Program-made: the position numbers and the translations under genes
Assembly: GCA_048938295.1 (NCBI GenBank)
Contig: JBHLMI010000027.1
Location: 4,650 to 35,426, forward strand
Direction: 5' to 3'
DNA: 30,777 nucleotides
Source: Promethearchaeota archaeon
GTDB taxonomy: Archaea; Asgardarchaeota; Hermodarchaeia; Hermodarchaeales; Hermodarchaeaceae
The notes under the pieces: generated by a model
Databases searched by the model: none
Told to the model about the DNA's origin: nothing
What the model saw: only the letters and a program-made list of their open reading frames with translations
Shown here: piece after piece, positions 1 through 30,777 of the stretch
Position numbering within the stretch: the first letter of the stretch is position 1
Layout of the letters: each line of letters opens with the position of its first letter

Positions 1-840
1 CGGGAAGCGCGTTTAGACGCTGACACTCGGACATCGAAAGGCTCCTATAAGGCCGCAATACTTGCGGCTGGGGCAGGGATCCAAGCTTGGGAGGAAATTC
101 AGACAGGAAAAATCGATAATGCGTTCGCTCTGGTTCGTCCGCCAGGCCATCATGCAAACGCCCAAACAGCCCGCGGGTTCTGTCTATTCAATAACATCTC
201 CGTACTTACTCGTCACATCACCTCAACAGTTCCAGACAGCCGTGTATTAATTCTTGACATTGATGCTCACCATGGCAATGGAACCCAAGAGATTCATTAT
301 TCAGAATCTGATGTCCTGTATCTTGGCTTTCATCAAGATGGGCGAACTTTATATCCGGGGTATTCAGGCTATATTGATGAACTTGGCGAAGCAAAGGGTA
401 AGGGCTATAATATCAATGTCCCATTACCTCCTGGGACTTCTGATACTTCTTTTCTGCAGGGACTTTCGAATCTCTTTCCATCGATAGTTGAACAATATAG
501 ACCAACCGCCATTCTTGTCTCCGCTGGTTATGATGCACACTTCCGTGATGCCCTCACTAATCTACAATTCAGCGCTGTTGCATATCTCAAATCCACACAA
601 CTTCTCATGGAGCTTGCAGAAAAATATTGCAACGGTCGTGTGATTATGTTCTTGGAAGGGGGTTATGATTTGCAAGCTCTATCAGAATCAATATACAACA
701 CATTAGTCGCCATGAGCCATCATGGAACCCCAATCCACGAAAAAGCACCAGCTGAAGATTCACGAATATCTAAATATGTTCAAAGGCTTCTCAATGAACT
801 GAAGACCCTCCTCAAACCCTGGTGGAACATCTCCGAATGA
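1..840 (+). CDS. Histone deacetylase / acetoin utilization (HDAC) family protein, 5'-truncated by the window edge
   Basis: Frame +1 is open from base 1 to the stop at 838-840. Hand translation gives the HDAC motifs RPPGHHA, GFCLFNN, DIDAHHGNGTQ, SAGYDAH and LEGGY. Confidence 0.93.
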   Translation, partial: REARLDADTRTSKGSYKAAILAAGAGIQAWEEIQTGKIDNAFALVRPPGHHANAQTARGFCLFNNISVLTRHITSTVPDSRVLILDIDAHHGNGTQEIHYSESDVLYLGFHQDGRTLYPGYSGYIDELGEAKGKGYNINVPLPPGTSDTSFLQGLSNLFPSIVEQYRPTAILVSAGYDAHFRDALTNLQFSAVAYLKSTQLLMELAEKYCNGRVIMFLEGGYDLQALSESIYNTLVAMSHHGTPIHEKAPAEDSRISKYVQRLLNELKTLLKPWWNISE

Positions 841-858
841 TGCACAGCACAAAATCAG

Positions 859-993
859 TGGTGGGCCGGCCGCGATTTGAACGCGGGATCACCTGAAAGG
901 GGACTACTACACCAAATAGTAGTCACGCCCCAGGCAGGCATCATACCAATCTAGCCAAAGGCAGCTGCCAGTCGGGATCTAGACCACCGGCCC
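859..993 (-). tRNA. tRNA-Pro(GGG) with two BHB introns. Exons 993-977, 948-926, 895-859; introns 976-949 (28 nt, 17/17a) and 925-896 (30 nt, 39/40)
   Basis: The spliced sequence GGGCCGGTGGTCTAGAT/TGGTATGATGCCTGCCTGGGGCG/CAGGTGATCCCGCGTTCAAATCGCGGCCGGCCCACCA folds as a cloverleaf with anticodon stem CCTGC/GCAGG, loop CT-GGG-GC and encoded CCA. Confidence 0.92.
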
Positions 994-1022
994 ATGAGCT
1001 TGACTCATAAACAAACGTGTCC

Positions 1023-2039
1023 TTATAACTGCTTTTCCTCAGCGGTCTCTTTTTTGTTGACATAACCTTCTGATACAAACCAATCAATGGCCCGCGTGAA
1101 TGTCTCAGCCATGCCCATCGTCGGTCTCCAACCCAGGAGTCGCTTAGCCTTCTCATTTGAATACCATCGCTCGGAATTCATCGCATCAACGGATTTCATA
1201 TGCCATAGATAAGTCCGTTTTCCTCGATATTTGAAAAGGCCAATCAACCCAACTCCAAGCTTAGCAAAGAATACAGGAACCTTTCTTTTCGGTGGCTCTA
1301 CCCCCAAGTGATTAGCCACGAACCGAAAGACCTCCTCATAGGTGAAAACATCATCTGGGCAAAGAAAGAAAGTTTCATTGACGCCATCCTTCGTTCGGAT
1401 TGCAGAAAGAAATCCTTGCACCAAATCATCAACATGCATGAACATGATGTGTTTTCGTCCATCACCCGGAATCATTGAAATATCTCTGTTCGCAATTGCC
1501 TTTATGGTTTCAAATCCCACATAGAATTCTCCCGGCCCAGTAACCCCCACAGGTCGAAGAACGATATATTCGAATCCGCCAACCGCCGCTCCCTCTCTGA
1601 CTACCTTTTCTGCTTCCACCTTACTTTTTCCATAATCATACATCGGGTTTAGCTCTGTTTCTTCTGTCGCAGGAGGATTTGTTACCACTCCAGTCGTTTC
1701 GCTAGTAGAACAGTAGATAAACCGTCTGACAGAGGACTTCTTACAGGCAGTCAATAGATTTCGAGTTCCTTCCACATTCACGCGGTAGAGTAAACCAACA
1801 TCCTTCGGATAGAAGTCAAACATTGCCGCCAAATGGATAACTATCTCAGCGCCATTGGCTGCATCTTCTAAAGACGCTAAATCAAAGAGATCTCCTTCAA
1901 CAAGACGAACTTCCTTAGGTATTCCCCTAACTTCACTTGTTTTCCTGACAAGAGCTGTGACATCATATTTTTCCTCAACTAACTTAGCTACAAGATTTCG
2001 TCCAATGAACCCAGTCGCGCCTGTAACAAAGATCTTCAT
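1023..2039 (-). CDS. NAD-dependent epimerase/dehydratase (extended SDR, DFR-like)
   Basis: N-terminal VTGATGFIG Rossmann motif, HLAA, and YGKSK (YxxxK) catalytic motif; 338 aa. Confidence 0.92.
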   Translation of the reverse strand: MKIFVTGATGFIGRNLVAKLVEEKYDVTALVRKTSEVRGIPKEVRLVEGDLFDLASLEDAANGAEIVIHLAAMFDFYPKDVGLLYRVNVEGTRNLLTACKKSSVRRFIYCSTSETTGVVTNPPATEETELNPMYDYGKSKVEAEKVVREGAAVGGFEYIVLRPVGVTGPGEFYVGFETIKAIANRDISMIPGDGRKHIMFMHVDDLVQGFLSAIRTKDGVNETFFLCPDDVFTYEEVFRFVANHLGVEPPKRKVPVFFAKLGVGLIGLFKYRGKRTYLWHMKSVDAMNSERWYSNEKAKRLLGWRPTMGMAETFTRAIDWFVSEGYVNKKETAEEKQL

Positions 2040-2050
2040 TAATTATCACC

Positions 2051-2635
2051 TCAAGGAGAATCATGATTGGTCGCCTTCCTCAAACTTTTCACCGCTAAAT
2101 CTCCATAAATCGGTCCTTTGGGAGTTAGAGTGCTTCTCTTAAGCTTAATAGCTCTCACCAAGAATTTTCCGAACTCTTTGTTTGCATATTTGTGAACCAT
2201 CTGCATAAGCTCTTCTCGATGCAATCCACTTCGGACTCTTAAAACCGTTAAATGTGGCGAATACTCACGCTTCTCCGAAGGGAATCCGTGAGCTCGAAGT
2301 TCCCGTCCGAGAAATTTCTGGTGTTCAATAAGTTGGTCTGCTCCTGTTGTTACACCAATCCAAATCACTCGGGGCCGTTGAGGACGAAAACATCCTACGC
2401 CGTTAAGGTCAACGTCAAACGCGGTTCCTTTCGCTTGTTCAATTATATTAGTAAGTTCTGGTATTCTTGCCTCATCGATGTTGCCCAAAAAATGGAGGGT
2501 AAAGTGAAGGTTTTGGGGTTCAACGAGCTTCAACTTTGCTCCGCTTGTTAGAAGCTCTTGCTGAATCTTGCCGATTTCTCGAACTAAATCCGAATCATCA
2601 ACTTCAACGGCGATAAAACATCGAATCCCTGCCAT
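2051..2635 (-). CDS. thpR: RNA 2',3'-cyclic phosphodiesterase / 2'-5' RNA ligase (2H phosphoesterase, LigT/ThpR)
   Basis: Starts RCFIAVE; two HxT motifs (HFTL, HLTV); PRVIWIG; STLTPKGPIY near the C-terminus. Confidence 0.92.
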   Translation of the reverse strand: MAGIRCFIAVEVDDSDLVREIGKIQQELLTSGAKLKLVEPQNLHFTLHFLGNIDEARIPELTNIIEQAKGTAFDVDLNGVGCFRPQRPRVIWIGVTTGADQLIEHQKFLGRELRAHGFPSEKREYSPHLTVLRVRSGLHREELMQMVHKYANKEFGKFLVRAIKLKRSTLTPKGPIYGDLAVKSLRKATNHDSP

Positions 2636-2735
2636 AAGATACCATCTCGCTGATTTGGTTGTAAATAAGCAGGAAACTTTATATCATTCTCCCTTCCCAA
2701 AGGCGAACAGCTTGCTTTTGGGAGGCATTGTTTGC

Positions 2736-3854
2736 TTGAAGACAAAGAAATCTTCTCGTACGCGGAAGCCGTTGGCTGAAATCTCTCGAACCTCTGGTGA
2801 ACCTCTAACTCAACAAATTGTTCCCGCAAGAGAAGTGATTTTACGACCCGCAGGCTATCCTCTTGAAGTTAATAGCACTCCGACTAATCCTTTACTTCAT
2901 ATACGGGATGAAAAGCTCTTTAGCGCATATGCTGTTGATCAATGGCAAGGCATCAAAGTCAAACCCACCGATTATTTGTTTGACCAATTGCTACTCCCAG
3001 ATTTCGCGTTTGAAGTCGTATCCGTTATCCCAACGGAAGCTCACATCGTTGCAGATACACAGATTCGACTTATTGAACCTCCCGATGAAGCTCCATCCAA
3101 AGGTCGTAGACTTGGATTCGAAGATGTAATTGGTCATGAAGATGCGAAAGCAAAATGCTTGATTATCCAGAAGTACATTGCCGACCCACAACGATTTGCT
3201 GAGTGGGCTCCTCGCCGAGTGCTATTTTATGGTCCACCTGGCACAGGAAAAACCATGCTAGCCCGAGCTCTTGCCTGGGAAACCCAAACTGAATTTGCCT
3301 ACATTAAAGCAACCTCTCTGATCGGACAACATGTTGGTGCAGGGGCGGACAAAGTCAATAAGCTCTTTGAAGACATAGTCCGAAATAAGCCGTGTATAGT
3401 ATTCATTGATGAAATTGATTCAATTGGACTCGATCGAGGTTTCCAATCTGTCCGAGGCGATGTAACCGAGGTGGTGAATTCGCTTATCTCACAATTCGAT
3501 CTCATCGAAGATCAAACAGGAGTTGTAGTCATCGCCGCGACCAATAGCCAAGACTTCCTTGACCCTGCACTTCGAAGCCGCTTTGAAGAAGAAATCTATT
3601 TTGACCTTCCTGATTATGAAGAGAGACTTCGAATTCTGCAGAAGTATTCATCAAGCCTGCCAATGCCTGTTGATGCAGATCTAGAATCGCTTGCTCGACG
3701 CACTGAAGGCTATTCTGGACGGGACCTAAAGGATCGCGTTCTAAAAGGTGCCCTACATCATGCTTTGGCAAAAGGGCTTACGGCTCTGGATGAATCGACC
3801 TTCAAACATGTTGAAATTATCCAATCGTCCAAAGACAAGAGTTTGTATAAGTAA
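2736..3854 (+). CDS. Archaeal AAA+ ATPase (COG1223-like, single AAA domain with N-terminal domain)
   Basis: Walker A GPPGTGKT, Walker B VFIDE, SRH AATN...LDPALRSRF. Start moved from the ORF-track 2568 to TTG 2736 because GGAGG lies at 2721-2725 and the longer start overlaps thpR. Confidence 0.85.
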   Translation: MKTKKSSRTRKPLAEISRTSGEPLTQQIVPAREVILRPAGYPLEVNSTPTNPLLHIRDEKLFSAYAVDQWQGIKVKPTDYLFDQLLLPDFAFEVVSVIPTEAHIVADTQIRLIEPPDEAPSKGRRLGFEDVIGHEDAKAKCLIIQKYIADPQRFAEWAPRRVLFYGPPGTGKTMLARALAWETQTEFAYIKATSLIGQHVGAGADKVNKLFEDIVRNKPCIVFIDEIDSIGLDRGFQSVRGDVTEVVNSLISQFDLIEDQTGVVVIAATNSQDFLDPALRSRFEEEIYFDLPDYEERLRILQKYSSSLPMPVDADLESLARRTEGYSGRDLKDRVLKGALHHALAKGLTALDESTFKHVEIIQSSKDKSLYK

Positions 3855-3888
3855 TCCTATCTACTGAACTGTGGTTATGTTGCCCGTA

Positions 3889-4437
3889 ATGAAAGCCCTC
3901 ATTTTCTGTGGCATGCCTGGCTCTGGAAAATCCATTGGTGCAACCGTTGCGAAAGACCTAGGAATTCCTGTTTTTGTAATGGGCGACGTAGTGCGTGAGG
4001 AAGTGACTCGACGGCAACTTCCACACACACCCCAAACACTAGGGCAAATCATGATTGAACTCCGTGAGCAGTTCGGACCAGCCGTAATCGCCCAACGAGT
4101 CATCGACAAACTTGAAGATGTTGCTGGTCCTTCAGTGGTTATTGATGGGGCAAGGAGCGAGGCGGAAGTGCAAGCCTTTAAAGAAGCCGTGAATCACGTA
4201 CTAGTCGTGGCAGTTCATGCTGCCCCTCAAATTCGATTTGAACGTCTACGCCAGCGAGGTCGTAAAGACGACTCGTTAACTGAGGCGCTATTGCGTGAAA
4301 GAGACAGTCGGGAGCTCGACATCGGATTAGGTCGGCTAATCGCGCAGGCTGACATAATGATCGTAAATGAAGGCGAATATGAAGAACTTCAAACAAAAAT
4401 CCGCCAGGTTCTGATGCAAGTCTTCGATTTAGTATGA
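3889..4437 (+). CDS. coaE: Archaeal dephospho-CoA kinase (P-loop kinase)
   Basis: GMPGSGKS P-loop, MGDVVR, VIDGAR and RGRKDD, typical of archaeal DPCK. ATG 3889 preferred to GTG 3871. Confidence 0.75.
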   Translation: MKALIFCGMPGSGKSIGATVAKDLGIPVFVMGDVVREEVTRRQLPHTPQTLGQIMIELREQFGPAVIAQRVIDKLEDVAGPSVVIDGARSEAEVQAFKEAVNHVLVVAVHAAPQIRFERLRQRGRKDDSLTEALLRERDSRELDIGLGRLIAQADIMIVNEGEYEELQTKIRQVLMQVFDLV

Positions 4438-4892
4438 TAAAGGAGGGATTACCGTTTATCTCCGTGAGATTATGGGCAGTTGTTAATCCCACAGAAGATA
4501 TGAAAAAAGTGCAGCAAGCCTTCGTGAATCTTTGCCCTCCAATAACTAGCGAGCTCAAAGAAGATCCTGAATTCGGAATGGTTCTAATAGGTACCGCTAC
4601 TGGACCCGCTTCTATTGCCGCATTTGCCAAGAAATTCCGCGAACAACGCATTCTCGAAGCAGTCAGACACCAATTGCTAAAATCTATTCAAAATGGATCC
4701 ATACTATTTGGGATGCAAAGACAAGCTGCCTACATGAATCGTTTTCACCTATGTGATTTAGATGATTATTCTGCAATGGGCCCTATTCGCGTTGAAATTC
4801 GAGCCAACAAAATACAAGATGTAATCGATTATATCAGTCCTCCAACGGCCAAAGGAAAACCTCAATTCCGCAACGATGTTCAACTGGATTGA
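4434..4892 (+). CDS. DUF54/UPF0201 family protein
   Basis: VNPTEDxxKV and QRILEAVR motifs; overlaps the DPCK stop, a common archaeal gene pair. Confidence 0.75.
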   Translation: MIKEGLPFISVRLWAVVNPTEDMKKVQQAFVNLCPPITSELKEDPEFGMVLIGTATGPASIAAFAKKFREQRILEAVRHQLLKSIQNGSILFGMQRQAAYMNRFHLCDLDDYSAMGPIRVEIRANKIQDVIDYISPPTAKGKPQFRNDVQLD

Positions 4893-4901
4893 AGAGTTGC
4901 T

Positions 4902-5828
4902 TCACGTTGATGGGGTTAGCTCTAAGCAATCTAAATCCTTAGGCACGAAACTTTGGGGGAAAATTGCTTTGGCTTCGTTTTCATGCTCTTCGGTGCTTGT
5001 ATAGCGTGGGCTGATGTGAACTAAAGCTAGATGCGCAACCTGCGCCTGTGCGGCAATTTGTGCCGCTTGGGCAGCTGTTGAGTGTAGATAGTTCTTTGCA
5101 TTCTCTGTATGGCTTGCTGTAAAAGTTGCGTCATGAATCAAAAGACTAGCATTCTTGGCTGCTTTGGCTAACTTGGGATTTGGAGCAGTATCTCCTGAAT
5201 AGACTATGGTAACTCCTTTACGGGTAGGACCCAATACATCTTCTGGTTTGACGTTTTTCCCATCGGGGGTTTGGATTGCATGCCCTTCACAGAGGCTTTT
5301 GCGAAGCGGACCTGAGGGTACACCCAGTTGCTGAGCTTTACTTACATCAAATTTTCCTGGGCTATCGGTCATTTGTAGAATATACGAAAGCGAGGGAACA
5401 CTATGAATTGCGGGTAAACATCGGACTTGATATTGCACTTGGTTGGAGATGATACCCTTCTCCACGTCCTTGGTTGTTAATTTAAAATCGAGCTGTACGT
5501 GGGTTAATTCCAGGCTGGTTTCGGTGAATTTCGTTGTGCCCTTTGGCCCAAAGATTGTCAAGGGCTTAGACCGATCCTGCATTACCATGGTCGAAATGAG
5601 TCCTGGTAATCCCAGAACATGGTCACCATGAAGATGGGTGATGTAAATTTCTCGAATCCGCTGTGGACTCAAACCTACTTTTCGCAATTGGAGCTGGGCT
5701 GCTTCACCACAATCGAAGAGTAAGAGTGTCCCTTGGAATTGGATTGCAATGGATGGCGGTGCTCGAGTCAAAGCTGGGATTCCTCCTCCAACCCCTAAGA
5801 AATGTACTCGAACCTTGGTGTTTGTCAT
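4902..5828 (-). CDS. rnz: Ribonuclease Z (tRNA 3' endonuclease)
   Basis: FDCGE, HLHGDH, exosite GVPSGP, SGDT, HDAT, HST and VHISPRY metallo-beta-lactamase motifs. Confidence 0.95.
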   Translation of the reverse strand: MTNTKVRVHFLGVGGGIPALTRAPPSIAIQFQGTLLLFDCGEAAQLQLRKVGLSPQRIREIYITHLHGDHVLGLPGLISTMVMQDRSKPLTIFGPKGTTKFTETSLELTHVQLDFKLTTKDVEKGIISNQVQYQVRCLPAIHSVPSLSYILQMTDSPGKFDVSKAQQLGVPSGPLRKSLCEGHAIQTPDGKNVKPEDVLGPTRKGVTIVYSGDTAPNPKLAKAAKNASLLIHDATFTASHTENAKNYLHSTAAQAAQIAAQAQVAHLALVHISPRYTSTEEHENEAKAIFPQSFVPKDLDCLELTPST

Positions 5829-5831
5829 AGA

Positions 5832-6890
5832 TTATTTTCGCTCCAGGACAACGATATGACGGTGGAGGCTTCGGTGAATCCGCATCGTATGCATTTCTTT
5901 GATTATGAAGCTTTCAGATGGTATCATATCCTCCCTGAAATATTCTAAAGGTAAGGCCAGACACAGAAAGCCACCGGGCTTCAAAATCGGTGCAAACGAA
6001 GCCAAACTATCTTTTATCAGCCTACTAATTGCTGCACCTTTTGTCGAACTGGATCGACCGTAAGGAGGATCCGTTGCAATCGATTCAACTCCGTTCCTCC
6101 GTATTGGTGGTTCCCGAGCGTCCGCTAGGCAGCCATAGAATGGAACCTTGAAATGGGTAAGATTCTGTTGGCTACCCGCAAGCATTGAAATGTCAATGTC
6201 AAACCCGACAGGAAGGCAACCGATTTCTGCTGCTTCAAGCAGAAGACCGCCAGTGCCACAGAACGGATCCAAGAACTCGCCTCCTTGTTTTGCACGGCTC
6301 AGATTCACCAAAACTCGGGCAATTTTCGGGTTGATAGCACTGGGAACAAAGAAAGGACGAAGCGGACTGCGCCTCTTTGAAAAGCCTCTTCGCTCCCGGG
6401 TTGCAAGATGGGGTCCGAAAAAGAACTGCTTACCATTAATAACACCAAGAAAAAGGACATCTGGTGAGGCTAAACCAATCTCGACCTGCCCGTCCATAGA
6501 CTGCCATATTTCTGAGCCAATCTTTCCTTGTAAATCATCCACATTGAATTCATCTGGTTCTTGTTTAATCCTGGTTACCTTTACACCAAAGCGACTTCCT
6601 GGACGAACCCACGAAGAAAAATCGATTCTCCGAAGTGCCTGGAGAATCGCTTCCTCCTCTGCAGCTGATTCAAAGACAACAACGCAAGCCTTGTTAACAA
6701 GTCCTGCTCTTAGAGTAGCTTTCTGTGCTCCCTTAGGGTCCACTTCCATTAGCAAAATACGTTTTTCCCTTCCCTTAACAGAATATGAAAACCCTTCAGA
6801 TTCTAATATTGCACAGAGCTCTGCTTGGGGTAAGGTATCATGTTCTCCCGAAAGAATGAATAGGCATAGTTGTCCACTTTGCTGAGTCAC
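5832..6890 (-). CDS. trm11: tRNA (guanine-10-N2)-methyltransferase (THUMP + Rossmann-fold MTase)
   Basis: N-terminal LSGEHDTLPxAE, THUMP-like region, RPFFVP, DPFCGTGG, TDPPYGR and C-terminal HRSLHR. Confidence 0.88.
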   Translation of the reverse strand: MTQQSGQLCLFILSGEHDTLPQAELCAILESEGFSYSVKGREKRILLMEVDPKGAQKATLRAGLVNKACVVVFESAAEEEAILQALRRIDFSSWVRPGSRFGVKVTRIKQEPDEFNVDDLQGKIGSEIWQSMDGQVEIGLASPDVLFLGVINGKQFFFGPHLATRERRGFSKRRSPLRPFFVPSAINPKIARVLVNLSRAKQGGEFLDPFCGTGGLLLEAAEIGCLPVGFDIDISMLAGSQQNLTHFKVPFYGCLADAREPPIRRNGVESIATDPPYGRSSSTKGAAISRLIKDSLASFAPILKPGGFLCLALPLEYFREDMIPSESFIIKEMHTMRIHRSLHRHIVVLERK

Positions 6891-7345
6891 TGCCGGTCCT
6901 CCAACGGAAGTCTCATTACCAGTGCATCTTCTCCATCATTGTAGTATTTACGAGTTCGCCAGAATTTCTTAAAACCCTGTTTTCGATAGAAAGCTTTTGC
7001 ACCATCGTTCGAAACACGCACCTCCAAATAAACCTCTTCGCATCCCTTTTCTACGAGTACTCCAATTATCGAAGATAGAAGCTCATCCCCAATTCCCATG
7101 CGACGTTTGTCTTTTCTAACGGCTATGGAAAGCAAATGACCAATCCTTAGGTCGGATTGTTGTTCAATCTCAGCTACGACATACCCAAGCAACTCCCCAT
7201 TTTGTACAGCAACTAAAAACAGATCGGTAAAATTCTCCGCAATTAGACGGAATAAGCTGAGGGGATATGGATCGGAAAAGGACTCGAATTCAATCTGCAT
7301 AATTTGGTTGAAATCCGTTTGTTTGATTGGGCGAATTGTTCTCAT
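6887..7345 (-). CDS. rimI: RimI/Ard1-type N-acetyltransferase (GNAT)
   Basis: GHLLSIAV, RRMGIG, LEVRVSN and YYNDGEDA. Confidence 0.9.
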   Translation of the reverse strand: MRTIRPIKQTDFNQIMQIEFESFSDPYPLSLFRLIAENFTDLFLVAVQNGELLGYVVAEIEQQSDLRIGHLLSIAVRKDKRRMGIGDELLSSIIGVLVEKGCEEVYLEVRVSNDGAKAFYRKQGFKKFWRTRKYYNDGEDALVMRLPLEDRQ

Positions 7346-7418
7346 TTGAATAATCCCTAGCAGTGGATAGAAATATGTGTAGGGTTTGTGGTCATATCAA
7401 GTGCTGAGGCGACTATTT

Positions 7419-8513
7419 GTGAAAATTATTGCAAAGCGCTTGAAATTGGGTAAAATAGTCGTTGTCCCCGAAGATATCGATGACTTATGGCATTTATACA
7501 ACGTAATTCTCCCAGGTGATCAAGTCGCAGCCCGAACAGTTAGACGCGTGCGTCGTGATTTCGGTGACACATCCCGCCCAGACAAAGGTGAACGTCGACC
7601 GATGTTCATTCGCCTCACCGTCGAAGAGGTCTCCTTACATAAGTACTCAAATCGTCTCCGAGTGAAAGGAAAAATCCTGGAAGGCCCAGATGATTTCGTA
7701 TCAACCGGAAGCTATCATACAATTAACATCGAACCAGGTCTCAAAATTGAAATCATCAAAGAAAGATGGCCAAATCTCCTCCTGAAACGGTTACAAGATG
7801 CTGTTTCGCGGAAGGGTCAACGTCTAATTATTGTCGCGGTGGAAGAAGATCAGGCTTCGATCGGCGTCATTGATGATTCAGGGATTGATGTTCGCGTTGA
7901 AATCCATGGGACTGCCCGGGGAAAATATGGTAAATACGTCCAAGCAGCTGAAACAACGGATCAAATGTTCGCAGGCGTCGCCACCCAACTCCAAGAACTC
8001 ATAAAGCGACTACCAGAGAATACGCGAATAGTGTTAGTTGGACCAGGATCAACAAAGGAGAAACTTGCTGAATACCTGAAAAACAAAGTCCCTGCAAGTA
8101 AAGGACGTCTCCTCATAGAACATGTTAGCACTGGGACTGTTGCAGGGATTTATGAGGCGTTAAACCGGGGAATCGTTGAAAGGATTGCCAGCGAAATTCG
8201 ACTTAACCAGGAAATCCGTCTTATGGACGAGGTAATGACGAATCTTGGAAAAGATACAGGAAAAGCAGCATATGGTTGGGAAGCTATCATCCGTGCAGTC
8301 CAGTTTGGTGCGGTTGAAACACTCCTTGTTCTTGATAAACTGTTCCGTGAGGCTGAACCCGATGATCGGCGAGAATTAGAAAATATCATGCGACAGGTGG
8401 AAAAACAAGCAGGCTCAATTGAACTCTTCAGTGCTGATCATCAAGCGGGAAAACAACTTGAAGGTCTAGGGGGACTCGTTGCACTTCTTCGCTTCCGTTT
8501 ACCTGACTCCTAG
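7419..8513 (+). CDS. pelA: mRNA surveillance protein Pelota (Dom34)
   Basis: PEDIDDLWHLYNVI, RLRVKGKI, GSYHTINI and GGLVALLRF. GTG 7419 preferred as start. Confidence 0.95.
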   Translation: MKIIAKRLKLGKIVVVPEDIDDLWHLYNVILPGDQVAARTVRRVRRDFGDTSRPDKGERRPMFIRLTVEEVSLHKYSNRLRVKGKILEGPDDFVSTGSYHTINIEPGLKIEIIKERWPNLLLKRLQDAVSRKGQRLIIVAVEEDQASIGVIDDSGIDVRVEIHGTARGKYGKYVQAAETTDQMFAGVATQLQELIKRLPENTRIVLVGPGSTKEKLAEYLKNKVPASKGRLLIEHVSTGTVAGIYEALNRGIVERIASEIRLNQEIRLMDEVMTNLGKDTGKAAYGWEAIIRAVQFGAVETLLVLDKLFREAEPDDRRELENIMRQVEKQAGSIELFSADHQAGKQLEGLGGLVALLRFRLPDS

Positions 8514-9595
8514 AGTGGAAAATATGAAACCTGAAACCGAGTATCAATAGGGTACTCTTCCACAATTCCCACGCTCAATCCCTTTGCCTTCAGCCGCTTT
8601 GCTAAACAGCGAGTTATAGAAGCTGCAGTTTCAATTCGGCCTTTGACCTCATTCACCCATATATGCTTACGCTCAACTTGGAATTCCTTTTCTAATAGTT
8701 CCTTAATGGCTGTCAAACCTAGCTCCTCTGAGGGTGTGATGACACCCTTGACCAACAGCCCCTCCTTTGAAATCCGTTCAAAAGGTTTAGCAATGCTTCT
8801 CGCCCGGCGTTTGAAGCGATTTCGCAATTGTGCTCCATCCTTGAGCCCTAGCGGACAATAATGGATACTTAGAGAGGTCTCTTTCGCCGCCCACTCGAGA
8901 AGTTCTATTGCTTCAGCTTCACTGTCTTGTACTGCTGCAATCGTTCCCGACTCTAACTTGAAACCTCTTTTCCGTAATTGCTGGGCATTGCCAGAGGTGA
9001 ATTCCATCTCGTTGAGATTAATGAAATCAATTCCGATCTCATCCAGTTGTCGGAACAGTTCCTTAAGCGAATCACGCATCCCAGGGATGACTGGGATTTC
9101 TAATCCCAGCTTTGCCCGACCTTTTGTCAATCTCCGCAATTTGCGGTAATCTTCTCCAATCTTGAACCGATGGAGTCGCACCTCATCAAGGCCTGCATCT
9201 AAGAGCTGTTCAACTACGTCAAAGGGAACGGGTTCAAGCCCAGTATACAAATGGATGTGAAAGGACTCTCCCCCTCTACTTTTTACTGCCCGAATGAACT
9301 CGAGTGTCCGGCCTAATTCTTGCAACGGTTCTCCGCCAGTAATACCCATTCCCATGGCTCTACTCAACTGCGCTTCAGCGATTATGTCCTCGATAGCAGT
9401 TACTTCAACCTCGTTGGCGAAAATTACTTTCTGGTTATACCGTTCTTCAGATATTGGACAATAATAACAATCCTTTGAACACTCACCGGTGACAAAGAGG
9501 ACTAGTTTTTCACCTCTCATGCAAAGCTTACAGCCCTTTGAAAGGTGTCCAACGTAGGGGGAATTCCCTCGCGAAAGGTGGATCTCTCGTGTCAT
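8510..9595 (-). CDS. Radical SAM protein (archaeal, uncharacterised)
   Basis: CSKDCYYC (CxxxCxxC), extra GCKLC, ITGGEP and FINLNEME. Confidence 0.88.
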   Translation of the reverse strand: MTREIHLSRGNSPYVGHLSKGCKLCMRGEKLVLFVTGECSKDCYYCPISEERYNQKVIFANEVEVTAIEDIIAEAQLSRAMGMGITGGEPLQELGRTLEFIRAVKSRGGESFHIHLYTGLEPVPFDVVEQLLDAGLDEVRLHRFKIGEDYRKLRRLTKGRAKLGLEIPVIPGMRDSLKELFRQLDEIGIDFINLNEMEFTSGNAQQLRKRGFKLESGTIAAVQDSEAEAIELLEWAAKETSLSIHYCPLGLKDGAQLRNRFKRRARSIAKPFERISKEGLLVKGVITPSEELGLTAIKELLEKEFQVERKHIWVNEVKGRIETAASITRCLAKRLKAKGLSVGIVEEYPIDTRFQVSYFPL

Positions 9596-9601
9596 CCTGA
9601 C

Positions 9602-10315
9602 TCAGCCCTTTTGCACCCGCCGACGGACAACTGGATCGCGATCACTGACGTGCTTTAACACACCTTCAAATGTTTCCTCTGGGGATAGATGTCGTTTCAG
9701 GTATACACCAGTACGACCAACCTCGTCCCGGCGCATTAAGATTTTTACCCTCTCTTCAACGATTTTAAGGCCTACTCCTACCTTCTTAGCCACGACTACC
9801 TCATTTCCAATTACTGGTGATTCAGTGTGACCCTTTTCTGTAGGCTCAATTAACAGGAGTCGTTTATCCACACCTGGCACACGTTGTTCTTTTTCAAGAC
9901 TGATTCGATCAAGACATCCACCGAACCGGTAAAACTCAAGTTCGATTGGTGCAGGATTCGTAAGTGGGAATGTCACCACTGAATTATTAGGCAGATAGAT
10001 GTGGGCTTTTATCGCGTGGAAAGGTGTGGCATGTATGAGTTCGCGGTGAATTATTTGATATCCTGCCTCTGTAAGAGCAAATTCAACAGAAAAGGAAGGA
10101 ATTACACTTGGAAGGTAAATGTCTATGTCACTCTTTTCAGATACGTCACCACGACATATACTCCCATGGATGAGCGGTTCAACTCCTACTGGATTGAGTG
10201 CCTCCATGATTTCCAATGCTCGGTGTCGCAGTGTTGCGAGCTGAAACCACCTGTCGGCTGTATATAAAACATCTTGGCTCCCAGTGTCTCGACGGGCAGT
10301 TTTCTCTCGAGGCAT
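9602..10315 (-). CDS. Predicted nucleotidyltransferase (archaeal COG2413-like)
   Basis: HGSICRGDVSEKSDIDI (GS...DxD), RVPGVDKRL and RRDEVGRTG. Confidence 0.85.
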   Translation of the reverse strand: MPREKTARRDTGSQDVLYTADRWFQLATLRHRALEIMEALNPVGVEPLIHGSICRGDVSEKSDIDIYLPSVIPSFSVEFALTEAGYQIIHRELIHATPFHAIKAHIYLPNNSVVTFPLTNPAPIELEFYRFGGCLDRISLEKEQRVPGVDKRLLLIEPTEKGHTESPVIGNEVVVAKKVGVGLKIVEERVKILMRRDEVGRTGVYLKRHLSPEETFEGVLKHVSDRDPVVRRRVQKG

Positions 10316-10327
10316 CTTTACTCGTTC

Positions 10328-10654
10328 CTAACTTGGAGTTTTCACGTTCTCTTTTATCCATTGAAGGTAAGGATGATGACCGTCTTCGATATTGACTCTG
10401 ATGATTTCTGGTATCTCATAACTATGGGCTGTTAGTACCGTGTCTTTGAGTGGGTTAAACAGATCTGTTCTAGTTTTGATTATAAGCAAAACCTCGCTAT
10501 CTTCCACAATTTTGCCTTTCCAAGAGTATATCGATTTCTGCGGAATCATTCCAACACATGCAGCAAGTGAATCTTCAACCAAAGTACGAGCAATAATGTG
10601 CGCCTCTTCTTCGTTGCCAACAGTAACGAACACAATGCAATACTGAGACGACAT
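10328..10654 (-). CDS. cutA: Divalent-cation tolerance protein CutA
   Basis: LAACV, SIYSWKG, IKT and HSYEIPEI. Confidence 0.95.
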   Translation of the reverse strand: MSSQYCIVFVTVGNEEEAHIIARTLVEDSLAACVGMIPQKSIYSWKGKIVEDSEVLLIIKTRTDLFNPLKDTVLTAHSYEIPEIIRVNIEDGHHPYLQWIKENVKTPS

Positions 10655-10745
10655 GTTCTCACGCTCACCAACGAGCCCCTATCGCATCCCTTAAAAGCTT
10701 CTCTCATCGGTGCATCAAAGTTTTAGGTTACTGAAGATAGCTCAT

Positions 10746-11968
10746 TTGAACATTATTCATTTAATTCTGCTACCGTCTTTTCAAACCATTACAGAATCTG
10801 GGTGTAACCCTACACCCTCTATCCCGTCCACGACAAAAGCTTCCGGGACTGCTTTTCGACCAATATTGTATCCACCATTAACATCTGCATTTATTATATG
10901 ACCCTTGGATGAGCGGAATAATCCTCTTTCAATTCTCTTGCCAATATAGCTATGTTGATGTTTGATTGGCTCTTCATCGAGGAAGCTCACTTTTGAGGTA
11001 TGACTCTCATCAACTAGAATCAGGTCAATACCTACCATTTTGGCTTTGTATTTTATTTGTCGAACAAGTGTCAAAAATGGTATGCCTACGAAATTCTGGT
11101 TTATCCGCTTACCTAAACCGATGTACTGTTTCCACATCGGATTATATCCAACAACAATTGCTCCAAAACCATGAACCATGCAATAGGAGATAATCTGGCG
11201 AGAGACCTTATGAAAGAAATCGATAATTTTGTTCGTTCGTTTCAGTAACAATCGCTGCAGTCGACGTGTCTGAAACCCTAATCCTTGTTTATCTCGGATC
11301 GAAATGAGTCGTGCTCTTTCTTTGTTATAATATTGATTGACGGATTTGATAACCCCGCCTTTAACACGCCAAGGCTTTAACCCTGCGTTGTTGACCACAG
11401 TTACAAGATTATTCAGTCCTAAATCAATACTAATAACACGACTTGAATCAAGTTCTAAATCAATAGGGTTTTTCTCATATACAATTTCTAAAATGTAATG
11501 GTTGCCTTTGGGAATAATTCTGACATGACGGAATGATCCACGTATTCGAGTTTTTATAGGCAGTAAATGAGCTTTTTTCGGAAACCATAGAAGCCCGTTT
11601 TTGATATTACATTGTTGATTTGTGAAGATTATGAGAGTTTCTCCATTTTTCGGTTTGTATCGCGGTAACCTTGGGCGCCCTAAATATTTCTCTGGATGAA
11701 TCTTCCAATCCTTAAGAGTAATAAAGAAAGCCTTCCAATTCTGGTCTAGCCGACGAAGTACTTGTTGAGCAGTCTGTAATGGAAGGTTTCGATATGCACT
11801 TGTGGTTTTTAGTAGACTATACAATTCTCCATATCTAATCCAACGACCTTGAAAAATGAAAGTTTGACGAATGTGATAATTAGCTAGATTATAGAGGTTC
11901 TTTGCTAGGTGGCATAGTTTCGAAATTGGCAGAGATGGGCGAAGCTGAATACGTTCAGTAAGATACGT
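10746..11968 (-). mobile_element. Solo IS200/IS605-family (IS1341-like) tnpB element, no tnpA
   Basis: tnpB ORF; omega-RNA-type hairpin GGGTGTAG-GGT-TACACCC overlapping the ORF 3' end; candidate right end TTCAA at 10750-10746, 35 nt after the stop. Left end not identified. Confidence 0.7.
10781..11968 (-). CDS. tnpB: TnpB (tnpB1), about 395 aa, rearranged RuvC-II type
   Basis: Frame extends upstream of the ORF-track start: (T)YLTERIQLRP...CHLAKNLYNLANY. RuvC-I SIDLG, VVGYN, VDESHTS and RuvC-III NADVNG. The likely start is ACG (11968-11966), 7 nt after GGAGG. Confidence 0.85.
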   Translation of the reverse strand, partial: TYLTERIQLRPSLPISKLCHLAKNLYNLANYHIRQTFIFQGRWIRYGELYSLLKTTSAYRNLPLQTAQQVLRRLDQNWKAFFITLKDWKIHPEKYLGRPRLPRYKPKNGETLIIFTNQQCNIKNGLLWFPKKAHLLPIKTRIRGSFRHVRIIPKGNHYILEIVYEKNPIDLELDSSRVISIDLGLNNLVTVVNNAGLKPWRVKGGVIKSVNQYYNKERARLISIRDKQGLGFQTRRLQRLLLKRTNKIIDFFHKVSRQIISYCMVHGFGAIVVGYNPMWKQYIGLGKRINQNFVGIPFLTLVRQIKYKAKMVGIDLILVDESHTSKVSFLDEEPIKHQHSYIGKRIERGLFRSSKGHIINADVNGGYNIGRKAVPEAFVVDGIEGVGLHPDSVMV

Positions 11969-12206
11969 GTGCCTTCCTCCCGTAGATCTGATTGTTAGAT
12001 CCCATTGGCGTTGTTATTAGTGGTAAAGTGGGAGTTAAAGGATAGGGAGAGAAGATGATAAGTGGTTTTAGGGACCTTGAGGCTGTCTATTAAATATGGT
12101 CCCTTTGGTATCTTTATGTACTAGTTCTATCTGCAAATACCAAAATCTCAACATTAAATCCTACACAATCTTTGAACTGTGCATAATCTACGAGGCGATA
12201 CAACGA

Positions 12207-13394
12207 ATGCTACAATTCGAGTTCCTACTTCCTTTCCTTCCATGGCTGCTCATTTTGCTGGCATGGATGGTAATTATTGGTCTTGCCTCAGTGTTCAAAC
12301 TCGAAAAATATGGCGTTGAAGTTGGTCCTTTCATGCTCTTCGCCCGCACGCAACGATTTAACAACCTATTAGATCGCATCGGACAATGGCATTCCCGTGC
12401 TTGGCGCTACATCTGGTCTTTCTTTATCGGCGCCGGCTTCTTCTTTTCATTATACGCGTTTTACTTCCTAGGATCAAACGTGTGGGAATTCGTTAAAGCG
12501 GCCCTTGGTCAACCCAGCATGCCAGGAGCAGTTGCTCCTCTAATTCCTGGCGTTACAATGTCATTCAATTTCTTTTTGATGATCCTAATCCCCCTGATTG
12601 TGGCAGTTGTTGTACACGAACTCGCTCATGGTATCGCTGCCCGTGCTGATAATATCCCTGTTGAAAGTTCAGGCCTTTTCCTCTTCTTAGTCTTCTTCGG
12701 TGCCTTCGTTGAACCGGATGAAGAATATGTGAAAACCAAAACAACACGAATACAACGAGCCCGGCTCTACGCTTCTGGTTCTGGGGCAAACCTTACTGTT
12801 GCGGCTATTGCCTTGATCCTGTTGACCTTCATTATAATACCCCTTCCAAGTGGTGCGCTCATTTCACAGGTAGATCCTGGAACACCCGCATATGGTGTGT
12901 TAGTTCCAGGGATGGTCATCATTGGAATGAATGGCACGACTATCCAAACAAACCAAGATATTAGCACCTTCATGGCAAATACAAGTCCTGGAGATTTGGT
13001 GGTATTCACCTTATCAGAAGGCACAATACCTCTAACCCTTGGTACAAACCCAAACAACGCTTCGATTGGATATATCGGAATCTGGACACGAACCTATTTC
13101 CCGTTAGTGTATCCCTTTAGCCTTCTTGGACCAATAGTTGGTACTCAGTTTTATGAAGGGCTGACCTGGTTCTTCGTGATAACCATTAGTCTAGGTATCA
13201 TTAACCTCTTACCTATTCCGCCTCTCGATGGTGATAGACTTTGGAAGGAACTCATCGATCGAACTGTTTCGCTAGAACGAAAAAGCGGAAAAGTACTCCT
13301 TTGGGGACTTCGCGTCACCGCTCTAGCAATACTAATCCTCAACATAATTTTCACCTTTCTCAATCCAGCTCTCTTGCTCTTCTTCTTTCGTTAG
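12207..13394 (+). CDS. Site-2 protease (M50) with PDZ domain
   Basis: HELAH, GAFVEPDE, NLLPIPPLDG, PDZ-like segment and multiple TM helices. ATG 12207 preferred to 12096. Confidence 0.92.
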   Translation: MLQFEFLLPFLPWLLILLAWMVIIGLASVFKLEKYGVEVGPFMLFARTQRFNNLLDRIGQWHSRAWRYIWSFFIGAGFFFSLYAFYFLGSNVWEFVKAALGQPSMPGAVAPLIPGVTMSFNFFLMILIPLIVAVVVHELAHGIAARADNIPVESSGLFLFLVFFGAFVEPDEEYVKTKTTRIQRARLYASGSGANLTVAAIALILLTFIIIPLPSGALISQVDPGTPAYGVLVPGMVIIGMNGTTIQTNQDISTFMANTSPGDLVVFTLSEGTIPLTLGTNPNNASIGYIGIWTRTYFPLVYPFSLLGPIVGTQFYEGLTWFFVITISLGIINLLPIPPLDGDRLWKELIDRTVSLERKSGKVLLWGLRVTALAILILNIIFTFLNPALLLFFFR

Positions 13395-13431
13395 ATGAAT
13401 GGAATTTTATTCCACAAACTCATAGCCACTA

Positions 13432-14373
13432 ATGACAATGACAAACGAATGTACGATATGCAAGGCAGAATCAGTTATGTCTCGACCCTACTCAGGTGAA
13501 GTGCTTTGTGCGCGCTGCTTCAAGGACTCTGTTACCAATGCTGTGCGGATGGCTATTTCAAAGTACAATATGCTTGAACGCACAGATCGAATTGCTGTTG
13601 GCTATTCAGGGGGAAAAGATAGCACCGTACTCTTAGCGATTCTGGTTGAGATCCAGCAACGTTTCCCTGAATCGGAAGTCATAGCTATAACCCTCGAAGA
13701 AGGCAACAAACAAGATCTTGCACGTCAAGAGGTGTTACAAAGTGTCACGAACACGCTCAAAGTAGAACATATAACAGCCTCATATCAGGATATGTTTTCC
13801 CTTACGCTTGATGAAATCGCGACTCAGGCACGAGCTATACAATCACCCCTCTCCCCATGTGCTTATTGTGGAACCCTTAGGCGACAGGGACTGAACCTGC
13901 TAGCTCGCAAAATTCAAGCCGATAAATTAGCCTTAGGGCACAATCTGGATGATGAAGTTCAATCGATGCTAATGAATCTCATTCGTGGAGATTTACCCCG
14001 ATTATCACGGATTACTCCACACCTGAAGGGTGTTTCTGGCTGGCTAGTACCCCGAATTAAACCCCTGTTTCATATTCTCGAATCTGATCTTGACCTCTTC
14101 GCTAAATTACTTGGGTATCCTGTCTACCATCCCCCCTGTCCCTACAAAGAAACCTCACTTCGCTCTGAATTCCGTGAATGGCTCAACATATTCGAAGCCA
14201 AACATCCTGGCTCTAAATATAACCTTCATGCTACCTTCACGAAAATCATCGAAACCATTCAACAAGAAGAAGTTCCGTTCCAAAAATGTCAGAGTTGTGG
14301 GGAAATCACATCCCAGCGAATATGTGCAGTATGCCTTCATAAGAAAGCCCTGGGCTTCTCATCATCAAAATAG
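13432..14373 (+). CDS. ttuA: tRNA 2-thiolation protein (TtuA/Ncs6/NcsA family)
   Basis: N-terminal CxxC...CxxC, PP-loop SGGKDS, CAYCG, GHNLDD, RIKPL and C-terminal CxxC...CxxC. Confidence 0.9.
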   Translation: MTMTNECTICKAESVMSRPYSGEVLCARCFKDSVTNAVRMAISKYNMLERTDRIAVGYSGGKDSTVLLAILVEIQQRFPESEVIAITLEEGNKQDLARQEVLQSVTNTLKVEHITASYQDMFSLTLDEIATQARAIQSPLSPCAYCGTLRRQGLNLLARKIQADKLALGHNLDDEVQSMLMNLIRGDLPRLSRITPHLKGVSGWLVPRIKPLFHILESDLDLFAKLLGYPVYHPPCPYKETSLRSEFREWLNIFEAKHPGSKYNLHATFTKIIETIQQEEVPFQKCQSCGEITSQRICAVCLHKKALGFSSSK

Positions 14374-14381
14374 GATAAGGG

Positions 14382-14732
14382 GTGGACGATGAACCCCGAC
14401 GGTCGTCAACCCTCCCTGAAGCCGTACTCACAGCCAGGTCTCAGACCCGGATCTCGGAAGCATCTACAGTACAGGCTTACGCTGCTCCCTCCCGGGCCTA
14501 GCTGGTTTCACCCGATAAAGACGATTCAGCCCTTCCTACGAAAAGCCTACCGCCACCAGCGATCCTCCGAGGCGGATCATCACAGCCTTAAACAGTGAGT
14601 CGTACAACAGGTCAGAAAGCCTAACATCGGCATTCAGCCCGCCGTATAGAGCGTTTGCGGTGCAGGGGAGCCTTAGCCAGCCCGTAGCGGTGCTGCCGGG
14701 CTTCTAGCCCCCCGCCTAGGCTCACCGTCCAC
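14382..14732 (-). ncRNA. ffs: SRP (7S) RNA with a putative 31-nt BHB-type intron (14703-14673)
   Basis: Helix 1 GTGGACGGTGAGCC/GGTTCATCGTCCAC; helix 6 with a GTAG tetraloop; helix 8 CTAGGCCC-GGGA-GGGAGCAGC. Length 351 nt, or 320 nt after removing the insertion. Confidence 0.93.
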
Positions 14733-14753
14733 TCAGCTCACACAACTCCGCGA

Positions 14754-14760
14754 TATTTAA
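14754..14760 (-). promoter_or_regulatory. TATA box of the SRP RNA gene
   Basis: TTAAATA 22-28 nt upstream of the SRP 5' end. Confidence 0.65.
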
Positions 14761-14763
14761 TGT

Positions 14764-15258
14764 TTACTTAGGGCGCTGTTTTACACGCCAAATCTGAAAG
14801 ATGTAAACTGGAATAGCAATAATGAAGCATAAGACACAGAACAGATAGATTGTTGAAGACGATGCAAGACCAAGAAAGGGGTTTACTAGCAGTGGCCAGA
14901 ATGGCTGCATTTCAGGATACAAGAAGCCGTCTAATACAATATGTGAGTAGGCCCCGATTAGGGCTGCGGCAGTGATGTTTAACAGCGAAGCTGTTTGCGG
15001 GAGAAGGAAGAACGCCATGATCTTTTCAAAGATGCTTCGAAGAAGATAGATTACAAGGACCCCAATTAGAGCTAAGATGGTGGCTCCTAAGAAAGTATGA
15101 AAGAACAGATGTTGCACTGGTAAACCGAGGAGAAGGAAGGTGAGTGGTTCAATGTCGACGATGATGCTTCCGAGGAGGATGCTGGGTAGAAATAGGTAGG
15201 GAAAGAGTATCAATCCAATCAACAAGCCTGGACCTAAATGGAAGGGGGTAAACGGCAT
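14764..15258 (-). CDS. Conserved membrane protein, possible metal-dependent hydrolase
   Basis: MPFTPFH start, DIEP, HLFFHT, SHIVLD and P(F)WP; hydrophobic. Confidence 0.7.
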   Translation of the reverse strand: MPFTPFHLGPGLLIGLILFPYLFLPSILLGSIIVDIEPLTFLLLGLPVQHLFFHTFLGATILALIGVLVIYLLRSIFEKIMAFFLLPQTASLLNITAAALIGAYSHIVLDGFLYPEMQPFWPLLVNPFLGLASSSTIYLFCVLCFIIAIPVYIFQIWRVKQRPK

Positions 15259-15299
15259 TACTTTCAGCCTTCAATGAAATTTATTGAGTTTAGTAAGAG

Positions 15300-15385
15300 T
15301 GGCGCCGAGGACGAGATTCGAACTCGTGAGTCACATGGACACAGACTTAGCAGGCCTGCTCCCTACCAGGCTAGGATACCTCGGC
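15300..15385 (-). tRNA. tRNA-Ser(GCT), intron-less
   Basis: Acceptor GCCGAGG/CCTCGGC, anticodon stem CAGGC/GTCTG with loop CT-GCT-AA, long variable arm, TTCGAAT, G73 and CCA. Confidence 0.95.
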
Positions 15386-15424
15386 ACACATTGTGTGCTT
15401 TTAAAGCTGCCTTATTTAAGAAGG

Positions 15425-15847
15425 TTATGTTGGCGCCTTCTTGAAAACCGAGTGGACTGTATACTCAGGAATGGCAATGATGTAGATAATGTAAACAACG
15501 CCAAAGAAACCTTCAATTATTCCCAACACAAGCAGAGCAAACGGTAGTCCTAGAAAGATATAGTACACGAGAACCACAGCAGCAATTATTCGAGCTGGAA
15601 TGTTTGTTATCGGAATGATCAAATGCTGATCCAAATTTCTTGATGCTAAGAGTAAAGCTGAACCAAAACCTACCAGAAACGCGCCGATGATTTGAAGGAG
15701 CGCCGCAGATAGAATTGAAATCGGGTAATTGAGAAGGATTGAGACTATCGGTGAAAAGAAGAGAAAGGTTACAGCCAAAGCGACGTCATATAACGCTCCA
15801 AGTAAAATAAACCGAGTGAACCAACGTTTTTTACTGCTATTCGTCAT
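15425..15847 (-). CDS. Hypothetical 4-TM membrane protein
   Basis: Hydrophobic ORF from ATG 15847 (MTNSSKKRW). The longer ORF-track start lies inside tRNA-Val. Confidence 0.65.
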   Translation of the reverse strand: MTNSSKKRWFTRFILLGALYDVALAVTFLFFSPIVSILLNYPISILSAALLQIIGAFLVGFGSALLLASRNLDQHLIIPITNIPARIIAAVVLVYYIFLGLPFALLVLGIIEGFFGVVYIIYIIAIPEYTVHSVFKKAPT

Positions 15848-15897
15848 GTAAAAACTCCGTTTCAGTGTCTTTAATATGCCGTAGTAAAAAGGTTCTT

Positions 15898-16006
15898 TGG
15901 TGGGCCGAGAGGGACTCGAACCCTCGACCATCGCGGTGTAAGCGCGATATCATAGCCCTCTAGTCTAAGAGAATATCCTCCTCTCAGATAGCTAGACTAT
16001 CGGCCC
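15898..16006 (-). tRNA. tRNA-Val(TAC) with a 32-nt D-loop BHB intron (15989-15958, 17/18)
   Basis: Spliced GGGCCGATAGTCTAGCT/GGCTATGATATCGCGCTTACACCGCGA...CCCACCA. BHB: CTAG/CTAG helix, bulges CTA and AGG, intron stem TCTGAGAG/CTCTTAGA. Confidence 0.93.
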
Positions 16007-16073
16007 TGCCTGTTGTGTGATGTTTAACGCCCCCCTAAAAAAGGCTTCTTGAAGACAAAAGTTGAAATCGAAT

Positions 16074-16583
16074 CTAGTTGTGTTTCATCTCTTGCTCAAG
16101 CGCCTCAATCTGTGTTTTAAGTAACTTTATGATTTGTAGATTGTCTACATGAACCAGCTGGCCATTACAAGTAGGACATTTAAAGGCGTTAGCCATAGCT
16201 TCATCAAAGGTATGGCGGGGACAGCCGTTGTTCTTACAATGGTAAAACGTGTTTTCTGTCTCGTAGTGGAGTCGTTGTTTTAATCGTTCAAGGACCTTTG
16301 TCTTTTTCTCATGGAGCAGGTCATGTATGCGATCAGGTTCCAGTATCCAGTAGTAGACAAACCATCCGGTTTGTTTATCGCGGGTACGGCGATAAGACGC
16401 TAGATGAAGATCATAAAGTTTGTAAAGGATCTTTCGAACAGCATTGAGGCGCATACCAGTTTCGTTAGCAATCTCTTCGTCCGTCGTTTCTTCATCTTCT
16501 TTTAGGCGAGAAACCACTTCAAACGCGTCTTCACCGGCGAATTCAATAACAACCTGCTTAATTAGCATCTCACGTCCAGACAT
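16074..16583 (-). CDS. tfe: Transcription factor E alpha
   Basis: TDEEIA...VRKILYKL winged helix, GWFVYYW and CxxxxC...CPTC zinc ribbon. Confidence 0.95.
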   Translation of the reverse strand: MSGREMLIKQVVIEFAGEDAFEVVSRLKEDEETTDEEIANETGMRLNAVRKILYKLYDLHLASYRRTRDKQTGWFVYYWILEPDRIHDLLHEKKTKVLERLKQRLHYETENTFYHCKNNGCPRHTFDEAMANAFKCPTCNGQLVHVDNLQIIKLLKTQIEALEQEMKHN

Positions 16584-16643
16584 AGATTTACGTATAACCT
16601 AACCTTGCATTGAATAAAGACCTTTTCGTTTAACAAACAAAAG

Positions 16644-17216
16644 TCAAGGATTAAATCGCTCAGTTTTTTCTTTAGATTCGATTATCCGTTTCCCATGTGG
16701 AGTTGGGTCGATTCGTAGCACTGCATCAGGGAATTTCCTGCGGAGCATTTGCCCTTCAAATAGCCGGTCTAAAAAGATCGAAAGGGCTGCAACTTCGCTA
16801 TGGGGTTGATGACCAACAGCTACATTGTAATCAGCTAACTGGTATACTTGGTTCGGAACCTTAGGACCTCCTACAACAACGAGTTTTGGTTGCCGTGAGC
16901 GGCGAATATCGTGAATTACATCATCAACATGAAGTCCGTACATGGTAAGATGAATGACCTCACCTTTCTCCTCCTTCCATTGATGAACCCGCGTCTTCCA
17001 TTTGACACCTGTAAGTACTTTGAAATCCCTATTTCCCCATTGATTAGAAACCTGCCGGATTGTATCCTCGATATTCGGATCCTTAAGGCCCGCTGACCAA
17101 AACTCACTCGCACCAAATGCACGGGCCGTTAATCCCACATGAGTTGTAAGACGTTTATCACGCTCGGGACGGTGATCCAGCTTGAGTACAGTAATTCTCC
17201 ATCTAGGCACGCTCAT
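16644..17216 (-). CDS. trm56: tRNA (cytidine-56-2'-O)-methyltransferase aTrm56
   Basis: HRPERDKRLTTHVGLTARAFGA, HLTMYG and QPHSEVAAL. Confidence 0.95.
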   Translation of the reverse strand: MSVPRWRITVLKLDHRPERDKRLTTHVGLTARAFGASEFWSAGLKDPNIEDTIRQVSNQWGNRDFKVLTGVKWKTRVHQWKEEKGEVIHLTMYGLHVDDVIHDIRRSRQPKLVVVGGPKVPNQVYQLADYNVAVGHQPHSEVAALSIFLDRLFEGQMLRRKFPDAVLRIDPTPHGKRIIESKEKTERFNP

Positions 17217-17260
17217 CCGAATATCCAGCCAGTTACAAATCCAAGTTCTTACTTAACAAT

Positions 17261-17767
17261 CTATTTAGAAGGAGGTTTTTTGCGTCGGATCTGAACAACA
17301 TCTCCGAGTGTTGCTGAACTTTGAGAAGGTACCGGAGGAAGGTCAACTGATTCCGCTTCCTCAAGTAAGGTCAATTTGAACAGTCGCTCTAATTTCCGCG
17401 CTAAACTAATTGTAGGAGCCATTTTGCCACTTTCAACTTTTGTGATAACTGATGTTCGCTCATTTAGAGCACGAGCAACGTCCTTTTGAGCCATTCCTCG
17501 CTGCTCACGTGCTTTTCTGATAAGTTTAGTAAAGTTTTCTACAGGTACCAATTCATGCCGTGACTCCCGAGGTGGTCCAGGTCGCACTTCGCGAGGTATA
17601 TGAACAGGCCGGCGTTTCAGTTCTGATGAGGGTTGATATACTGGCTTCTTCTGCTGAACTGGTTTTCCTAGCTCAGCACACCGATTGCAAACATGCAGGT
17701 GGGCACCCTCAAGAGCGATTTCCCTTGTCGAATGACACTCACGACCACAAATCTCACAGGTTGGCAT
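17261..17767 (-). CDS. mbf1: Archaeal multiprotein bridging factor 1 (Zn ribbon + HTH)
   Basis: CEICG...CNRC, IRKAREQRGMAQ, KVESGKM and TLGDV. Confidence 0.92.
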   Translation of the reverse strand: MPTCEICGRECHSTREIALEGAHLHVCNRCAELGKPVQQKKPVYQPSSELKRRPVHIPREVRPGPPRESRHELVPVENFTKLIRKAREQRGMAQKDVARALNERTSVITKVESGKMAPTISLARKLERLFKLTLLEEAESVDLPPVPSQSSATLGDVVQIRRKKPPSK

Positions 17768-17908
17768 TTTCTACAATCGCCACCATTCTATTCATTACCC
17801 GCCACAATCTAAAAAGTTCTTTTCATTTTATTAATCTCACAGAAGGTCTACAACTTCTGGTGGAGTAATAAAAAAAGCTTTTAGCGCGTACTACTCAGAG
17901 AGCTTGCA

Positions 17909-19114
17909 ATGACCGATTCAACAGATTTACGCAAGAAAGTGGTCTCATCTGACGATTACATGAGTTTAGCTGAACGGACAATTTTACTTGAGCAACGTGT
18001 TCGAGAACTCGAATTGGAGAGAGAACAACTTACAGCAGAACGAACACGACTAGAAAACGAAGTTCGAATACTTCAAGCGGAACTCAATAAGTTACGTCAA
18101 CCACCTTTGGTCTCTGCAACTGTAATTGATGTTCTTGACGATGGGAGGGTCATTGTCAAGAGTAGCACGGGACCCCAGTTTGTAGTTAATTATCCAGAAT
18201 CGATAATCGGGAGCCAGCTTGAGTCGGGAGCTAAAGTGGCATTGAACCAAAGAACTTTGGCGGTGGTCGATGTCTTACCAATATCCATCGATCCCTTTGT
18301 TCAAGCTATGAACGTTGAAGAAAGTCCAGATGTCACCTATAACGATATTGGCGGGTTAGAAGAACAAATCGAAGAAATTCGTGAAACTGTTGAACTTCCG
18401 CTTCTTCATCCAGAACTATTTGAGAAGGTGGGAATCGAGCCACCAAAGGGCGTACTTCTCTGTGGCCCTCCTGGAACCGGAAAAACTCTTCTAGCCCGCG
18501 CAGTTGCTCATGAAACGAAGGCAACATTCATTCGCGTGATTGGTTCTGAACTCGTCCAAAAGTTCATCGGTGAGGGGGCAAGAATTGTCAGAGAGATTTT
18601 CTACATGGCTCGCAAACGAGCACCCAGTATTGTCTTCATCGATGAATTAGATGCCGTTGCGAGTCGCCGCCTTGATATCGCAACGAGTGGAGACCGAGAA
18701 GTTCAAAGAACACTCATGCAACTACTTAGCATGCTCGACGGATTTGATCCACGAGGTGACGTACGTATACTCGCAGCAACCAATCGTCCTGACATCCTTG
18801 ATACTGCTCTTACACGACCTGGAAGGTTTGATCGAATCATCGAATTTCCATTCCCTGATAAAGAAGCTCGTATTCAAATCCTTAAGATACATATGCGGAA
18901 CATGAATATCGAATCAGATGTGGATATCAGTCTGCTTGCCTCAAAAACAAATAGCGCATCTGGAGCAGATTTGAAGGCAATATGTACCGAAGCTGGAATG
19001 TTTGCTATCCGTGAACTTCGTGATTCAGTTCGAAAAGAAGATTTTGATAAGGCTATTAGCAAAGTCTTAGGCATGATTAGCGACCGTGGTGACGCGACAG
19101 ACATTTATGGATAA
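17909..19114 (+). CDS. pan: Proteasome-activating nucleotidase
   Basis: N-terminal coiled coil, PP-OB domain, [32 protein letters not shown] and C-terminal HbYX (IYG). Confidence 0.96.
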
Positions 19115-19141
19115 CCTGTTGAAAAGAAGACGAGACAAGTC

Positions 19142-19624
19142 ATGTCGCTAATCAATGAAAGGCTGTACCGAGTAAGGGGAATTGCCAACTACCAATTTCG
19201 TGCCGCAATCGGGCACATAGTTTTTCCTGACAATTGTCATGTGGAGATTTCAAAAAGTACTAGGCGGATTCGCCGGATTTTTCTTGACGCACAGATTCTT
19301 GCTACTGTTCGCGCACATGACGGATTCCTTGTTCTCACCATCGAAGGGGCTAGACGTTTGCACAACGCATTACCTTTCCCCAAACTCAGAGTAGTTGTGA
19401 TCCAAGAGATAGCTCCATTCATTTCAAAGGGTCGTAGCGTCTTTGCCAAACACGTCAAAGCAGTAGATCCACAGCTTCGCGCTGGTGATGAGGTAATAGT
19501 TGTTGATGGTCAAGATAGATTGCTTGCGGTAGGAAGGGCTAGTCTTAGTCCTCAAGAAATGTTAGATCTAACCCGTGGAGTGGCTGTAAAGACCCGTCAC
19601 TCGACTGGTAAACAAAAAAGCTAA
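19142..19624 (+). CDS. PUA-domain protein
   Basis: IANYQF, GRSVFAKHV, RAGDEV and GVAVKTR. Confidence 0.85.
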   Translation: MSLINERLYRVRGIANYQFRAAIGHIVFPDNCHVEISKSTRRIRRIFLDAQILATVRAHDGFLVLTIEGARRLHNALPFPKLRVVVIQEIAPFISKGRSVFAKHVKAVDPQLRAGDEVIVVDGQDRLLAVGRASLSPQEMLDLTRGVAVKTRHSTGKQKS

Positions 19625-19671
19625 ATTTGTTCAGCCAATTATGCGATGCTGTAACTGCTTGAGGGATACCT

Positions 19672-20064
19672 TTGGTGAAAGTAAAGAAAGTAAAATCAAA
19701 AAAACGCTCAATGGAACGCCAGATGCGTCGGATGGGTGTTGATTTCCAACAACTTGAAGATGTCACAGAAGTTCTTATTCGTTTTCCAGATAGAGAATTA
19801 GTTATTCCTGAAGCTCAGGTGATAAAGATGCAGGCACAGGAAGACGATGTCTTCCAAATTGTGGGAAAATCGGAGGAAAGGAATCTTACAATCTCCGCTG
19901 GACCAGAAGAGGGTGCTCCTGCAACAACTGCTCAAACCTTTACTGAAGAAGATGTCCAACTCGTAGCTAGCCAAGCAAACGTTTCAGAGGATGAAGCACG
20001 CGAAGCTTTACGTGGCGCTGAGGGCAACCTTGCAAGGGCAATAATCGCTCTAACTGAAAAATAG
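19672..20064 (+). CDS. nac: Nascent polypeptide-associated complex (aNAC)
   Basis: RQMRRMG, NAC domain, and UBA-like EEDVQLVASQANVS...GNLARAI. Confidence 0.93.
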   Translation: MVKVKKVKSKKRSMERQMRRMGVDFQQLEDVTEVLIRFPDRELVIPEAQVIKMQAQEDDVFQIVGKSEERNLTISAGPEEGAPATTAQTFTEEDVQLVASQANVSEDEAREALRGAEGNLARAIIALTEK

Positions 20065-20071
20065 ATTCAGT

Positions 20072-20725
20072 CTATGCGTTTGCTTTTCGCTCTAGCATTG
20101 CTTTGACGCGTTTCATCCGAAACAGGTCTTCTCTTTCCTGTTCTTCTAACATCAACTCGATATATCGAATTGTGTTATTAATTCGTGGAAGAACCACATA
20201 ATTAAGCGCATTAACACGGCGTTTCGTTTTCTCAATTTCCGATGCGAGTCGTTTAACTGTTGCTTCAATCTCCGCGAGTCGTACAACTTTATCTAACGCC
20301 AATCGTACCTTTTGGGCAGCTTTATCGACCGTAGCAGAAGTTCCTGCCAGACTGTAATGTAGCTGAACTGATTCTTCGTGCTCTGTGATTCTAAAAATTG
20401 GAACAGTAACTCCCATCGTATTCCGTGTTTCAACTTCAAAATCAAGTGGACTCTTTGCTCCCAAGGCTAGTTCTTCGAGTTTTGTTCCGCCTTCAACTAA
20501 CTTGGCGTTCAGTAATGAAATATAAGCTTCAGCAAGGGTTGATTCCATTTCTTCTCTGAATTTTTTTGCTTCTGATAGAATTGTAAAGAATTCACGAACA
20601 AGTGCGTCTTGCTTCTCTCGGAGCAGTTCATAACCTCGAGCAGCTAGTTCCCTGCGTTCTTTGAGCGCGAGTAATTCCATCCGTGTCGGGCGAACTCCTG
20701 CGATGATTCCTGCCGATTCAGACAC
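20072..20725 (-). CDS. atpD: A/V-type ATP synthase subunit D
   Basis: PTRMELL, GYELLREKQDAL, NTMGV and EIEKTKRRVNALNY. Confidence 0.95.
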   Translation of the reverse strand: MSESAGIIAGVRPTRMELLALKERRELAARGYELLREKQDALVREFFTILSEAKKFREEMESTLAEAYISLLNAKLVEGGTKLEELALGAKSPLDFEVETRNTMGVTVPIFRITEHEESVQLHYSLAGTSATVDKAAQKVRLALDKVVRLAEIEATVKRLASEIEKTKRRVNALNYVVLPRINNTIRYIELMLEEQEREDLFRMKRVKAMLERKANA

Positions 20726-20734
20726 AGTAATCCC

Positions 20735-21022
20735 TCAAGGAAGTAAAGCGTACACTCCTACGACCCAAATAAGAATCGCTGCCACGACAATAAGCCATTC
20801 GACCAACAATCTTCGGGTTCTCTCAGGATTATCGCTCATAAGGCCTGTTATGCCGAAACACAGACCACAAATAAGCAGATAGGAAAGGAGAATTATTGCT
20901 GATGCTTGATCCCATGGAATATCCAGGACCAGGTTCGTAATGGCAACGAAACCTGCAGCTAACAGGAAGATAATGCCAAGAACCTGTAGGATTCGAATGA
21001 GCTTCATATTTGTTTCGGCCAC
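20735..21022 (-). CDS. Small hypothetical membrane protein (about 3 TM)
   Basis: 95-aa hydrophobic ORF ending 9 nt before atpD; TTAAATA upstream. Confidence 0.6.
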   Translation of the reverse strand: MAETNMKLIRILQVLGIIFLLAAGFVAITNLVLDIPWDQASAIILLSYLLICGLCFGITGLMSDNPERTRRLLVEWLIVVAAILIWVVGVYALLP

Positions 21023-21185
21023 AACAGCACGCTCGTTACTATGATAAGGTAAAGCGAAAATGCGGGTGCTCGATATTTAACTTTGTCGGACGGAAACCTC
21101 TTCATGCTTGTAAGAGAATAATTATGGGGTTTATAGAATCTTTTGTAAAACTTCTATGTATGCCCGACTGGAGCATTATTCACCA

Positions 21186-21393
21186 GTCATTAGGCGGCAG
21201 GGCTGCATCTCCGTGCATGAGGCCCCCTCCGGCGTAGCAAGAAATTCCCCTGCAGAAGAGGCAGGCGTGAGGCGGAGAAGCGTGAGAACCTGGAAAGTTT
21301 CGGGCAAAACGCCCCTTGGCGACGAGTGTACCTAGAAGGAAAAGCCCGAAGCCCAATCTGACAGGAAAGGGAGGATGTCGCGCATTGCTGACT
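21186..21393 (+). ncRNA. Unassigned structured ncRNA candidate (RNase P-like topology)
   Basis: No credible ORF. Nested pairings GCGGCA/TGTCGC and GGGCT/AGCCC plus internal hairpins; AT-rich upstream region. Confidence 0.4.
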
Positions 21394-21411
21394 CTACAAA
21401 TTTGTTTGTCA

Positions 21412-22705
21412 TCACAATTCATCGAAAGTGTGGATGCGCATTTTCGCCGGTTTCTTTACAATGTTGCCAACTCGCACCCCAATAATTAATTCGACGCCAC
21501 GATCTTCGGCAATATCAATGAGGCGTTGTGTGATAACGCCATCTAAGATAAGCACTTTAGCTTTATCGAGTTCTTGCAAATCGTTAGCCAGTTCACCCAC
21601 GTGGGTTTCCTTTAACTGTTTAAACTTCTCATCTATGATGACTGCCATCATCGTCTGTTGAATCTTTTGAGCAGAATCAAGCACCGGCTTTGGGATTCCC
21701 AAATCCTTCATCTTTGGCTCTGGTTTTCTTTCAGCTGTCATTCGTGTGCTAGAGGCAGTACGCGTGGGTGTTCGCCGCTGTTTCTTTGCCTTCTCAGGAG
21801 TTCGACGTGTACGTTTCTTCTCCTTCGGTTTCGCTTTTACTGGTGCTTTTCCTAATACCTGCTCTGCTGGAATCTTATTACGTAGGGCTTTAGTAATCTC
21901 TTTGTGAGTGAGCTCCTCTACTTCTCTACCAGTAGGTGCTCTAGCCACATAATCAACCTTGATGGTCTGTGCAAGTTCTTTTAGAATTAAATCTCCACCG
22001 CGATCACCATCGAGAAATGCAATCACACTTTTATCCTTGGCAATGTCAGCGATAGATTTAGGAATCGATGTCCCCTCAACTGCAACAGCATTCTTGACAC
22101 CAGATCTCAACAGGGCTAAGACATCCGCTCGGCCCTCTACAATGATAATGATCTTTGATGTCTCTACCTCTGGTCCCGCAGGAAGTCTTTCTTTACCAAA
22201 TTTGATAATCTCTGCAGTTCTTGCCTGTTGAAGAACCGTATCTGTCATTTCCTGAGAATCCGGAGAGATTTCCCCTTCCCAGTCCCGTAGCAAATCTACT
22301 GCACGATTCACAATTTGTTGCCGCTTTTCTTCGCGGACATCCTCGAGTTTTTCAAGGGTTATTTTAGCTGCACAGGGGCCAACTCTGTCCACTGTTTCCA
22401 TCGCGGCTGCAAGGATTGCTGTTTCAGTCCGATCTAGACTACAGGGGATAGTGATGGTGCCCTTTGATTTTCCACTCTCAGTGTGAAGCTCGACTTTTAT
22501 TCGACCAATCCGCCCCGATTGTTGTAATTCTCTTAGATCTAAATCTTCACCGATTACCCCTTCACATCGCTGATATGAAGTGTAGGCCCTCTGTTTGACC
22601 GAAGAGAGCACCTACGACATCGGGGGTCTCAACTACTCCATCTATCTCGATTTTACCATGAATACAATACTTCGTAGTACCAGTACCTTCTGCATTTGCT
22701 CCCAT
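21412..22705 (-). CDS. dnaG: Archaeal DnaG (exosome-associated, TOPRIM), interrupted by a 28-nt BHB intron. Exons 22705-22582 and 22553-21412; 421 aa spliced
   Basis: Exon 1 reads [16 protein letters not shown]...[17 protein letters not shown]. Exon 2 continues (L)[18 protein letters not shown]...IVEGRADV...FLDGDRGG...APTGREVE. The ORF track sees only exon 2. Confidence 0.93.
22554..22581 (-). other. BHB intron in dnaG mRNA
   Basis: GCCT-AC|A-CTTCATATC-AGC-GATGTGAAG-GGGT-AA|T: 4-bp helix, two 3-nt bulges and a 9-bp intron stem; contains an in-frame TGA. Confidence 0.88.
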
Positions 22706-22841
22706 AATCGTCACCTTGTGAAATGATTTATGATATGTCAGTGTGGGCGTGTGATATTGAGAACGCCACTTTGAAGTGATGTGTGATGATGCTTAGGTAA
22801 TTTGGTAATTGTGATACAGCTAGCCTCATGAATGAGCCACA

Positions 22842-23261
22842 TTAAAATTTTGTGCCTTTCGAAGTTTTCTCGATTCGTTTCAGTCCCTCAATTACCCTCA
22901 CACGCCAACAAAACGCTCGCCTTAGCTGGTACCGTTCTCGATGAAGGATTGACACGCCCCGCCCTTCTAATTGCTCAGTTAGTCGTCTTGTCAATTGCCC
23001 TCCCCGTCGATCAAAATCAAATAGGATGAGTAAACGAGGAATATTAGCCAATTCATCAGCTAAACTAATGATACTGTGACCCGCAAGCATGTAAATAGGT
23101 CCACTCAAGCCTAATCCCCGTAATGCGGTGATATCTTTAATCCCCTCTACTACTATTGTTATACCCTCTTCTGAGAGGTTATTTAAGAGCTGAAGGCCTT
23201 TTACAAAACGCTCTTCCAGTCGTTCCTGGTTAGTTTGAGTCGCTTCGCGTTGTGGGCACAT
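22842..23261 (-). CDS. Small TOPRIM-domain protein
   Basis: IVVEGIKD and LFDFDRRG TOPRIM motifs. Confidence 0.85.
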   Translation of the reverse strand: MCPQREATQTNQERLEERFVKGLQLLNNLSEEGITIVVEGIKDITALRGLGLSGPIYMLAGHSIISLADELANIPRLLILFDFDRRGGQLTRRLTEQLEGRGVSILHRERYQLRRAFCWRVRVIEGLKRIEKTSKGTKF

Positions 23262-23393
23262 GATAATTCGCCAAAACTACTTACCAGGGTCACTGTGCTA
23301 GCTGGCTCTTATATTTCTCTGGTAATGGACTGTAAGTATCGGTGTACTTTTATATCACACAGAATATGCCCGAAGGGTAATGGTGTATTATTT

Positions 23394-24491
23394 GTGAACA
23401 GCCTTCCACCTAGCGTAATAAAGATTGCACAGCATACCCAAGAAGTGCTAACCATAGAGGACTTAGTTGCTGCCTTTGCACGGCAAGAAAAACCTCGTGG
23501 ATATATTGGTGTTGAACCCAGTGGATTATTTCATGTGGGATGGCTCGGGTGGGTCCAAAAGCTCAATGAACTGGTGGATATGGGTGTGCGCATGGAAATT
23601 CTCCTCGCTACTTGGCATGCTCAAGTAAACGACAAATTTGGAGGCAGTATTGAAAAAATTAGACGTTGTGCTGAATACCTACGTCACTGCTTTGTCGCAT
23701 TAAAAGTAGATACTACCAAAGTACACATCATAACCGCAGAAGACTTAATGCGTCGCCTTGAATACTGGGAAAGAATTCTGCGAGTGGCCAAGAATCTCAC
23801 TCTCGCTCGAGTACGCCGATCGACTGACATAATGGGTCGAACTGAGGAGGAAGCCGCTATTGACTTCTCTAAGCTCATCTATCCGCTCTTACAGGTAACG
23901 GATATCATAGATCAACAATACCAAATCTGTCTTTCTGGGATGGATCAGCGTCGTGCACATGTGCTAGCCCGCGAAGTGGCCGATAAGATGAAACTAGGGT
24001 GGAAACCTATAGGCATTCATATGCCCCTTCTTCTCGGGCTCACTGGAGCTGCTCGGATGGACGTCTCCTCCGAGTTCACAGCGCAAGACTTGTCTATAGA
24101 AATCAAGATGTCAAAATCAAAACCTGGCGATGCCATTTTCATTCATGACCCGCCTCGAGTAATCAGAAGGAAAATCAAGAATGCTTACTGTCCTGCAGGA
24201 GAAGTGGAAAATAATCCAATACTCAATTACGTTCGAAATATCCTGTTTATGCAAGATGGCTATACTCTACACATAGAGCGAGCCGAGAAATATGGTGGGC
24301 CATTAAGTCTTACGAGCGCTGATGAACTCGAATCACTGTATGCTGCAGGAGCCATTCATCCATTGGATTTGAAAGAGGCAGCAGCTAAGGCTCTTTGCGA
24401 TTTTCTTGAACCGATAAGGAAATACTTCGAAGATAATCCTGAGGCAAAGAAACTCTATGAAGAAATCACGGAATTCCAGGTAACCCGATAA
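23394..24491 (+). CDS. tyrS: Tyrosyl-tRNA synthetase
   Basis: YIGVEPSG, HIGH-like HVGW, YPLLQVTD, GMDQRRAH and KMSKS. GTG 23394 preferred, with tttatat about 40 nt upstream. Confidence 0.93.
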   Translation: MNSLPPSVIKIAQHTQEVLTIEDLVAAFARQEKPRGYIGVEPSGLFHVGWLGWVQKLNELVDMGVRMEILLATWHAQVNDKFGGSIEKIRRCAEYLRHCFVALKVDTTKVHIITAEDLMRRLEYWERILRVAKNLTLARVRRSTDIMGRTEEEAAIDFSKLIYPLLQVTDIIDQQYQICLSGMDQRRAHVLAREVADKMKLGWKPIGIHMPLLLGLTGAARMDVSSEFTAQDLSIEIKMSKSKPGDAIFIHDPPRVIRRKIKNAYCPAGEVENNPILNYVRNILFMQDGYTLHIERAEKYGGPLSLTSADELESLYAAGAIHPLDLKEAAAKALCDFLEPIRKYFEDNPEAKKLYEEITEFQVTR

Positions 24492-24500
24492 ATCCTGAGG

Positions 24501-25364
24501 TTACCTGCTGTTTAGTTGGATATCAAGAACGAAGTGATTGTACCTAGGATTATAGGTCTTTATCATTCGTGTATTAACAAGCTTCACTTGTCGCTTCATC
24601 GTCAATGCCATCTTCTGTAATTGTGAAAGCAGCTTTGATTCCATATCTTCTTTAGGACCAATTTCATGGATGTGCATCATACCTCCAGAACGAAGGCATT
24701 GTATTCCTTGTTCGAGATACTGACTAGTGCCTTGAATTAAACCCATGATGACCCGATCTGCTTGGCCTTTGCCTATTCGTGGGGCGAGTTGACGGGCATC
24801 TCCAAAATGTGGCTGGATCAATTGGGAGACATTGTTTGATTGGATGTTTTGTTCAAGATAATGGAAGGCATCAGGGTTCCACTCAATTGCATGAATGGCT
24901 TTGGGTTTTGCGTGCACAGCCATGGGAAGAGATAGGTACCCTATCCCGGCAAACATGTCAATGACAAACTCATCAGTTCCCAGCCTGCTCATGCGTAGCC
25001 GTTCTGCCTTATTTCCAAAGGAAAACATGACTTTCACTGGATCTAAATGGAAAATCACTTTGTTTTCTCGAAAGACTGTCTCAGTTTCAGGTGATCCAGC
25101 AATCAATTCCACTGAAGGTTTCCGGTAGGGACCCGTAATTGCAGCTGTTCGCCGTAGGACGGATCGAATTTTAGTACTATATCCTAGCGTAGCGTCTCCA
25201 ATCAACTCCTTGTATTGCACAATTAGTGGGTCTAGCCACAAGATGGCTACATGGCCCAGTATTCGAAGCCGTCGAGGTAGGAGTCCAGGAGGTATCTGGT
25301 CTCCCAGCTGGGTTTTGAGGAAGTGATAGAAAGTTGTGCGGTGCCGATGGGTTATTTTCTTCAC
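24501..25364 (-). CDS. Met-10+/Trm5-TYW2 family SAM-dependent transferase, probably Taw2
   Basis: MFSFGNKAER, DMFAGIGY, EWNP, GD, DRVIMG and HIHE. Confidence 0.8.
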   Translation of the reverse strand: MKKITHRHRTTFYHFLKTQLGDQIPPGLLPRRLRILGHVAILWLDPLIVQYKELIGDATLGYSTKIRSVLRRTAAITGPYRKPSVELIAGSPETETVFRENKVIFHLDPVKVMFSFGNKAERLRMSRLGTDEFVIDMFAGIGYLSLPMAVHAKPKAIHAIEWNPDAFHYLEQNIQSNNVSQLIQPHFGDARQLAPRIGKGQADRVIMGLIQGTSQYLEQGIQCLRSGGMMHIHEIGPKEDMESKLLSQLQKMALTMKRQVKLVNTRMIKTYNPRYNHFVLDIQLNSR

Positions 25365-25744
25365 CTGAATGATTATAATCTAAAGAAGTGATGGGTCGCT
25401 TCTGCTCTGCTGACCGATACACTAACGCCCCATCATCATCGGTGGGCAGAGCGCCTTTATTCCTCCGACGGGTCCTCTCTTAATATGTCGGGCATTATGA
25501 GCCTATGCGACCCGGCGTTGAAGTGTGGACATCGTGGGTTGCCCCCGCAGTCACCTCATGACGACACGTCATAAATCATGCAGGAGCCTGTCACATGCCG
25601 CATAACCCTCAACGCTGCTCCAGTGTTGCCACAAATTTGCACGAATCATCATCAGATTGTAGTCTTCGGATTCGTCCTCGTTGGTGGCTATTATCCTTTC
25701 ATTGCCTACAAACAAACGTAAACGGTTCCTCAAAAAAGCTTCCA

Positions 25745-26239
25745 CTATTGACTTGGAACACCATGGTAGATAATCCGTCCATCTCGATCAATCTGCCCCG
25801 CTCGGATGCGTGTGGATGAAATTGAGATCTGGTCTTCCGCTTTAACCATGGTCAGAACGGCGATGTGTAAAAGAGACAGCTTGTACTCGCGGCGTATTTC
25901 ATTGATTTCTTTTGCGACTGGGCAAGTTTCTTCACTGACAACAATCAGTTCGAGCTCCGGCATCGTGATGGCAGGTCCGTATTTGTTGTGAAGTGGTCGA
26001 ATAATATAACGTCCACTATACCCTTCGCTTTCTAACCATTTTTCTAGTTCCTCTTTGCGCTCGTCATAACTGGCGATTATTTCCCAATCAGGCTTATGCA
26101 TGACCATATCCTGTGTGGTTAACCCAATAAGCACCTGCTTGCCCAACTCGAAGGCCCTGCGAAGTAGTGTTTTGTGTCCCTTATGTAGACGGTCGAAGGT
26201 TCCACCGATGGCTGCCCATTCATATGGCACTTCAGACAC
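25745..26239 (-). CDS. coaD: Phosphopantetheine adenylyltransferase (archaeal)
   Basis: GGTFDRLHKGH, GLTT, IVVSEET and ISSTRIR. The start is uncertain (GTG 26239 or TTG 26317). Confidence 0.88.
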   Translation of the reverse strand: MSEVPYEWAAIGGTFDRLHKGHKTLLRRAFELGKQVLIGLTTQDMVMHKPDWEIIASYDERKEELEKWLESEGYSGRYIIRPLHNKYGPAITMPELELIVVSEETCPVAKEINEIRREYKLSLLHIAVLTMVKAEDQISISSTRIRAGQIDRDGRIIYHGVPSQ

Positions 26240-26319
26240 GATGCAGTCCTCATGTCTTGCTTTTATATTCTGTTGAAAAAGCTTTACCACAAGCCAAAAT
26301 TTGATTGCTGATGGCAATG

Positions 26320-27423
26320 CTACCCGATGCCGATGGTGTTGCCGATGCCTGCGATGATGATGGTGTCACCCTTCGTTGTCCGCAAACGGACTGCATTTTT
26401 CATCCGTTCAACAGCTTTAGGAACTGCGTCAACGAGAGATTTCTTCATCGGTGCAAGCGCATCTTCTAATGACTCTTTGATGACAATCGCGTCGATGGGG
26501 ATTTTGTACTTGACAGCAGGATCCTCCATCTTGAATTTCTCAGGTCCTGGATCGCCAATTGCGGCACCAACGCCTTCAATCACTTGTCCAGTGTCTTCCC
26601 CTTCAAGTTTTAGTCCGGCATCAACGGTGATGATACGGGCAATTTTTCCTTTTTTGCGTTCAACTACTTTCTTTATGCCCTCACCGGGCTTACCAACTTG
26701 GCTTCCGAATCCCTTTGCACGGACAAACCATAAGGTCCGTCCTTCAAATTCACCGGAAAAAGCAACCGTGTGTTCTGCAATTTCTTCGGGCTCTCCTGCC
26801 TTGATTTCTCGAGCGAAGTGAGTAACTGCAAGGGGACCCATGCCATCACCTATGGGTTTGCCATCGGCAAAAGCGCGGGTAGCCTCAAAGTACGCTTTAG
26901 CCATCTGAATAATCATGGGTAATTGCATCTGAAGCTGCATAGTATAGTAGATGCTTTTGGTCTTCTTACCCAAAAGCAAGAAATGACGGACAACCCGATA
27001 CACGTAATGAAGGGACATAGCTCCTGAAAGCACAGCTTCGGCGTTTGCCTGTTGTTCTGGGGTAGCCTTTGGGATGACCCGTGCAACATGCTCCTCATAC
27101 CGTGTTGTTCTGACATCAAGGACATGCTCCAATCGCTGCAATACACCCGCCGGGTCCAGGTTGACAGGTTCAATGATGAAAAATTCCATGAAATCATCGA
27201 CGGTTGACTTGAGGTCTTTTTCTTCAATCTTCAAATCCTTGAAGGTCTTGGTGGCAATATTCTTGCCCTGTGTTGCTAAGACTTCAAGCTGTCTCAAGCC
27301 CGCTTCTGCTTGTCGCTGCCAAATGTAGGATTGTAGTCTGGTTCCATACAGATAGATGAACATGAAAAAGACCAGAAAGATGATCTGGAAAATCCAATTG
27401 AAATCAGCAAATTGCAACATCAT
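26320..27423 (-). CDS. DUF1512 family protein
   Basis: N-terminal TM, FFIIEPVNLDP, GxPIGDGMGP, DAGLKLEGE and IAGIGNTIGIG. Confidence 0.85.
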   Translation of the reverse strand: MMLQFADFNWIFQIIFLVFFMFIYLYGTRLQSYIWQRQAEAGLRQLEVLATQGKNIATKTFKDLKIEEKDLKSTVDDFMEFFIIEPVNLDPAGVLQRLEHVLDVRTTRYEEHVARVIPKATPEQQANAEAVLSGAMSLHYVYRVVRHFLLLGKKTKSIYYTMQLQMQLPMIIQMAKAYFEATRAFADGKPIGDGMGPLAVTHFAREIKAGEPEEIAEHTVAFSGEFEGRTLWFVRAKGFGSQVGKPGEGIKKVVERKKGKIARIITVDAGLKLEGEDTGQVIEGVGAAIGDPGPEKFKMEDPAVKYKIPIDAIVIKESLEDALAPMKKSLVDAVPKAVERMKNAVRLRTTKGDTIIIAGIGNTIGIG

Positions 27424-27523
27424 TTGTCACAGGATTCTGGCTAATGCCGGAACGGAATCAAGGCAAAATAAAAACCTTTGCTTACAGTCAACCCTCCACT
27501 CCTAGCATAAAGAAAGGAAAAGA

Positions 27524-27645
27524 AGTGGCGCAGTTCACGCTTTTCCCGACACCTCGCGGATATCAGTACTCAGAGCGACGAAACCGGCTTAACTTCCGGG
27601 ATCTGACGAGACCGGGTGTGACCCAGCTTCTATGACCGCGCCACC
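27524..27645 (-). rRNA. rrf: 5S rRNA (stand-alone)
   Basis: 122 nt; terminal helix GGTGGCGCGGT/ACTGCGCCACT; conserved CACACCCG...CCCGGAAGTTAAGCC; followed by a U-rich tract. Confidence 0.93.
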
Positions 27646-27665
27646 CAGCAGGATTCATCCTTGCC

Positions 27666-27672
27666 TTAAAAA
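27666..27672 (-). promoter_or_regulatory. TATA box of the 5S rRNA gene
   Basis: TTTTTAA 21-27 nt upstream of the 5S 5' end. Confidence 0.6.
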
Positions 27673-27700
27673 TGTTGTGAACTCCTCTCACCGAAAAAAC

Positions 27701-27836
27701 TGGTGGGCCGGCCGAGATTCGAACTCGGGACCACGAGGTCCCAAACCTTGCGAGAAAAACAGAACCCGTTTTCCTTCTCGCATCATACCGCTCTAGTCCA
27801 GCACATATTGTAACTGGATAACTAGACTACCGGCCC
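27701..27836 (-). tRNA. tRNA-Pro(TGG) with two BHB introns. Exons 27836-27820, 27790-27777, 27746-27701; introns 27819-27791 (29 nt, 17/17a) and 27776-27747 (30 nt, 30/31)
   Basis: Spliced GGGCCGGTAGTCTAGTT/CGGTATGATGCGAG/GTTTGGGACCTCGTGGTC...CCGGCCCACCA; anticodon stem CGAGG/CCTCG. Confidence 0.92.
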
Positions 27837-27930
27837 GATGCGCGTAAAGGAACAGACGGGTACTTGATAAATCTTATCTAGAAACTTCTTGCTACAATCT
27901 ACTTTCAATTATACCAGGGTCTCTGCAGAA

Positions 27931-27949
27931 AATAAAACCCGGTTTTATT
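27931..27949. repeat. Inverted repeat AATAAAAC-CCG-GTTTTATT, candidate subterminal hairpin of the tnpB2 element
   Basis: Perfect 8-bp inverted repeat about 70 nt upstream of tnpB2. Confidence 0.35.
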
Positions 27950-28017
27950 ATTTTCTACCTGAGTGATGCATTGTGGCTCTATTCGAAAGACAACCGAATT
28001 GGACTAAAGCACATCTT

Positions 28018-29349
28018 ATGAAAACAGATTTCATAACGCGAACGGTATGGTCACGTTTACCGAATATATCTAAAAATTTAGTCAGAAAATTGCGTCGTAT
28101 ATACACAAGAGCAATTAATGTTTTTTTGATTGACTTAGAAGAAAACAAAGGAAGCATCAAAGAAACTTATCACGAACTTCGTAACAATGAATAGTTTTCA
28201 AAATTATCCGCGAAAATGCTTAACCAAGCATCACAGGAAGCATTTGTTTGGTTTAATTTAAGACGAAAGGAGAGAGTTCTAACAGATCAAGAAATACAGA
28301 ATTGGACAAAATGGGCAAAGAAACAAGGCATTGCGAATTTTGATCCCTCACAAAGTCTTCCAAGATTAATTTCTCACTCCGATTATCTTAAAGGACGGCC
28401 AGGAAAAAAACACGGTCAATGGCCGCAGACAGCAATTGATGGTGCACGGTTTTACATTGATTCAATTACGAATAATATTCTAGTGTCAATCGATAAAGTT
28501 GCTAAGAGAACCCAGGTTGTAATTGGTGGAGAACCTGAAAAGCTTCTTCGCCAAGCAATTTCTGGTATACTATCACTGAAAATCGGTTCTTCACGGCTTC
28601 TTGTCAAAGACGGAGTTACACAAATGGCTACTCCTATCCGAGTATCTGTTAATATTCCAGATATTTCAAGCCTTGAACAGCCAACGCTGATAGGTGTGGA
28701 TCTAGGACTAAATACATTAGCTGCTGTGGTTGCGCTAACTTTTGATCGAAGGATCCACCCAGCCAAATCGATCTCTGGAAAACAACTCAAACACCGTTTA
28801 GCATCACTTTGGGCAAAACGAAAAAACGCCGCACGCAAACAAAAATCAGAAAGTATACAAGATATCGATGAAAAGACACAACGAGTAATCCAATATTGGA
28901 TTCATGTGACAGCAAAAGCAGTAATTAACTATGCAAGTCAGTTCCCACATCCAATAATCGTTCTAGAAGATCTTCGAAATTATATTCCAACGAAAAAGCG
29001 AACTCGATGGGCAAGTTCCTCAATGAGAGACCAGCTTAGTAAATGGGCGCGGGGAAGACTCTTTGAAGCAATTTGTATGAAAGCTAGTCTACGTAATTTA
29101 CCTGTAATCAGAGTCAATGCAGCATATTCTTCTCACGTCTGCCCTAGACAATGTCTTTGTCTTCTACCTCAAGGATATTTCGAAGTGTTTCACTGTCCTG
29201 CATGTGGCGCAAAAGTTCCACGAGACATTAGTGCAGCTACTGAAATTGCACGTCGTGGTCTTCATCAGGTTACAGACAATAAAGTGCAGAACTCTAAGGT
29301 TCTTGGCAACGAGAACACATCATCCTTGACCCAATCAGCGGCAGGATGA
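28018..29349 (+). pseudogene. tnpB: TnpB/Cas12f-like nuclease (tnpB2), 443 codons, with in-frame TAG at codon 59 (28192-28194)
   Basis: ORF-track 27973-28194 and 28216-29349 are in the same frame, separated only by TAG. N-terminus MKTDFITRT...YTRAIN; RuvC IGVDLG, VLED, RDISAA; zinc finger CPRQC...CPAC. Confidence 0.7.
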
Positions 29350-29350
29350 T

Positions 29351-29503
29351 CGGGGCTATGGAAAGGGCCCTGAATAGGAGCGGTTAAGACCGTTAAGTAG
29401 TAAATTCTCTTGCTTGGCAAGGGAATTAGTGTAAAGGCATGGATAACCTTCGGCACCGGTCCTCCAAATTGGTATGGAGATTCAATGGCAATCACATTGA
29501 AAC
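29351..29503 (+). ncRNA. Candidate omega-RNA/tracr-like scaffold downstream of tnpB2
   Basis: Five consecutive hairpins directly after the stop, ending in ATTGAAAC. Confidence 0.45.
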
Positions 29504-29668
29504 TCAGATACACACTTTCGGGTATGATGCGAGCAAACAAAACCAGAAATAACTCTGTAGAAAGAAATCTATGGAAAAATACAGACCGAACTAGACTACC
29601 GGTCCAGTTCCCGAAAGGGTACAATCGGAAGTTCAAAAACCTTTGTCCAATTTAGGTGTTCCGATAGG

Positions 29669-30316
29669 TCATGCTTCAGTTAATCTACTGATGGGGAACC
29701 GGATGTAGTAGTAAGGTTTTCCATCTGTGTAATTGACTCTTGGGGATCTCGAAATGATATCGAAATGTTTCTTTAAAAGGCGAACAAGTTCCTTCAGAAA
29801 ATTCTTATCGCGCTGTTTTAACTGAACCCGTTTTCTCGTTAAGGAACCATCCGTGTCAATCAAACCAAACATGTAATGTTTGAAAAGAAATGGATCTTTT
29901 GCAATCAAGGAGGGTACCCTCATATTTTGTTTCTTCCCAGATTGAAAGCCCAATTTATTGAAGAAGAAGTAAGCTGCTGCACGCTGGATGTTTATGGCAT
30001 AGCAGTTCTTCTTTCTCTTATCTCGCAGAACACGCGGTTGAAAATCAAAGAGGTCCTTGACTAGCACCGATAATTGTTTTAGGTAATTTTTCCGACCAAC
30101 AACCTTTACTCGATAATGATAACCGCCTTTCCTTCGTTGGCACTTATTCAGGTTGCCATCACCCGCAACAACACCAGCAAAATATGCAACCTTATCACTA
30201 ATTTCCGGAATTTTTGTCTTTGATTTTTTGGTGCAGATGAAATCCTTCTGAATCCTGTGCCAAACACCTGCTTCATCTAAAGCCTGTGAAATTGAATGTA
30301 TTTTGACACCCTTCAT
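29669..30316 (-). CDS. Free-standing double-motif LAGLIDADG endonuclease-like protein (about 215 aa)
   Basis: YFAGVVAGDGNL and YMFGLIDTDGSL motifs; basic. ATG 30316 is used because the ORF-track start lies within tRNA-Thr. No intein or intron flanks were seen. Confidence 0.8.
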   Translation of the reverse strand: MKGVKIHSISQALDEAGVWHRIQKDFICTKKSKTKIPEISDKVAYFAGVVAGDGNLNKCQRRKGGYHYRVKVVGRKNYLKQLSVLVKDLFDFQPRVLRDKRKKNCYAINIQRAAAYFFFNKLGFQSGKKQNMRVPSLIAKDPFLFKHYMFGLIDTDGSLTRKRVQLKQRDKNFLKELVRLLKKHFDIISRSPRVNYTDGKPYYYIRFPISRLTEA

Positions 30317-30363
30317 TCTTAGTGTGTTCTTTACAAAATTGTCTAAAAACTCGTTATTTGAAA

Positions 30364-30438
30364 TGGAGCCTCCGCCGGGATTTGAACCCGGGACCATTGG
30401 CTTACAAGGCCAACGCACCACCACTATGCTACGGAGGC
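30364..30438 (-). tRNA. tRNA-Thr(TGT), intron-less
   Basis: Acceptor GCCTCCG/CGGAGGC, anticodon stem TTGGC/GCCAA with loop CT-TGT-AA, U73 and CCA. Confidence 0.95.
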
Positions 30439-30540
30439 TTATTTGAAGGTATACCTGCTCAATAGATTAATCATTCGGAGAAGGTGGGTGTGTTTGGAAT
30501 CGGATGCATATAAGCCAAAAAATGTTTTGCCATCCGAGAG

Positions 30541-30579
30541 AGCTGCTGGTCGTGGGTTCAATCCCCGCTCGAGGCTCCA
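30541..30579 (+). tRNA. Orphan tRNA 3' half (nt 38-76), probably Thr(CGT)
   Basis: A-GCTGC-TGGTC-GTGGG-TTCAATC-CCCGC-TCGAGGC-T-CCA. No 5' half in the adjacent sequence; preceded by CGAG-AG (BHB half-site) and followed by a T-rich tract. Confidence 0.7.
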
Positions 30580-30610
30580 TTTTCTTATTTTCAAGTAGAC
30601 TTTCAAGACT

Positions 30611-30617
30611 AAAAAAA
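30611..30617 (-). terminator. Oligo-T terminator after tRNA-Leu
   Basis: T7 run 2 nt downstream of CCA. Confidence 0.55.
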
Positions 30618-30619
30618 GA

Positions 30620-30730
30620 TGGTGCGGGGGCCGGGCTTCGAACCCGGGAACTCCTACGAGACAGGATCTTAAGTCCTGCGCCTTTGACCAAGCTTGGCTG
30701 TGGGGTCTACGAATGGGTAGATACCCCCGC
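30620..30730 (-). tRNA. tRNA-Leu(TAA) with a 23-nt BHB intron at 8/9 (30722-30700)
   Basis: Spliced GCGGGGGT/AGCCAAGCTTGGTCAAAGGCGCAGGACTTAAGATCCTG...CCCCCGCACCA. Strict BHB: GGGG/CCCC helix, bulges GTA and ACA, stem TCTAC/GTAGA. Confidence 0.9.
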
Positions 30731-30777
30731 GGCTTAGTCTTCGGGACGCTGACCCTTGGACAGGTCCCCCGCACAGC

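Follow-up and report, generated by a model that had tools for sequence, protein, structure and literature searches.

Hairpin inserts in four tRNA genes, the SRP RNA gene and dnaG

The window, i.e. the whole stretch of 30,777 nucleotides analysed here (contig JBHLMI010000027.1 of the Promethearchaeota archaeon assembly GCA_048938295.1), contains four interrupted tRNA genes, the SRP RNA gene and dnaG, which encodes the archaeal DnaG primase. A preliminary description of this DNA had proposed eight hairpin introns of 23-32 nt in these genes; all eight were found in place on the minus strand and all are of the BHB type. The BHB core consists of a 4-bp central helix and two 3-nt bulges on opposite strands, located beside the intron helix. 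Motifs in which an outer exon helix is present were classified as strict (hBHBh'), those with an outer helix of 0-1 bp as relaxed. The core was present in 8/8 inserts, four of them strict and four relaxed, and such an array is far beyond chance. For splicing in silico, the RNA was cut after the second bulge base (marked by a bar in the motifs below) and the exons were joined.

The tRNA-Pro(GGG) gene (859..993), whose CCA is encoded, carries two introns and scored 119.0 in ARAGORN as tRNA-Pro(ggg) with both inserts removed. One of them follows position 17 in the D-loop (949-976, 28 nt, relaxed) with a central helix CUAG/CUAG, bulges AU|C and AU|U and an outer helix of 1 bp; here, the splice variant 17-45 belongs to the best ARAGORN solution. 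The other, at 39/40 (896-925, 30 nt), was matched by the strict scan as hBHBh' (GGGG CG|U, 9-bp stem, CCCU UU|C), and its removal generates a C31-G39 pair and the 7-nt anticodon loop CUGGGGC. The tRNA-Val(UAC) gene (15898..16006) gave only a partial Rfam match when unspliced and an ARAGORN score of 121.3 when spliced. Its single D-loop intron (15958-15989, 32 nt, strict scan match) forms an hBHBh' motif with CUAG CU|A, a 10-bp stem, CUAG AG|G and an outer helix of 5 bp. Two introns interrupt the tRNA-Pro(UGG) gene (27701..27836, ARAGORN 120.2 spliced), which has the 5S rRNA gene (27525-27643) directly downstream. They are located in the D-loop (27791-27819, 29 nt, relaxed; CUAG UU|A, 5-bp stem, CUAG AG|C) and in the anticodon stem at 30/31 (27747-27776, 30 nt, strict scan match, hBHBh'; UGCG AG|A, 10-bp stem, CGCA AG|G). 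The tRNA-Leu(UAA) gene (30620..30730; partial Rfam match, ARAGORN 117.5 spliced) contains one intron at 8/9 (30700-30722, 23 nt), a strict scan match with the hBHBh' motif GGGG GU|A, 5-bp stem, CCCC AC|A. As stated earlier, none of the six tRNA introns lies at 37/38. The window also contains two intronless tRNA genes, Ser(GCU) and Thr(UGU).

The SRP RNA gene (14387..14727, Archaea_SRP, 123.1 bits at an Rfam cut-off of 96.5) is colinear with positions 1-317 of the Rfam model and has its insert in the helix-3 hairpin. This intron in the helix-3 loop of the Alu domain (14673-14703, 31 nt) is relaxed and reads GGCU AG|A, 6-bp stem, GGCU AA|G. The insert length is 32 nt by Rfam and 31 nt by the BHB rule. 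In dnaG (21412..22705), an intron of 28 nt (22554-22581, relaxed) separates exon 1 (22582-22705) from exon 2 (21412-22553) inside the motif GQTEGLLG, splitting a Leu codon as C|UC; it is composed of GCCU AC|A, a 9-bp stem and GGGU AA|U, with an outer helix of 1 bp. Relaxed motifs, and central helices closed by G.U and U.G pairs in SRP RNA (GGCU/GGCU) and dnaG (GCCU/GGGU), had also been described before and were found again here.

Predicted splice products and conservation of the inserts

The four tRNAs spliced in silico reached ARAGORN scores of 117.5-121.3, which is the range of the genome's intronless tRNAs. Three congeners (G002, G011 and G014) have intronless tRNA-Pro(UGG) genes at this locus, and their sequence is the same as that of the mature tRNA predicted here. 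These genes also confirm both junctions, GUCUAGUU|CGGUAUGAU in the D-loop and GCGAG|GUUUGGG at 30/31. The tRNA-Leu(UAA) intron occurs at the same site in 10 recovered genes of genus g1 (G000 included), among which its stem covaries (UCUAC/GUAGA, UCUCC/GGAGA, UCAC/GUGA), and is reduced to a mini-intron of ~14 nt in the sister genus. Presumably, these tRNA precursors are spliced in the organism.

Removal of the dnaG intron leads to a product of 421 aa with a Toprim domain, in which exon 1 and exon 2 match positions 1-29 and 32-419 of the DnaG equivalog model NCBIfam NF003108 consecutively, and restores the conserved motif containing GQTEGLLG. The unspliced frame runs into a stop six codons past the junction; production of the primase would thus depend on the tRNA-splicing enzymes. 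The intron was found at one site in 18/18 family genomes searched, with lengths of 28, 29 or 31 nt, and at the same site in 12 named Hermodarchaeota contigs. All of its 16 sequence variants keep the stem and all central-helix pairs, and the stem shows compensatory double changes (CUUCA/UGAAG to CUUUA/UAAAG). In two other Asgard families an intron interrupts this dnaG motif 10 nt further upstream; in the loci examined from Bathyarchaeia, Thermoproteota and Micrarchaeia the motif is uninterrupted. From these observations we infer that the dnaG mRNA is spliced.

The spliced SRP product GGGGGGCUAG|GGCUCCCC equals the helix-3 hairpin of intronless relatives. The insert is present in 16/16 SRP genes found in the family. 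In relatives, C opposite G has changed to U in the stem, and a G-C pair replaces G.U in the central helix. In another family (f12), a perfect BHB intron lies 2 nt further on and gives the same mature SRP hairpin. In our reading, the non-tRNA introns are old; they have become fixed in the family, where selection preserves their ability to fold, and in other Asgard families comparable introns arose close to these positions in the dnaG motif and the SRP loop.

Other explanations were considered for both non-tRNA inserts. The broken frame of unspliced dnaG with its early stop would also be expected of a pseudogene, or of an insert due to frameshift mutation or misassembly, the primase being non-functional or encoded elsewhere. 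This is highly improbable, as the insert occupies the same base in all 18 family genomes, which were independently assembled, and in the 12 named contigs, and its hairpin covaries and differs in length while the exons are unchanged. Moreover, both exons are under purifying selection, with many synonymous changes and an exon 1 protein that is 92-98% identical within the genus, and a second dnaG was not found in the genome, each genome giving a single match. The stable hairpin with an in-frame stop that follows the break point likewise recalls phage T4 gene 60, and ribosomes might pass over it by translational bypass or programmed frameshifting. We consider such a bypass scarcely conceivable: the take-off codon CUA has no counterpart at the landing site, bypass cannot create the second Leu codon, which arises as C|UC only by joining across the junction, the three insert lengths exclude a fixed frameshift, and the flanks are folded as in this genome's tRNA introns, with a 4-bp helix and 3-nt bulges.

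For the SRP RNA, a stable hairpin at a loop with an irregular outer helix could represent a lineage-specific expansion retained in the mature molecule, the more so as two families (f7 and f10) have, between SRP helices 3 and 4, an additional hairpin that forms no clean BHB. Several observations make this very unlikely. In SRP Alu domains the helix-3 loop pairs with the helix-4 loop, and it is this pairing partner in which the insert is located. The perfect and differently placed intron of f12 yields an identical mature hairpin. Finally, in assembled metatranscriptome contigs (not raw reads) from three studies, the match to the SRP gene ends at 14678, at the 3' junction, and none of the contigs enters the intron. 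One of them goes on with window positions 14710-14721, i.e. 12 bases past the joint into the 5' exon, skipping 31 nt; this contig is ~93% identical and thus belongs to a related species, and its joint is read from the contig itself, as the tool did not list it. Apart from the SRP gene, RNA cover in the metatranscriptomes examined was limited to the end of one tRNA. What is directly observed is the geometry, the exactness with which the products are restored, the conservation and covariation, the encoded enzymes and RNA contigs that lack the SRP intron; the eight inserts are very probably archaeal BHB introns spliced by EndA and RtcB in four tRNAs, SRP RNA and dnaG.

Distribution and turnover of introns in the genome

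The preliminary description had inferred a genome-wide invasion by an active and promiscuous gain process reaching beyond tRNAs, with many frameshifted genes being spliced and further in-frame introns hidden in intact-looking reading frames. It had placed this in the context of Thermoproteales, which does not hold, as the organism belongs to the Hermodarchaeota, the label its nearest relatives bear, and these are Asgard archaea. The range of hosts was confirmed: tRNA, SRP RNA and mRNA carry introns, at least 16 of them in 12/25 recovered tRNAs, and two further mRNA introns were identified genome-wide besides that of dnaG. One interrupts a Rab-like GTPase gene, whose exons match positions 1-29 and 32-158 of the Ras profile and whose junction is spanned by 28 paralogues; the other lies in a CoA-transferase gene with exons matching CoA_trans positions 3-46 and 78-216. 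These additional mRNA cases, together with the RNA contigs that lack the SRP insert, agree with the earlier expectation of splicing outside tRNAs and run counter to what the preliminary description itself would have taken as a refutation, a genome devoid of other non-tRNA cases and dnaG and SRP inserts that are not spliced.

The inferred extent of the process was not supported. Frame-restoring BHB candidates are not enriched (359 found versus ~430 expected at random positions) and only three of them pass the protein-level checks, i.e. three mRNA introns in 2.5 Mb. BHB splicing in this genome is rare outside tRNAs. As for hidden in-frame introns, nearly all BHB look-alikes that paralogues allowed to be checked align to these without a matching gap and are translated sequence. 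Ongoing promiscuous gain might nevertheless be suspected from the different intron sites in the same dnaG motif and SRP loop of other families, and from the tRNA-Pro(UGG) locus, where three intron states occur inside one genus, including a 37/38 intron in G013 only. Against it, the introns of dnaG and of the SRP RNA each occupy a single, fixed position in every family genome where the gene was found. No pair among the genome's 20 introns is more alike than shuffled controls (best local score 11; shuffled maximum with a mean of 9.9 and a 95th percentile of 12), and no other copy of the G013-specific intron was found within 3 mismatches in five genomes. Species-level turnover was seen at tRNA-Pro(UGG) only, where the intron states agree with the haplotypes upstream and not with the species tree. 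This points to allele replacement, which probably accounts for the turnover at this locus instead of de novo insertion or loss. An ongoing invasion of all RNA classes is thus unlikely.

Splicing enzymes, proposed pathway and known systems

Determination of the EndA type, proposed in the preliminary description as a check, revealed two subunits. The alpha subunit (186 aa) has the catalytic Tyr/His/Lys residues, matches the Aeropyrum catalytic subunit 3P1Z_B (E 2e-45) and shows no gap against Aeropyrum EndA across the loop (…YGkPLgirKPk…). The non-catalytic beta subunit (196 aa) lacks the His. RtcB is encoded as well (E 1.5e-170). A broad-specificity (alpha-beta)2 EndA with a Crenarchaea/Asgard-specific loop (L1) has been reported for Asgard archaea (PMC5829648). 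An enzyme of broad specificity would be needed here, since 4/8 motifs are without a proper outer helix and those of dnaG and SRP RNA contain two G.U pairs each. EndA and RtcB are presumably the acting enzymes.

In the pathway which we propose, the central helix of each precursor RNA would consist of four exon bases paired to four of the intron, flanked by the two 3-nt bulges on opposite strands beside the intron hairpin. An (alpha-beta)2-type EndA would cut each bulge behind its second base, and the exons would be joined by RtcB. The outcome would be functional forms of the four tRNAs, a normal helix-3 hairpin in the SRP RNA and an intact primase encoded by the dnaG mRNA. One can further speculate that in Asgard archaea a still-operating, structure-directed process inserts BHB introns into any transcribed RNA offering half a motif, possibly by running the EndA/RtcB reaction in reverse and then copying the product back into DNA. 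Such a process would explain the independent introns 10 nt apart in the dnaG motif and 2 nt apart in the SRP loop as well as tRNA alleles differing in introns between sister species, but we regard it as quite improbable. If it were true, these archaea would provide a prokaryotic model for the first interruption of protein-coding genes in the ancestor of eukaryotes.

The tRNA introns resemble those of known archaeal multi-intron tRNAs, with several introns per tRNA, positions other than 37/38, many of them in the D-arm, strict and relaxed BHB forms, and repeated gains across lineages. Sequence-similar intron pairs reportedly mark tRNA-intron transposition in Thermoproteales; unlike there, such pairs were not seen among the 20 introns of this genome. 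A preprint on Asgard tRNA introns, searched for both terms, mentions neither mRNA nor SRP. Publications dealing with mRNA or SRP RNA introns of other Asgard genomes were not found.

Maturation of SRP RNA by a BHB endonuclease and a ligase is also required in Thermoproteus, where the SRP RNA is circularly permuted (Plagens 2015, PMC4731332). In contrast, the gene described here is colinear and loses a 31-nt intron without permutation or circularisation. For Haloferax, a systematic search for substrates of the splicing endonuclease is described, with BHB motifs recognised in tRNAs and also in precursors of rRNA (PMC7714728); the abstract of that study names tRNA and rRNA maturation and not, as here, a frame-restoring intron in a coding sequence.

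The closest precedent is the cbf5 pre-mRNA intron of Crenarchaeota (Watanabe 2002; Yoshinari 2006; Yokobori 2009, PMC2738675; cited in PMC5829648 and PMC12397907). Common to both are a short BHB intron within protein-coding sequence, a probable link to a heteromeric (alpha-beta)2 endonuclease, and gain and loss between lineages. They differ in the host, which is an Asgard archaeon and not a crenarchaeon, and in the genes concerned, here dnaG, a Rab-like GTPase and a CoA-transferase, whereas cbf5 is uninterrupted (TruB_N match at C9:3538-3879 in one open frame of 300 aa, no stops). Furthermore, the dnaG motif is relaxed, with a 1-bp outer helix and two central G.U pairs. The introns described here extend a type of splicing which has been published for one archaeal protein gene only, namely cbf5.

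Placing of the inserts and the mature tRNAs

The minus strand was read and scanned for bulge-helix-bulge (BHB) geometry, that is, a 4-bp helix with 3-nt bulges, one per strand, plus an internal hairpin. The observation of eight inserts made in the preliminary description was confirmed, as all of them could be placed: six in tRNA genes (949-976, 896-925, 15958-15989, 27791-27819, 27747-27776 and 30700-30722), one in the SRP RNA gene (14673-14703) and one in dnaG (22554-22581). Strict hBHBh' motifs, in which the outer exon helix is present, were found for 4/8 inserts; the outer helix measures 0-1 bp in the other four, namely two D-loop introns and the SRP and dnaG inserts. As described before, none of the six tRNA introns occupies the 37/38 site. 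Three of them, all located after D-loop position 17, share a CUAG/CUAG central helix, and the remaining three lie at 8/9, 30/31 and 39/40. The wobble-closed central helices reported for the two non-tRNA inserts were likewise recovered as GGCU/GGCU (SRP) and GCCU/GGGU (dnaG).

After removal of the introns at the BHB cut sites, ARAGORN scored tRNA-Pro(GGG) at 119.0, Val(UAC) at 121.3, Pro(UGG) at 120.2 and Leu(UAA) at 117.5, the range for the intronless tRNAs of the host genome being 112.9-122.0. At the same locus, tRNA-Pro(UGG) is intronless in the congeners G002, G011 and G014 and identical to the predicted mature sequence over both junctions. The 8/9 intron of tRNA-Leu is found at the same site in all 10 genes recovered from the genus, the host included, and its 5-bp stem shows compensatory pair changes. 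In the sister genus (L103-L106), the tRNA-Leu(UAA) 8/9 intron comprises only about 14 nt and adopts a bulge-helix-loop form devoid of an inner hairpin; such an intron would be a naturally occurring minimal substrate of the endonuclease.

Standard tools applied to the window gave an incomplete picture: ARAGORN reported two intronless tRNAs, and Rfam added a partial tRNA and the SRP RNA with an insert of about 32 nt. The ARAGORN intron option mis-assigned multi-intron tRNAs (Gln, Lys and Pro(GGG) were called with wrong introns) and Infernal detected neither tRNA-Pro gene. A genome-wide tRNA census anchored on T-arm and acceptor stem yielded 28 hits, one being a duplicate register of tRNA-Met, and 25 confident tRNAs. 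At least 16 introns, mostly at non-canonical sites, reside in 12 of these 25; about half of the tRNA set is missed by tRNA finders. A lone tRNA 3' fragment (30541-30592, plus strand) with T-arm, acceptor strand TCGAGGC, discriminator T and CCA is located between tRNA-Thr and tRNA-Leu. A genome-wide search for the matching 5' half found none, and the fragment could be an integration-site remnant or one half of a split tRNA.

The window (45% G+C) is archaeal DNA from a genome of 2.52 Mb in 66 contigs. As the closest dnaG relatives among named records belong to MAGs carrying the label Candidatus Hermodarchaeota or Hermodarchaeum yapensis, the host is an Asgard archaeon, which replaces the earlier Thermoproteales framing. 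RNA-processing genes are abundant in the window and include aTrm56, Trm5/TYW2, TtuA, a THUMP-type methylase, LigT and archaeosine TGT C-terminal domains.

Interrupted dnaG and SRP RNA genes and the splicing enzymes

DnaG is an essential protein in replication and RNA degradation. Unspliced, the gene provides a 399-aa ORF without N-terminus, while the N-terminal peptide is encoded upstream in another frame which runs into a stop six codons later. Splicing at GCCU AC|A … GGGU AA|U joins C|UC to a Leu codon, restores a conserved motif and yields a protein of 421 aa. The broken frame might also be read as a pseudogene, an artefact or a site of ribosomal bypass, and these readings have to be weighed against the following observations. 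The NCBIfam DnaG equivalog is matched by exon 1 at positions 1-29 and by exon 2 at positions 32-419. The insert occurs at the same base in 18/18 genomes of the family and in 12 named Hermodarchaeota contigs, with lengths of 28, 29 or 31 nt and 16 sequence variants. Every variant preserves the stem together with all four central pairs, double compensatory changes included, and each genome searched contained a single dnaG match. Because of these exon matches, the conservation, the covariation and the single dnaG match, pseudogene, artefact and bypass are all very unlikely, and removal of the insert as an intron is the preferred reading.

No insert breaks the dnaG motif in the loci examined from Bathyarchaeia, Thermoproteota and Micrarchaeia, or in six other Asgard families. 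Families f3 and f7, also Asgard (L027, L029, L030), carry a BHB-like dnaG insert of 32-34 nt within this motif; it lies between the Gln and the Thr/Leu codon, 10 nt upstream of the site occupied in Hermodarchaeota, and its central helix begins with GGCC.

The SRP insert was found at the same place in 16/16 SRP genes recovered from both genera of the family. SRP RNAs of relatives in other families measure 311-319 nt, and their helix-3 hairpin (e.g. GGGGAGCUAGGGCUUCCC) matches the predicted spliced product GGGGGGCUAG|GGCUCCCC. Family f12 possesses a different, perfect BHB intron with an outer helix of 8 bp, which is located two bases further on and leads to the same mature hairpin. As both non-tRNA introns are fixed across the family, they are old.

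The SRP RNA occurs in metatranscriptome studies of mangrove, wetland and soil. Metatranscriptome contigs from four runs containing the SRP gene were aligned to the window, and none of them enters the SRP insert. These runs gave no coverage of dnaG, and a search for RNA data sets with an 8.7-kb stretch found none. The match ends at 14678 in contigs from three studies, and one contig from a related species proceeds past this position into CCCCGCCTAGGC, corresponding to 14710-14721, so that 31 nt are skipped. The jump from 14678 to 14710 equals removal of 14673-14703, because 5/6 bases repeat at both borders. This junction was read by hand from the unaligned end of the contig, no joint being called automatically, and its far side extends over only 12 bases before adapter sequence begins. 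These contig-level data favour removal of the SRP intron and are supportive rather than conclusive. SRP RNAs of families f7 and f10 (L037-L039) contain an extra hairpin of 16-27 nt between helices 3 and 4, which shows no clean BHB and could represent either an expansion segment or a very relaxed intron.

Two subunits of the tRNA-splicing endonuclease EndA, whose type the preliminary description had proposed to determine, are encoded by the host (on C1 and C19), one catalytic and one lacking the His. The alpha subunit (186 aa) carries the catalytic residues Tyr/His/Lys; its closest match is the catalytic subunit of the heterotetramer from Aeropyrum (E 2e-45), with which it aligns gapless through the loop region. 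For the His-less paralogue (196 aa), matches were obtained to the structural, N-terminal half of fused EndAs and, at a weak level, to models of beta subunits. The ligase RtcB is encoded as well. Splicing of the BHB introns in tRNAs, SRP RNA and dnaG mRNA by EndA and RtcB is very likely. Apparently, an entire Asgard family can produce its primase and its SRP RNA only after cutting and rejoining by tRNA-splicing enzymes. An (alpha-beta)2 EndA type with an L1 loop was reported for Asgard archaea (PMC5829648).

Introns in protein-coding genes across the genome

A BHB core scan of both strands of all contigs delivered 100,301 candidates, which were filtered for those whose removal joins two open, coding-like and otherwise broken frames. 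Frame restoration alone was passed by 2571 candidates versus about 2733 at random positions, and addition of a hexamer coding score left 359 versus about 430. Hence, the filter is not specific, as the number of passing candidates is no higher than random. Only three mRNA introns were upheld among the tight-hairpin candidates, namely those of dnaG, a Rab-like GTPase and a CoA-transferase subunit. The GTPase intron (30 nt, C44:22827-22856) separates exons matching positions 1-29 and 32-158 of the Ras profile, and alignments to 28 paralogues cross the junction gapless. The CoA-transferase intron (32 nt, C22:36428-36459) lies between exons matching positions 3-46 and 78-216 of CoA_trans. In gene calling, these three genes will appear truncated or split.

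Judged from their junction peptides, most frame-restoring candidates are ordinary boundaries of neighbouring genes (e.g. MCM/MeaB and TldD/PmbA, as well as the sites where a GH38 mannosidase gene and a DUF99 gene start). TnpB-like candidates at C7:48632 and C33:111544 are decayed IS copies, for which paralogue alignments need 7-15 gap columns. Candidate C50:11192-11218 (minus strand) is a GNAT acetyltransferase gene with an in-frame TAG and sensible read-through, hence no intron; the protein looks normal if the TAG is read through (…EKGYPSS*TWTFFSFQAPEFY…), and the TAG may stem from an error in sequencing, from recoding of the stop codon or from decay to a pseudogene. In-frame BHB look-alikes within ORFs numbered 367, and nearly all of those that could be compared with paralogues align gapless; near-full paralogue gaps were seen at three (C23:905, C23:40372 and C35:5000).

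The proposed genome-wide invasion stands insofar as introns do interrupt tRNAs, SRP RNA and mRNAs, but it is overstated for mRNAs with their three surviving cases. Neither the expectation that many frameshifted genes are spliced nor that of in-frame introns hidden in intact ORFs was borne out by these scans.

Intron turnover at tRNA-Pro(UGG) and relation to known introns

No similarity beyond that of shuffled sequences was detected in pairwise comparisons of 20 introns of the host genome. The tRNA-Pro(UGG) gene (loci L063-L072; window 27701-28040) exists in three states within the genus: with D-loop and 30/31 introns in six species, intronless in three, and with a single 37/38 intron in G013; only the D-loop intron is present in the sister genus. 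In the dnaG tree, G013 is sister to the two-intron G010, and the intronless G002 belongs to a tight trio with the two-intron G005 and G006. Over 200 nt on its downstream side, the locus agrees with this tree, with 94-96% identity within those groups, while the 200 nt upstream fall into two haplogroups tracking intron state rather than the species tree. Because upstream haplogroups match intron state while the downstream sequence matches the dnaG tree, the three states point to recombinational replacement of the 5' part of the gene and its promoter rather than clean insertion or deletion, and suggest a breakpoint in or beside the gene.

A TnpB/IS605-family gene (28216-29349, plus strand) is located directly upstream of tRNA-Pro(UGG), and a LAGLIDADG-type homing-endonuclease ORF, whose longest reading overlaps tRNA-Thr, is found at 29669-30424 (minus strand); mobile DNA is therefore present exactly where the upstream haplotypes diverge. 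A second TnpB gene is located at 10781-11824. A distance of 57 nt separates the tRNA-Pro(UGG) gene from the 5S rRNA gene that follows it downstream on the same strand (27525-27836, minus), and both may be co-transcribed. The 37/38 intron of G013, the best candidate for a recent gain, sits on an intronless-type haplotype, and no second copy of it was found in five genomes. This picture of turnover fits a recent preprint on Asgard tRNA introns that describes numerous gains but no general path of entry, and in which a term search found no mention of mRNA or SRP RNA.

The interest of these introns lies in the Asgard host and in the essential genes involved. Asgard archaea, the nearest relatives of eukaryotes known so far, offer material on intron origins, and the recurrent interruption of the same dnaG motif in different families, together with the allele differences at a tRNA locus, provides concrete cases for the entry of introns into genes. 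In full-text searches of the literature, BHB introns in archaeal coding sequences were documented only for cbf5; for SRP RNA, these searches yielded the permuted gene of Thermoproteus and no endonuclease-type intron. The present analysis adds the dnaG intron, the SRP site in helix 3, the RNA contigs and the polymorphism at tRNA-Pro. Whereas cbf5 is the classical host gene of such introns, it is uninterrupted in this genome, and dnaG, a Rab-like GTPase gene and a CoA-transferase gene are interrupted instead. The published class of endonuclease-type introns is extended to new coding-sequence hosts beyond cbf5 and to SRP RNA.

Follow-up and report, generated by a model that had tools for sequence, protein, structure and literature searches.

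Evidence for an internal BHB intron in a collinear SRP RNA gene of Asgard archaea

EndA-dependent splicing is not confined to tRNA: it also acts on rRNA and on one mRNA, and it joins the ends of a permuted SRP RNA. It follows the BHB rule, according to which the cut is placed two nucleotides into each of the 3-nt bulges that flank a 4-bp central helix. For Crenarchaeota, Watanabe et al. in 2002 and Yoshinari et al. in 2006 reportedly described BHB introns in the cbf5 mRNA and in rRNA genes; these host genes differ from the SRP RNA considered here. For SRP RNA itself, the closest published case that we found is that of Thermoproteus tenax and T. uzoniensis, where a circularly permuted SRP RNA requires, for its maturation, a BHB motif together with RtcB and a heterotetrameric splicing endonuclease (Plagens et al. 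2015, eLife, PMC4731332). An earlier sequence-only reading of the present locus had likewise named the permuted Thermoproteus RNA as the only described instance of BHB processing of an SRP RNA. In the same publication, a collinear SRP RNA with a simple BHB intron was hypothesised, not reported, as the precursor of the permuted Thermoproteus gene (PMC4731332). Our full-text literature searches, which covered publications outside subscription journals, found no published internal SRP RNA intron.

Here, we describe a collinear SRP RNA gene with an internal BHB intron in two Asgard classes, Hermodarchaeia and Atabeyarchaeia, and RNA data show removal of the intron in the former. As in Thermoproteus, the SRP RNA carries a BHB motif, and a heterotetrameric-type EndA and RtcB are encoded in the genome, with the roles of these enzymes in Hermodarchaeia being presumed ones. 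However, the Thermoproteus gene is permuted and its leader-trailer BHB joins the ends into a circle, whereas the Hermodarchaeia gene is collinear and is interrupted internally by a 31-nt intron in the helix-3 loop. The lineages differ as well, since Thermoproteus belongs to the Thermoproteales and the organisms described here are Asgard archaea. The locus also resembles the relaxed HBh'-type pre-tRNA introns of archaea, including Asgard archaea (PMC11291895; 10.64898/2026.10.13.758758), with which it shares the logic of the motif (a 4-bp helix, cuts two nucleotides into the bulges and a stem within the intron), the presumed enzymes and a similar size. Unlike these introns, it resides in an SRP RNA and not in a tRNA, and the term 'SRP' is absent from the text of both of these works. 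SRP RNA can be added as a new host RNA for internal BHB introns.

The window, i.e., the whole stretch of 30,777 nucleotides that was analyzed, belongs to a Hermodarchaeia (Asgard) MAG of 2.52 Mb with a completeness of 91.6%. Its minus strand matches the Rfam model RF01857 end to end at 14727..14387 (123.1 bits, E 7.8e-28, gathering score 96.5, model positions 1-317). By these boundaries, the SRP RNA is 341 nt long as encoded, or 310 nt after excision, which corrects the length of 351 nt assumed in the sequence-only reading. The sole large deviation from the model is found in the helix-3 loop, which holds 32 unaligned nucleotides versus 2 in RF01857; the alignment of the unspliced gene to an archaeal SRP model, a check suggested beforehand, thus left the insert unaligned at exactly this place. 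The letters of the insert, its coordinates 14673-14703 and the partner GCUCUA at 14652-14647 agreed with the earlier description. The minus strand of this region has the sequence GGGG-GGCU-AG↓A-AGCCCG-GCAGCACCGCUA-CGGGCU-GGCU-AA↓G-GCUCCCC, where GCAGCACCGCUA is 12 nt long and the arrows, which mark the cuts here and below, enclose 14703..14673. A blastn-short search of the whole genome returned no other copies of the intron and no sign of a mobile intron family. The parts of the gene are as follows.

14387..14727, minus strand: SRP (7S) RNA gene (RF01857), 341 nt encoded and 310 nt after excision
14704..14727, minus strand: exon 1, comprising the 5' end, a helix 2 strand and the helix 3 5' strand ending in ...GGGGGGCUAG (from the RF01857 alignment and the letters of the X6 contig)
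14673..14703, minus strand: 31-nt intron, very probably, AAGCCCGGCAGCACCGCUACGGGCUGGCUAA (unaligned to the Rfam model, depth 0 in four RNA runs, contig arithmetic)
14387..14672, minus strand: exon 2, beginning with GGCUCCCC and comprising the remainder of the SRP RNA (RNA contigs in X1, X3, X6 and X8)
14647..14652, minus strand: loop of helix 4, GCUCUA, which pairs with UAG↓GGC across the junction (6 bp, covariation)

The removal of the insert was followed in assembled metatranscriptome contigs, not in raw reads of a pure culture. Twelve runs recorded as RNA contain part of the SRP gene, and the contigs of four metatranscriptomes from four studies (X1, X3, X6 and X8) were aligned to 14340-14780. 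Exon 2 was covered in all four runs, and no contig in any of them covered the interior of the insert, with a depth of 0 over 14685-14729. In three studies, the match of the longest contig ended at exactly 14678 (X1 record 1, X6 record 11 and X8 record 15). This end point is expected for a spliced RNA because the end of exon 1, CTAGCC (14704-14709, plus strand), resembles the end of the intron, TTAGCC (14673-14678); a spliced contig would align six letters into the intron and then diverge. Past 14678, the X6 contig continued with CCCCGCCTAGGC, which is identical to exon 1 at 14710-14721 on the plus strand, and then entered the Illumina adaptor. Its 277 aligned and 12 loose letters add up to 289, which equals the 272 letters of 14401..14672 plus the 18 letters of 14704..14721 minus a single 1-nt deletion at 14590. 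The contig thus lacks exactly 31 nt and joins the two exons. No formal joint between the exons was called in the contig alignment, where only 12 letters extend past the junction. The excision proposed in the sequence-only reading is supported by these contigs: those of three studies leave the DNA at 14678, and the one of X6 bridges exon 2 to exon 1.

With regards to the origin of these contigs, X1 record 1 differs from the window by 2 letters in 269 nt (approximately 99% identity), and for the X8 contig three variants are listed (14500, 14513 and 14579), exactly those that separate the genome G001 from the window in this range. The DNA of G001 carries the insert. Taken together, the identity of X1 and the variant match between X8 and G001 make a DNA allele without the insert an unlikely source of the contigs. 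The X6 contig stems from an unsampled species of the window's family. The mismatch counts also bear on the junction itself: 3 of the 4 other letters of X8 and 1 of the 2 of X1 are listed, which leaves one unlisted mismatch each, and a C on T at 14673 near the aligned end would account for it. These counts suggest G (UAG↓GGC) rather than A (UAA↓GGC) as the junction base. A search for runs with 78 nt centered on the intron, from which only 3 words were sampled, listed only runs of DNA type, which speaks neither for nor against splicing. From the contig data, we conclude that the mature SRP RNA almost certainly lacks the 31 nt; since contigs drop rare variants, a minor unspliced fraction is possible.

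Shortened contigs could in principle also arise when the reverse transcriptase jumps between the GGCUA repeats at a stable hairpin, or when the assembler collapses the repeat. The 5-nt direct repeat that borders the hairpin (GGCUAG / GGCUAA) is a classic setting for template switching, and the data are assembled contigs. We consider such an artefact very improbable, however, as the end point was identical in three studies with different library types and depths of 41 and 65, and a contig of the unspliced form was found in none of the four runs (0/4). A jump would further be expected to retain the 3' copy (UAA), whereas the mismatch counts fit UAG, and an artefact would leave unexplained why a canonical BHB motif is found at the same loop in Atabeyarchaeia.

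The predicted product points in the same direction. Excision yields GGGGGGCUAG joined to GGCUCCCC (GGGGGGCUAGGGCUCCCC), which is near to helix 3 of Asgard relatives that lack the intron (GGGGAGCUAGGGCUUCCC in G027, GGGGAGCUAGGGCUACCC in G021 and GGGAAGCUAGGGCUCUCC in G042), with the CUAGGGCU loop in common and few differences in the stem. The insert divides the helix-3 loop between UAG and GGC. The sequence-only reading had claimed a 6-bp pairing of the new junction UAGGGC with GCUCUA, which lies in the helix-4 loop. This pairing is real and covaries both within Hermodarchaeia and across families. Among the Hermodarchaeia, G018 combines UAGGGU with ACUCUA, a compensatory change from C-G to U-A, and G004 combines UAGAGC with GCUCUA, turning a G.U into an A-U pair. 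Across families, the loop pairs UAGGGG/CCCCUA, UAGCGG/CCGCUG, UCGGGC/GCUCGA and, in Atabeyarchaeia, UAGGGC/GCCCUA were found. An alternative register, CUAG/CUGG with cuts at AA↓G and CU↓A, was also evaluated (-10.3 kcal/mol) and was rejected; its product GGGGGGCUAGAAAAGGCUCCCC would destroy the loop pairing, which bears out the earlier remark that this register does not restore it.

The precursor contains the following elements of a BHB motif around the two cuts.

14706..14709, minus strand: central BHB helix H, 5' strand GGCU in exon 1, pairing with 14675-14678 (G.U, G-C, C-G, U.G)
14675..14678, minus strand: central BHB helix H, 3' strand GGCU in the intron, duplicating the GGCU with which exon 2 starts
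14703..14705, minus strand: 5' bulge A-G↓A of 3 nt between H and the inner stem, with the cut placed after 14704 by the BHB rule and the product
14697..14702, minus strand: inner stem h', 5' strand AGCCCG, pairing with 14679-14684
14679..14684, minus strand: inner stem h', 3' strand CGGGCU, partner of 14697-14702
14669..14674, minus strand: 3' cut region, a relaxed 6-nt loop A-A↓G-G-C-U with the cut placed after 14673, not a canonical 3-nt bulge
14665..14668, minus strand: outer helix h, 3' strand CCCC, pairing with GGGG at 14710-14713 and invariant in 18 sequences

This motif is kept in all 18 distinct Hermodarchaeia sequences. Helix H (GGCU/GGCU) forms a standard pair in 100% of the cells, and a U-to-C change in 5 of the 18 sequences not only converts one of its G.U pairs into G-C but also disrupts an A-U pair in the competing minimum-energy fold. 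Five pairs of the inner stem (AGCCC/GGGCU) are conserved; C changes to U opposite G twice, and pairing is retained. The sixth pair (G-C) is found only in the window's sequence. The inner stem of 6 bp read earlier holds for the window, yet across the 18 sequences it has to be reduced to five pairs; the 4-bp helix, the 3-nt bulge on the 5' side and the relaxed outer side closed by GGGG/CCCC were all as read. Each cut falls two nucleotides 3' of one strand of the same 4-bp helix, in keeping with the BHB spacing rule. On the 3' side, three further unpaired nucleotides follow AA↓G before CCCC/GGGG, and the outer helix h is separated from H by the 6-nt loop. The Hermodarchaeia motif is hence of the relaxed HBh' type and not of the strict hBHBh' type.

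In a 60-nt context, the BHB conformer reached -22.5 kcal/mol versus -32.3 kcal/mol for the minimum-energy fold. The difference of approximately 10 kcal/mol arises because the GGCU of the intron and the identical GGCU of exon 2 compete for one partner in exon 1, and it is the exon-2 copy that occupies this partner in the minimum-energy fold. The resulting extended helix 3 was rejected as the relevant fold of the precursor, as it contains the A-U pair that is broken in 5/18 sequences and offers no BHB motif.

The genome encodes two EndA paralogues, which are of the catalytic and the structural type, respectively, by sequence comparison. The protein of 186 aa most resembles the catalytic chains in heterotetrameric enzymes of Crenarchaeota (PDB 3p1z, 3ajv and 2zyz; E 2e-45 to 2e-31), with 3p1z_B as the best match (E 2e-45) and 2zyz_B among the others, and its sequence has the Tyr, His and Lys positions. 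The second protein of 196 aa also matches the structural chains 3p1z_A, 3ajv_A and 3iey_B. RtcB is encoded in the genome as well (567 bits). It is established that the two-subunit EndA family has the most relaxed BHB recognition (PMC4731332), and two EndA paralogues were described in 44 of 60 Asgard genomes (preprint 10.64898/2026.10.13.758758). We infer that EndA acts as the cutter and RtcB as the joiner.

Another route would be the removal of the insert from the RNA by other nucleases and a ligase, or by self-cleavage, with the BHB-like fold being incidental. The relaxed 3' side of the motif and the fact that the motif is not the minimum-energy fold would fit this view. Nevertheless, both cuts agree with BHB spacing around a single conserved 4-bp helix, a strict motif exists in the neighboring lineage of Atabeyarchaeia, and an EndA type of broad specificity is encoded together with RtcB. 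Rfam furthermore returned no ribozyme family in the window. Overall, we give this route only slight credence.

The same genome provides a second example of a BHB insert in a stable RNA gene, located 1.2 kb from the SRP gene. This tRNA gene and a 5S rRNA gene were found at the following positions of the window.

15901-16006, minus strand: tRNA-Val(UAC) gene of 106 nt, missed by ARAGORN
27525-27643, minus strand: 5S rRNA gene, collinear (77 bits, model positions 1-120)

The tRNA-Val gene was missed because of a 32-nt insert in its D-loop (15958-15989), which carries a canonical hBHBh' motif with a CUAG/CUAG central helix and the bulges CU↓A and AG↓G. When 30-33 nt were removed in silico, ARAGORN called the tRNA. 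For the whole genome, ARAGORN reported only 20 tRNA genes, 12 of them with an intron call. Non-canonical introns probably conceal most tRNA genes of this genome, in line with reports on other Asgard classes; introns were described in 92-95% of the tRNA genes of Atabeyarchaeia and Freyarchaeia, many of them at non-canonical positions (PMC11291895). The SRP RNA intron extends this picture of Asgard archaea as unusually rich in introns in their stable RNAs.

To place the insert among its relatives, the 5' region of the SRP RNA was read for approximately 70 genomes over the sampled Asgard families. Within the window's family, the insert is present in the DNA of all 15 genomes with an SRP match (15/15, two genera), and the SRP RNA measures 338-342 nt. 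An insert in helix 3 was found in only two of the 27 sampled families, namely the window's own (f1) and that of the Atabeyarchaeia (f12). An exact-pattern scan of species-representative genomes found the architecture in MAGs that are mostly titled Hermodarchaeota, Hermodarchaeum or Promethearchaeota, and in addition in three Atabeyarchaeia genomes. In the latter (CP147779, L055; MAG LC30, L059; CP147780, L063), a different insert of 30-31 nt is located in the same loop, displaced by 2 nt in the 3' direction.

In these three genes, the sequence is GGGGGG-CUAG-GG↓A-(23-24-nt stem-loop)-CUAG-AA↓C-UCCCC. Their motif is fully canonical, with a perfect CUAG/CUAG central helix, two 3-nt bulges (GG↓A and AA↓C) and a UCCCC/GGGGG outer helix directly next to it, and both the CUAG/CUAG helix and the GGA bulge are part of the minimum-energy fold. 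The inner stems differ in sequence (CUCAGG.../...CUUGGG, CUCAGG.../...CCUGGG and CCUA.../...UAGG), and compensatory changes keep their pairing. By the cut rule, the product is GGGGGGCUAGGG↓CUCCCC, i.e., GGGGGGCUAGGGCUCCCC, a mature sequence identical to that of Hermodarchaeia. Relatives that carry the insert without the BHB geometry had been named beforehand as evidence against splicing; instead, all relatives keep the geometry, and the version of the Atabeyarchaeia is canonical. The introns of both classes have a common layout (A, stem-loop, 4-nt H strand, AA) with no obvious sequence similarity, and may represent either a single old intron whose site has shifted or two independent gains.

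That the insert is a lineage-specific expansion hairpin retained in the mature SRP RNA, like the hairpins between helices 3 and 4 of other Asgard families, is hardly credible. In favor of this view, the insert matches the exons in conservation (mean column identity 96%), the minimum-energy fold merely extends helix 3, and extra hairpins nearby are tolerated in other Asgard SRP RNAs. Against it, the insert is absent from the RNA contigs of three studies, one of which bridges to exon 1, and it splits a loop whose 6-nt pairing with helix 4 covaries.

It can be concluded that the 31 nt at 14703..14673 are very probably a relaxed BHB intron internal to the SRP RNA that is spliced by EndA and RtcB. 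The central claim of the sequence-only reading, a true internal SRP RNA intron, is thereby supported by the RNA contigs, the homology of the product, the covarying loop pairing and the conserved motif. In the proposed mechanism, the GGCU of the intron would pair with the GGCU of exon 1 in the precursor and displace the identical GGCU at the start of exon 2. The resulting 4-bp central helix would be flanked by the AG↓A bulge and the inner intron stem on one side, and by the relaxed AA↓GGCU loop closed by GGGG/CCCC on the other. A two-subunit EndA of the crenarchaeal alpha/beta type would then cut two nucleotides 3' of each strand of this helix, and RtcB would ligate the exons and probably circularise the intron. 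Finally, the ligated loop UAG↓GGC would be free to pair with the helix-4 loop GCUCUA, and this tertiary contact would close the Alu domain. Since the loop responsible for this key contact is the one interrupted by the intron, a functional SRP in these archaea would depend on the tRNA-splicing machinery. The annotation of SRP RNA in Hermodarchaeia and Atabeyarchaeia should allow for introns.

A more far-reaching version of the spliced-intron reading, which we regard as unlikely, is that the helix-3 intron is an old trait of the Hermodarchaeia-Atabeyarchaeia ancestor, that it slid by 2 nt (CUAG↓GGCU versus CUAGGG↓CU, with the same mature sequence), and that it was perhaps kept for a splicing-coupled folding of the Alu domain or assembly of the SRP, or for a role of the conserved 31-nt circle. 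If so, the occupied GGCU of exon 1 would delay the contact between the loops of helices 3 and 4 until processing, and Alu-domain folding or SRP assembly would be coupled to EndA and RtcB. Alternatively, the conserved 31-nt circle may have a role of its own.

Several minor observations were made on the SRP RNAs of this data set. In several other Asgard families, an extra hairpin of 15-25 nt lies between helices 3 and 4 (L007, L040, L041, L043, L045, L046, L050, L006, L075-L077 and L082), often flanked by short direct repeats such as CCUGAC...CCUGAC; no BHB geometry was seen in these hairpins in the SRP RNA 5' regions. The MAG contig CAJXGD010000066.1 (L054), which is titled 'uncultured bacterium', has an intron-less SRP Alu domain of the archaeal type with GGGGGGCUAGCGGUCCCC and the helix-4 loop CCGCUA, and the bin is probably mislabelled or mixed. 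In the window itself, position 14500 is an A on the plus strand (U in the RNA, CAGCUAGGCC, 5' strand of helix 8), whereas a C is found in every other Hermodarchaeia genome and in all RNA contigs, including X1 with its identity of 99%. This A is either a strain variant or an assembly error.

Follow-up and report, generated by a model that had tools for sequence, protein, structure and literature searches.

Crenarchaeota of the Desulfurococcales and Sulfolobales have an intron in the cbf5 pre-mRNA that interrupts the catalytic Asp codon and has been shown by experiment to be spliced (PMC2738675; Watanabe 2002; Yokobori 2009). According to a 2020 paper, crenarchaeal cbf5 was the sole archaeal coding sequence reported to need splicing by the endonuclease (PMC7714728). 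In Haloferax volcanii, the HVO_1309 transcript carries a BHB intron in its 5' UTR, and this canonical BHB is cleaved in vitro by a homodimeric enzyme (PMC7714728). Non-canonical introns are also found in the tRNA genes of Asgard archaea and Thermoproteales, and introns in protein genes appear in neither of the two papers that describe them (PMC11291895; bioRxiv 10.64898/2026.10.13.758758).

Here we describe a 28-nt insert in the dnaG gene of an Asgard archaeon, a member of the Hermodarchaeota, located in a window of 30,777 nucleotides (the whole stretch of DNA that we analysed). We propose that this insert, at 22581-22554, is an endonuclease-type HBh' intron in the dnaG pre-mRNA, and we give this reading a probability of about 0.88: from the structure, conservation, reading frame and enzyme genes that we observed, we infer that cleavage and ligation take place in vivo. 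Like the crenarchaeal cbf5 intron, the dnaG intron is short, contains no ORF, sits in a conserved coding motif and is specific to a lineage. The crenarchaeal cbf5 introns are mostly unconventional BHB motifs that need a hetero-oligomeric endonuclease, and the same would apply to dnaG. The two differ in host gene and in lineage, dnaG being an Asgard case, and the evidence for dnaG is comparative. Like HVO_1309, dnaG would be a case in which the splicing endonuclease acts on an mRNA and not on tRNA or rRNA, whereas the HVO_1309 intron lies in a UTR and leaves the reading frame unbroken. With the non-canonical tRNA introns of Asgard archaea and Thermoproteales, the dnaG intron shares its size range, the hBHBh' and HBh' classes, the (alpha-beta)2 context and a pattern of repeated gains, although those introns break tRNA genes.

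A more distant parallel is found in eukaryotes. In HAC1/XBP1 splicing, which is regulated by stress, IRE1 cuts two stem-loops in the mRNA and a tRNA ligase (RtcB in animals) joins the ends. The route proposed for dnaG likewise combines a protein endonuclease with a tRNA-type ligase and changes the reading frame; unlike HAC1/XBP1, its nuclease would be the tRNA splicing endonuclease and not IRE1, and we saw no sign of regulation for dnaG. The mechanism is already known in kind, and what is new is the host gene, dnaG, and the Asgard lineage. Full-text searches of the literature turned up neither an intron in dnaG nor one in any Asgard mRNA, in agreement with a preliminary description of this DNA, which knew of no report of an intron in dnaG.

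The interrupted dnaG gene and its predicted RNA fold

The dnaG gene is read from the minus strand of the window and consists of the following parts.

22711 to 22715, minus strand: Shine-Dalgarno-like GGTGA, 5 nt 5' of the dnaG ATG, read directly from the sequence
22582 to 22705, minus strand: dnaG exon 1, 41 complete codons and base one of the Leu codon that spans the junction; NF003108 positions 1-30
22554 to 22581, minus strand: 28-nt BHB-type (HBh') intron with an in-frame TGA; 28, 29 or 31 nt in relatives
21412 to 22553, minus strand: dnaG exon 2, two junction-codon bases, 379 codons and the stop; NF003108 positions 32-419; Toprim domains

Starting from the ATG at 22705, the 41 codons of exon 1 end in FGQTEGL, with CTA as the last codon. 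If unspliced, this frame runs on into HFISAM and then reaches the TGA within the insert, so that the product from ATG 22705 would be 47 aa; the listing of ORFs gives the same frame as a 50-aa ORF that begins at a GTG three codons 5' of the ATG. The GGTGA supports ATG 22705 as the start of exon 1. The frame of exon 2 extends from 22551 to the stop at 21412. We found that joining the two exons rebuilds a Leu codon, CUC, from the C at 22582 and the UC at 22553-22552, and restores the motif FGQTEGLLGE, which is uninterrupted in other Asgard DnaG genes. Comparison with the NCBIfam DnaG equivalog NF003108 gave the same picture: exon 1 matches profile positions 1-30, exon 2 matches positions 32-419 (456.7 bits), and the one profile position missing between the two matches is the Leu codon rebuilt across the junction. 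Removal of 28 nt in any register would keep the frame, but only the register dictated by the BHB rule yields the conserved second Leu; as read off the sequence, shifting the register back by one base puts Ile there, and shifting it forward by one puts His.

The proposed fold is made up of the elements below.

22584 to 22587, minus strand: 5' strand of central helix H, GCCU, exon sequence, pairs with 22556-22559
22581 to 22583, minus strand: 5' bulge ACA, cut between 22582 and 22581; invariant among the Hermodarchaeaceae relatives (family f1)
22560 to 22580, minus strand: inner helix h', a 9-bp stem with loop AGC, stacks on the central helix
22556 to 22559, minus strand: 3' strand of central helix H, GGGU, intron sequence; G.U changed to G-C in 6 relatives
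22553 to 22555, minus strand: 3' bulge AAU, with the cut between 22554 and 22553; relatives have AAU or AUU

All four positions of the central helix GCCU/GGGU are paired, two of them as G.U, one at each end. The 5' bulge ACA has base pairs on either side, and the 3' bulge AAU has a single G-C pair on its outer side. The protein sequence demands cuts directly behind the second base in each bulge, which is where the BHB rule places them. The preliminary description had reported both the broken frame (a 41-codon N-terminus, a 28-nt insert with an in-frame TGA and a 47-aa product) and the fold (the GCCT/GGGT helix, bulges ACA and AAT, and the 9-bp stem), and we found its coordinates and bases to be correct throughout. 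Its further claim, that cutting after the second nucleotide of each bulge rebuilds the DnaG motif, is borne out by the contiguous profile match and by nine intron-less Asgard homologues, which share the motif and carry FGQTEGLLG(E/D/R)(E/D)LDLRELQ without a break.

Marck and Grosjean divide BHB introns into the classes hBHBh', HBh' and hBH. The outer exon-exon helix h of the dnaG motif is 1 bp, against 9 bp for h', and the motif therefore belongs to the relaxed HBh' class. With so short an outer helix, the bulge at the 3' cut is not closed. RNAalifold favours a 2x2 loop with two outer pairs over a closed 3' bulge. For the single sequence, the BHB fold is the centroid yet not the minimum-energy structure, and its fold energy is unremarkable (z = -1.6); the case for a dnaG intron therefore rests on its relatives.

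Rfam returned no match to an intron family in the window. As observations apart from dnaG, the window holds a match to archaeal SRP RNA at 14387-14727 on the minus strand (341 nt against a model of 317 positions) and a weak tRNA match at 15901-15958, also on the minus strand (32 bits over 58 nt), which ARAGORN missed. The latter may be a tRNA gene broken by introns.

Conservation of the insert among relatives

We found dnaG in 14/14 genomes of the same genus and in 3/4 genomes of a second genus, and the insert occupied the identical site in all 17. Members of the first genus have 28 nt here, those of the second have 29 or 31 nt, and none of these lengths is divisible by 3; changes in length are restricted to the tip of the hairpin, and the loop varies freely. 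Since the sequences are kin, the following pairing statistics express consistency and not a probability: over 16 distinct relatives, 96.6% of cells were paired (100% in the central helix and 95% in the hairpin), pairing fell to 42-55% in a control in which the partner was slid by 1-3 columns, and 1 of 500 shuffles matched the observed pairing. One-sided changes in the central helix preserved pairing, with 16/16 relatives paired at all four pairs. A structure kept in this way at one and the same site does not arise by coincidence. Changes on both sides were seen at three pairs of the hairpin (C-G to U-A, A-U to G-C, and U-A to A-U). The preliminary description had pointed to the presence of the insert in relatives, together with compensatory changes in its stem, as a way to check its proposal, and both were found.

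The coding sequence around the insert is conserved as well. The exon half of helix H is frozen at synonymous sites, where the 18 genes with the intron all read GG(C/U) CUA; relatives without it encode the Gly and Leu by other synonymous codons, and the codons adjoining the frozen stretch vary. In comparisons with relatives, dN/dS of the spliced frame is 0.05-0.10 and pS reaches 0.77; for exon 1 alone, pN is 0.02-0.04 and pS reaches 0.47.

These data bear on several other explanations of the broken frame. The window comes from a metagenome-assembled genome in 66 contigs (2.52 Mb, 91.6% complete), and dnaG could in principle be a decaying pseudogene or the insert an artefact of assembly. The dN/dS of 0.05-0.10 in the spliced frame excludes a pseudogene, and the genome has one dnaG; the preliminary description had held that a second, intact dnaG or an artefact exposed by raw reads would speak against splicing, and no second intact copy was found in this 91.6% complete genome. 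An assembly artefact is excluded by the insert's presence in 17 independently assembled relatives together with contigs from three runs, in which the insert is covered with neither an indel nor the joined form; these were DNA contigs only, and one or two of the three runs may be the source of the window DNA. We consider both explanations effectively refuted.

Alternatively, dnaG might be expressed unspliced, as a truncated DnaG from an internal start, with the 47-aa product of exon 1 being either a separate peptide or nothing. A suitable ORF of 399 aa, which holds the Toprim core, does begin at GTG 22611. Exon 1, however, supplies the first 30 positions of the DnaG profile and has its own GGTGA and ATG, and it is under purifying selection in a frame that splicing alone would join to exon 2. 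Truncation also leaves unexplained the exact BHB geometry and the frozen exon half of helix H. We therefore judge expression by this route to be unlikely; truncated DnaG from GTG 22611 may be made as a side product.

It is also conceivable that ribosomes cross the insert, either by a programmed frameshift or by a bypass of the kind known from T4 gene 60, given that a stable hairpin and then a stop codon follow soon after the break point in dnaG. The gene, however, offers no take-off and landing codons that match, since it is only the joining of C to UC that creates the second Leu codon. Inserts of 28, 29 and 31 nt would demand different shifts in different species, a frameshift would add about 9 residues to the most conserved DnaG motif, and elements of the same shape break three other genes of this genome (see below). 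Translation across the insert thus appears very unlikely, and removal of the insert from the pre-mRNA is the reading that we prefer.

Splicing enzymes and the proposed route

We found that the genome encodes two EndA paralogues. The first, at G000 C1:9137-9697, gives a gap-free alignment with the catalytic alpha subunit of Aeropyrum pernix (3P1Z_B; 2e-45). Its catalytic Tyr/His/Lys are intact, and Lys stands opposite both K44 and R46 of A. pernix; the loop that holds K44 lets the enzyme accept a wide range of substrates, helix-less motifs among them (PMC3241643). The other paralogue, at G000 C19:2886-3476, has diverged further and resembles structural beta subunits. RtcB is also encoded (567 bits). 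With these genes present, the host is predicted to possess an active alpha/beta endonuclease of crenarchaeal type, and an active RtcB.

We propose that the dnaG transcript would fold such that exon GCCU pairs with intron GGGU, flanked by two 3-nt bulges and, on one side, by the 9-bp intron hairpin. In each bulge, the (alpha-beta)2 splicing endonuclease would cut behind the second base; RtcB would ligate the exons. The spliced mRNA would then encode a 421-aa DnaG with the universal FGQTEGLLGE motif, and the unspliced one would give just the 47-aa peptide from the dnaG start codon. The earlier proposal that dnaG expression depends on the tRNA splicing endonuclease and a ligase, which did not mention the 1-bp outer helix, thus gains strong comparative support and a host that encodes the enzymes; splicing itself is what we infer from them.

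The dnaG motif lacks an outer helix, its cleavage by EndA is a prediction from sequence, and one may ask whether the insert leaves the RNA by a route other than EndA and RtcB, through a different nuclease and ligase or as a small ribozyme. A group I or group II self-splicing intron was rejected on size, the insert being 28 nt, far below a ribozyme core of several hundred nt. Moreover, in dnaG and in all the other cases that were checked, the BHB rule places the cuts precisely where the protein sequence needs them, and the alpha EndA keeps the loop lysine that permits cleavage of helix-less motifs (PMC3241643). A route of this kind therefore seems highly improbable compared with splicing by the endonuclease and RtcB.

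Predicted introns at a second dnaG site and in other genes

To place the dnaG intron among the Asgard archaea, we used an intact Asgard DnaG as query against 201 Asgard genomes. Most matches read through the motif in one frame, the exceptions being family f1 and certain genomes of families f3, f7 and f9; many matches to intact Asgard dnaG genes carried a "stops inside" flag, which probably reflects the terminal stop codon, as confirmed for one. In f3, f7 and f9, the break lies at a second site, where an insert of 29-34 nt separates FGQ from TEG, between the Gln codon and the next codon and 16 nt upstream of the Hermodarchaeota site. The genes concerned are as follows.

Family f3: second-site dnaG introns in genomes G020 and G031
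Family f7: second-site dnaG introns in genomes G024, G034 and G086
Family f9: second-site dnaG intron in genome G134
Loci of these introns: L027, L029, L030, L184, L185 and L186

A script tried every BHB-rule excision at these inserts. Each insert was found to have a helix, bulges AAN and AAN, and an inner hairpin, and its removal restores the motif. The central helix is mostly paired at 4/4 positions (3/4 in G024 and G034), and within f7 GGCC/GGCA is replaced by GGUC/GACC, a double change included. At both sites, the exon strand is formed by the Gly GGC codon and the bases that follow it. Counting both sites, BHB-rule excision restored the conserved motif in 9 sequences from 4 families. From the sequences we conclude that at least four Asgard families have predicted endonuclease-type introns in dnaG, distributed over two sites close to each other. 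The DnaG tree leaves the families in a polytomy, which neither forces nor excludes one origin; the two sites may reflect one gain followed by a slide, or several gains.

We also asked whether other genes of the same genome are interrupted, using two scans. In the first, which is free of any motif, the ORFs of an intron-less relative (a complete 1.42-Mb genome) were compared with this genome and adjacent, frame-switching matches were collected. After removal of artefacts, two genes were left, dnaG and cbf5. Among the rejected candidates, C20 was 23S rRNA and the C2 insert an in-frame domain. The flavin-reductase-like candidate C4:9338-9346 (plus strand) had no structured insert and looks like a 1-nt frameshift or a sequencing error. 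The "inserts" in C35:4523-4662 (just upstream of the window start) and in C17 were runs of N with duplicated flanks, that in C35 being a scaffolding gap. The second scan searched for BHB structures that would fuse two ORFs and gave 6054 raw candidates, a set that was useless without further filters; it missed the cbf5 intron because the h' of that intron is just 1 bp. Filtering for long inner stems and A-rich bulges left three matches only: dnaG, a CoA-transferase gene and a gene for a Rab-like GTPase. The introns found outside dnaG are listed here.

G000 C9:3456-3495 (L190:957-996), plus strand: 40-nt intron in cbf5, between INLD and KPPGPTSHE
G000 C22:36428-36459 (L216), minus strand: 32-nt intron in a CoA-transferase (GctA-like) gene, between EHDLD and ILVGA
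G000 C44:22827-22856 (L233), minus strand: 30-nt in-frame intron with a TAA, in switch I of a Rab-like small GTPase

In each of the three genes, the Pfam matches of the exon pair adjoin: Ras 1-29 and 32-158 for the GTPase, CoA_trans 3-46 and 78-216 for the CoA-transferase, and DKCLD followed by TruB_N for cbf5. The cbf5 intron conforms to the BHB rule, with helix CUGG/CCAG and bulges AUA and AAA, and lies about 30 codons upstream of the crenarchaeal cbf5 intron site. It was present in 13/13 genomes of the same genus in which the region was found, where variants of the helix keep pairing, and was absent from the second genus (G015) and from G019. At the CoA-transferase site, we found unrelated BHB-rule introns of 34 nt and 35 nt in G004 and G011 (L222, L226), and the site is unbroken in six other genomes of the genus, including the nearest relative, G001. 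The Rab-like GTPase intron is common to G003 and G012 and absent from 12 other genomes of the genus. As judged from the sequences, the CoA-transferase and Rab-like GTPase introns are presence/absence polymorphisms within the genus.

The preliminary description had further suggested that, as in cbf5, an intron in dnaG would couple RNA metabolism to splicing. The CoA-transferase and the Rab-like GTPase are unrelated to RNA metabolism, which argues against such functional coupling; the suggestion is weakened, and the function of the host gene looks incidental.

Two further observations concern cbf5 in other genomes. In G024 (family f7), cbf5 has a 29-nt BHB-rule intron (L211:1485-1513, plus strand) between the first and second bases of the catalytic Asp codon (GTL-D-PKV), and this position is the crenarchaeal site given in PMC2738675. 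In G010 and G006 (L214, L215), the open frame that holds cbf5 is 836 aa long and has an in-frame addition of about 1.6 kb in mid-gene, which may be an intein.

If spliced as proposed, dnaG would join cbf5 as the second family of archaeal protein genes to depend on RNA splicing. An intron fixed in an essential, single-copy gene would make the tRNA-splicing machinery part of the ordinary expression of protein genes in this Asgard lineage. Gene callers would wrongly take dnaG of the intron-bearing lineage for a pseudogene or a truncated gene. Together with the presence and absence of the sister introns within one genus, the two dnaG sites offer a natural system for the study of intron gain and loss. 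More tentatively, and at somewhat less than even odds in our estimation, endonuclease-spliced micro-introns may still be colonising the protein-coding genes of Asgard archaea, above all in this Hermodarchaeota genus. This suggestion derives from the two sites in dnaG, the two in cbf5 (one of them the crenarchaeal site), the polymorphic introns of the CoA-transferase and Rab-like GTPase genes, and the three unrelated introns of the CoA-transferase gene. If it is true, mRNA splicing by the tRNA machinery would be a recurrent feature of several genes in the closest prokaryotic relatives of eukaryotes, and not the curiosity of a single gene.

Follow-up and report, generated by a model that had tools for sequence, protein, structure and literature searches.

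Downstream of a tnpB gene in this Asgard archaeon, a member of the Hermodarchaeia, lies a 21-nt segment that resembles, on the minus strand, the beginning of a proline tRNA without its intron, and the question raised by the locus is how such a sequence came to stand there. The preliminary description of the window, i.e. the whole stretch of 30,777 nucleotides that was analysed, had proposed two answers. Either the segment is a guide with which TnpB2 cuts intron-less tRNA-Pro genes and spares those bearing introns, or it is the relic 5' fragment of an intron-less tRNA-Pro and forms a direct repeat around the tnpB2 islet. In both cases it would record an allele that preceded the introns. Comparison with related genomes and metagenome loci allowed us to weigh the two answers, and it directed attention to another segment, closer to tnpB2, as the predicted guide.

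The orphan segment and the tRNA gene that it matches

The features of the locus are as follows, in the coordinates of the window.

27701..27836, minus strand: functional tRNA-Pro(UGG) gene, made up of exons 1-3 and two introns
27820-27836, minus strand: exon 1
27791-27819, minus strand: intron 1, 29 nt, at site 17/18
27777-27790, minus strand: exon 2
27747-27776, minus strand: intron 2, 30 nt, at site 31/32
27701-27746, minus strand: exon 3
27837..27902, minus strand: new promoter and leader of the functional tRNA-Pro, with the box TAGATAAGATTTATCAAG at plus-strand 27863-27880; always linked to the two-intron allele
27903..28017, plus strand: left end of the IS itself; from TTTCAATTAT on it is homologous to the left end of T3, a paralogous element
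28018..29349, plus strand: tnpB2 ORF (Cas12f1-like TNB / OrfB_IS605), with an in-frame TAG at 28192-28194
29345..29520, plus strand: TnpB2 omega-RNA scaffold, ending in ...ACACTTTCG; covarying pairs with T3, L026 and L064, end motif also in L091, L092 and L095
29521..29540, plus strand: predicted omega-RNA guide slot, GGTATGATGCGAGCAAACAA, directly 3' of the conserved scaffold end
29534..29580, plus strand: spacer between guide slot and orphan; sequence and length (47-57 nt) vary between lineages, and it cannot be aligned in L090
29581..29584, minus strand: remains of tRNA nt 22-25, decayed here to ACAG on the plus strand, where sister lineages have TCAT
29585..29605, minus strand: orphan, nt 1-21 of tRNA-Pro(UGG) in its ancestral, intron-less form, carrying G3A; adjoins the ancestral promoter as in class A relatives
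29631..29644, minus strand: ancestral tRNA-Pro promoter-like box, AAAGGTTTTTGAAC; at the same distance upstream in G011, G013 and G014, as a variant in G002
29669..30316, minus strand: free-standing LAGLIDADG ORF; host flank, outside the cassette and syntenic with and without it

The orphan segment, GGACCGGTAGTCTAGTTCGGT, is the minus-strand reading of the window from 29605 to 29585. As reference we used the start of mature tRNA-Pro(UGG), GGGCCGGTAGTCTAGTTCGGT, which was taken from the intron-less orthologues of relatives, whose genes open with GGGCCGGTAGTCTAGTTCGGTATGATGCGAGGTTTGGG, and not inferred by splicing. Against nt 1-21 of this reference the orphan matches at 20 of 21 positions, the sole change being G3A, and it continues unbroken across the 17/18 D-loop intron site. 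The functional gene, by comparison, is contiguous only over nt 1-17 (16/17 against the orphan), as CGGT comes after the intron. The preliminary description had reported both the 20/21 complementarity across the D-loop splice junction and the poorer, intron-interrupted match of 16/17 to the genomic gene; the former is confirmed with the intron-less genes of relatives and the latter on exon 1. The orphan 21-mer occurs a single time in the window at up to three mismatches, and none of 100 dinucleotide shuffles of the window contained a match to it at that threshold.

No tRNA-Pro(UGG) other than the gene at 27701-27836 was found in the genome, and this gene lies in direct orientation to the orphan, both being read on the minus strand (the gene from 27836 to 27701). 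When folded, its precursor forms bulge-helix-bulge-like helices with three-base bulges at both introns. The tRNA genes of this genome are intron-rich. A recent copy from tRNA-Pro(GGG), which has an intron at a similar site in the D-loop, was considered as a source of intron 1 and rejected, the two sequences differing except at the ends that pair with the D-stem.

Cassette-free relatives and the spread of the cassette

tnpB2 is missing from four genomes of this genus (G002, G011, G013 and G014), and in these the homology to the right side of the window begins at about 29582. Read in the sense of the tRNA, all four have the LAGLIDADG ORF, the old box, about 25-30 nt, an intact tRNA-Pro(UGG) and then 5S rRNA; the tRNA-Pro gene is intron-less in G002, G011 and G014, and that of G013 has one intron elsewhere. 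In the window, the LAGLIDADG ORF and the old box are followed by nt 1-21 only; next come 1.75 kb of different sequence and, behind it, the two-intron gene and 5S rRNA. The promoter-like box, to which the preliminary description had pointed at 29644-29631 on the minus strand, is present and conserved upstream of the tRNA-Pro of relatives, where it has the form CAAAGGTTTTTCAAC at an equal distance. Because an intact tRNA-Pro stands behind the same box and LAGLIDADG ORF in the genomes without tnpB2, the orphan can be recognised as the orphaned 5' end of the ancestral gene. Very probably it is the stranded beginning of the intron-less tRNA-Pro(UGG) that was resident here (21 nt, originally about 25), left with its old promoter attached after replacement by a cassette. 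The second of the two earlier answers, that of a relic framing the tnpB2 islet and recording a pre-intron allele, is in this way borne out by synteny with the four empty-site genomes. In addition, a contig from the same sediment samples, in which 27748 is joined through CGCATCAT to 29585, represents a co-occurring relative whose allele has neither cassette nor intron.

The comparison of homologous loci that had been suggested as a check showed that the match is retained, with equivalent orphans in L055, L058/59, L090 and G006:C36. In most cassette-bearing sister lineages the orphan reaches nt 25 (...GGTATGA), and the changes that it has accumulated are specific to lineages: G3A and altered nt 22-25 here, C5T in L055, T21C in L058 and a truncation at nt 19 in L090. 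In G001 a deletion of 28009-30261 has removed the orphan altogether, and the working tRNA-Pro gene was kept. Within the orphan, 14 bases (29587-29600) are invariant across lineages, which we ascribe to gene conversion with exon 1 or to its serving as a homology arm; a function of this core is possible. Most likely, however, the orphan has no function beyond that of a recombination arm. All sequences compared are metagenome assemblies, in which joins through the conserved 5S and tRNA sequences may be chimeric; an assembly artefact is less likely here, because many independent assemblies show the arrangement and, in G000 and G010, it is embedded in host DNA on either side.

The cassette between the orphan and the rest of the gene is about 1.8 kb long and contains, in the sense of the tRNA, the variable spacer, the guide slot, the omega-RNA scaffold and tnpB2 in antisense, the new promoter, exon 1, intron 1, exon 2 and intron 2. 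It then joins the resident exon 3, and the tRNA-Pro(UGG) gene, which is single and essential, is in this way reconstituted with two new introns. Both borders of the cassette consist of tRNA-Pro sequence, nt 1-25 on one side and nt 32-74 on the other. The two-intron allele was found together with the new promoter in G000, G001, G005, G006, G008, G010, L055-59 and L090, and remnants of the IS left end precede the new box in all of them except G010, which diverges just upstream of the new promoter. Intron 1 is present neither in the orphan nor in the ancestral allele, both introns are limited to cassette-linked alleles, and a two-intron allele with the ancestral box was never found among the genomes and metagenome loci compared.

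Sequence identity changes at the tRNA. Between G000 and G006, compared on a single contig, the host genes (23400-27400) are 61-80% identical, with dS saturated in all four genes tested, whereas from the tRNA onward the identity is 84-94% and tnpB2 has a dS of 0.24 and a dN/dS of 0.19. A similar switch, located within tRNA-Pro, is seen in G005:C12, whose host side is 87-99% identical to the intron-less sister G002 and about 72% identical to G000, whereas on the cassette side it shares 79-93% identity with G000 and none of the sequence is related to G002. In a tree of two housekeeping proteins the allele classes are interleaved, with G005 and G002 forming one pair and G010 and G013 another (support of 1.0 for each). 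The old promoter next to the orphan is G013-like in the window and in L058/59 and G002-like in L090; the joining of the orphan to two types of host promoter is the mark of independent insertions, each recipient background retaining its own promoter and the first 19-25 nt as a scar. These comparisons show horizontal transfer of the cassette, which seems to have entered tRNA-Pro at one and the same place in several related Asgard archaea; we interpret the block as a replacement cassette that is site-specific and spreads horizontally. Behind the orphan, the G006 lineage has another promoter of the new type and a solo left end of about 190 nt, which can have arisen from unequal crossing-over between the direct repeats or from a second entry into an earlier intron-less version.

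We also asked whether the block could be the product of ordinary IS200/IS605 transposition. This does not explain it, because no TnpA was found in the genome and the block includes non-IS DNA on both sides. The search, in a genome that is 91.6% complete, returned neither a TnpA-type (Y1) transposase nor a serine recombinase. The cassette is, moreover, flanked by a 25-nt direct repeat and its guide slot is internal and conserved; the tRNA match of the slot is in sense while the cassette is antisense, which does not correspond to a canonical TnpA insertion. Inversion or fold-back starting from a canonical sense insertion in the D-loop was considered and set aside, as it gave no model with fewer steps than the acquisition of the cassette as a block. 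Neither blastn nor tblastn detected further copies of the element in the genome, so that its ends are not definable within it.

TnpB2, its predicted guide and the competing readings

The product of tnpB2, a TnpB protein with RuvC and zinc-finger (TNB) domains, matches PF07282 (4.8e-11) and, more weakly, PF01385 and PF22126, and the D, E and D columns of its RuvC domain are invariant in the alignment. In the window, the ORF is interrupted by the TAG at 28192-28194, which is a Trp codon in the orthologues; contigs with zero mismatches support the TAG, and a TGG variant exists in a co-occurring strain. Because of this premature stop, the TnpB2 system is probably inactive in this genome. In G006, L058 and L090 the ORF is intact, and among species tnpB2 has a dN/dS of 0.19-0.32; tnpB2 and the guide slot are under purifying selection.

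The 3' end of the omega-RNA was placed at 29520 by homology, using as alignment set the 52% identical paralogue T3 (G006:C36, G010:C22), L026 and L064 (31-37%), and L091, L092 and L095 (46-50%). Homology among the scaffolds stops at a shared ...ACTTTYC plus one base, i.e. at 29520, and beyond this point the sequence is specific to each clade. For T3 the boundary is independently backed by an empty site, the scaffold being followed by the last 14 nt of tRNA-Thr(GGU) and its native trailer. In ISDra2, the guide consists of about 16 nt directly 3' of the RNA that stems from the element's right end (PMC8612924). The preliminary description had stated that the orphan could not be the guide if the RNA bound by TnpB2 ended near 29503-29525, and the end predicted by homology lies within this range.

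Directly behind the scaffold, the first 13 nt of the predicted guide slot are identical, in sense, to nt 19-31 of tRNA-Pro, and if one extra G is allowed for the match extends back to nt 16. Besides the gene itself, this is the only 13-nt match to tRNA-Pro in the genome. Exon 2 of the rebuilt gene consists of a C and exactly these 13 nt, so that the two introns bracket the match: intron 1 alters the bases just upstream of it (AGTTC to AGAGC) and intron 2 begins right after it. Conservation of the slot is high, with nt 1-18 identical in four lineages and all 20 nt identical in the window, L058 and L090; the G006 lineage (L055, G006:C36) has a G at position 19. Scaffold end and first 18 nt of the slot together (29514-29538) form the longest invariant run of the region in the four lineages, one of which has a TnpB2 of 76% identity and a spacer that cannot be aligned. 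Our findings suggest that the guide of TnpB2 is probably the segment at 29521-29540, and not the orphan.

The 5-7 invariant nt that follow the 13-nt match (CAAACAA) correspond to nothing. A full-length target of the 20-nt slot was found only in the cassettes themselves among 19 genomes of the order and 400 Asgard genomes, the remaining hits being at the chance level of the control pattern; a match in G012 was discarded as a target, since it lies within a coding region. A search for the origin of the spacer returned no match elsewhere, and the idea that the spacer or intron 1 are relics of intron 2 or of IS ends was dropped, as local alignments were no better than those of shuffled sequences. 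Nor is there a general link between TnpB and tRNA genes: tnpB2 alone among the 12 TnpB loci of the genome has tRNA matches downstream, and the other TnpB homologues (46-53% identity) have non-tRNA guides.

These observations bear on the readings that compete with that of a stranded 5' end. Were the orphan the 3' guide of the TnpB2 omega-RNA, it would direct cutting of the antisense strand of intron-less tRNA-Pro adjacent to ...CATCAT, and the match would be interrupted after 4-8 nt by the D-loop intron. The orphan lies on the strand of tnpB2, directly after the last base common to all copies of the cassette, its counterpart in the empty sites is preceded by GCATCAT, and its core is conserved across lineages, all of which would suit a guide. 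Nevertheless, we consider this very unlikely: homology of the scaffold to six related elements stops 60-64 nt upstream of the orphan, the spacer in between is variable over 47-57 nt and unalignable in L090 and hence not scaffold, and the position of the guide is taken by another segment that is far better conserved. Furthermore, variation within the orphan is greatest in what would be the seed (plus strand 29581-29588), which reads ACAGACCG, TCATACCG, TCATGCCG and CTCGTCGA. With the scaffold ending at 29520, a variable spacer behind it and the TAM-proximal end least conserved, the first of the two earlier answers is not supported as far as the orphan is concerned. Hardly credible, in our view, is a present role of the orphan as a functional 5' half from which tRNA-Pro is assembled by trans-splicing (a split tRNA), or as an antisense regulator of tnpB2 and its omega-RNA, driven by the old promoter. 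The retained promoter-like box, the conserved core and the fact that a transcript of the orphan would run antisense into the omega-RNA could be cited in its favour, but an intact tRNA-Pro(UGG) gene lies 1.75 kb away, the acceptor stem is broken by G3A here and by C5T in L055, and the 3' end of the orphan differs by lineage (nt 19, 21 or 25). Neither a partner 3' half nor a trailer able to form a bulge-helix-bulge was found, and G001 deleted the orphan and kept the tRNA gene.

A further reading accepts the direct repeat and explains it in another way, as an attL/attR pair that resulted from integration of a plasmid- or virus-like element at the 5' end of tRNA-Pro (intron-bearing attP recombining with intron-less attB, as in Sugahara et al. 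2012), the integrase and most of the element having been lost afterwards and tnpB2 being a passenger IS. The architecture is that of the Caldiarchaeum tRNA-Thr(GGU) locus (PMC3293823), the 25-nt direct repeat is that of a tRNA terminus, and transposition of IS200/IS605 elements makes no target duplication (PMC8612924). Such an origin is unlikely, albeit less so than the two just discussed. The insert, which encodes TnpB only, consists of the IS, 66 nt of promoter and leader and 64 nt of guide slot and spacer and leaves no room for the remnant of an integrase, neighbouring ORFs contain no integrase-like domain in any variant, and the same minimal, integrase-less cassette recurs in several host backgrounds. 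In addition, a tRNA-Pro sequence in the guide slot would be superfluous for a passenger IS.

If the orphan is instead the stranded 5' end of a gene replaced by a cassette, the spread of this cassette may be pictured as follows. It would enter intron-less alleles by recombination, with nt 1-25 and nt 32-74 of the tRNA serving as homology arms. TnpB2, loaded with the RNA of the guide slot, would recognise intron-less tRNA-Pro by the D-loop motif (AGTTC) and nt 19-31, its cut would fall towards the far end of the match, and the break would be repaired from a cassette-bearing copy via the tRNA arms. The rebuilt gene would be spared, as intron 1 replaces AGTTC and intron 2 ends the match after 13 nt. 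In this scheme, the part of TnpB2 as driver by RNA-guided cutting, its TAM and the immunity provided by the introns are what we infer; the comparisons themselves establish that the orphan is a relic, that empty sites exist, where the cassette is bounded, that the introns are linked to it and that it has spread horizontally to one site. The idea of an RNA-guided homing of tRNA introns, as put forward in the preliminary description, is not supported with the orphan as guide, but gains indirect support from the guide slot at 29521-29540 and the site-specific horizontal spread. It is possible, although we would not call it probable, that TnpB2 with its built-in tRNA guide acts as a natural RNA-guided gene drive that spreads bulge-helix-bulge introns between Asgard species and leaves the rebuilt gene immune, with T3 at tRNA-Thr(GGU) as a second case. 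The predicted guide of T3 equals the 3' end of unaltered tRNA-Thr(GGU), and the resident gene differs from it at guide positions 3 and 5, with compensating changes on the partner strand.

Relation to known systems and to the origin of tRNA introns

The closest precedent is the tRNA-Thr(GGU) locus of Caldiarchaeum subterraneum, where a 5' fragment of nt 1-27 is separated by an insert of 1,868 bp from a rebuilt gene that has gained one more intron, at 24/25 (Sugahara et al. 2012, PLoS One, PMC3293823). Both loci have an orphan 5' fragment (nt 1-27 there, nt 1-25 here) about 1.8 kb upstream of a rebuilt gene with more introns, in both the insert is missing from other members of the population or genus, and the interpretation is in both cases that a mobile element led to the gain of introns. 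The Caldiarchaeum insert contains an unclassified putative recombinase and a repeated region of 545 bp, and integrase-mediated att recombination was proposed for it (PMC3293823). The locus described here differs in its TnpB/omega-RNA cargo, in the tRNA sequence at the position of the guide, in the arrival of two introns together, in its Asgard host and in a spread across species that is visible in dS contrasts. New are thus the TnpB cargo with a carried guide matching the tRNA, the two introns bracketing this match and the measurable interspecies spread.

The locus also resembles the TnpB/omega-RNA homing of IS200/IS605 elements (Karvelis et al. 2021, PMC8612924; Meers et al. 2023, bioRxiv 10.1101/2023.03.14.532601), with a TnpB carrying the RuvC residues, a structured RNA at the 3' side and a short guide behind it. 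The proposed logic is also the same, i.e. cutting of the element-free allele and repair from the element-bearing copy. In canonical IS200/IS605 elements, however, the guide is the flank of the right end and no duplication is formed, whereas here the cassette itself contains the guide, which is conserved across species, a direct repeat of 25 nt flanks it, the cassette includes host promoter, exons and introns, and no TnpA was found in the genome. IStrons (Tourasse et al. 2014, PMC4227781; Zedaveinyte et al. 2023, bioRxiv 10.1101/2023.11.20.567912) are elements of the IS200/IS605 type fused to group I introns, and they share with our cassette the combination of a TnpB element and an intron by which the insertion spares the host gene. 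IStrons self-splice as ribozymes and the whole element is the intron, whereas our element is located outside the rebuilt gene, whose short introns are of the archaeal bulge-helix-bulge type and spliced by proteins. Type V-K CRISPR-associated transposons (bioRxiv 10.1101/2021.02.06.429022) likewise possess a dedicated, conserved guide to a tRNA gene, but they insert downstream of the tRNA and use Tn7-like proteins and a nuclease-dead Cas12k, in contrast to the nuclease-type TnpB and the replaced 5' part of the tRNA seen here.

The origin and purpose of archaeal tRNA introns at odd positions is a long-standing question, and an old proposal holds that tRNA introns derive from mobile elements and shield tRNA genes against them. 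The present locus provides a before-and-after series within one genus, consisting of intron-less genes, two-intron rebuilds and the old 5' end as a scar, and it places in the insert an RNA-guided nuclease with a conserved guide slot to which the small exon flanked by the new introns corresponds. With a few cloned parts, namely TnpB2 of an intact orthologue, its RNA and the two tRNA alleles, the proposal becomes testable. The locus would also provide an example of a TnpB element that carries its own guide rather than reading its flank and, if the gene-drive reading is true, direct evidence that tRNA introns arise from mobile elements and protect against them.

The interrupted tnpB2 and the TnpB complement of the genome

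We found an in-frame TAG in tnpB2 (window 28192-28194) at a position where the orthologues encode Trp (TGG). The stop codon is backed by zero-mismatch contigs from the source samples, with TGG present at this position in a co-occurring strain, and tnpB2 is a recent pseudogene in G000, the genome to which the window belongs. The whole G000 genome (assembly 91.6% complete) contains 12 TnpB (TNB-domain) loci, and a search of the same assembly found neither a Y1 transposase (PF01797) nor a serine recombinase (PF00239).

Introns and tnpB genes at other tRNA loci

Window ~859-993, minus strand: tRNA-Pro(GGG)
G000 C32:68490-70013, C50:22682-23207, C50:84213-85200 and C64:13777-14987: long-intron tRNA genes proposed by ARAGORN
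Window 30701-30777 = G000:C19:1-77: 77 identical bases at the window's right end, shared with contig C19

The tRNA-Pro(GGG) gene also has an intron at a D-loop site (after GGTCTAG), together with a second intron near the anticodon; its D-loop intron and that of tRNA-Pro(UGG) have only their ends in common (ATCC..., ...CTAGA). The introns in the ARAGORN proposals on C32, C50 and C64 measure 432-1430 nt, and none of these proposals overlaps a TnpB match; they may be false positives or, alternatively, tRNA genes interrupted by large inserts.

The tRNA cluster at the window's right end carries on in C19, where tRNA-Leu(UAA) is separated from an intron-rich tRNA by another, inserted tnpB (minus strand, ~200-1500); tRNA-Thr(GGU), Tyr and Asp follow. 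The site of this tnpB is empty in the related genome G006.

The T3 element beside tRNA-Thr(GGU)

L049 (G006:C36) 7785-9520 and L050 (G010:C22): T3 element, compared with G000:C19:1828-1904

T3 encodes a paralogue of TnpB2 (52% identical) and is located immediately 3' of tRNA-Thr(GGU). The sequence right after its scaffold, CGCCCGAGGCTCCA, equals the 3' terminus of tRNA-Thr genes of the common type, and the resident tRNA-Thr(GGU) carries CGGCTGAGGCTCCA, which mismatches the T3 guide at positions 3 and 5. This resident gene also has compensating changes at 6:67 (acceptor) and 49:65 (T-stem). The altered type, whose T-arm is similar to that of tRNA-Thr(UGU), is also present without T3 in G003 and G005.

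Variants of the cassette at tRNA-Pro(UGG) and its flank

Window 29669-30316, minus strand: free-standing two-motif LAGLIDADG ORF between tRNA-Thr(UGU) and tRNA-Pro
L069 (G001:C19) 1240-1260: deletion in G001, equivalent to window 28009-30261
L034/L049 (G006:C36) 215-1010 and L055 4128-4300: right-end variants in the G006 lineage

The LAGLIDADG ORF belongs to the host flank, outside the cassette, because it is syntenic (72-77% DNA identity) in genomes with an intron-less tRNA-Pro. A clean deletion in G001 has taken out tnpB2, its predicted guide slot and the stranded tRNA-Pro fragment (orphan), together with the old promoter and the greater part of this ORF; the two-intron tRNA-Pro is retained despite the deletion. 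In some strains of the G006 lineage, the right end of the element has a ~700-bp insertion at its tip. In this lineage the new promoter occurs a second time after the orphan, together with ~190 nt of a solo left end, evidence that the cassette site has seen tandem or repeated events.

Follow-up and report, generated by a model that had tools for sequence, protein, structure and literature searches.

How can a tRNA intron be excised when its splicing motif is built from the 5' strand of the acceptor stem? The question is raised by a locus at the end of a 30,777-nt stretch of DNA, here called the window (G000:C35:4650-35426), that holds what is apparently the only tRNA-Leu(UAA) gene of a Hermodarchaeota (Asgard) genome. 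The cutting signal at this locus, a BHB motif, uses the tRNA's own 5' acceptor strand, so that the BHB competes with the acceptor stem; in the thermodynamic models described below, the folding problem is that the BHB is unable to form while the acceptor stem stands. The folding conflict of an acceptor-strand BHB is unaddressed in the accessible literature on non-canonical tRNA introns. The locus is laid out as follows, in window coordinates, from the start of the leader to the presumed end of the transcript:

30766..30772, minus strand: GCGGGGG, a leader repeat of the 5' acceptor strand (leader copy) that lies 42 nt upstream of G1, recognised from conservation, folding and promoter spacing
30740..30765, minus strand: middle of the leader with the block UCCAAGGGUCAGCG, conserved in 17 homologues; forms a local hairpin or pairs with exon 2
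30732..30739, minus strand: leader segment GACUAAGC, positions -9 to -2, complementary to the D-loop stretch and extending the 2-bp outer helix
30723..30730, minus strand: exon 1, tRNA positions 1-8 (GCGGGGGU), from sequence reading and ARAGORN; invariant in all homologues
30700..30722, minus strand: BHB intron of 23 nt between tRNA positions 8 and 9, from sequence, in silico splicing, motif enumeration and homologue pairing
30620..30699, minus strand: exon 2, tRNA positions 9-76, with anticodon UAA, a long variable arm, A73 and an encoded CCA
30686..30693, minus strand: D-loop stretch GCUUGGUC, the partner of the leader in the precursor, from folding and homologue pairing
30624..30630, minus strand: 3' acceptor strand CCCCCGC, for which the leader copy and the real 5' strand compete in the folding models
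30611..30619, minus strand: U-run directly 3' of the CCA, likely an archaeal terminator

Positions G1 to U8 of the tRNA correspond to 30730-30723 and A9 to 30699. Read on the minus strand from 30722 to 30700, the intron is composed of A, UCUAC, CCAUUC, GUAGA, CCCC and AC, in that order. The motif is a strict hBHBh', with a helix on either side of the BHB: G1:C11 and C2:G10 form the outer helix, G3-G6 pair with CCCC in a central helix of 4 bp, and UCUAC/GUAGA forms an inner helix of 5 bp. Two 3-nt bulges, G7 U8|A and A C|A9, lie on opposite strands and are each cut after the second base. No tRNA was detected at the locus by ARAGORN or Rfam in the raw, unspliced DNA, and excision of exactly the 23 nt at 30722-30700 yielded a perfect 88-nt tRNA-Leu(taa) cloverleaf in ARAGORN. 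Among 21 BHB-like candidates enumerated in the precursor, a full-length class II tRNA-Leu(UAA) was obtained only by excising the 8/9 intron alone; one further variant accepted by ARAGORN, with the 8/9 intron and a second candidate both removed, was a truncated 74-nt call. The intron at 30700-30722, and its BHB with G3-G6 as central and G1-C2 as outer helix, had been proposed in an initial annotation made from the sequence, which was exact to the base for the intron and is borne out for the motif by the homologues described below. Unlike the pieces of a split or permuted tRNA, the leader, exon 1, intron and exon 2 follow one another on a single strand, without gaps and in the usual order.

Contig C35 ends with the window. 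Its last 77 nt (window 30701-30777) are identical to C19:1-77, so that contigs C35 and C19 join; the promoter of the Leu(UAA) gene is located in C19, and an EndA paralogue lies approximately 3 kb further on (C19:2925-3185). Two EndA open reading frames are encoded in the genome (PF01974 matches at C1:9416-9670 and C19:2925-3185), together with RtcB (567 bits) and a standard archaeal RNase P RNA (177 bits).

Two other incomplete tRNA signals were seen in the window. On the plus strand, 30500-30592 holds a lone tRNA 3' part consisting of a T-arm, the acceptor 3' strand UCGAGGC and CCA; it is situated between tRNA-Thr(UGU) and the Leu(UAA) gene, with no matching 5' strand nearby. On the minus strand, 15901-15958 gave a weak Rfam tRNA match (32 bits over 58 nt) and is probably another interrupted tRNA gene.

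Relatives found by exact pattern were MAGs named Candidatus Hermodarchaeota (Asgard). The homologue set comprises 17 distinct sequences from two genera, g1 (the same genus) and g2 (a sister genus). A gene with an insert at the same site was present in nine further g1 genomes (10 copies), in all four g2 genomes searched and on three more metagenome contigs. The exons were invariant except at two exon-2 positions, variable in g2 only. Across the 17 homologues, 95.6% of cells of the whole proposed structure paired and three pairs showed two-sided compensatory changes; in slid controls, with the partner moved by 1-3 columns, pairing dropped to 19-44%. The helix between the leader copy and the 3' strand is left out of these pair counts and was judged by anchored extraction, as MAFFT misaligns the G-run of the copy. 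The outer helix did not vary and the central helix was paired in 100% of cells, the H' variants CCCC, CCUC and CCCU always keeping their pairing with G3-G6; compensatory changes in the inner helix were seen within g1 (UA/AU and CG/AU). In g2 the intron has shrunk to 14-16 nt and a loop replaces the inner helix h', giving the relaxed form of the motif. In some relatives the intron both begins and ends with U, which places the boundary at 8/9 and not at 9/10.

Two features vary among these genes. One relative, G006, carries two intron-containing Leu(UAA) copies approximately 4.5 kb apart, L008 (G006:C36:7305-7415) and G006:C36:2717-2824. The 3' CCA is encoded in most g1 genes; the gene of G011 and those of g2 (L010-L014) encode only CC, followed by a U-run.

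The conserved site, the failure to find a second Leu(UAA) gene and the presence of EndA, RtcB and RNase P RNA suggest a working gene whose intron must be spliced, and from its sequence the gene is very probably functional and spliced at 8/9. The spliced junction had no match in metagenome and metatranscriptome contigs, which are uninformative for tRNAs.

How the BHB might form at all was addressed by folding. According to the initial annotation, the acceptor stem could not form until splicing had occurred. The models reverse this logic: in a precursor starting at G1, the 7-bp acceptor stem had a probability of approximately 1 and the BHB a probability of 0. In all 17 leaderless sequences, the strict BHB lay 10.6-14.8 kcal/mol above the native acceptor state.

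The precursor is predicted to carry more than the tRNA. Upstream of G1 is a conserved leader of 42 nt (30731-30772, minus strand) that opens with a second copy of GCGGGGG, a feature absent from the initial annotation. A TATA-like box lies approximately 31 nt before this copy, and in other tRNA genes of the genome the distance from box to G1 is roughly 25-31 nt; given this spacing, like that of an ordinary G1, transcription very probably begins at the leader copy or no more than a few nucleotides from it. Mean pairwise identity of the copy was 96.5% and fell to 46.7% over the preceding 12 nt and to 50% over the following 10 nt. The helix between the copy and the 3' strand cannot show two-sided covariation, because the acceptor stem is invariant. 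The 8-bp helix between leader and D-loop paired in 96.3% of cells across the 17 homologues, with one compensatory pair (A-U in 13 sequences and G-C in four, the latter being g2 sequences with the D-loop GCCUGG), three one-sided, wobble-compatible changes, and mismatches at two positions in five sequences. The middle of the leader formed a hairpin in single-sequence MFE structures, and was paired by RNAalifold, without covariation, with the D-stem 3' strand and anticodon-stem 5' strand of exon 2. Comparison of the leader with the 5' half of the tRNA, scored by alignment relative to shuffled sequences, gave p values of 0.02, 0.37 and 0.09, and an origin of the leader as a decayed duplicate of the 5' half was not established.

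With the leader included, the in silico balance was inverted. All 17 sequences now favoured the strict BHB, by 4.1-10.4 kcal/mol, which corresponds to a swing of approximately 17-20 kcal/mol. In 14 precursors the leader copy was predicted to pair with the 3' acceptor strand CCCCCGC (p 0.83-1.0) and the real G-run with the intron, G1C2:G10C11 forming with p 0.77-1.0; the leader:D-loop helix had a probability of approximately 1.0 in ten g1 precursors and of 0-0.93 in four g2 precursors. RNAalifold, with no structure supplied, likewise predicted both the copy:3'-strand helix and the leader:D-loop helix. In the Leu model a slipped register, G4-G7 with CCCC (p ~0.9), was preferred over the strict BHB (p 0.02), so the enzyme would have to select the strict register. 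After in silico splicing the two-dimensional model still placed the leader copy on the 3' strand, with a preference of 1.4-5.7 kcal/mol, and hand-over to the real 5' strand before RNase P would therefore need tertiary tRNA folding or proteins.

The same layout was found in two other genes of the genome. When tRNA genes were scanned for the presence of two candidate 5' strands, only three real tRNAs emerged among approximately 40 tRNA-like genes, namely Leu(UAA), Leu(CAA) and His(GUG), and all three carry an 8/9 intron together with a leader copy of their own acceptor strand. In constrained scans a strict copy was present in none of the others among these ~40 tRNA-like genes, and the first ~16 positions of the other recovered tRNA genes, judged by eye, were uninterrupted. 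These tRNA-constrained scans replaced an unconstrained genome-wide scan for 8/9-type BHB motifs, which gave 2076 mostly spurious matches. Under a relaxed criterion (six pairs, G-U allowed), two more tRNA genes showed an upstream 'copy'; both were judged to be chance matches, and the one at C19:4277 sits upstream of its TATA-like box.

The tRNA-Leu(CAA) gene (C51:14373-14561, plus strand; L044) contains four intervening sequences, at 8/9, 31/32, 38/39 and 59/60, and removal of all four leaves a perfect 88-nt Leu(caa) cloverleaf; three introns is the maximum cited for Thermoproteales in reviews. The tRNA-His(GUG) gene (C61:64793-64960, minus strand; L043/L046) contains three introns, including one of 30 nt at 8/9, and its exon sequence GCCGGGA is preceded, 13 nt upstream, by the leader copy GCCGGGG. 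In silico, the His leader raised the probability of the central helix from 0-0.22 to 0.67-0.96 in 10 of 13 orthologues, and that of the pairing between copy and 3' strand to approximately 1 in 11 of 13. In three orthologues (L055, L056 and L060) the leader occupied the 3' strand in the model and the central helix had a probability of 0-0.02. C-to-U changes in the His copy preserve a G-U pair with the 3' strand.

Two further observations concern the His genes. The tRNA-His(GUG) gene has A73 and does not encode G-1: U precedes G1, and G-1 would need to be added after 5' processing. The 8/9 intron of L060 (G017:C13), the only g2 His gene to carry one, differs in sequence from those of g1, and its central helix has 3 bp and an A-G mismatch; the leader copy is present. 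From these differences, this intron may have been gained independently at the 8/9 site.

The His genes also allow the joint occurrence of copy and intron to be followed. In the g2 genomes G015, G016 and G018, the His gene has neither the 8/9 intron nor the copy, and the promoter abuts G1; both features are present in G017, in G000 and in all 12 g1 relatives with a recovered His 5' region. The tally is thus 14 genomes with both, three with neither and none with only one, representing few independent events. A copy is also absent from the AT-rich DNA upstream of L015, a Leu gene that belongs to another family and has no intron. Copy and intron could co-occur because they share an origin, and not because of function. 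The alignment places the leader copy at the ancestral G1 position, so copy and intron may have arrived together, which we regard as a lead only; that placement would be a clue to intron gain, through an insertion that brought its own copy of exon 1.

On such grounds the upstream copy might be a scar, left when a new exon 1 and intron were inserted downstream of the old exon 1, and might have no role in splicing. G1 of intron-less genes lies equally far from the TATA-like box; it is the copy, and not the exon, with which the intron-less His genes of G015, G016 and G018 align; and the copy in the His gene L058 repeats exon 1 perfectly over 8 nt. A functionless scar nevertheless fits poorly with a copy that is 96.5-100% conserved across two genera between flanks that are both 35-50% identical, whose substitutions keep the pairing with the 3' strand, and whose leader also carries the covarying D-loop helix; nor is the rest of the leader significantly similar to the tRNA 5' half (p 0.02-0.37). 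We consider this explanation unlikely, while noting that an origin as a scar and a present function are mutually compatible. It is far harder to accept that the upstream copy is the mature 5' end, with spacer, second copy and intron removed as one large intron, although CCCC could pair with G3-G6 of either copy and in L058 both routes yield the same product. All Leu homologues would then have A or C, not U, at position 8. At position 7, the upstream copy carries C or U in two Leu homologues and G, C, A or U among the His homologues, and the downstream exon copy is invariant, which identifies the downstream copy as the mature strand. There is, moreover, no inner helix beside the upstream copy, and the strict hBHBh' motif exists for the downstream copy only. 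With the wrong base at position 8, a variable position 7 and no BHB between two identical strands, the repeat-flanked large intron was rejected as highly improbable.

The two remaining alternatives bear on whether, and when, the intron is removed. If the locus were an unspliced pseudogene, UUA would be read by a tRNA from elsewhere, the outcome named in the initial annotation as one that would refute it, and an assembly that is 91.6% complete leaves some room for such a gene. No other Leu(UAA) candidate was found in that assembly by BLAST (blastn-short), by ARAGORN with introns or by scanning for UAA anticodon arms; across the two genera the exons stay invariant as the intron loop and flanks drift, and the helices carry compensatory changes. 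A pseudogene is scarcely credible on this evidence. Alternatively, the ends might be processed first and the endonuclease might capture a rare BHB conformer of the leaderless precursor, the leader being irrelevant to the order of events. Two-subunit archaeal endonucleases accept relaxed motifs, which would favour such capture, but the energy gap of 10.6-14.8 kcal/mol separating the leaderless strict BHB from the native acceptor state makes it quite improbable.

The explanation that we favour is that the leader helps the intron to be spliced. The 42-nt leader would be transcribed from a start at the leader copy, as the promoter spacing suggests. Its first seven bases, repeating the acceptor 5' strand, would pair with the 3' acceptor strand, and its last bases would pair with the D-loop and so lengthen the 2-bp outer helix. 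The real 5' strand, thus freed, would pair with the intron and offer the BHB to the splicing endonuclease. RtcB would join U8 to A9, the real acceptor stem would presumably then displace the leader copy, and RNase P would remove the leader. We consider this account of the gene as a whole, intron and leader helper together, to be reasonably probable. A function of the leader as decoy and helper, judged from the folding models, has a probability only marginally lower. For the broader proposal of a dedicated cis-acting Asgard leader, in which a sense copy of the acceptor strand and a stretch antisense to exon 2 make acceptor-adjacent introns spliceable and enforce splicing before RNase P, we regard the case as evenly balanced.

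The initial annotation had held that splicing must precede end-processing by both RNase P and RNase Z. If the leader is needed for the BHB, a cut by RNase P at -1/+1 would, if it came first, trap the native, unspliceable fold, and splicing would have to come before it. Splicing before RNase P fits the architecture, as removal of the leader abolishes the BHB state in silico, and is plausible from the models, though as an inference and not as the necessity first stated. The corresponding claim for RNase Z is unsupported: leader copy and 3' strand still present an acceptor-like helix, which when stacked on the T-arm resembles an acceptor arm, so that no argument about order follows for RNase Z or 3' trimming.

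A leader that resolved the folding conflict would add a new type of cis-acting element to pre-tRNA processing. With such a leader, splicing and 5' maturation would have to follow a set order, and the persistence of introns at positions thought nearly forbidden would be explained. For annotation, standard tRNA finders miss such genes, an essential Leu(UAA) decoder going undetected in this genome, and the leader copy can mislead calls of the 5' end. The matched His genes with and without the intron in sister genomes offer a handle on the gain of BHB introns.

Non-canonical BHB introns are well known in Thermoproteales (2008 work, reviewed in PMC4090602), where the positions named are 20/21, 22/23, 25/26, 29/30, 30/31, 45/46, 53/54, 56/57, 59/60 'etc.', with 3/4 described as 'extreme'. 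The intron described here resembles these in being a short BHB intron at a site other than 37/38, predicted to be removed by EndA with joining by RtcB, and in lying near the 5' end, as does the one at 3/4. It differs in that 8/9 is not among the positions named, in agreement with the rarity claimed in the initial annotation for introns so near the 5' end, in that its host is an Asgard archaeon, and in that a dedicated 5' leader, of a kind not described in that review for cis-introns, supports the motif. Some Asgard archaea have introns in most of their tRNA genes (PMC11291895; bioRxiv 10.64898/2026.10.13.758758). Many of those introns are non-canonical or multiple, and standard finders miss the genes, as they do at the present locus. 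Neither report uses the word 'leader'; their subjects are Atabeyarchaeia, Freyarchaeia and others, and acceptor and junction introns are lumped in the census as 'the few' or 'other' cases.

Reviews discuss tRNA leaders only for split and permuted tRNAs. No paper describing a leader decoy of the acceptor strand was found, and a literature phrase search on an intron at positions 8 and 9 gave nothing relevant. In the split tRNAs of Nanoarchaeum equitans and Caldivirga maquilingensis and in permuted tRNAs, a leader or trailer outside the mature tRNA builds the helix flanking the BHB, much as is proposed here. Unlike the trans-spliced tRNAs, the Leu(UAA) precursor is one transcript, its leader pairs with exon 2 and the 3' acceptor strand and not with the trailer of another transcript, and the leader would be removed by RNase P rather than by the splicing endonuclease. 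By analogy, the nearest functional counterpart would be the leader/trailer duplex of trans-spliced halves, with the helper of Leu(UAA) acting in cis and carrying a sense copy of exon 1. The intron at 8/9 is genuine, and published catalogues rarely show one there; combined with the leader copy, it represents a new form of BHB-intron architecture whose proposed mechanism can be tested.
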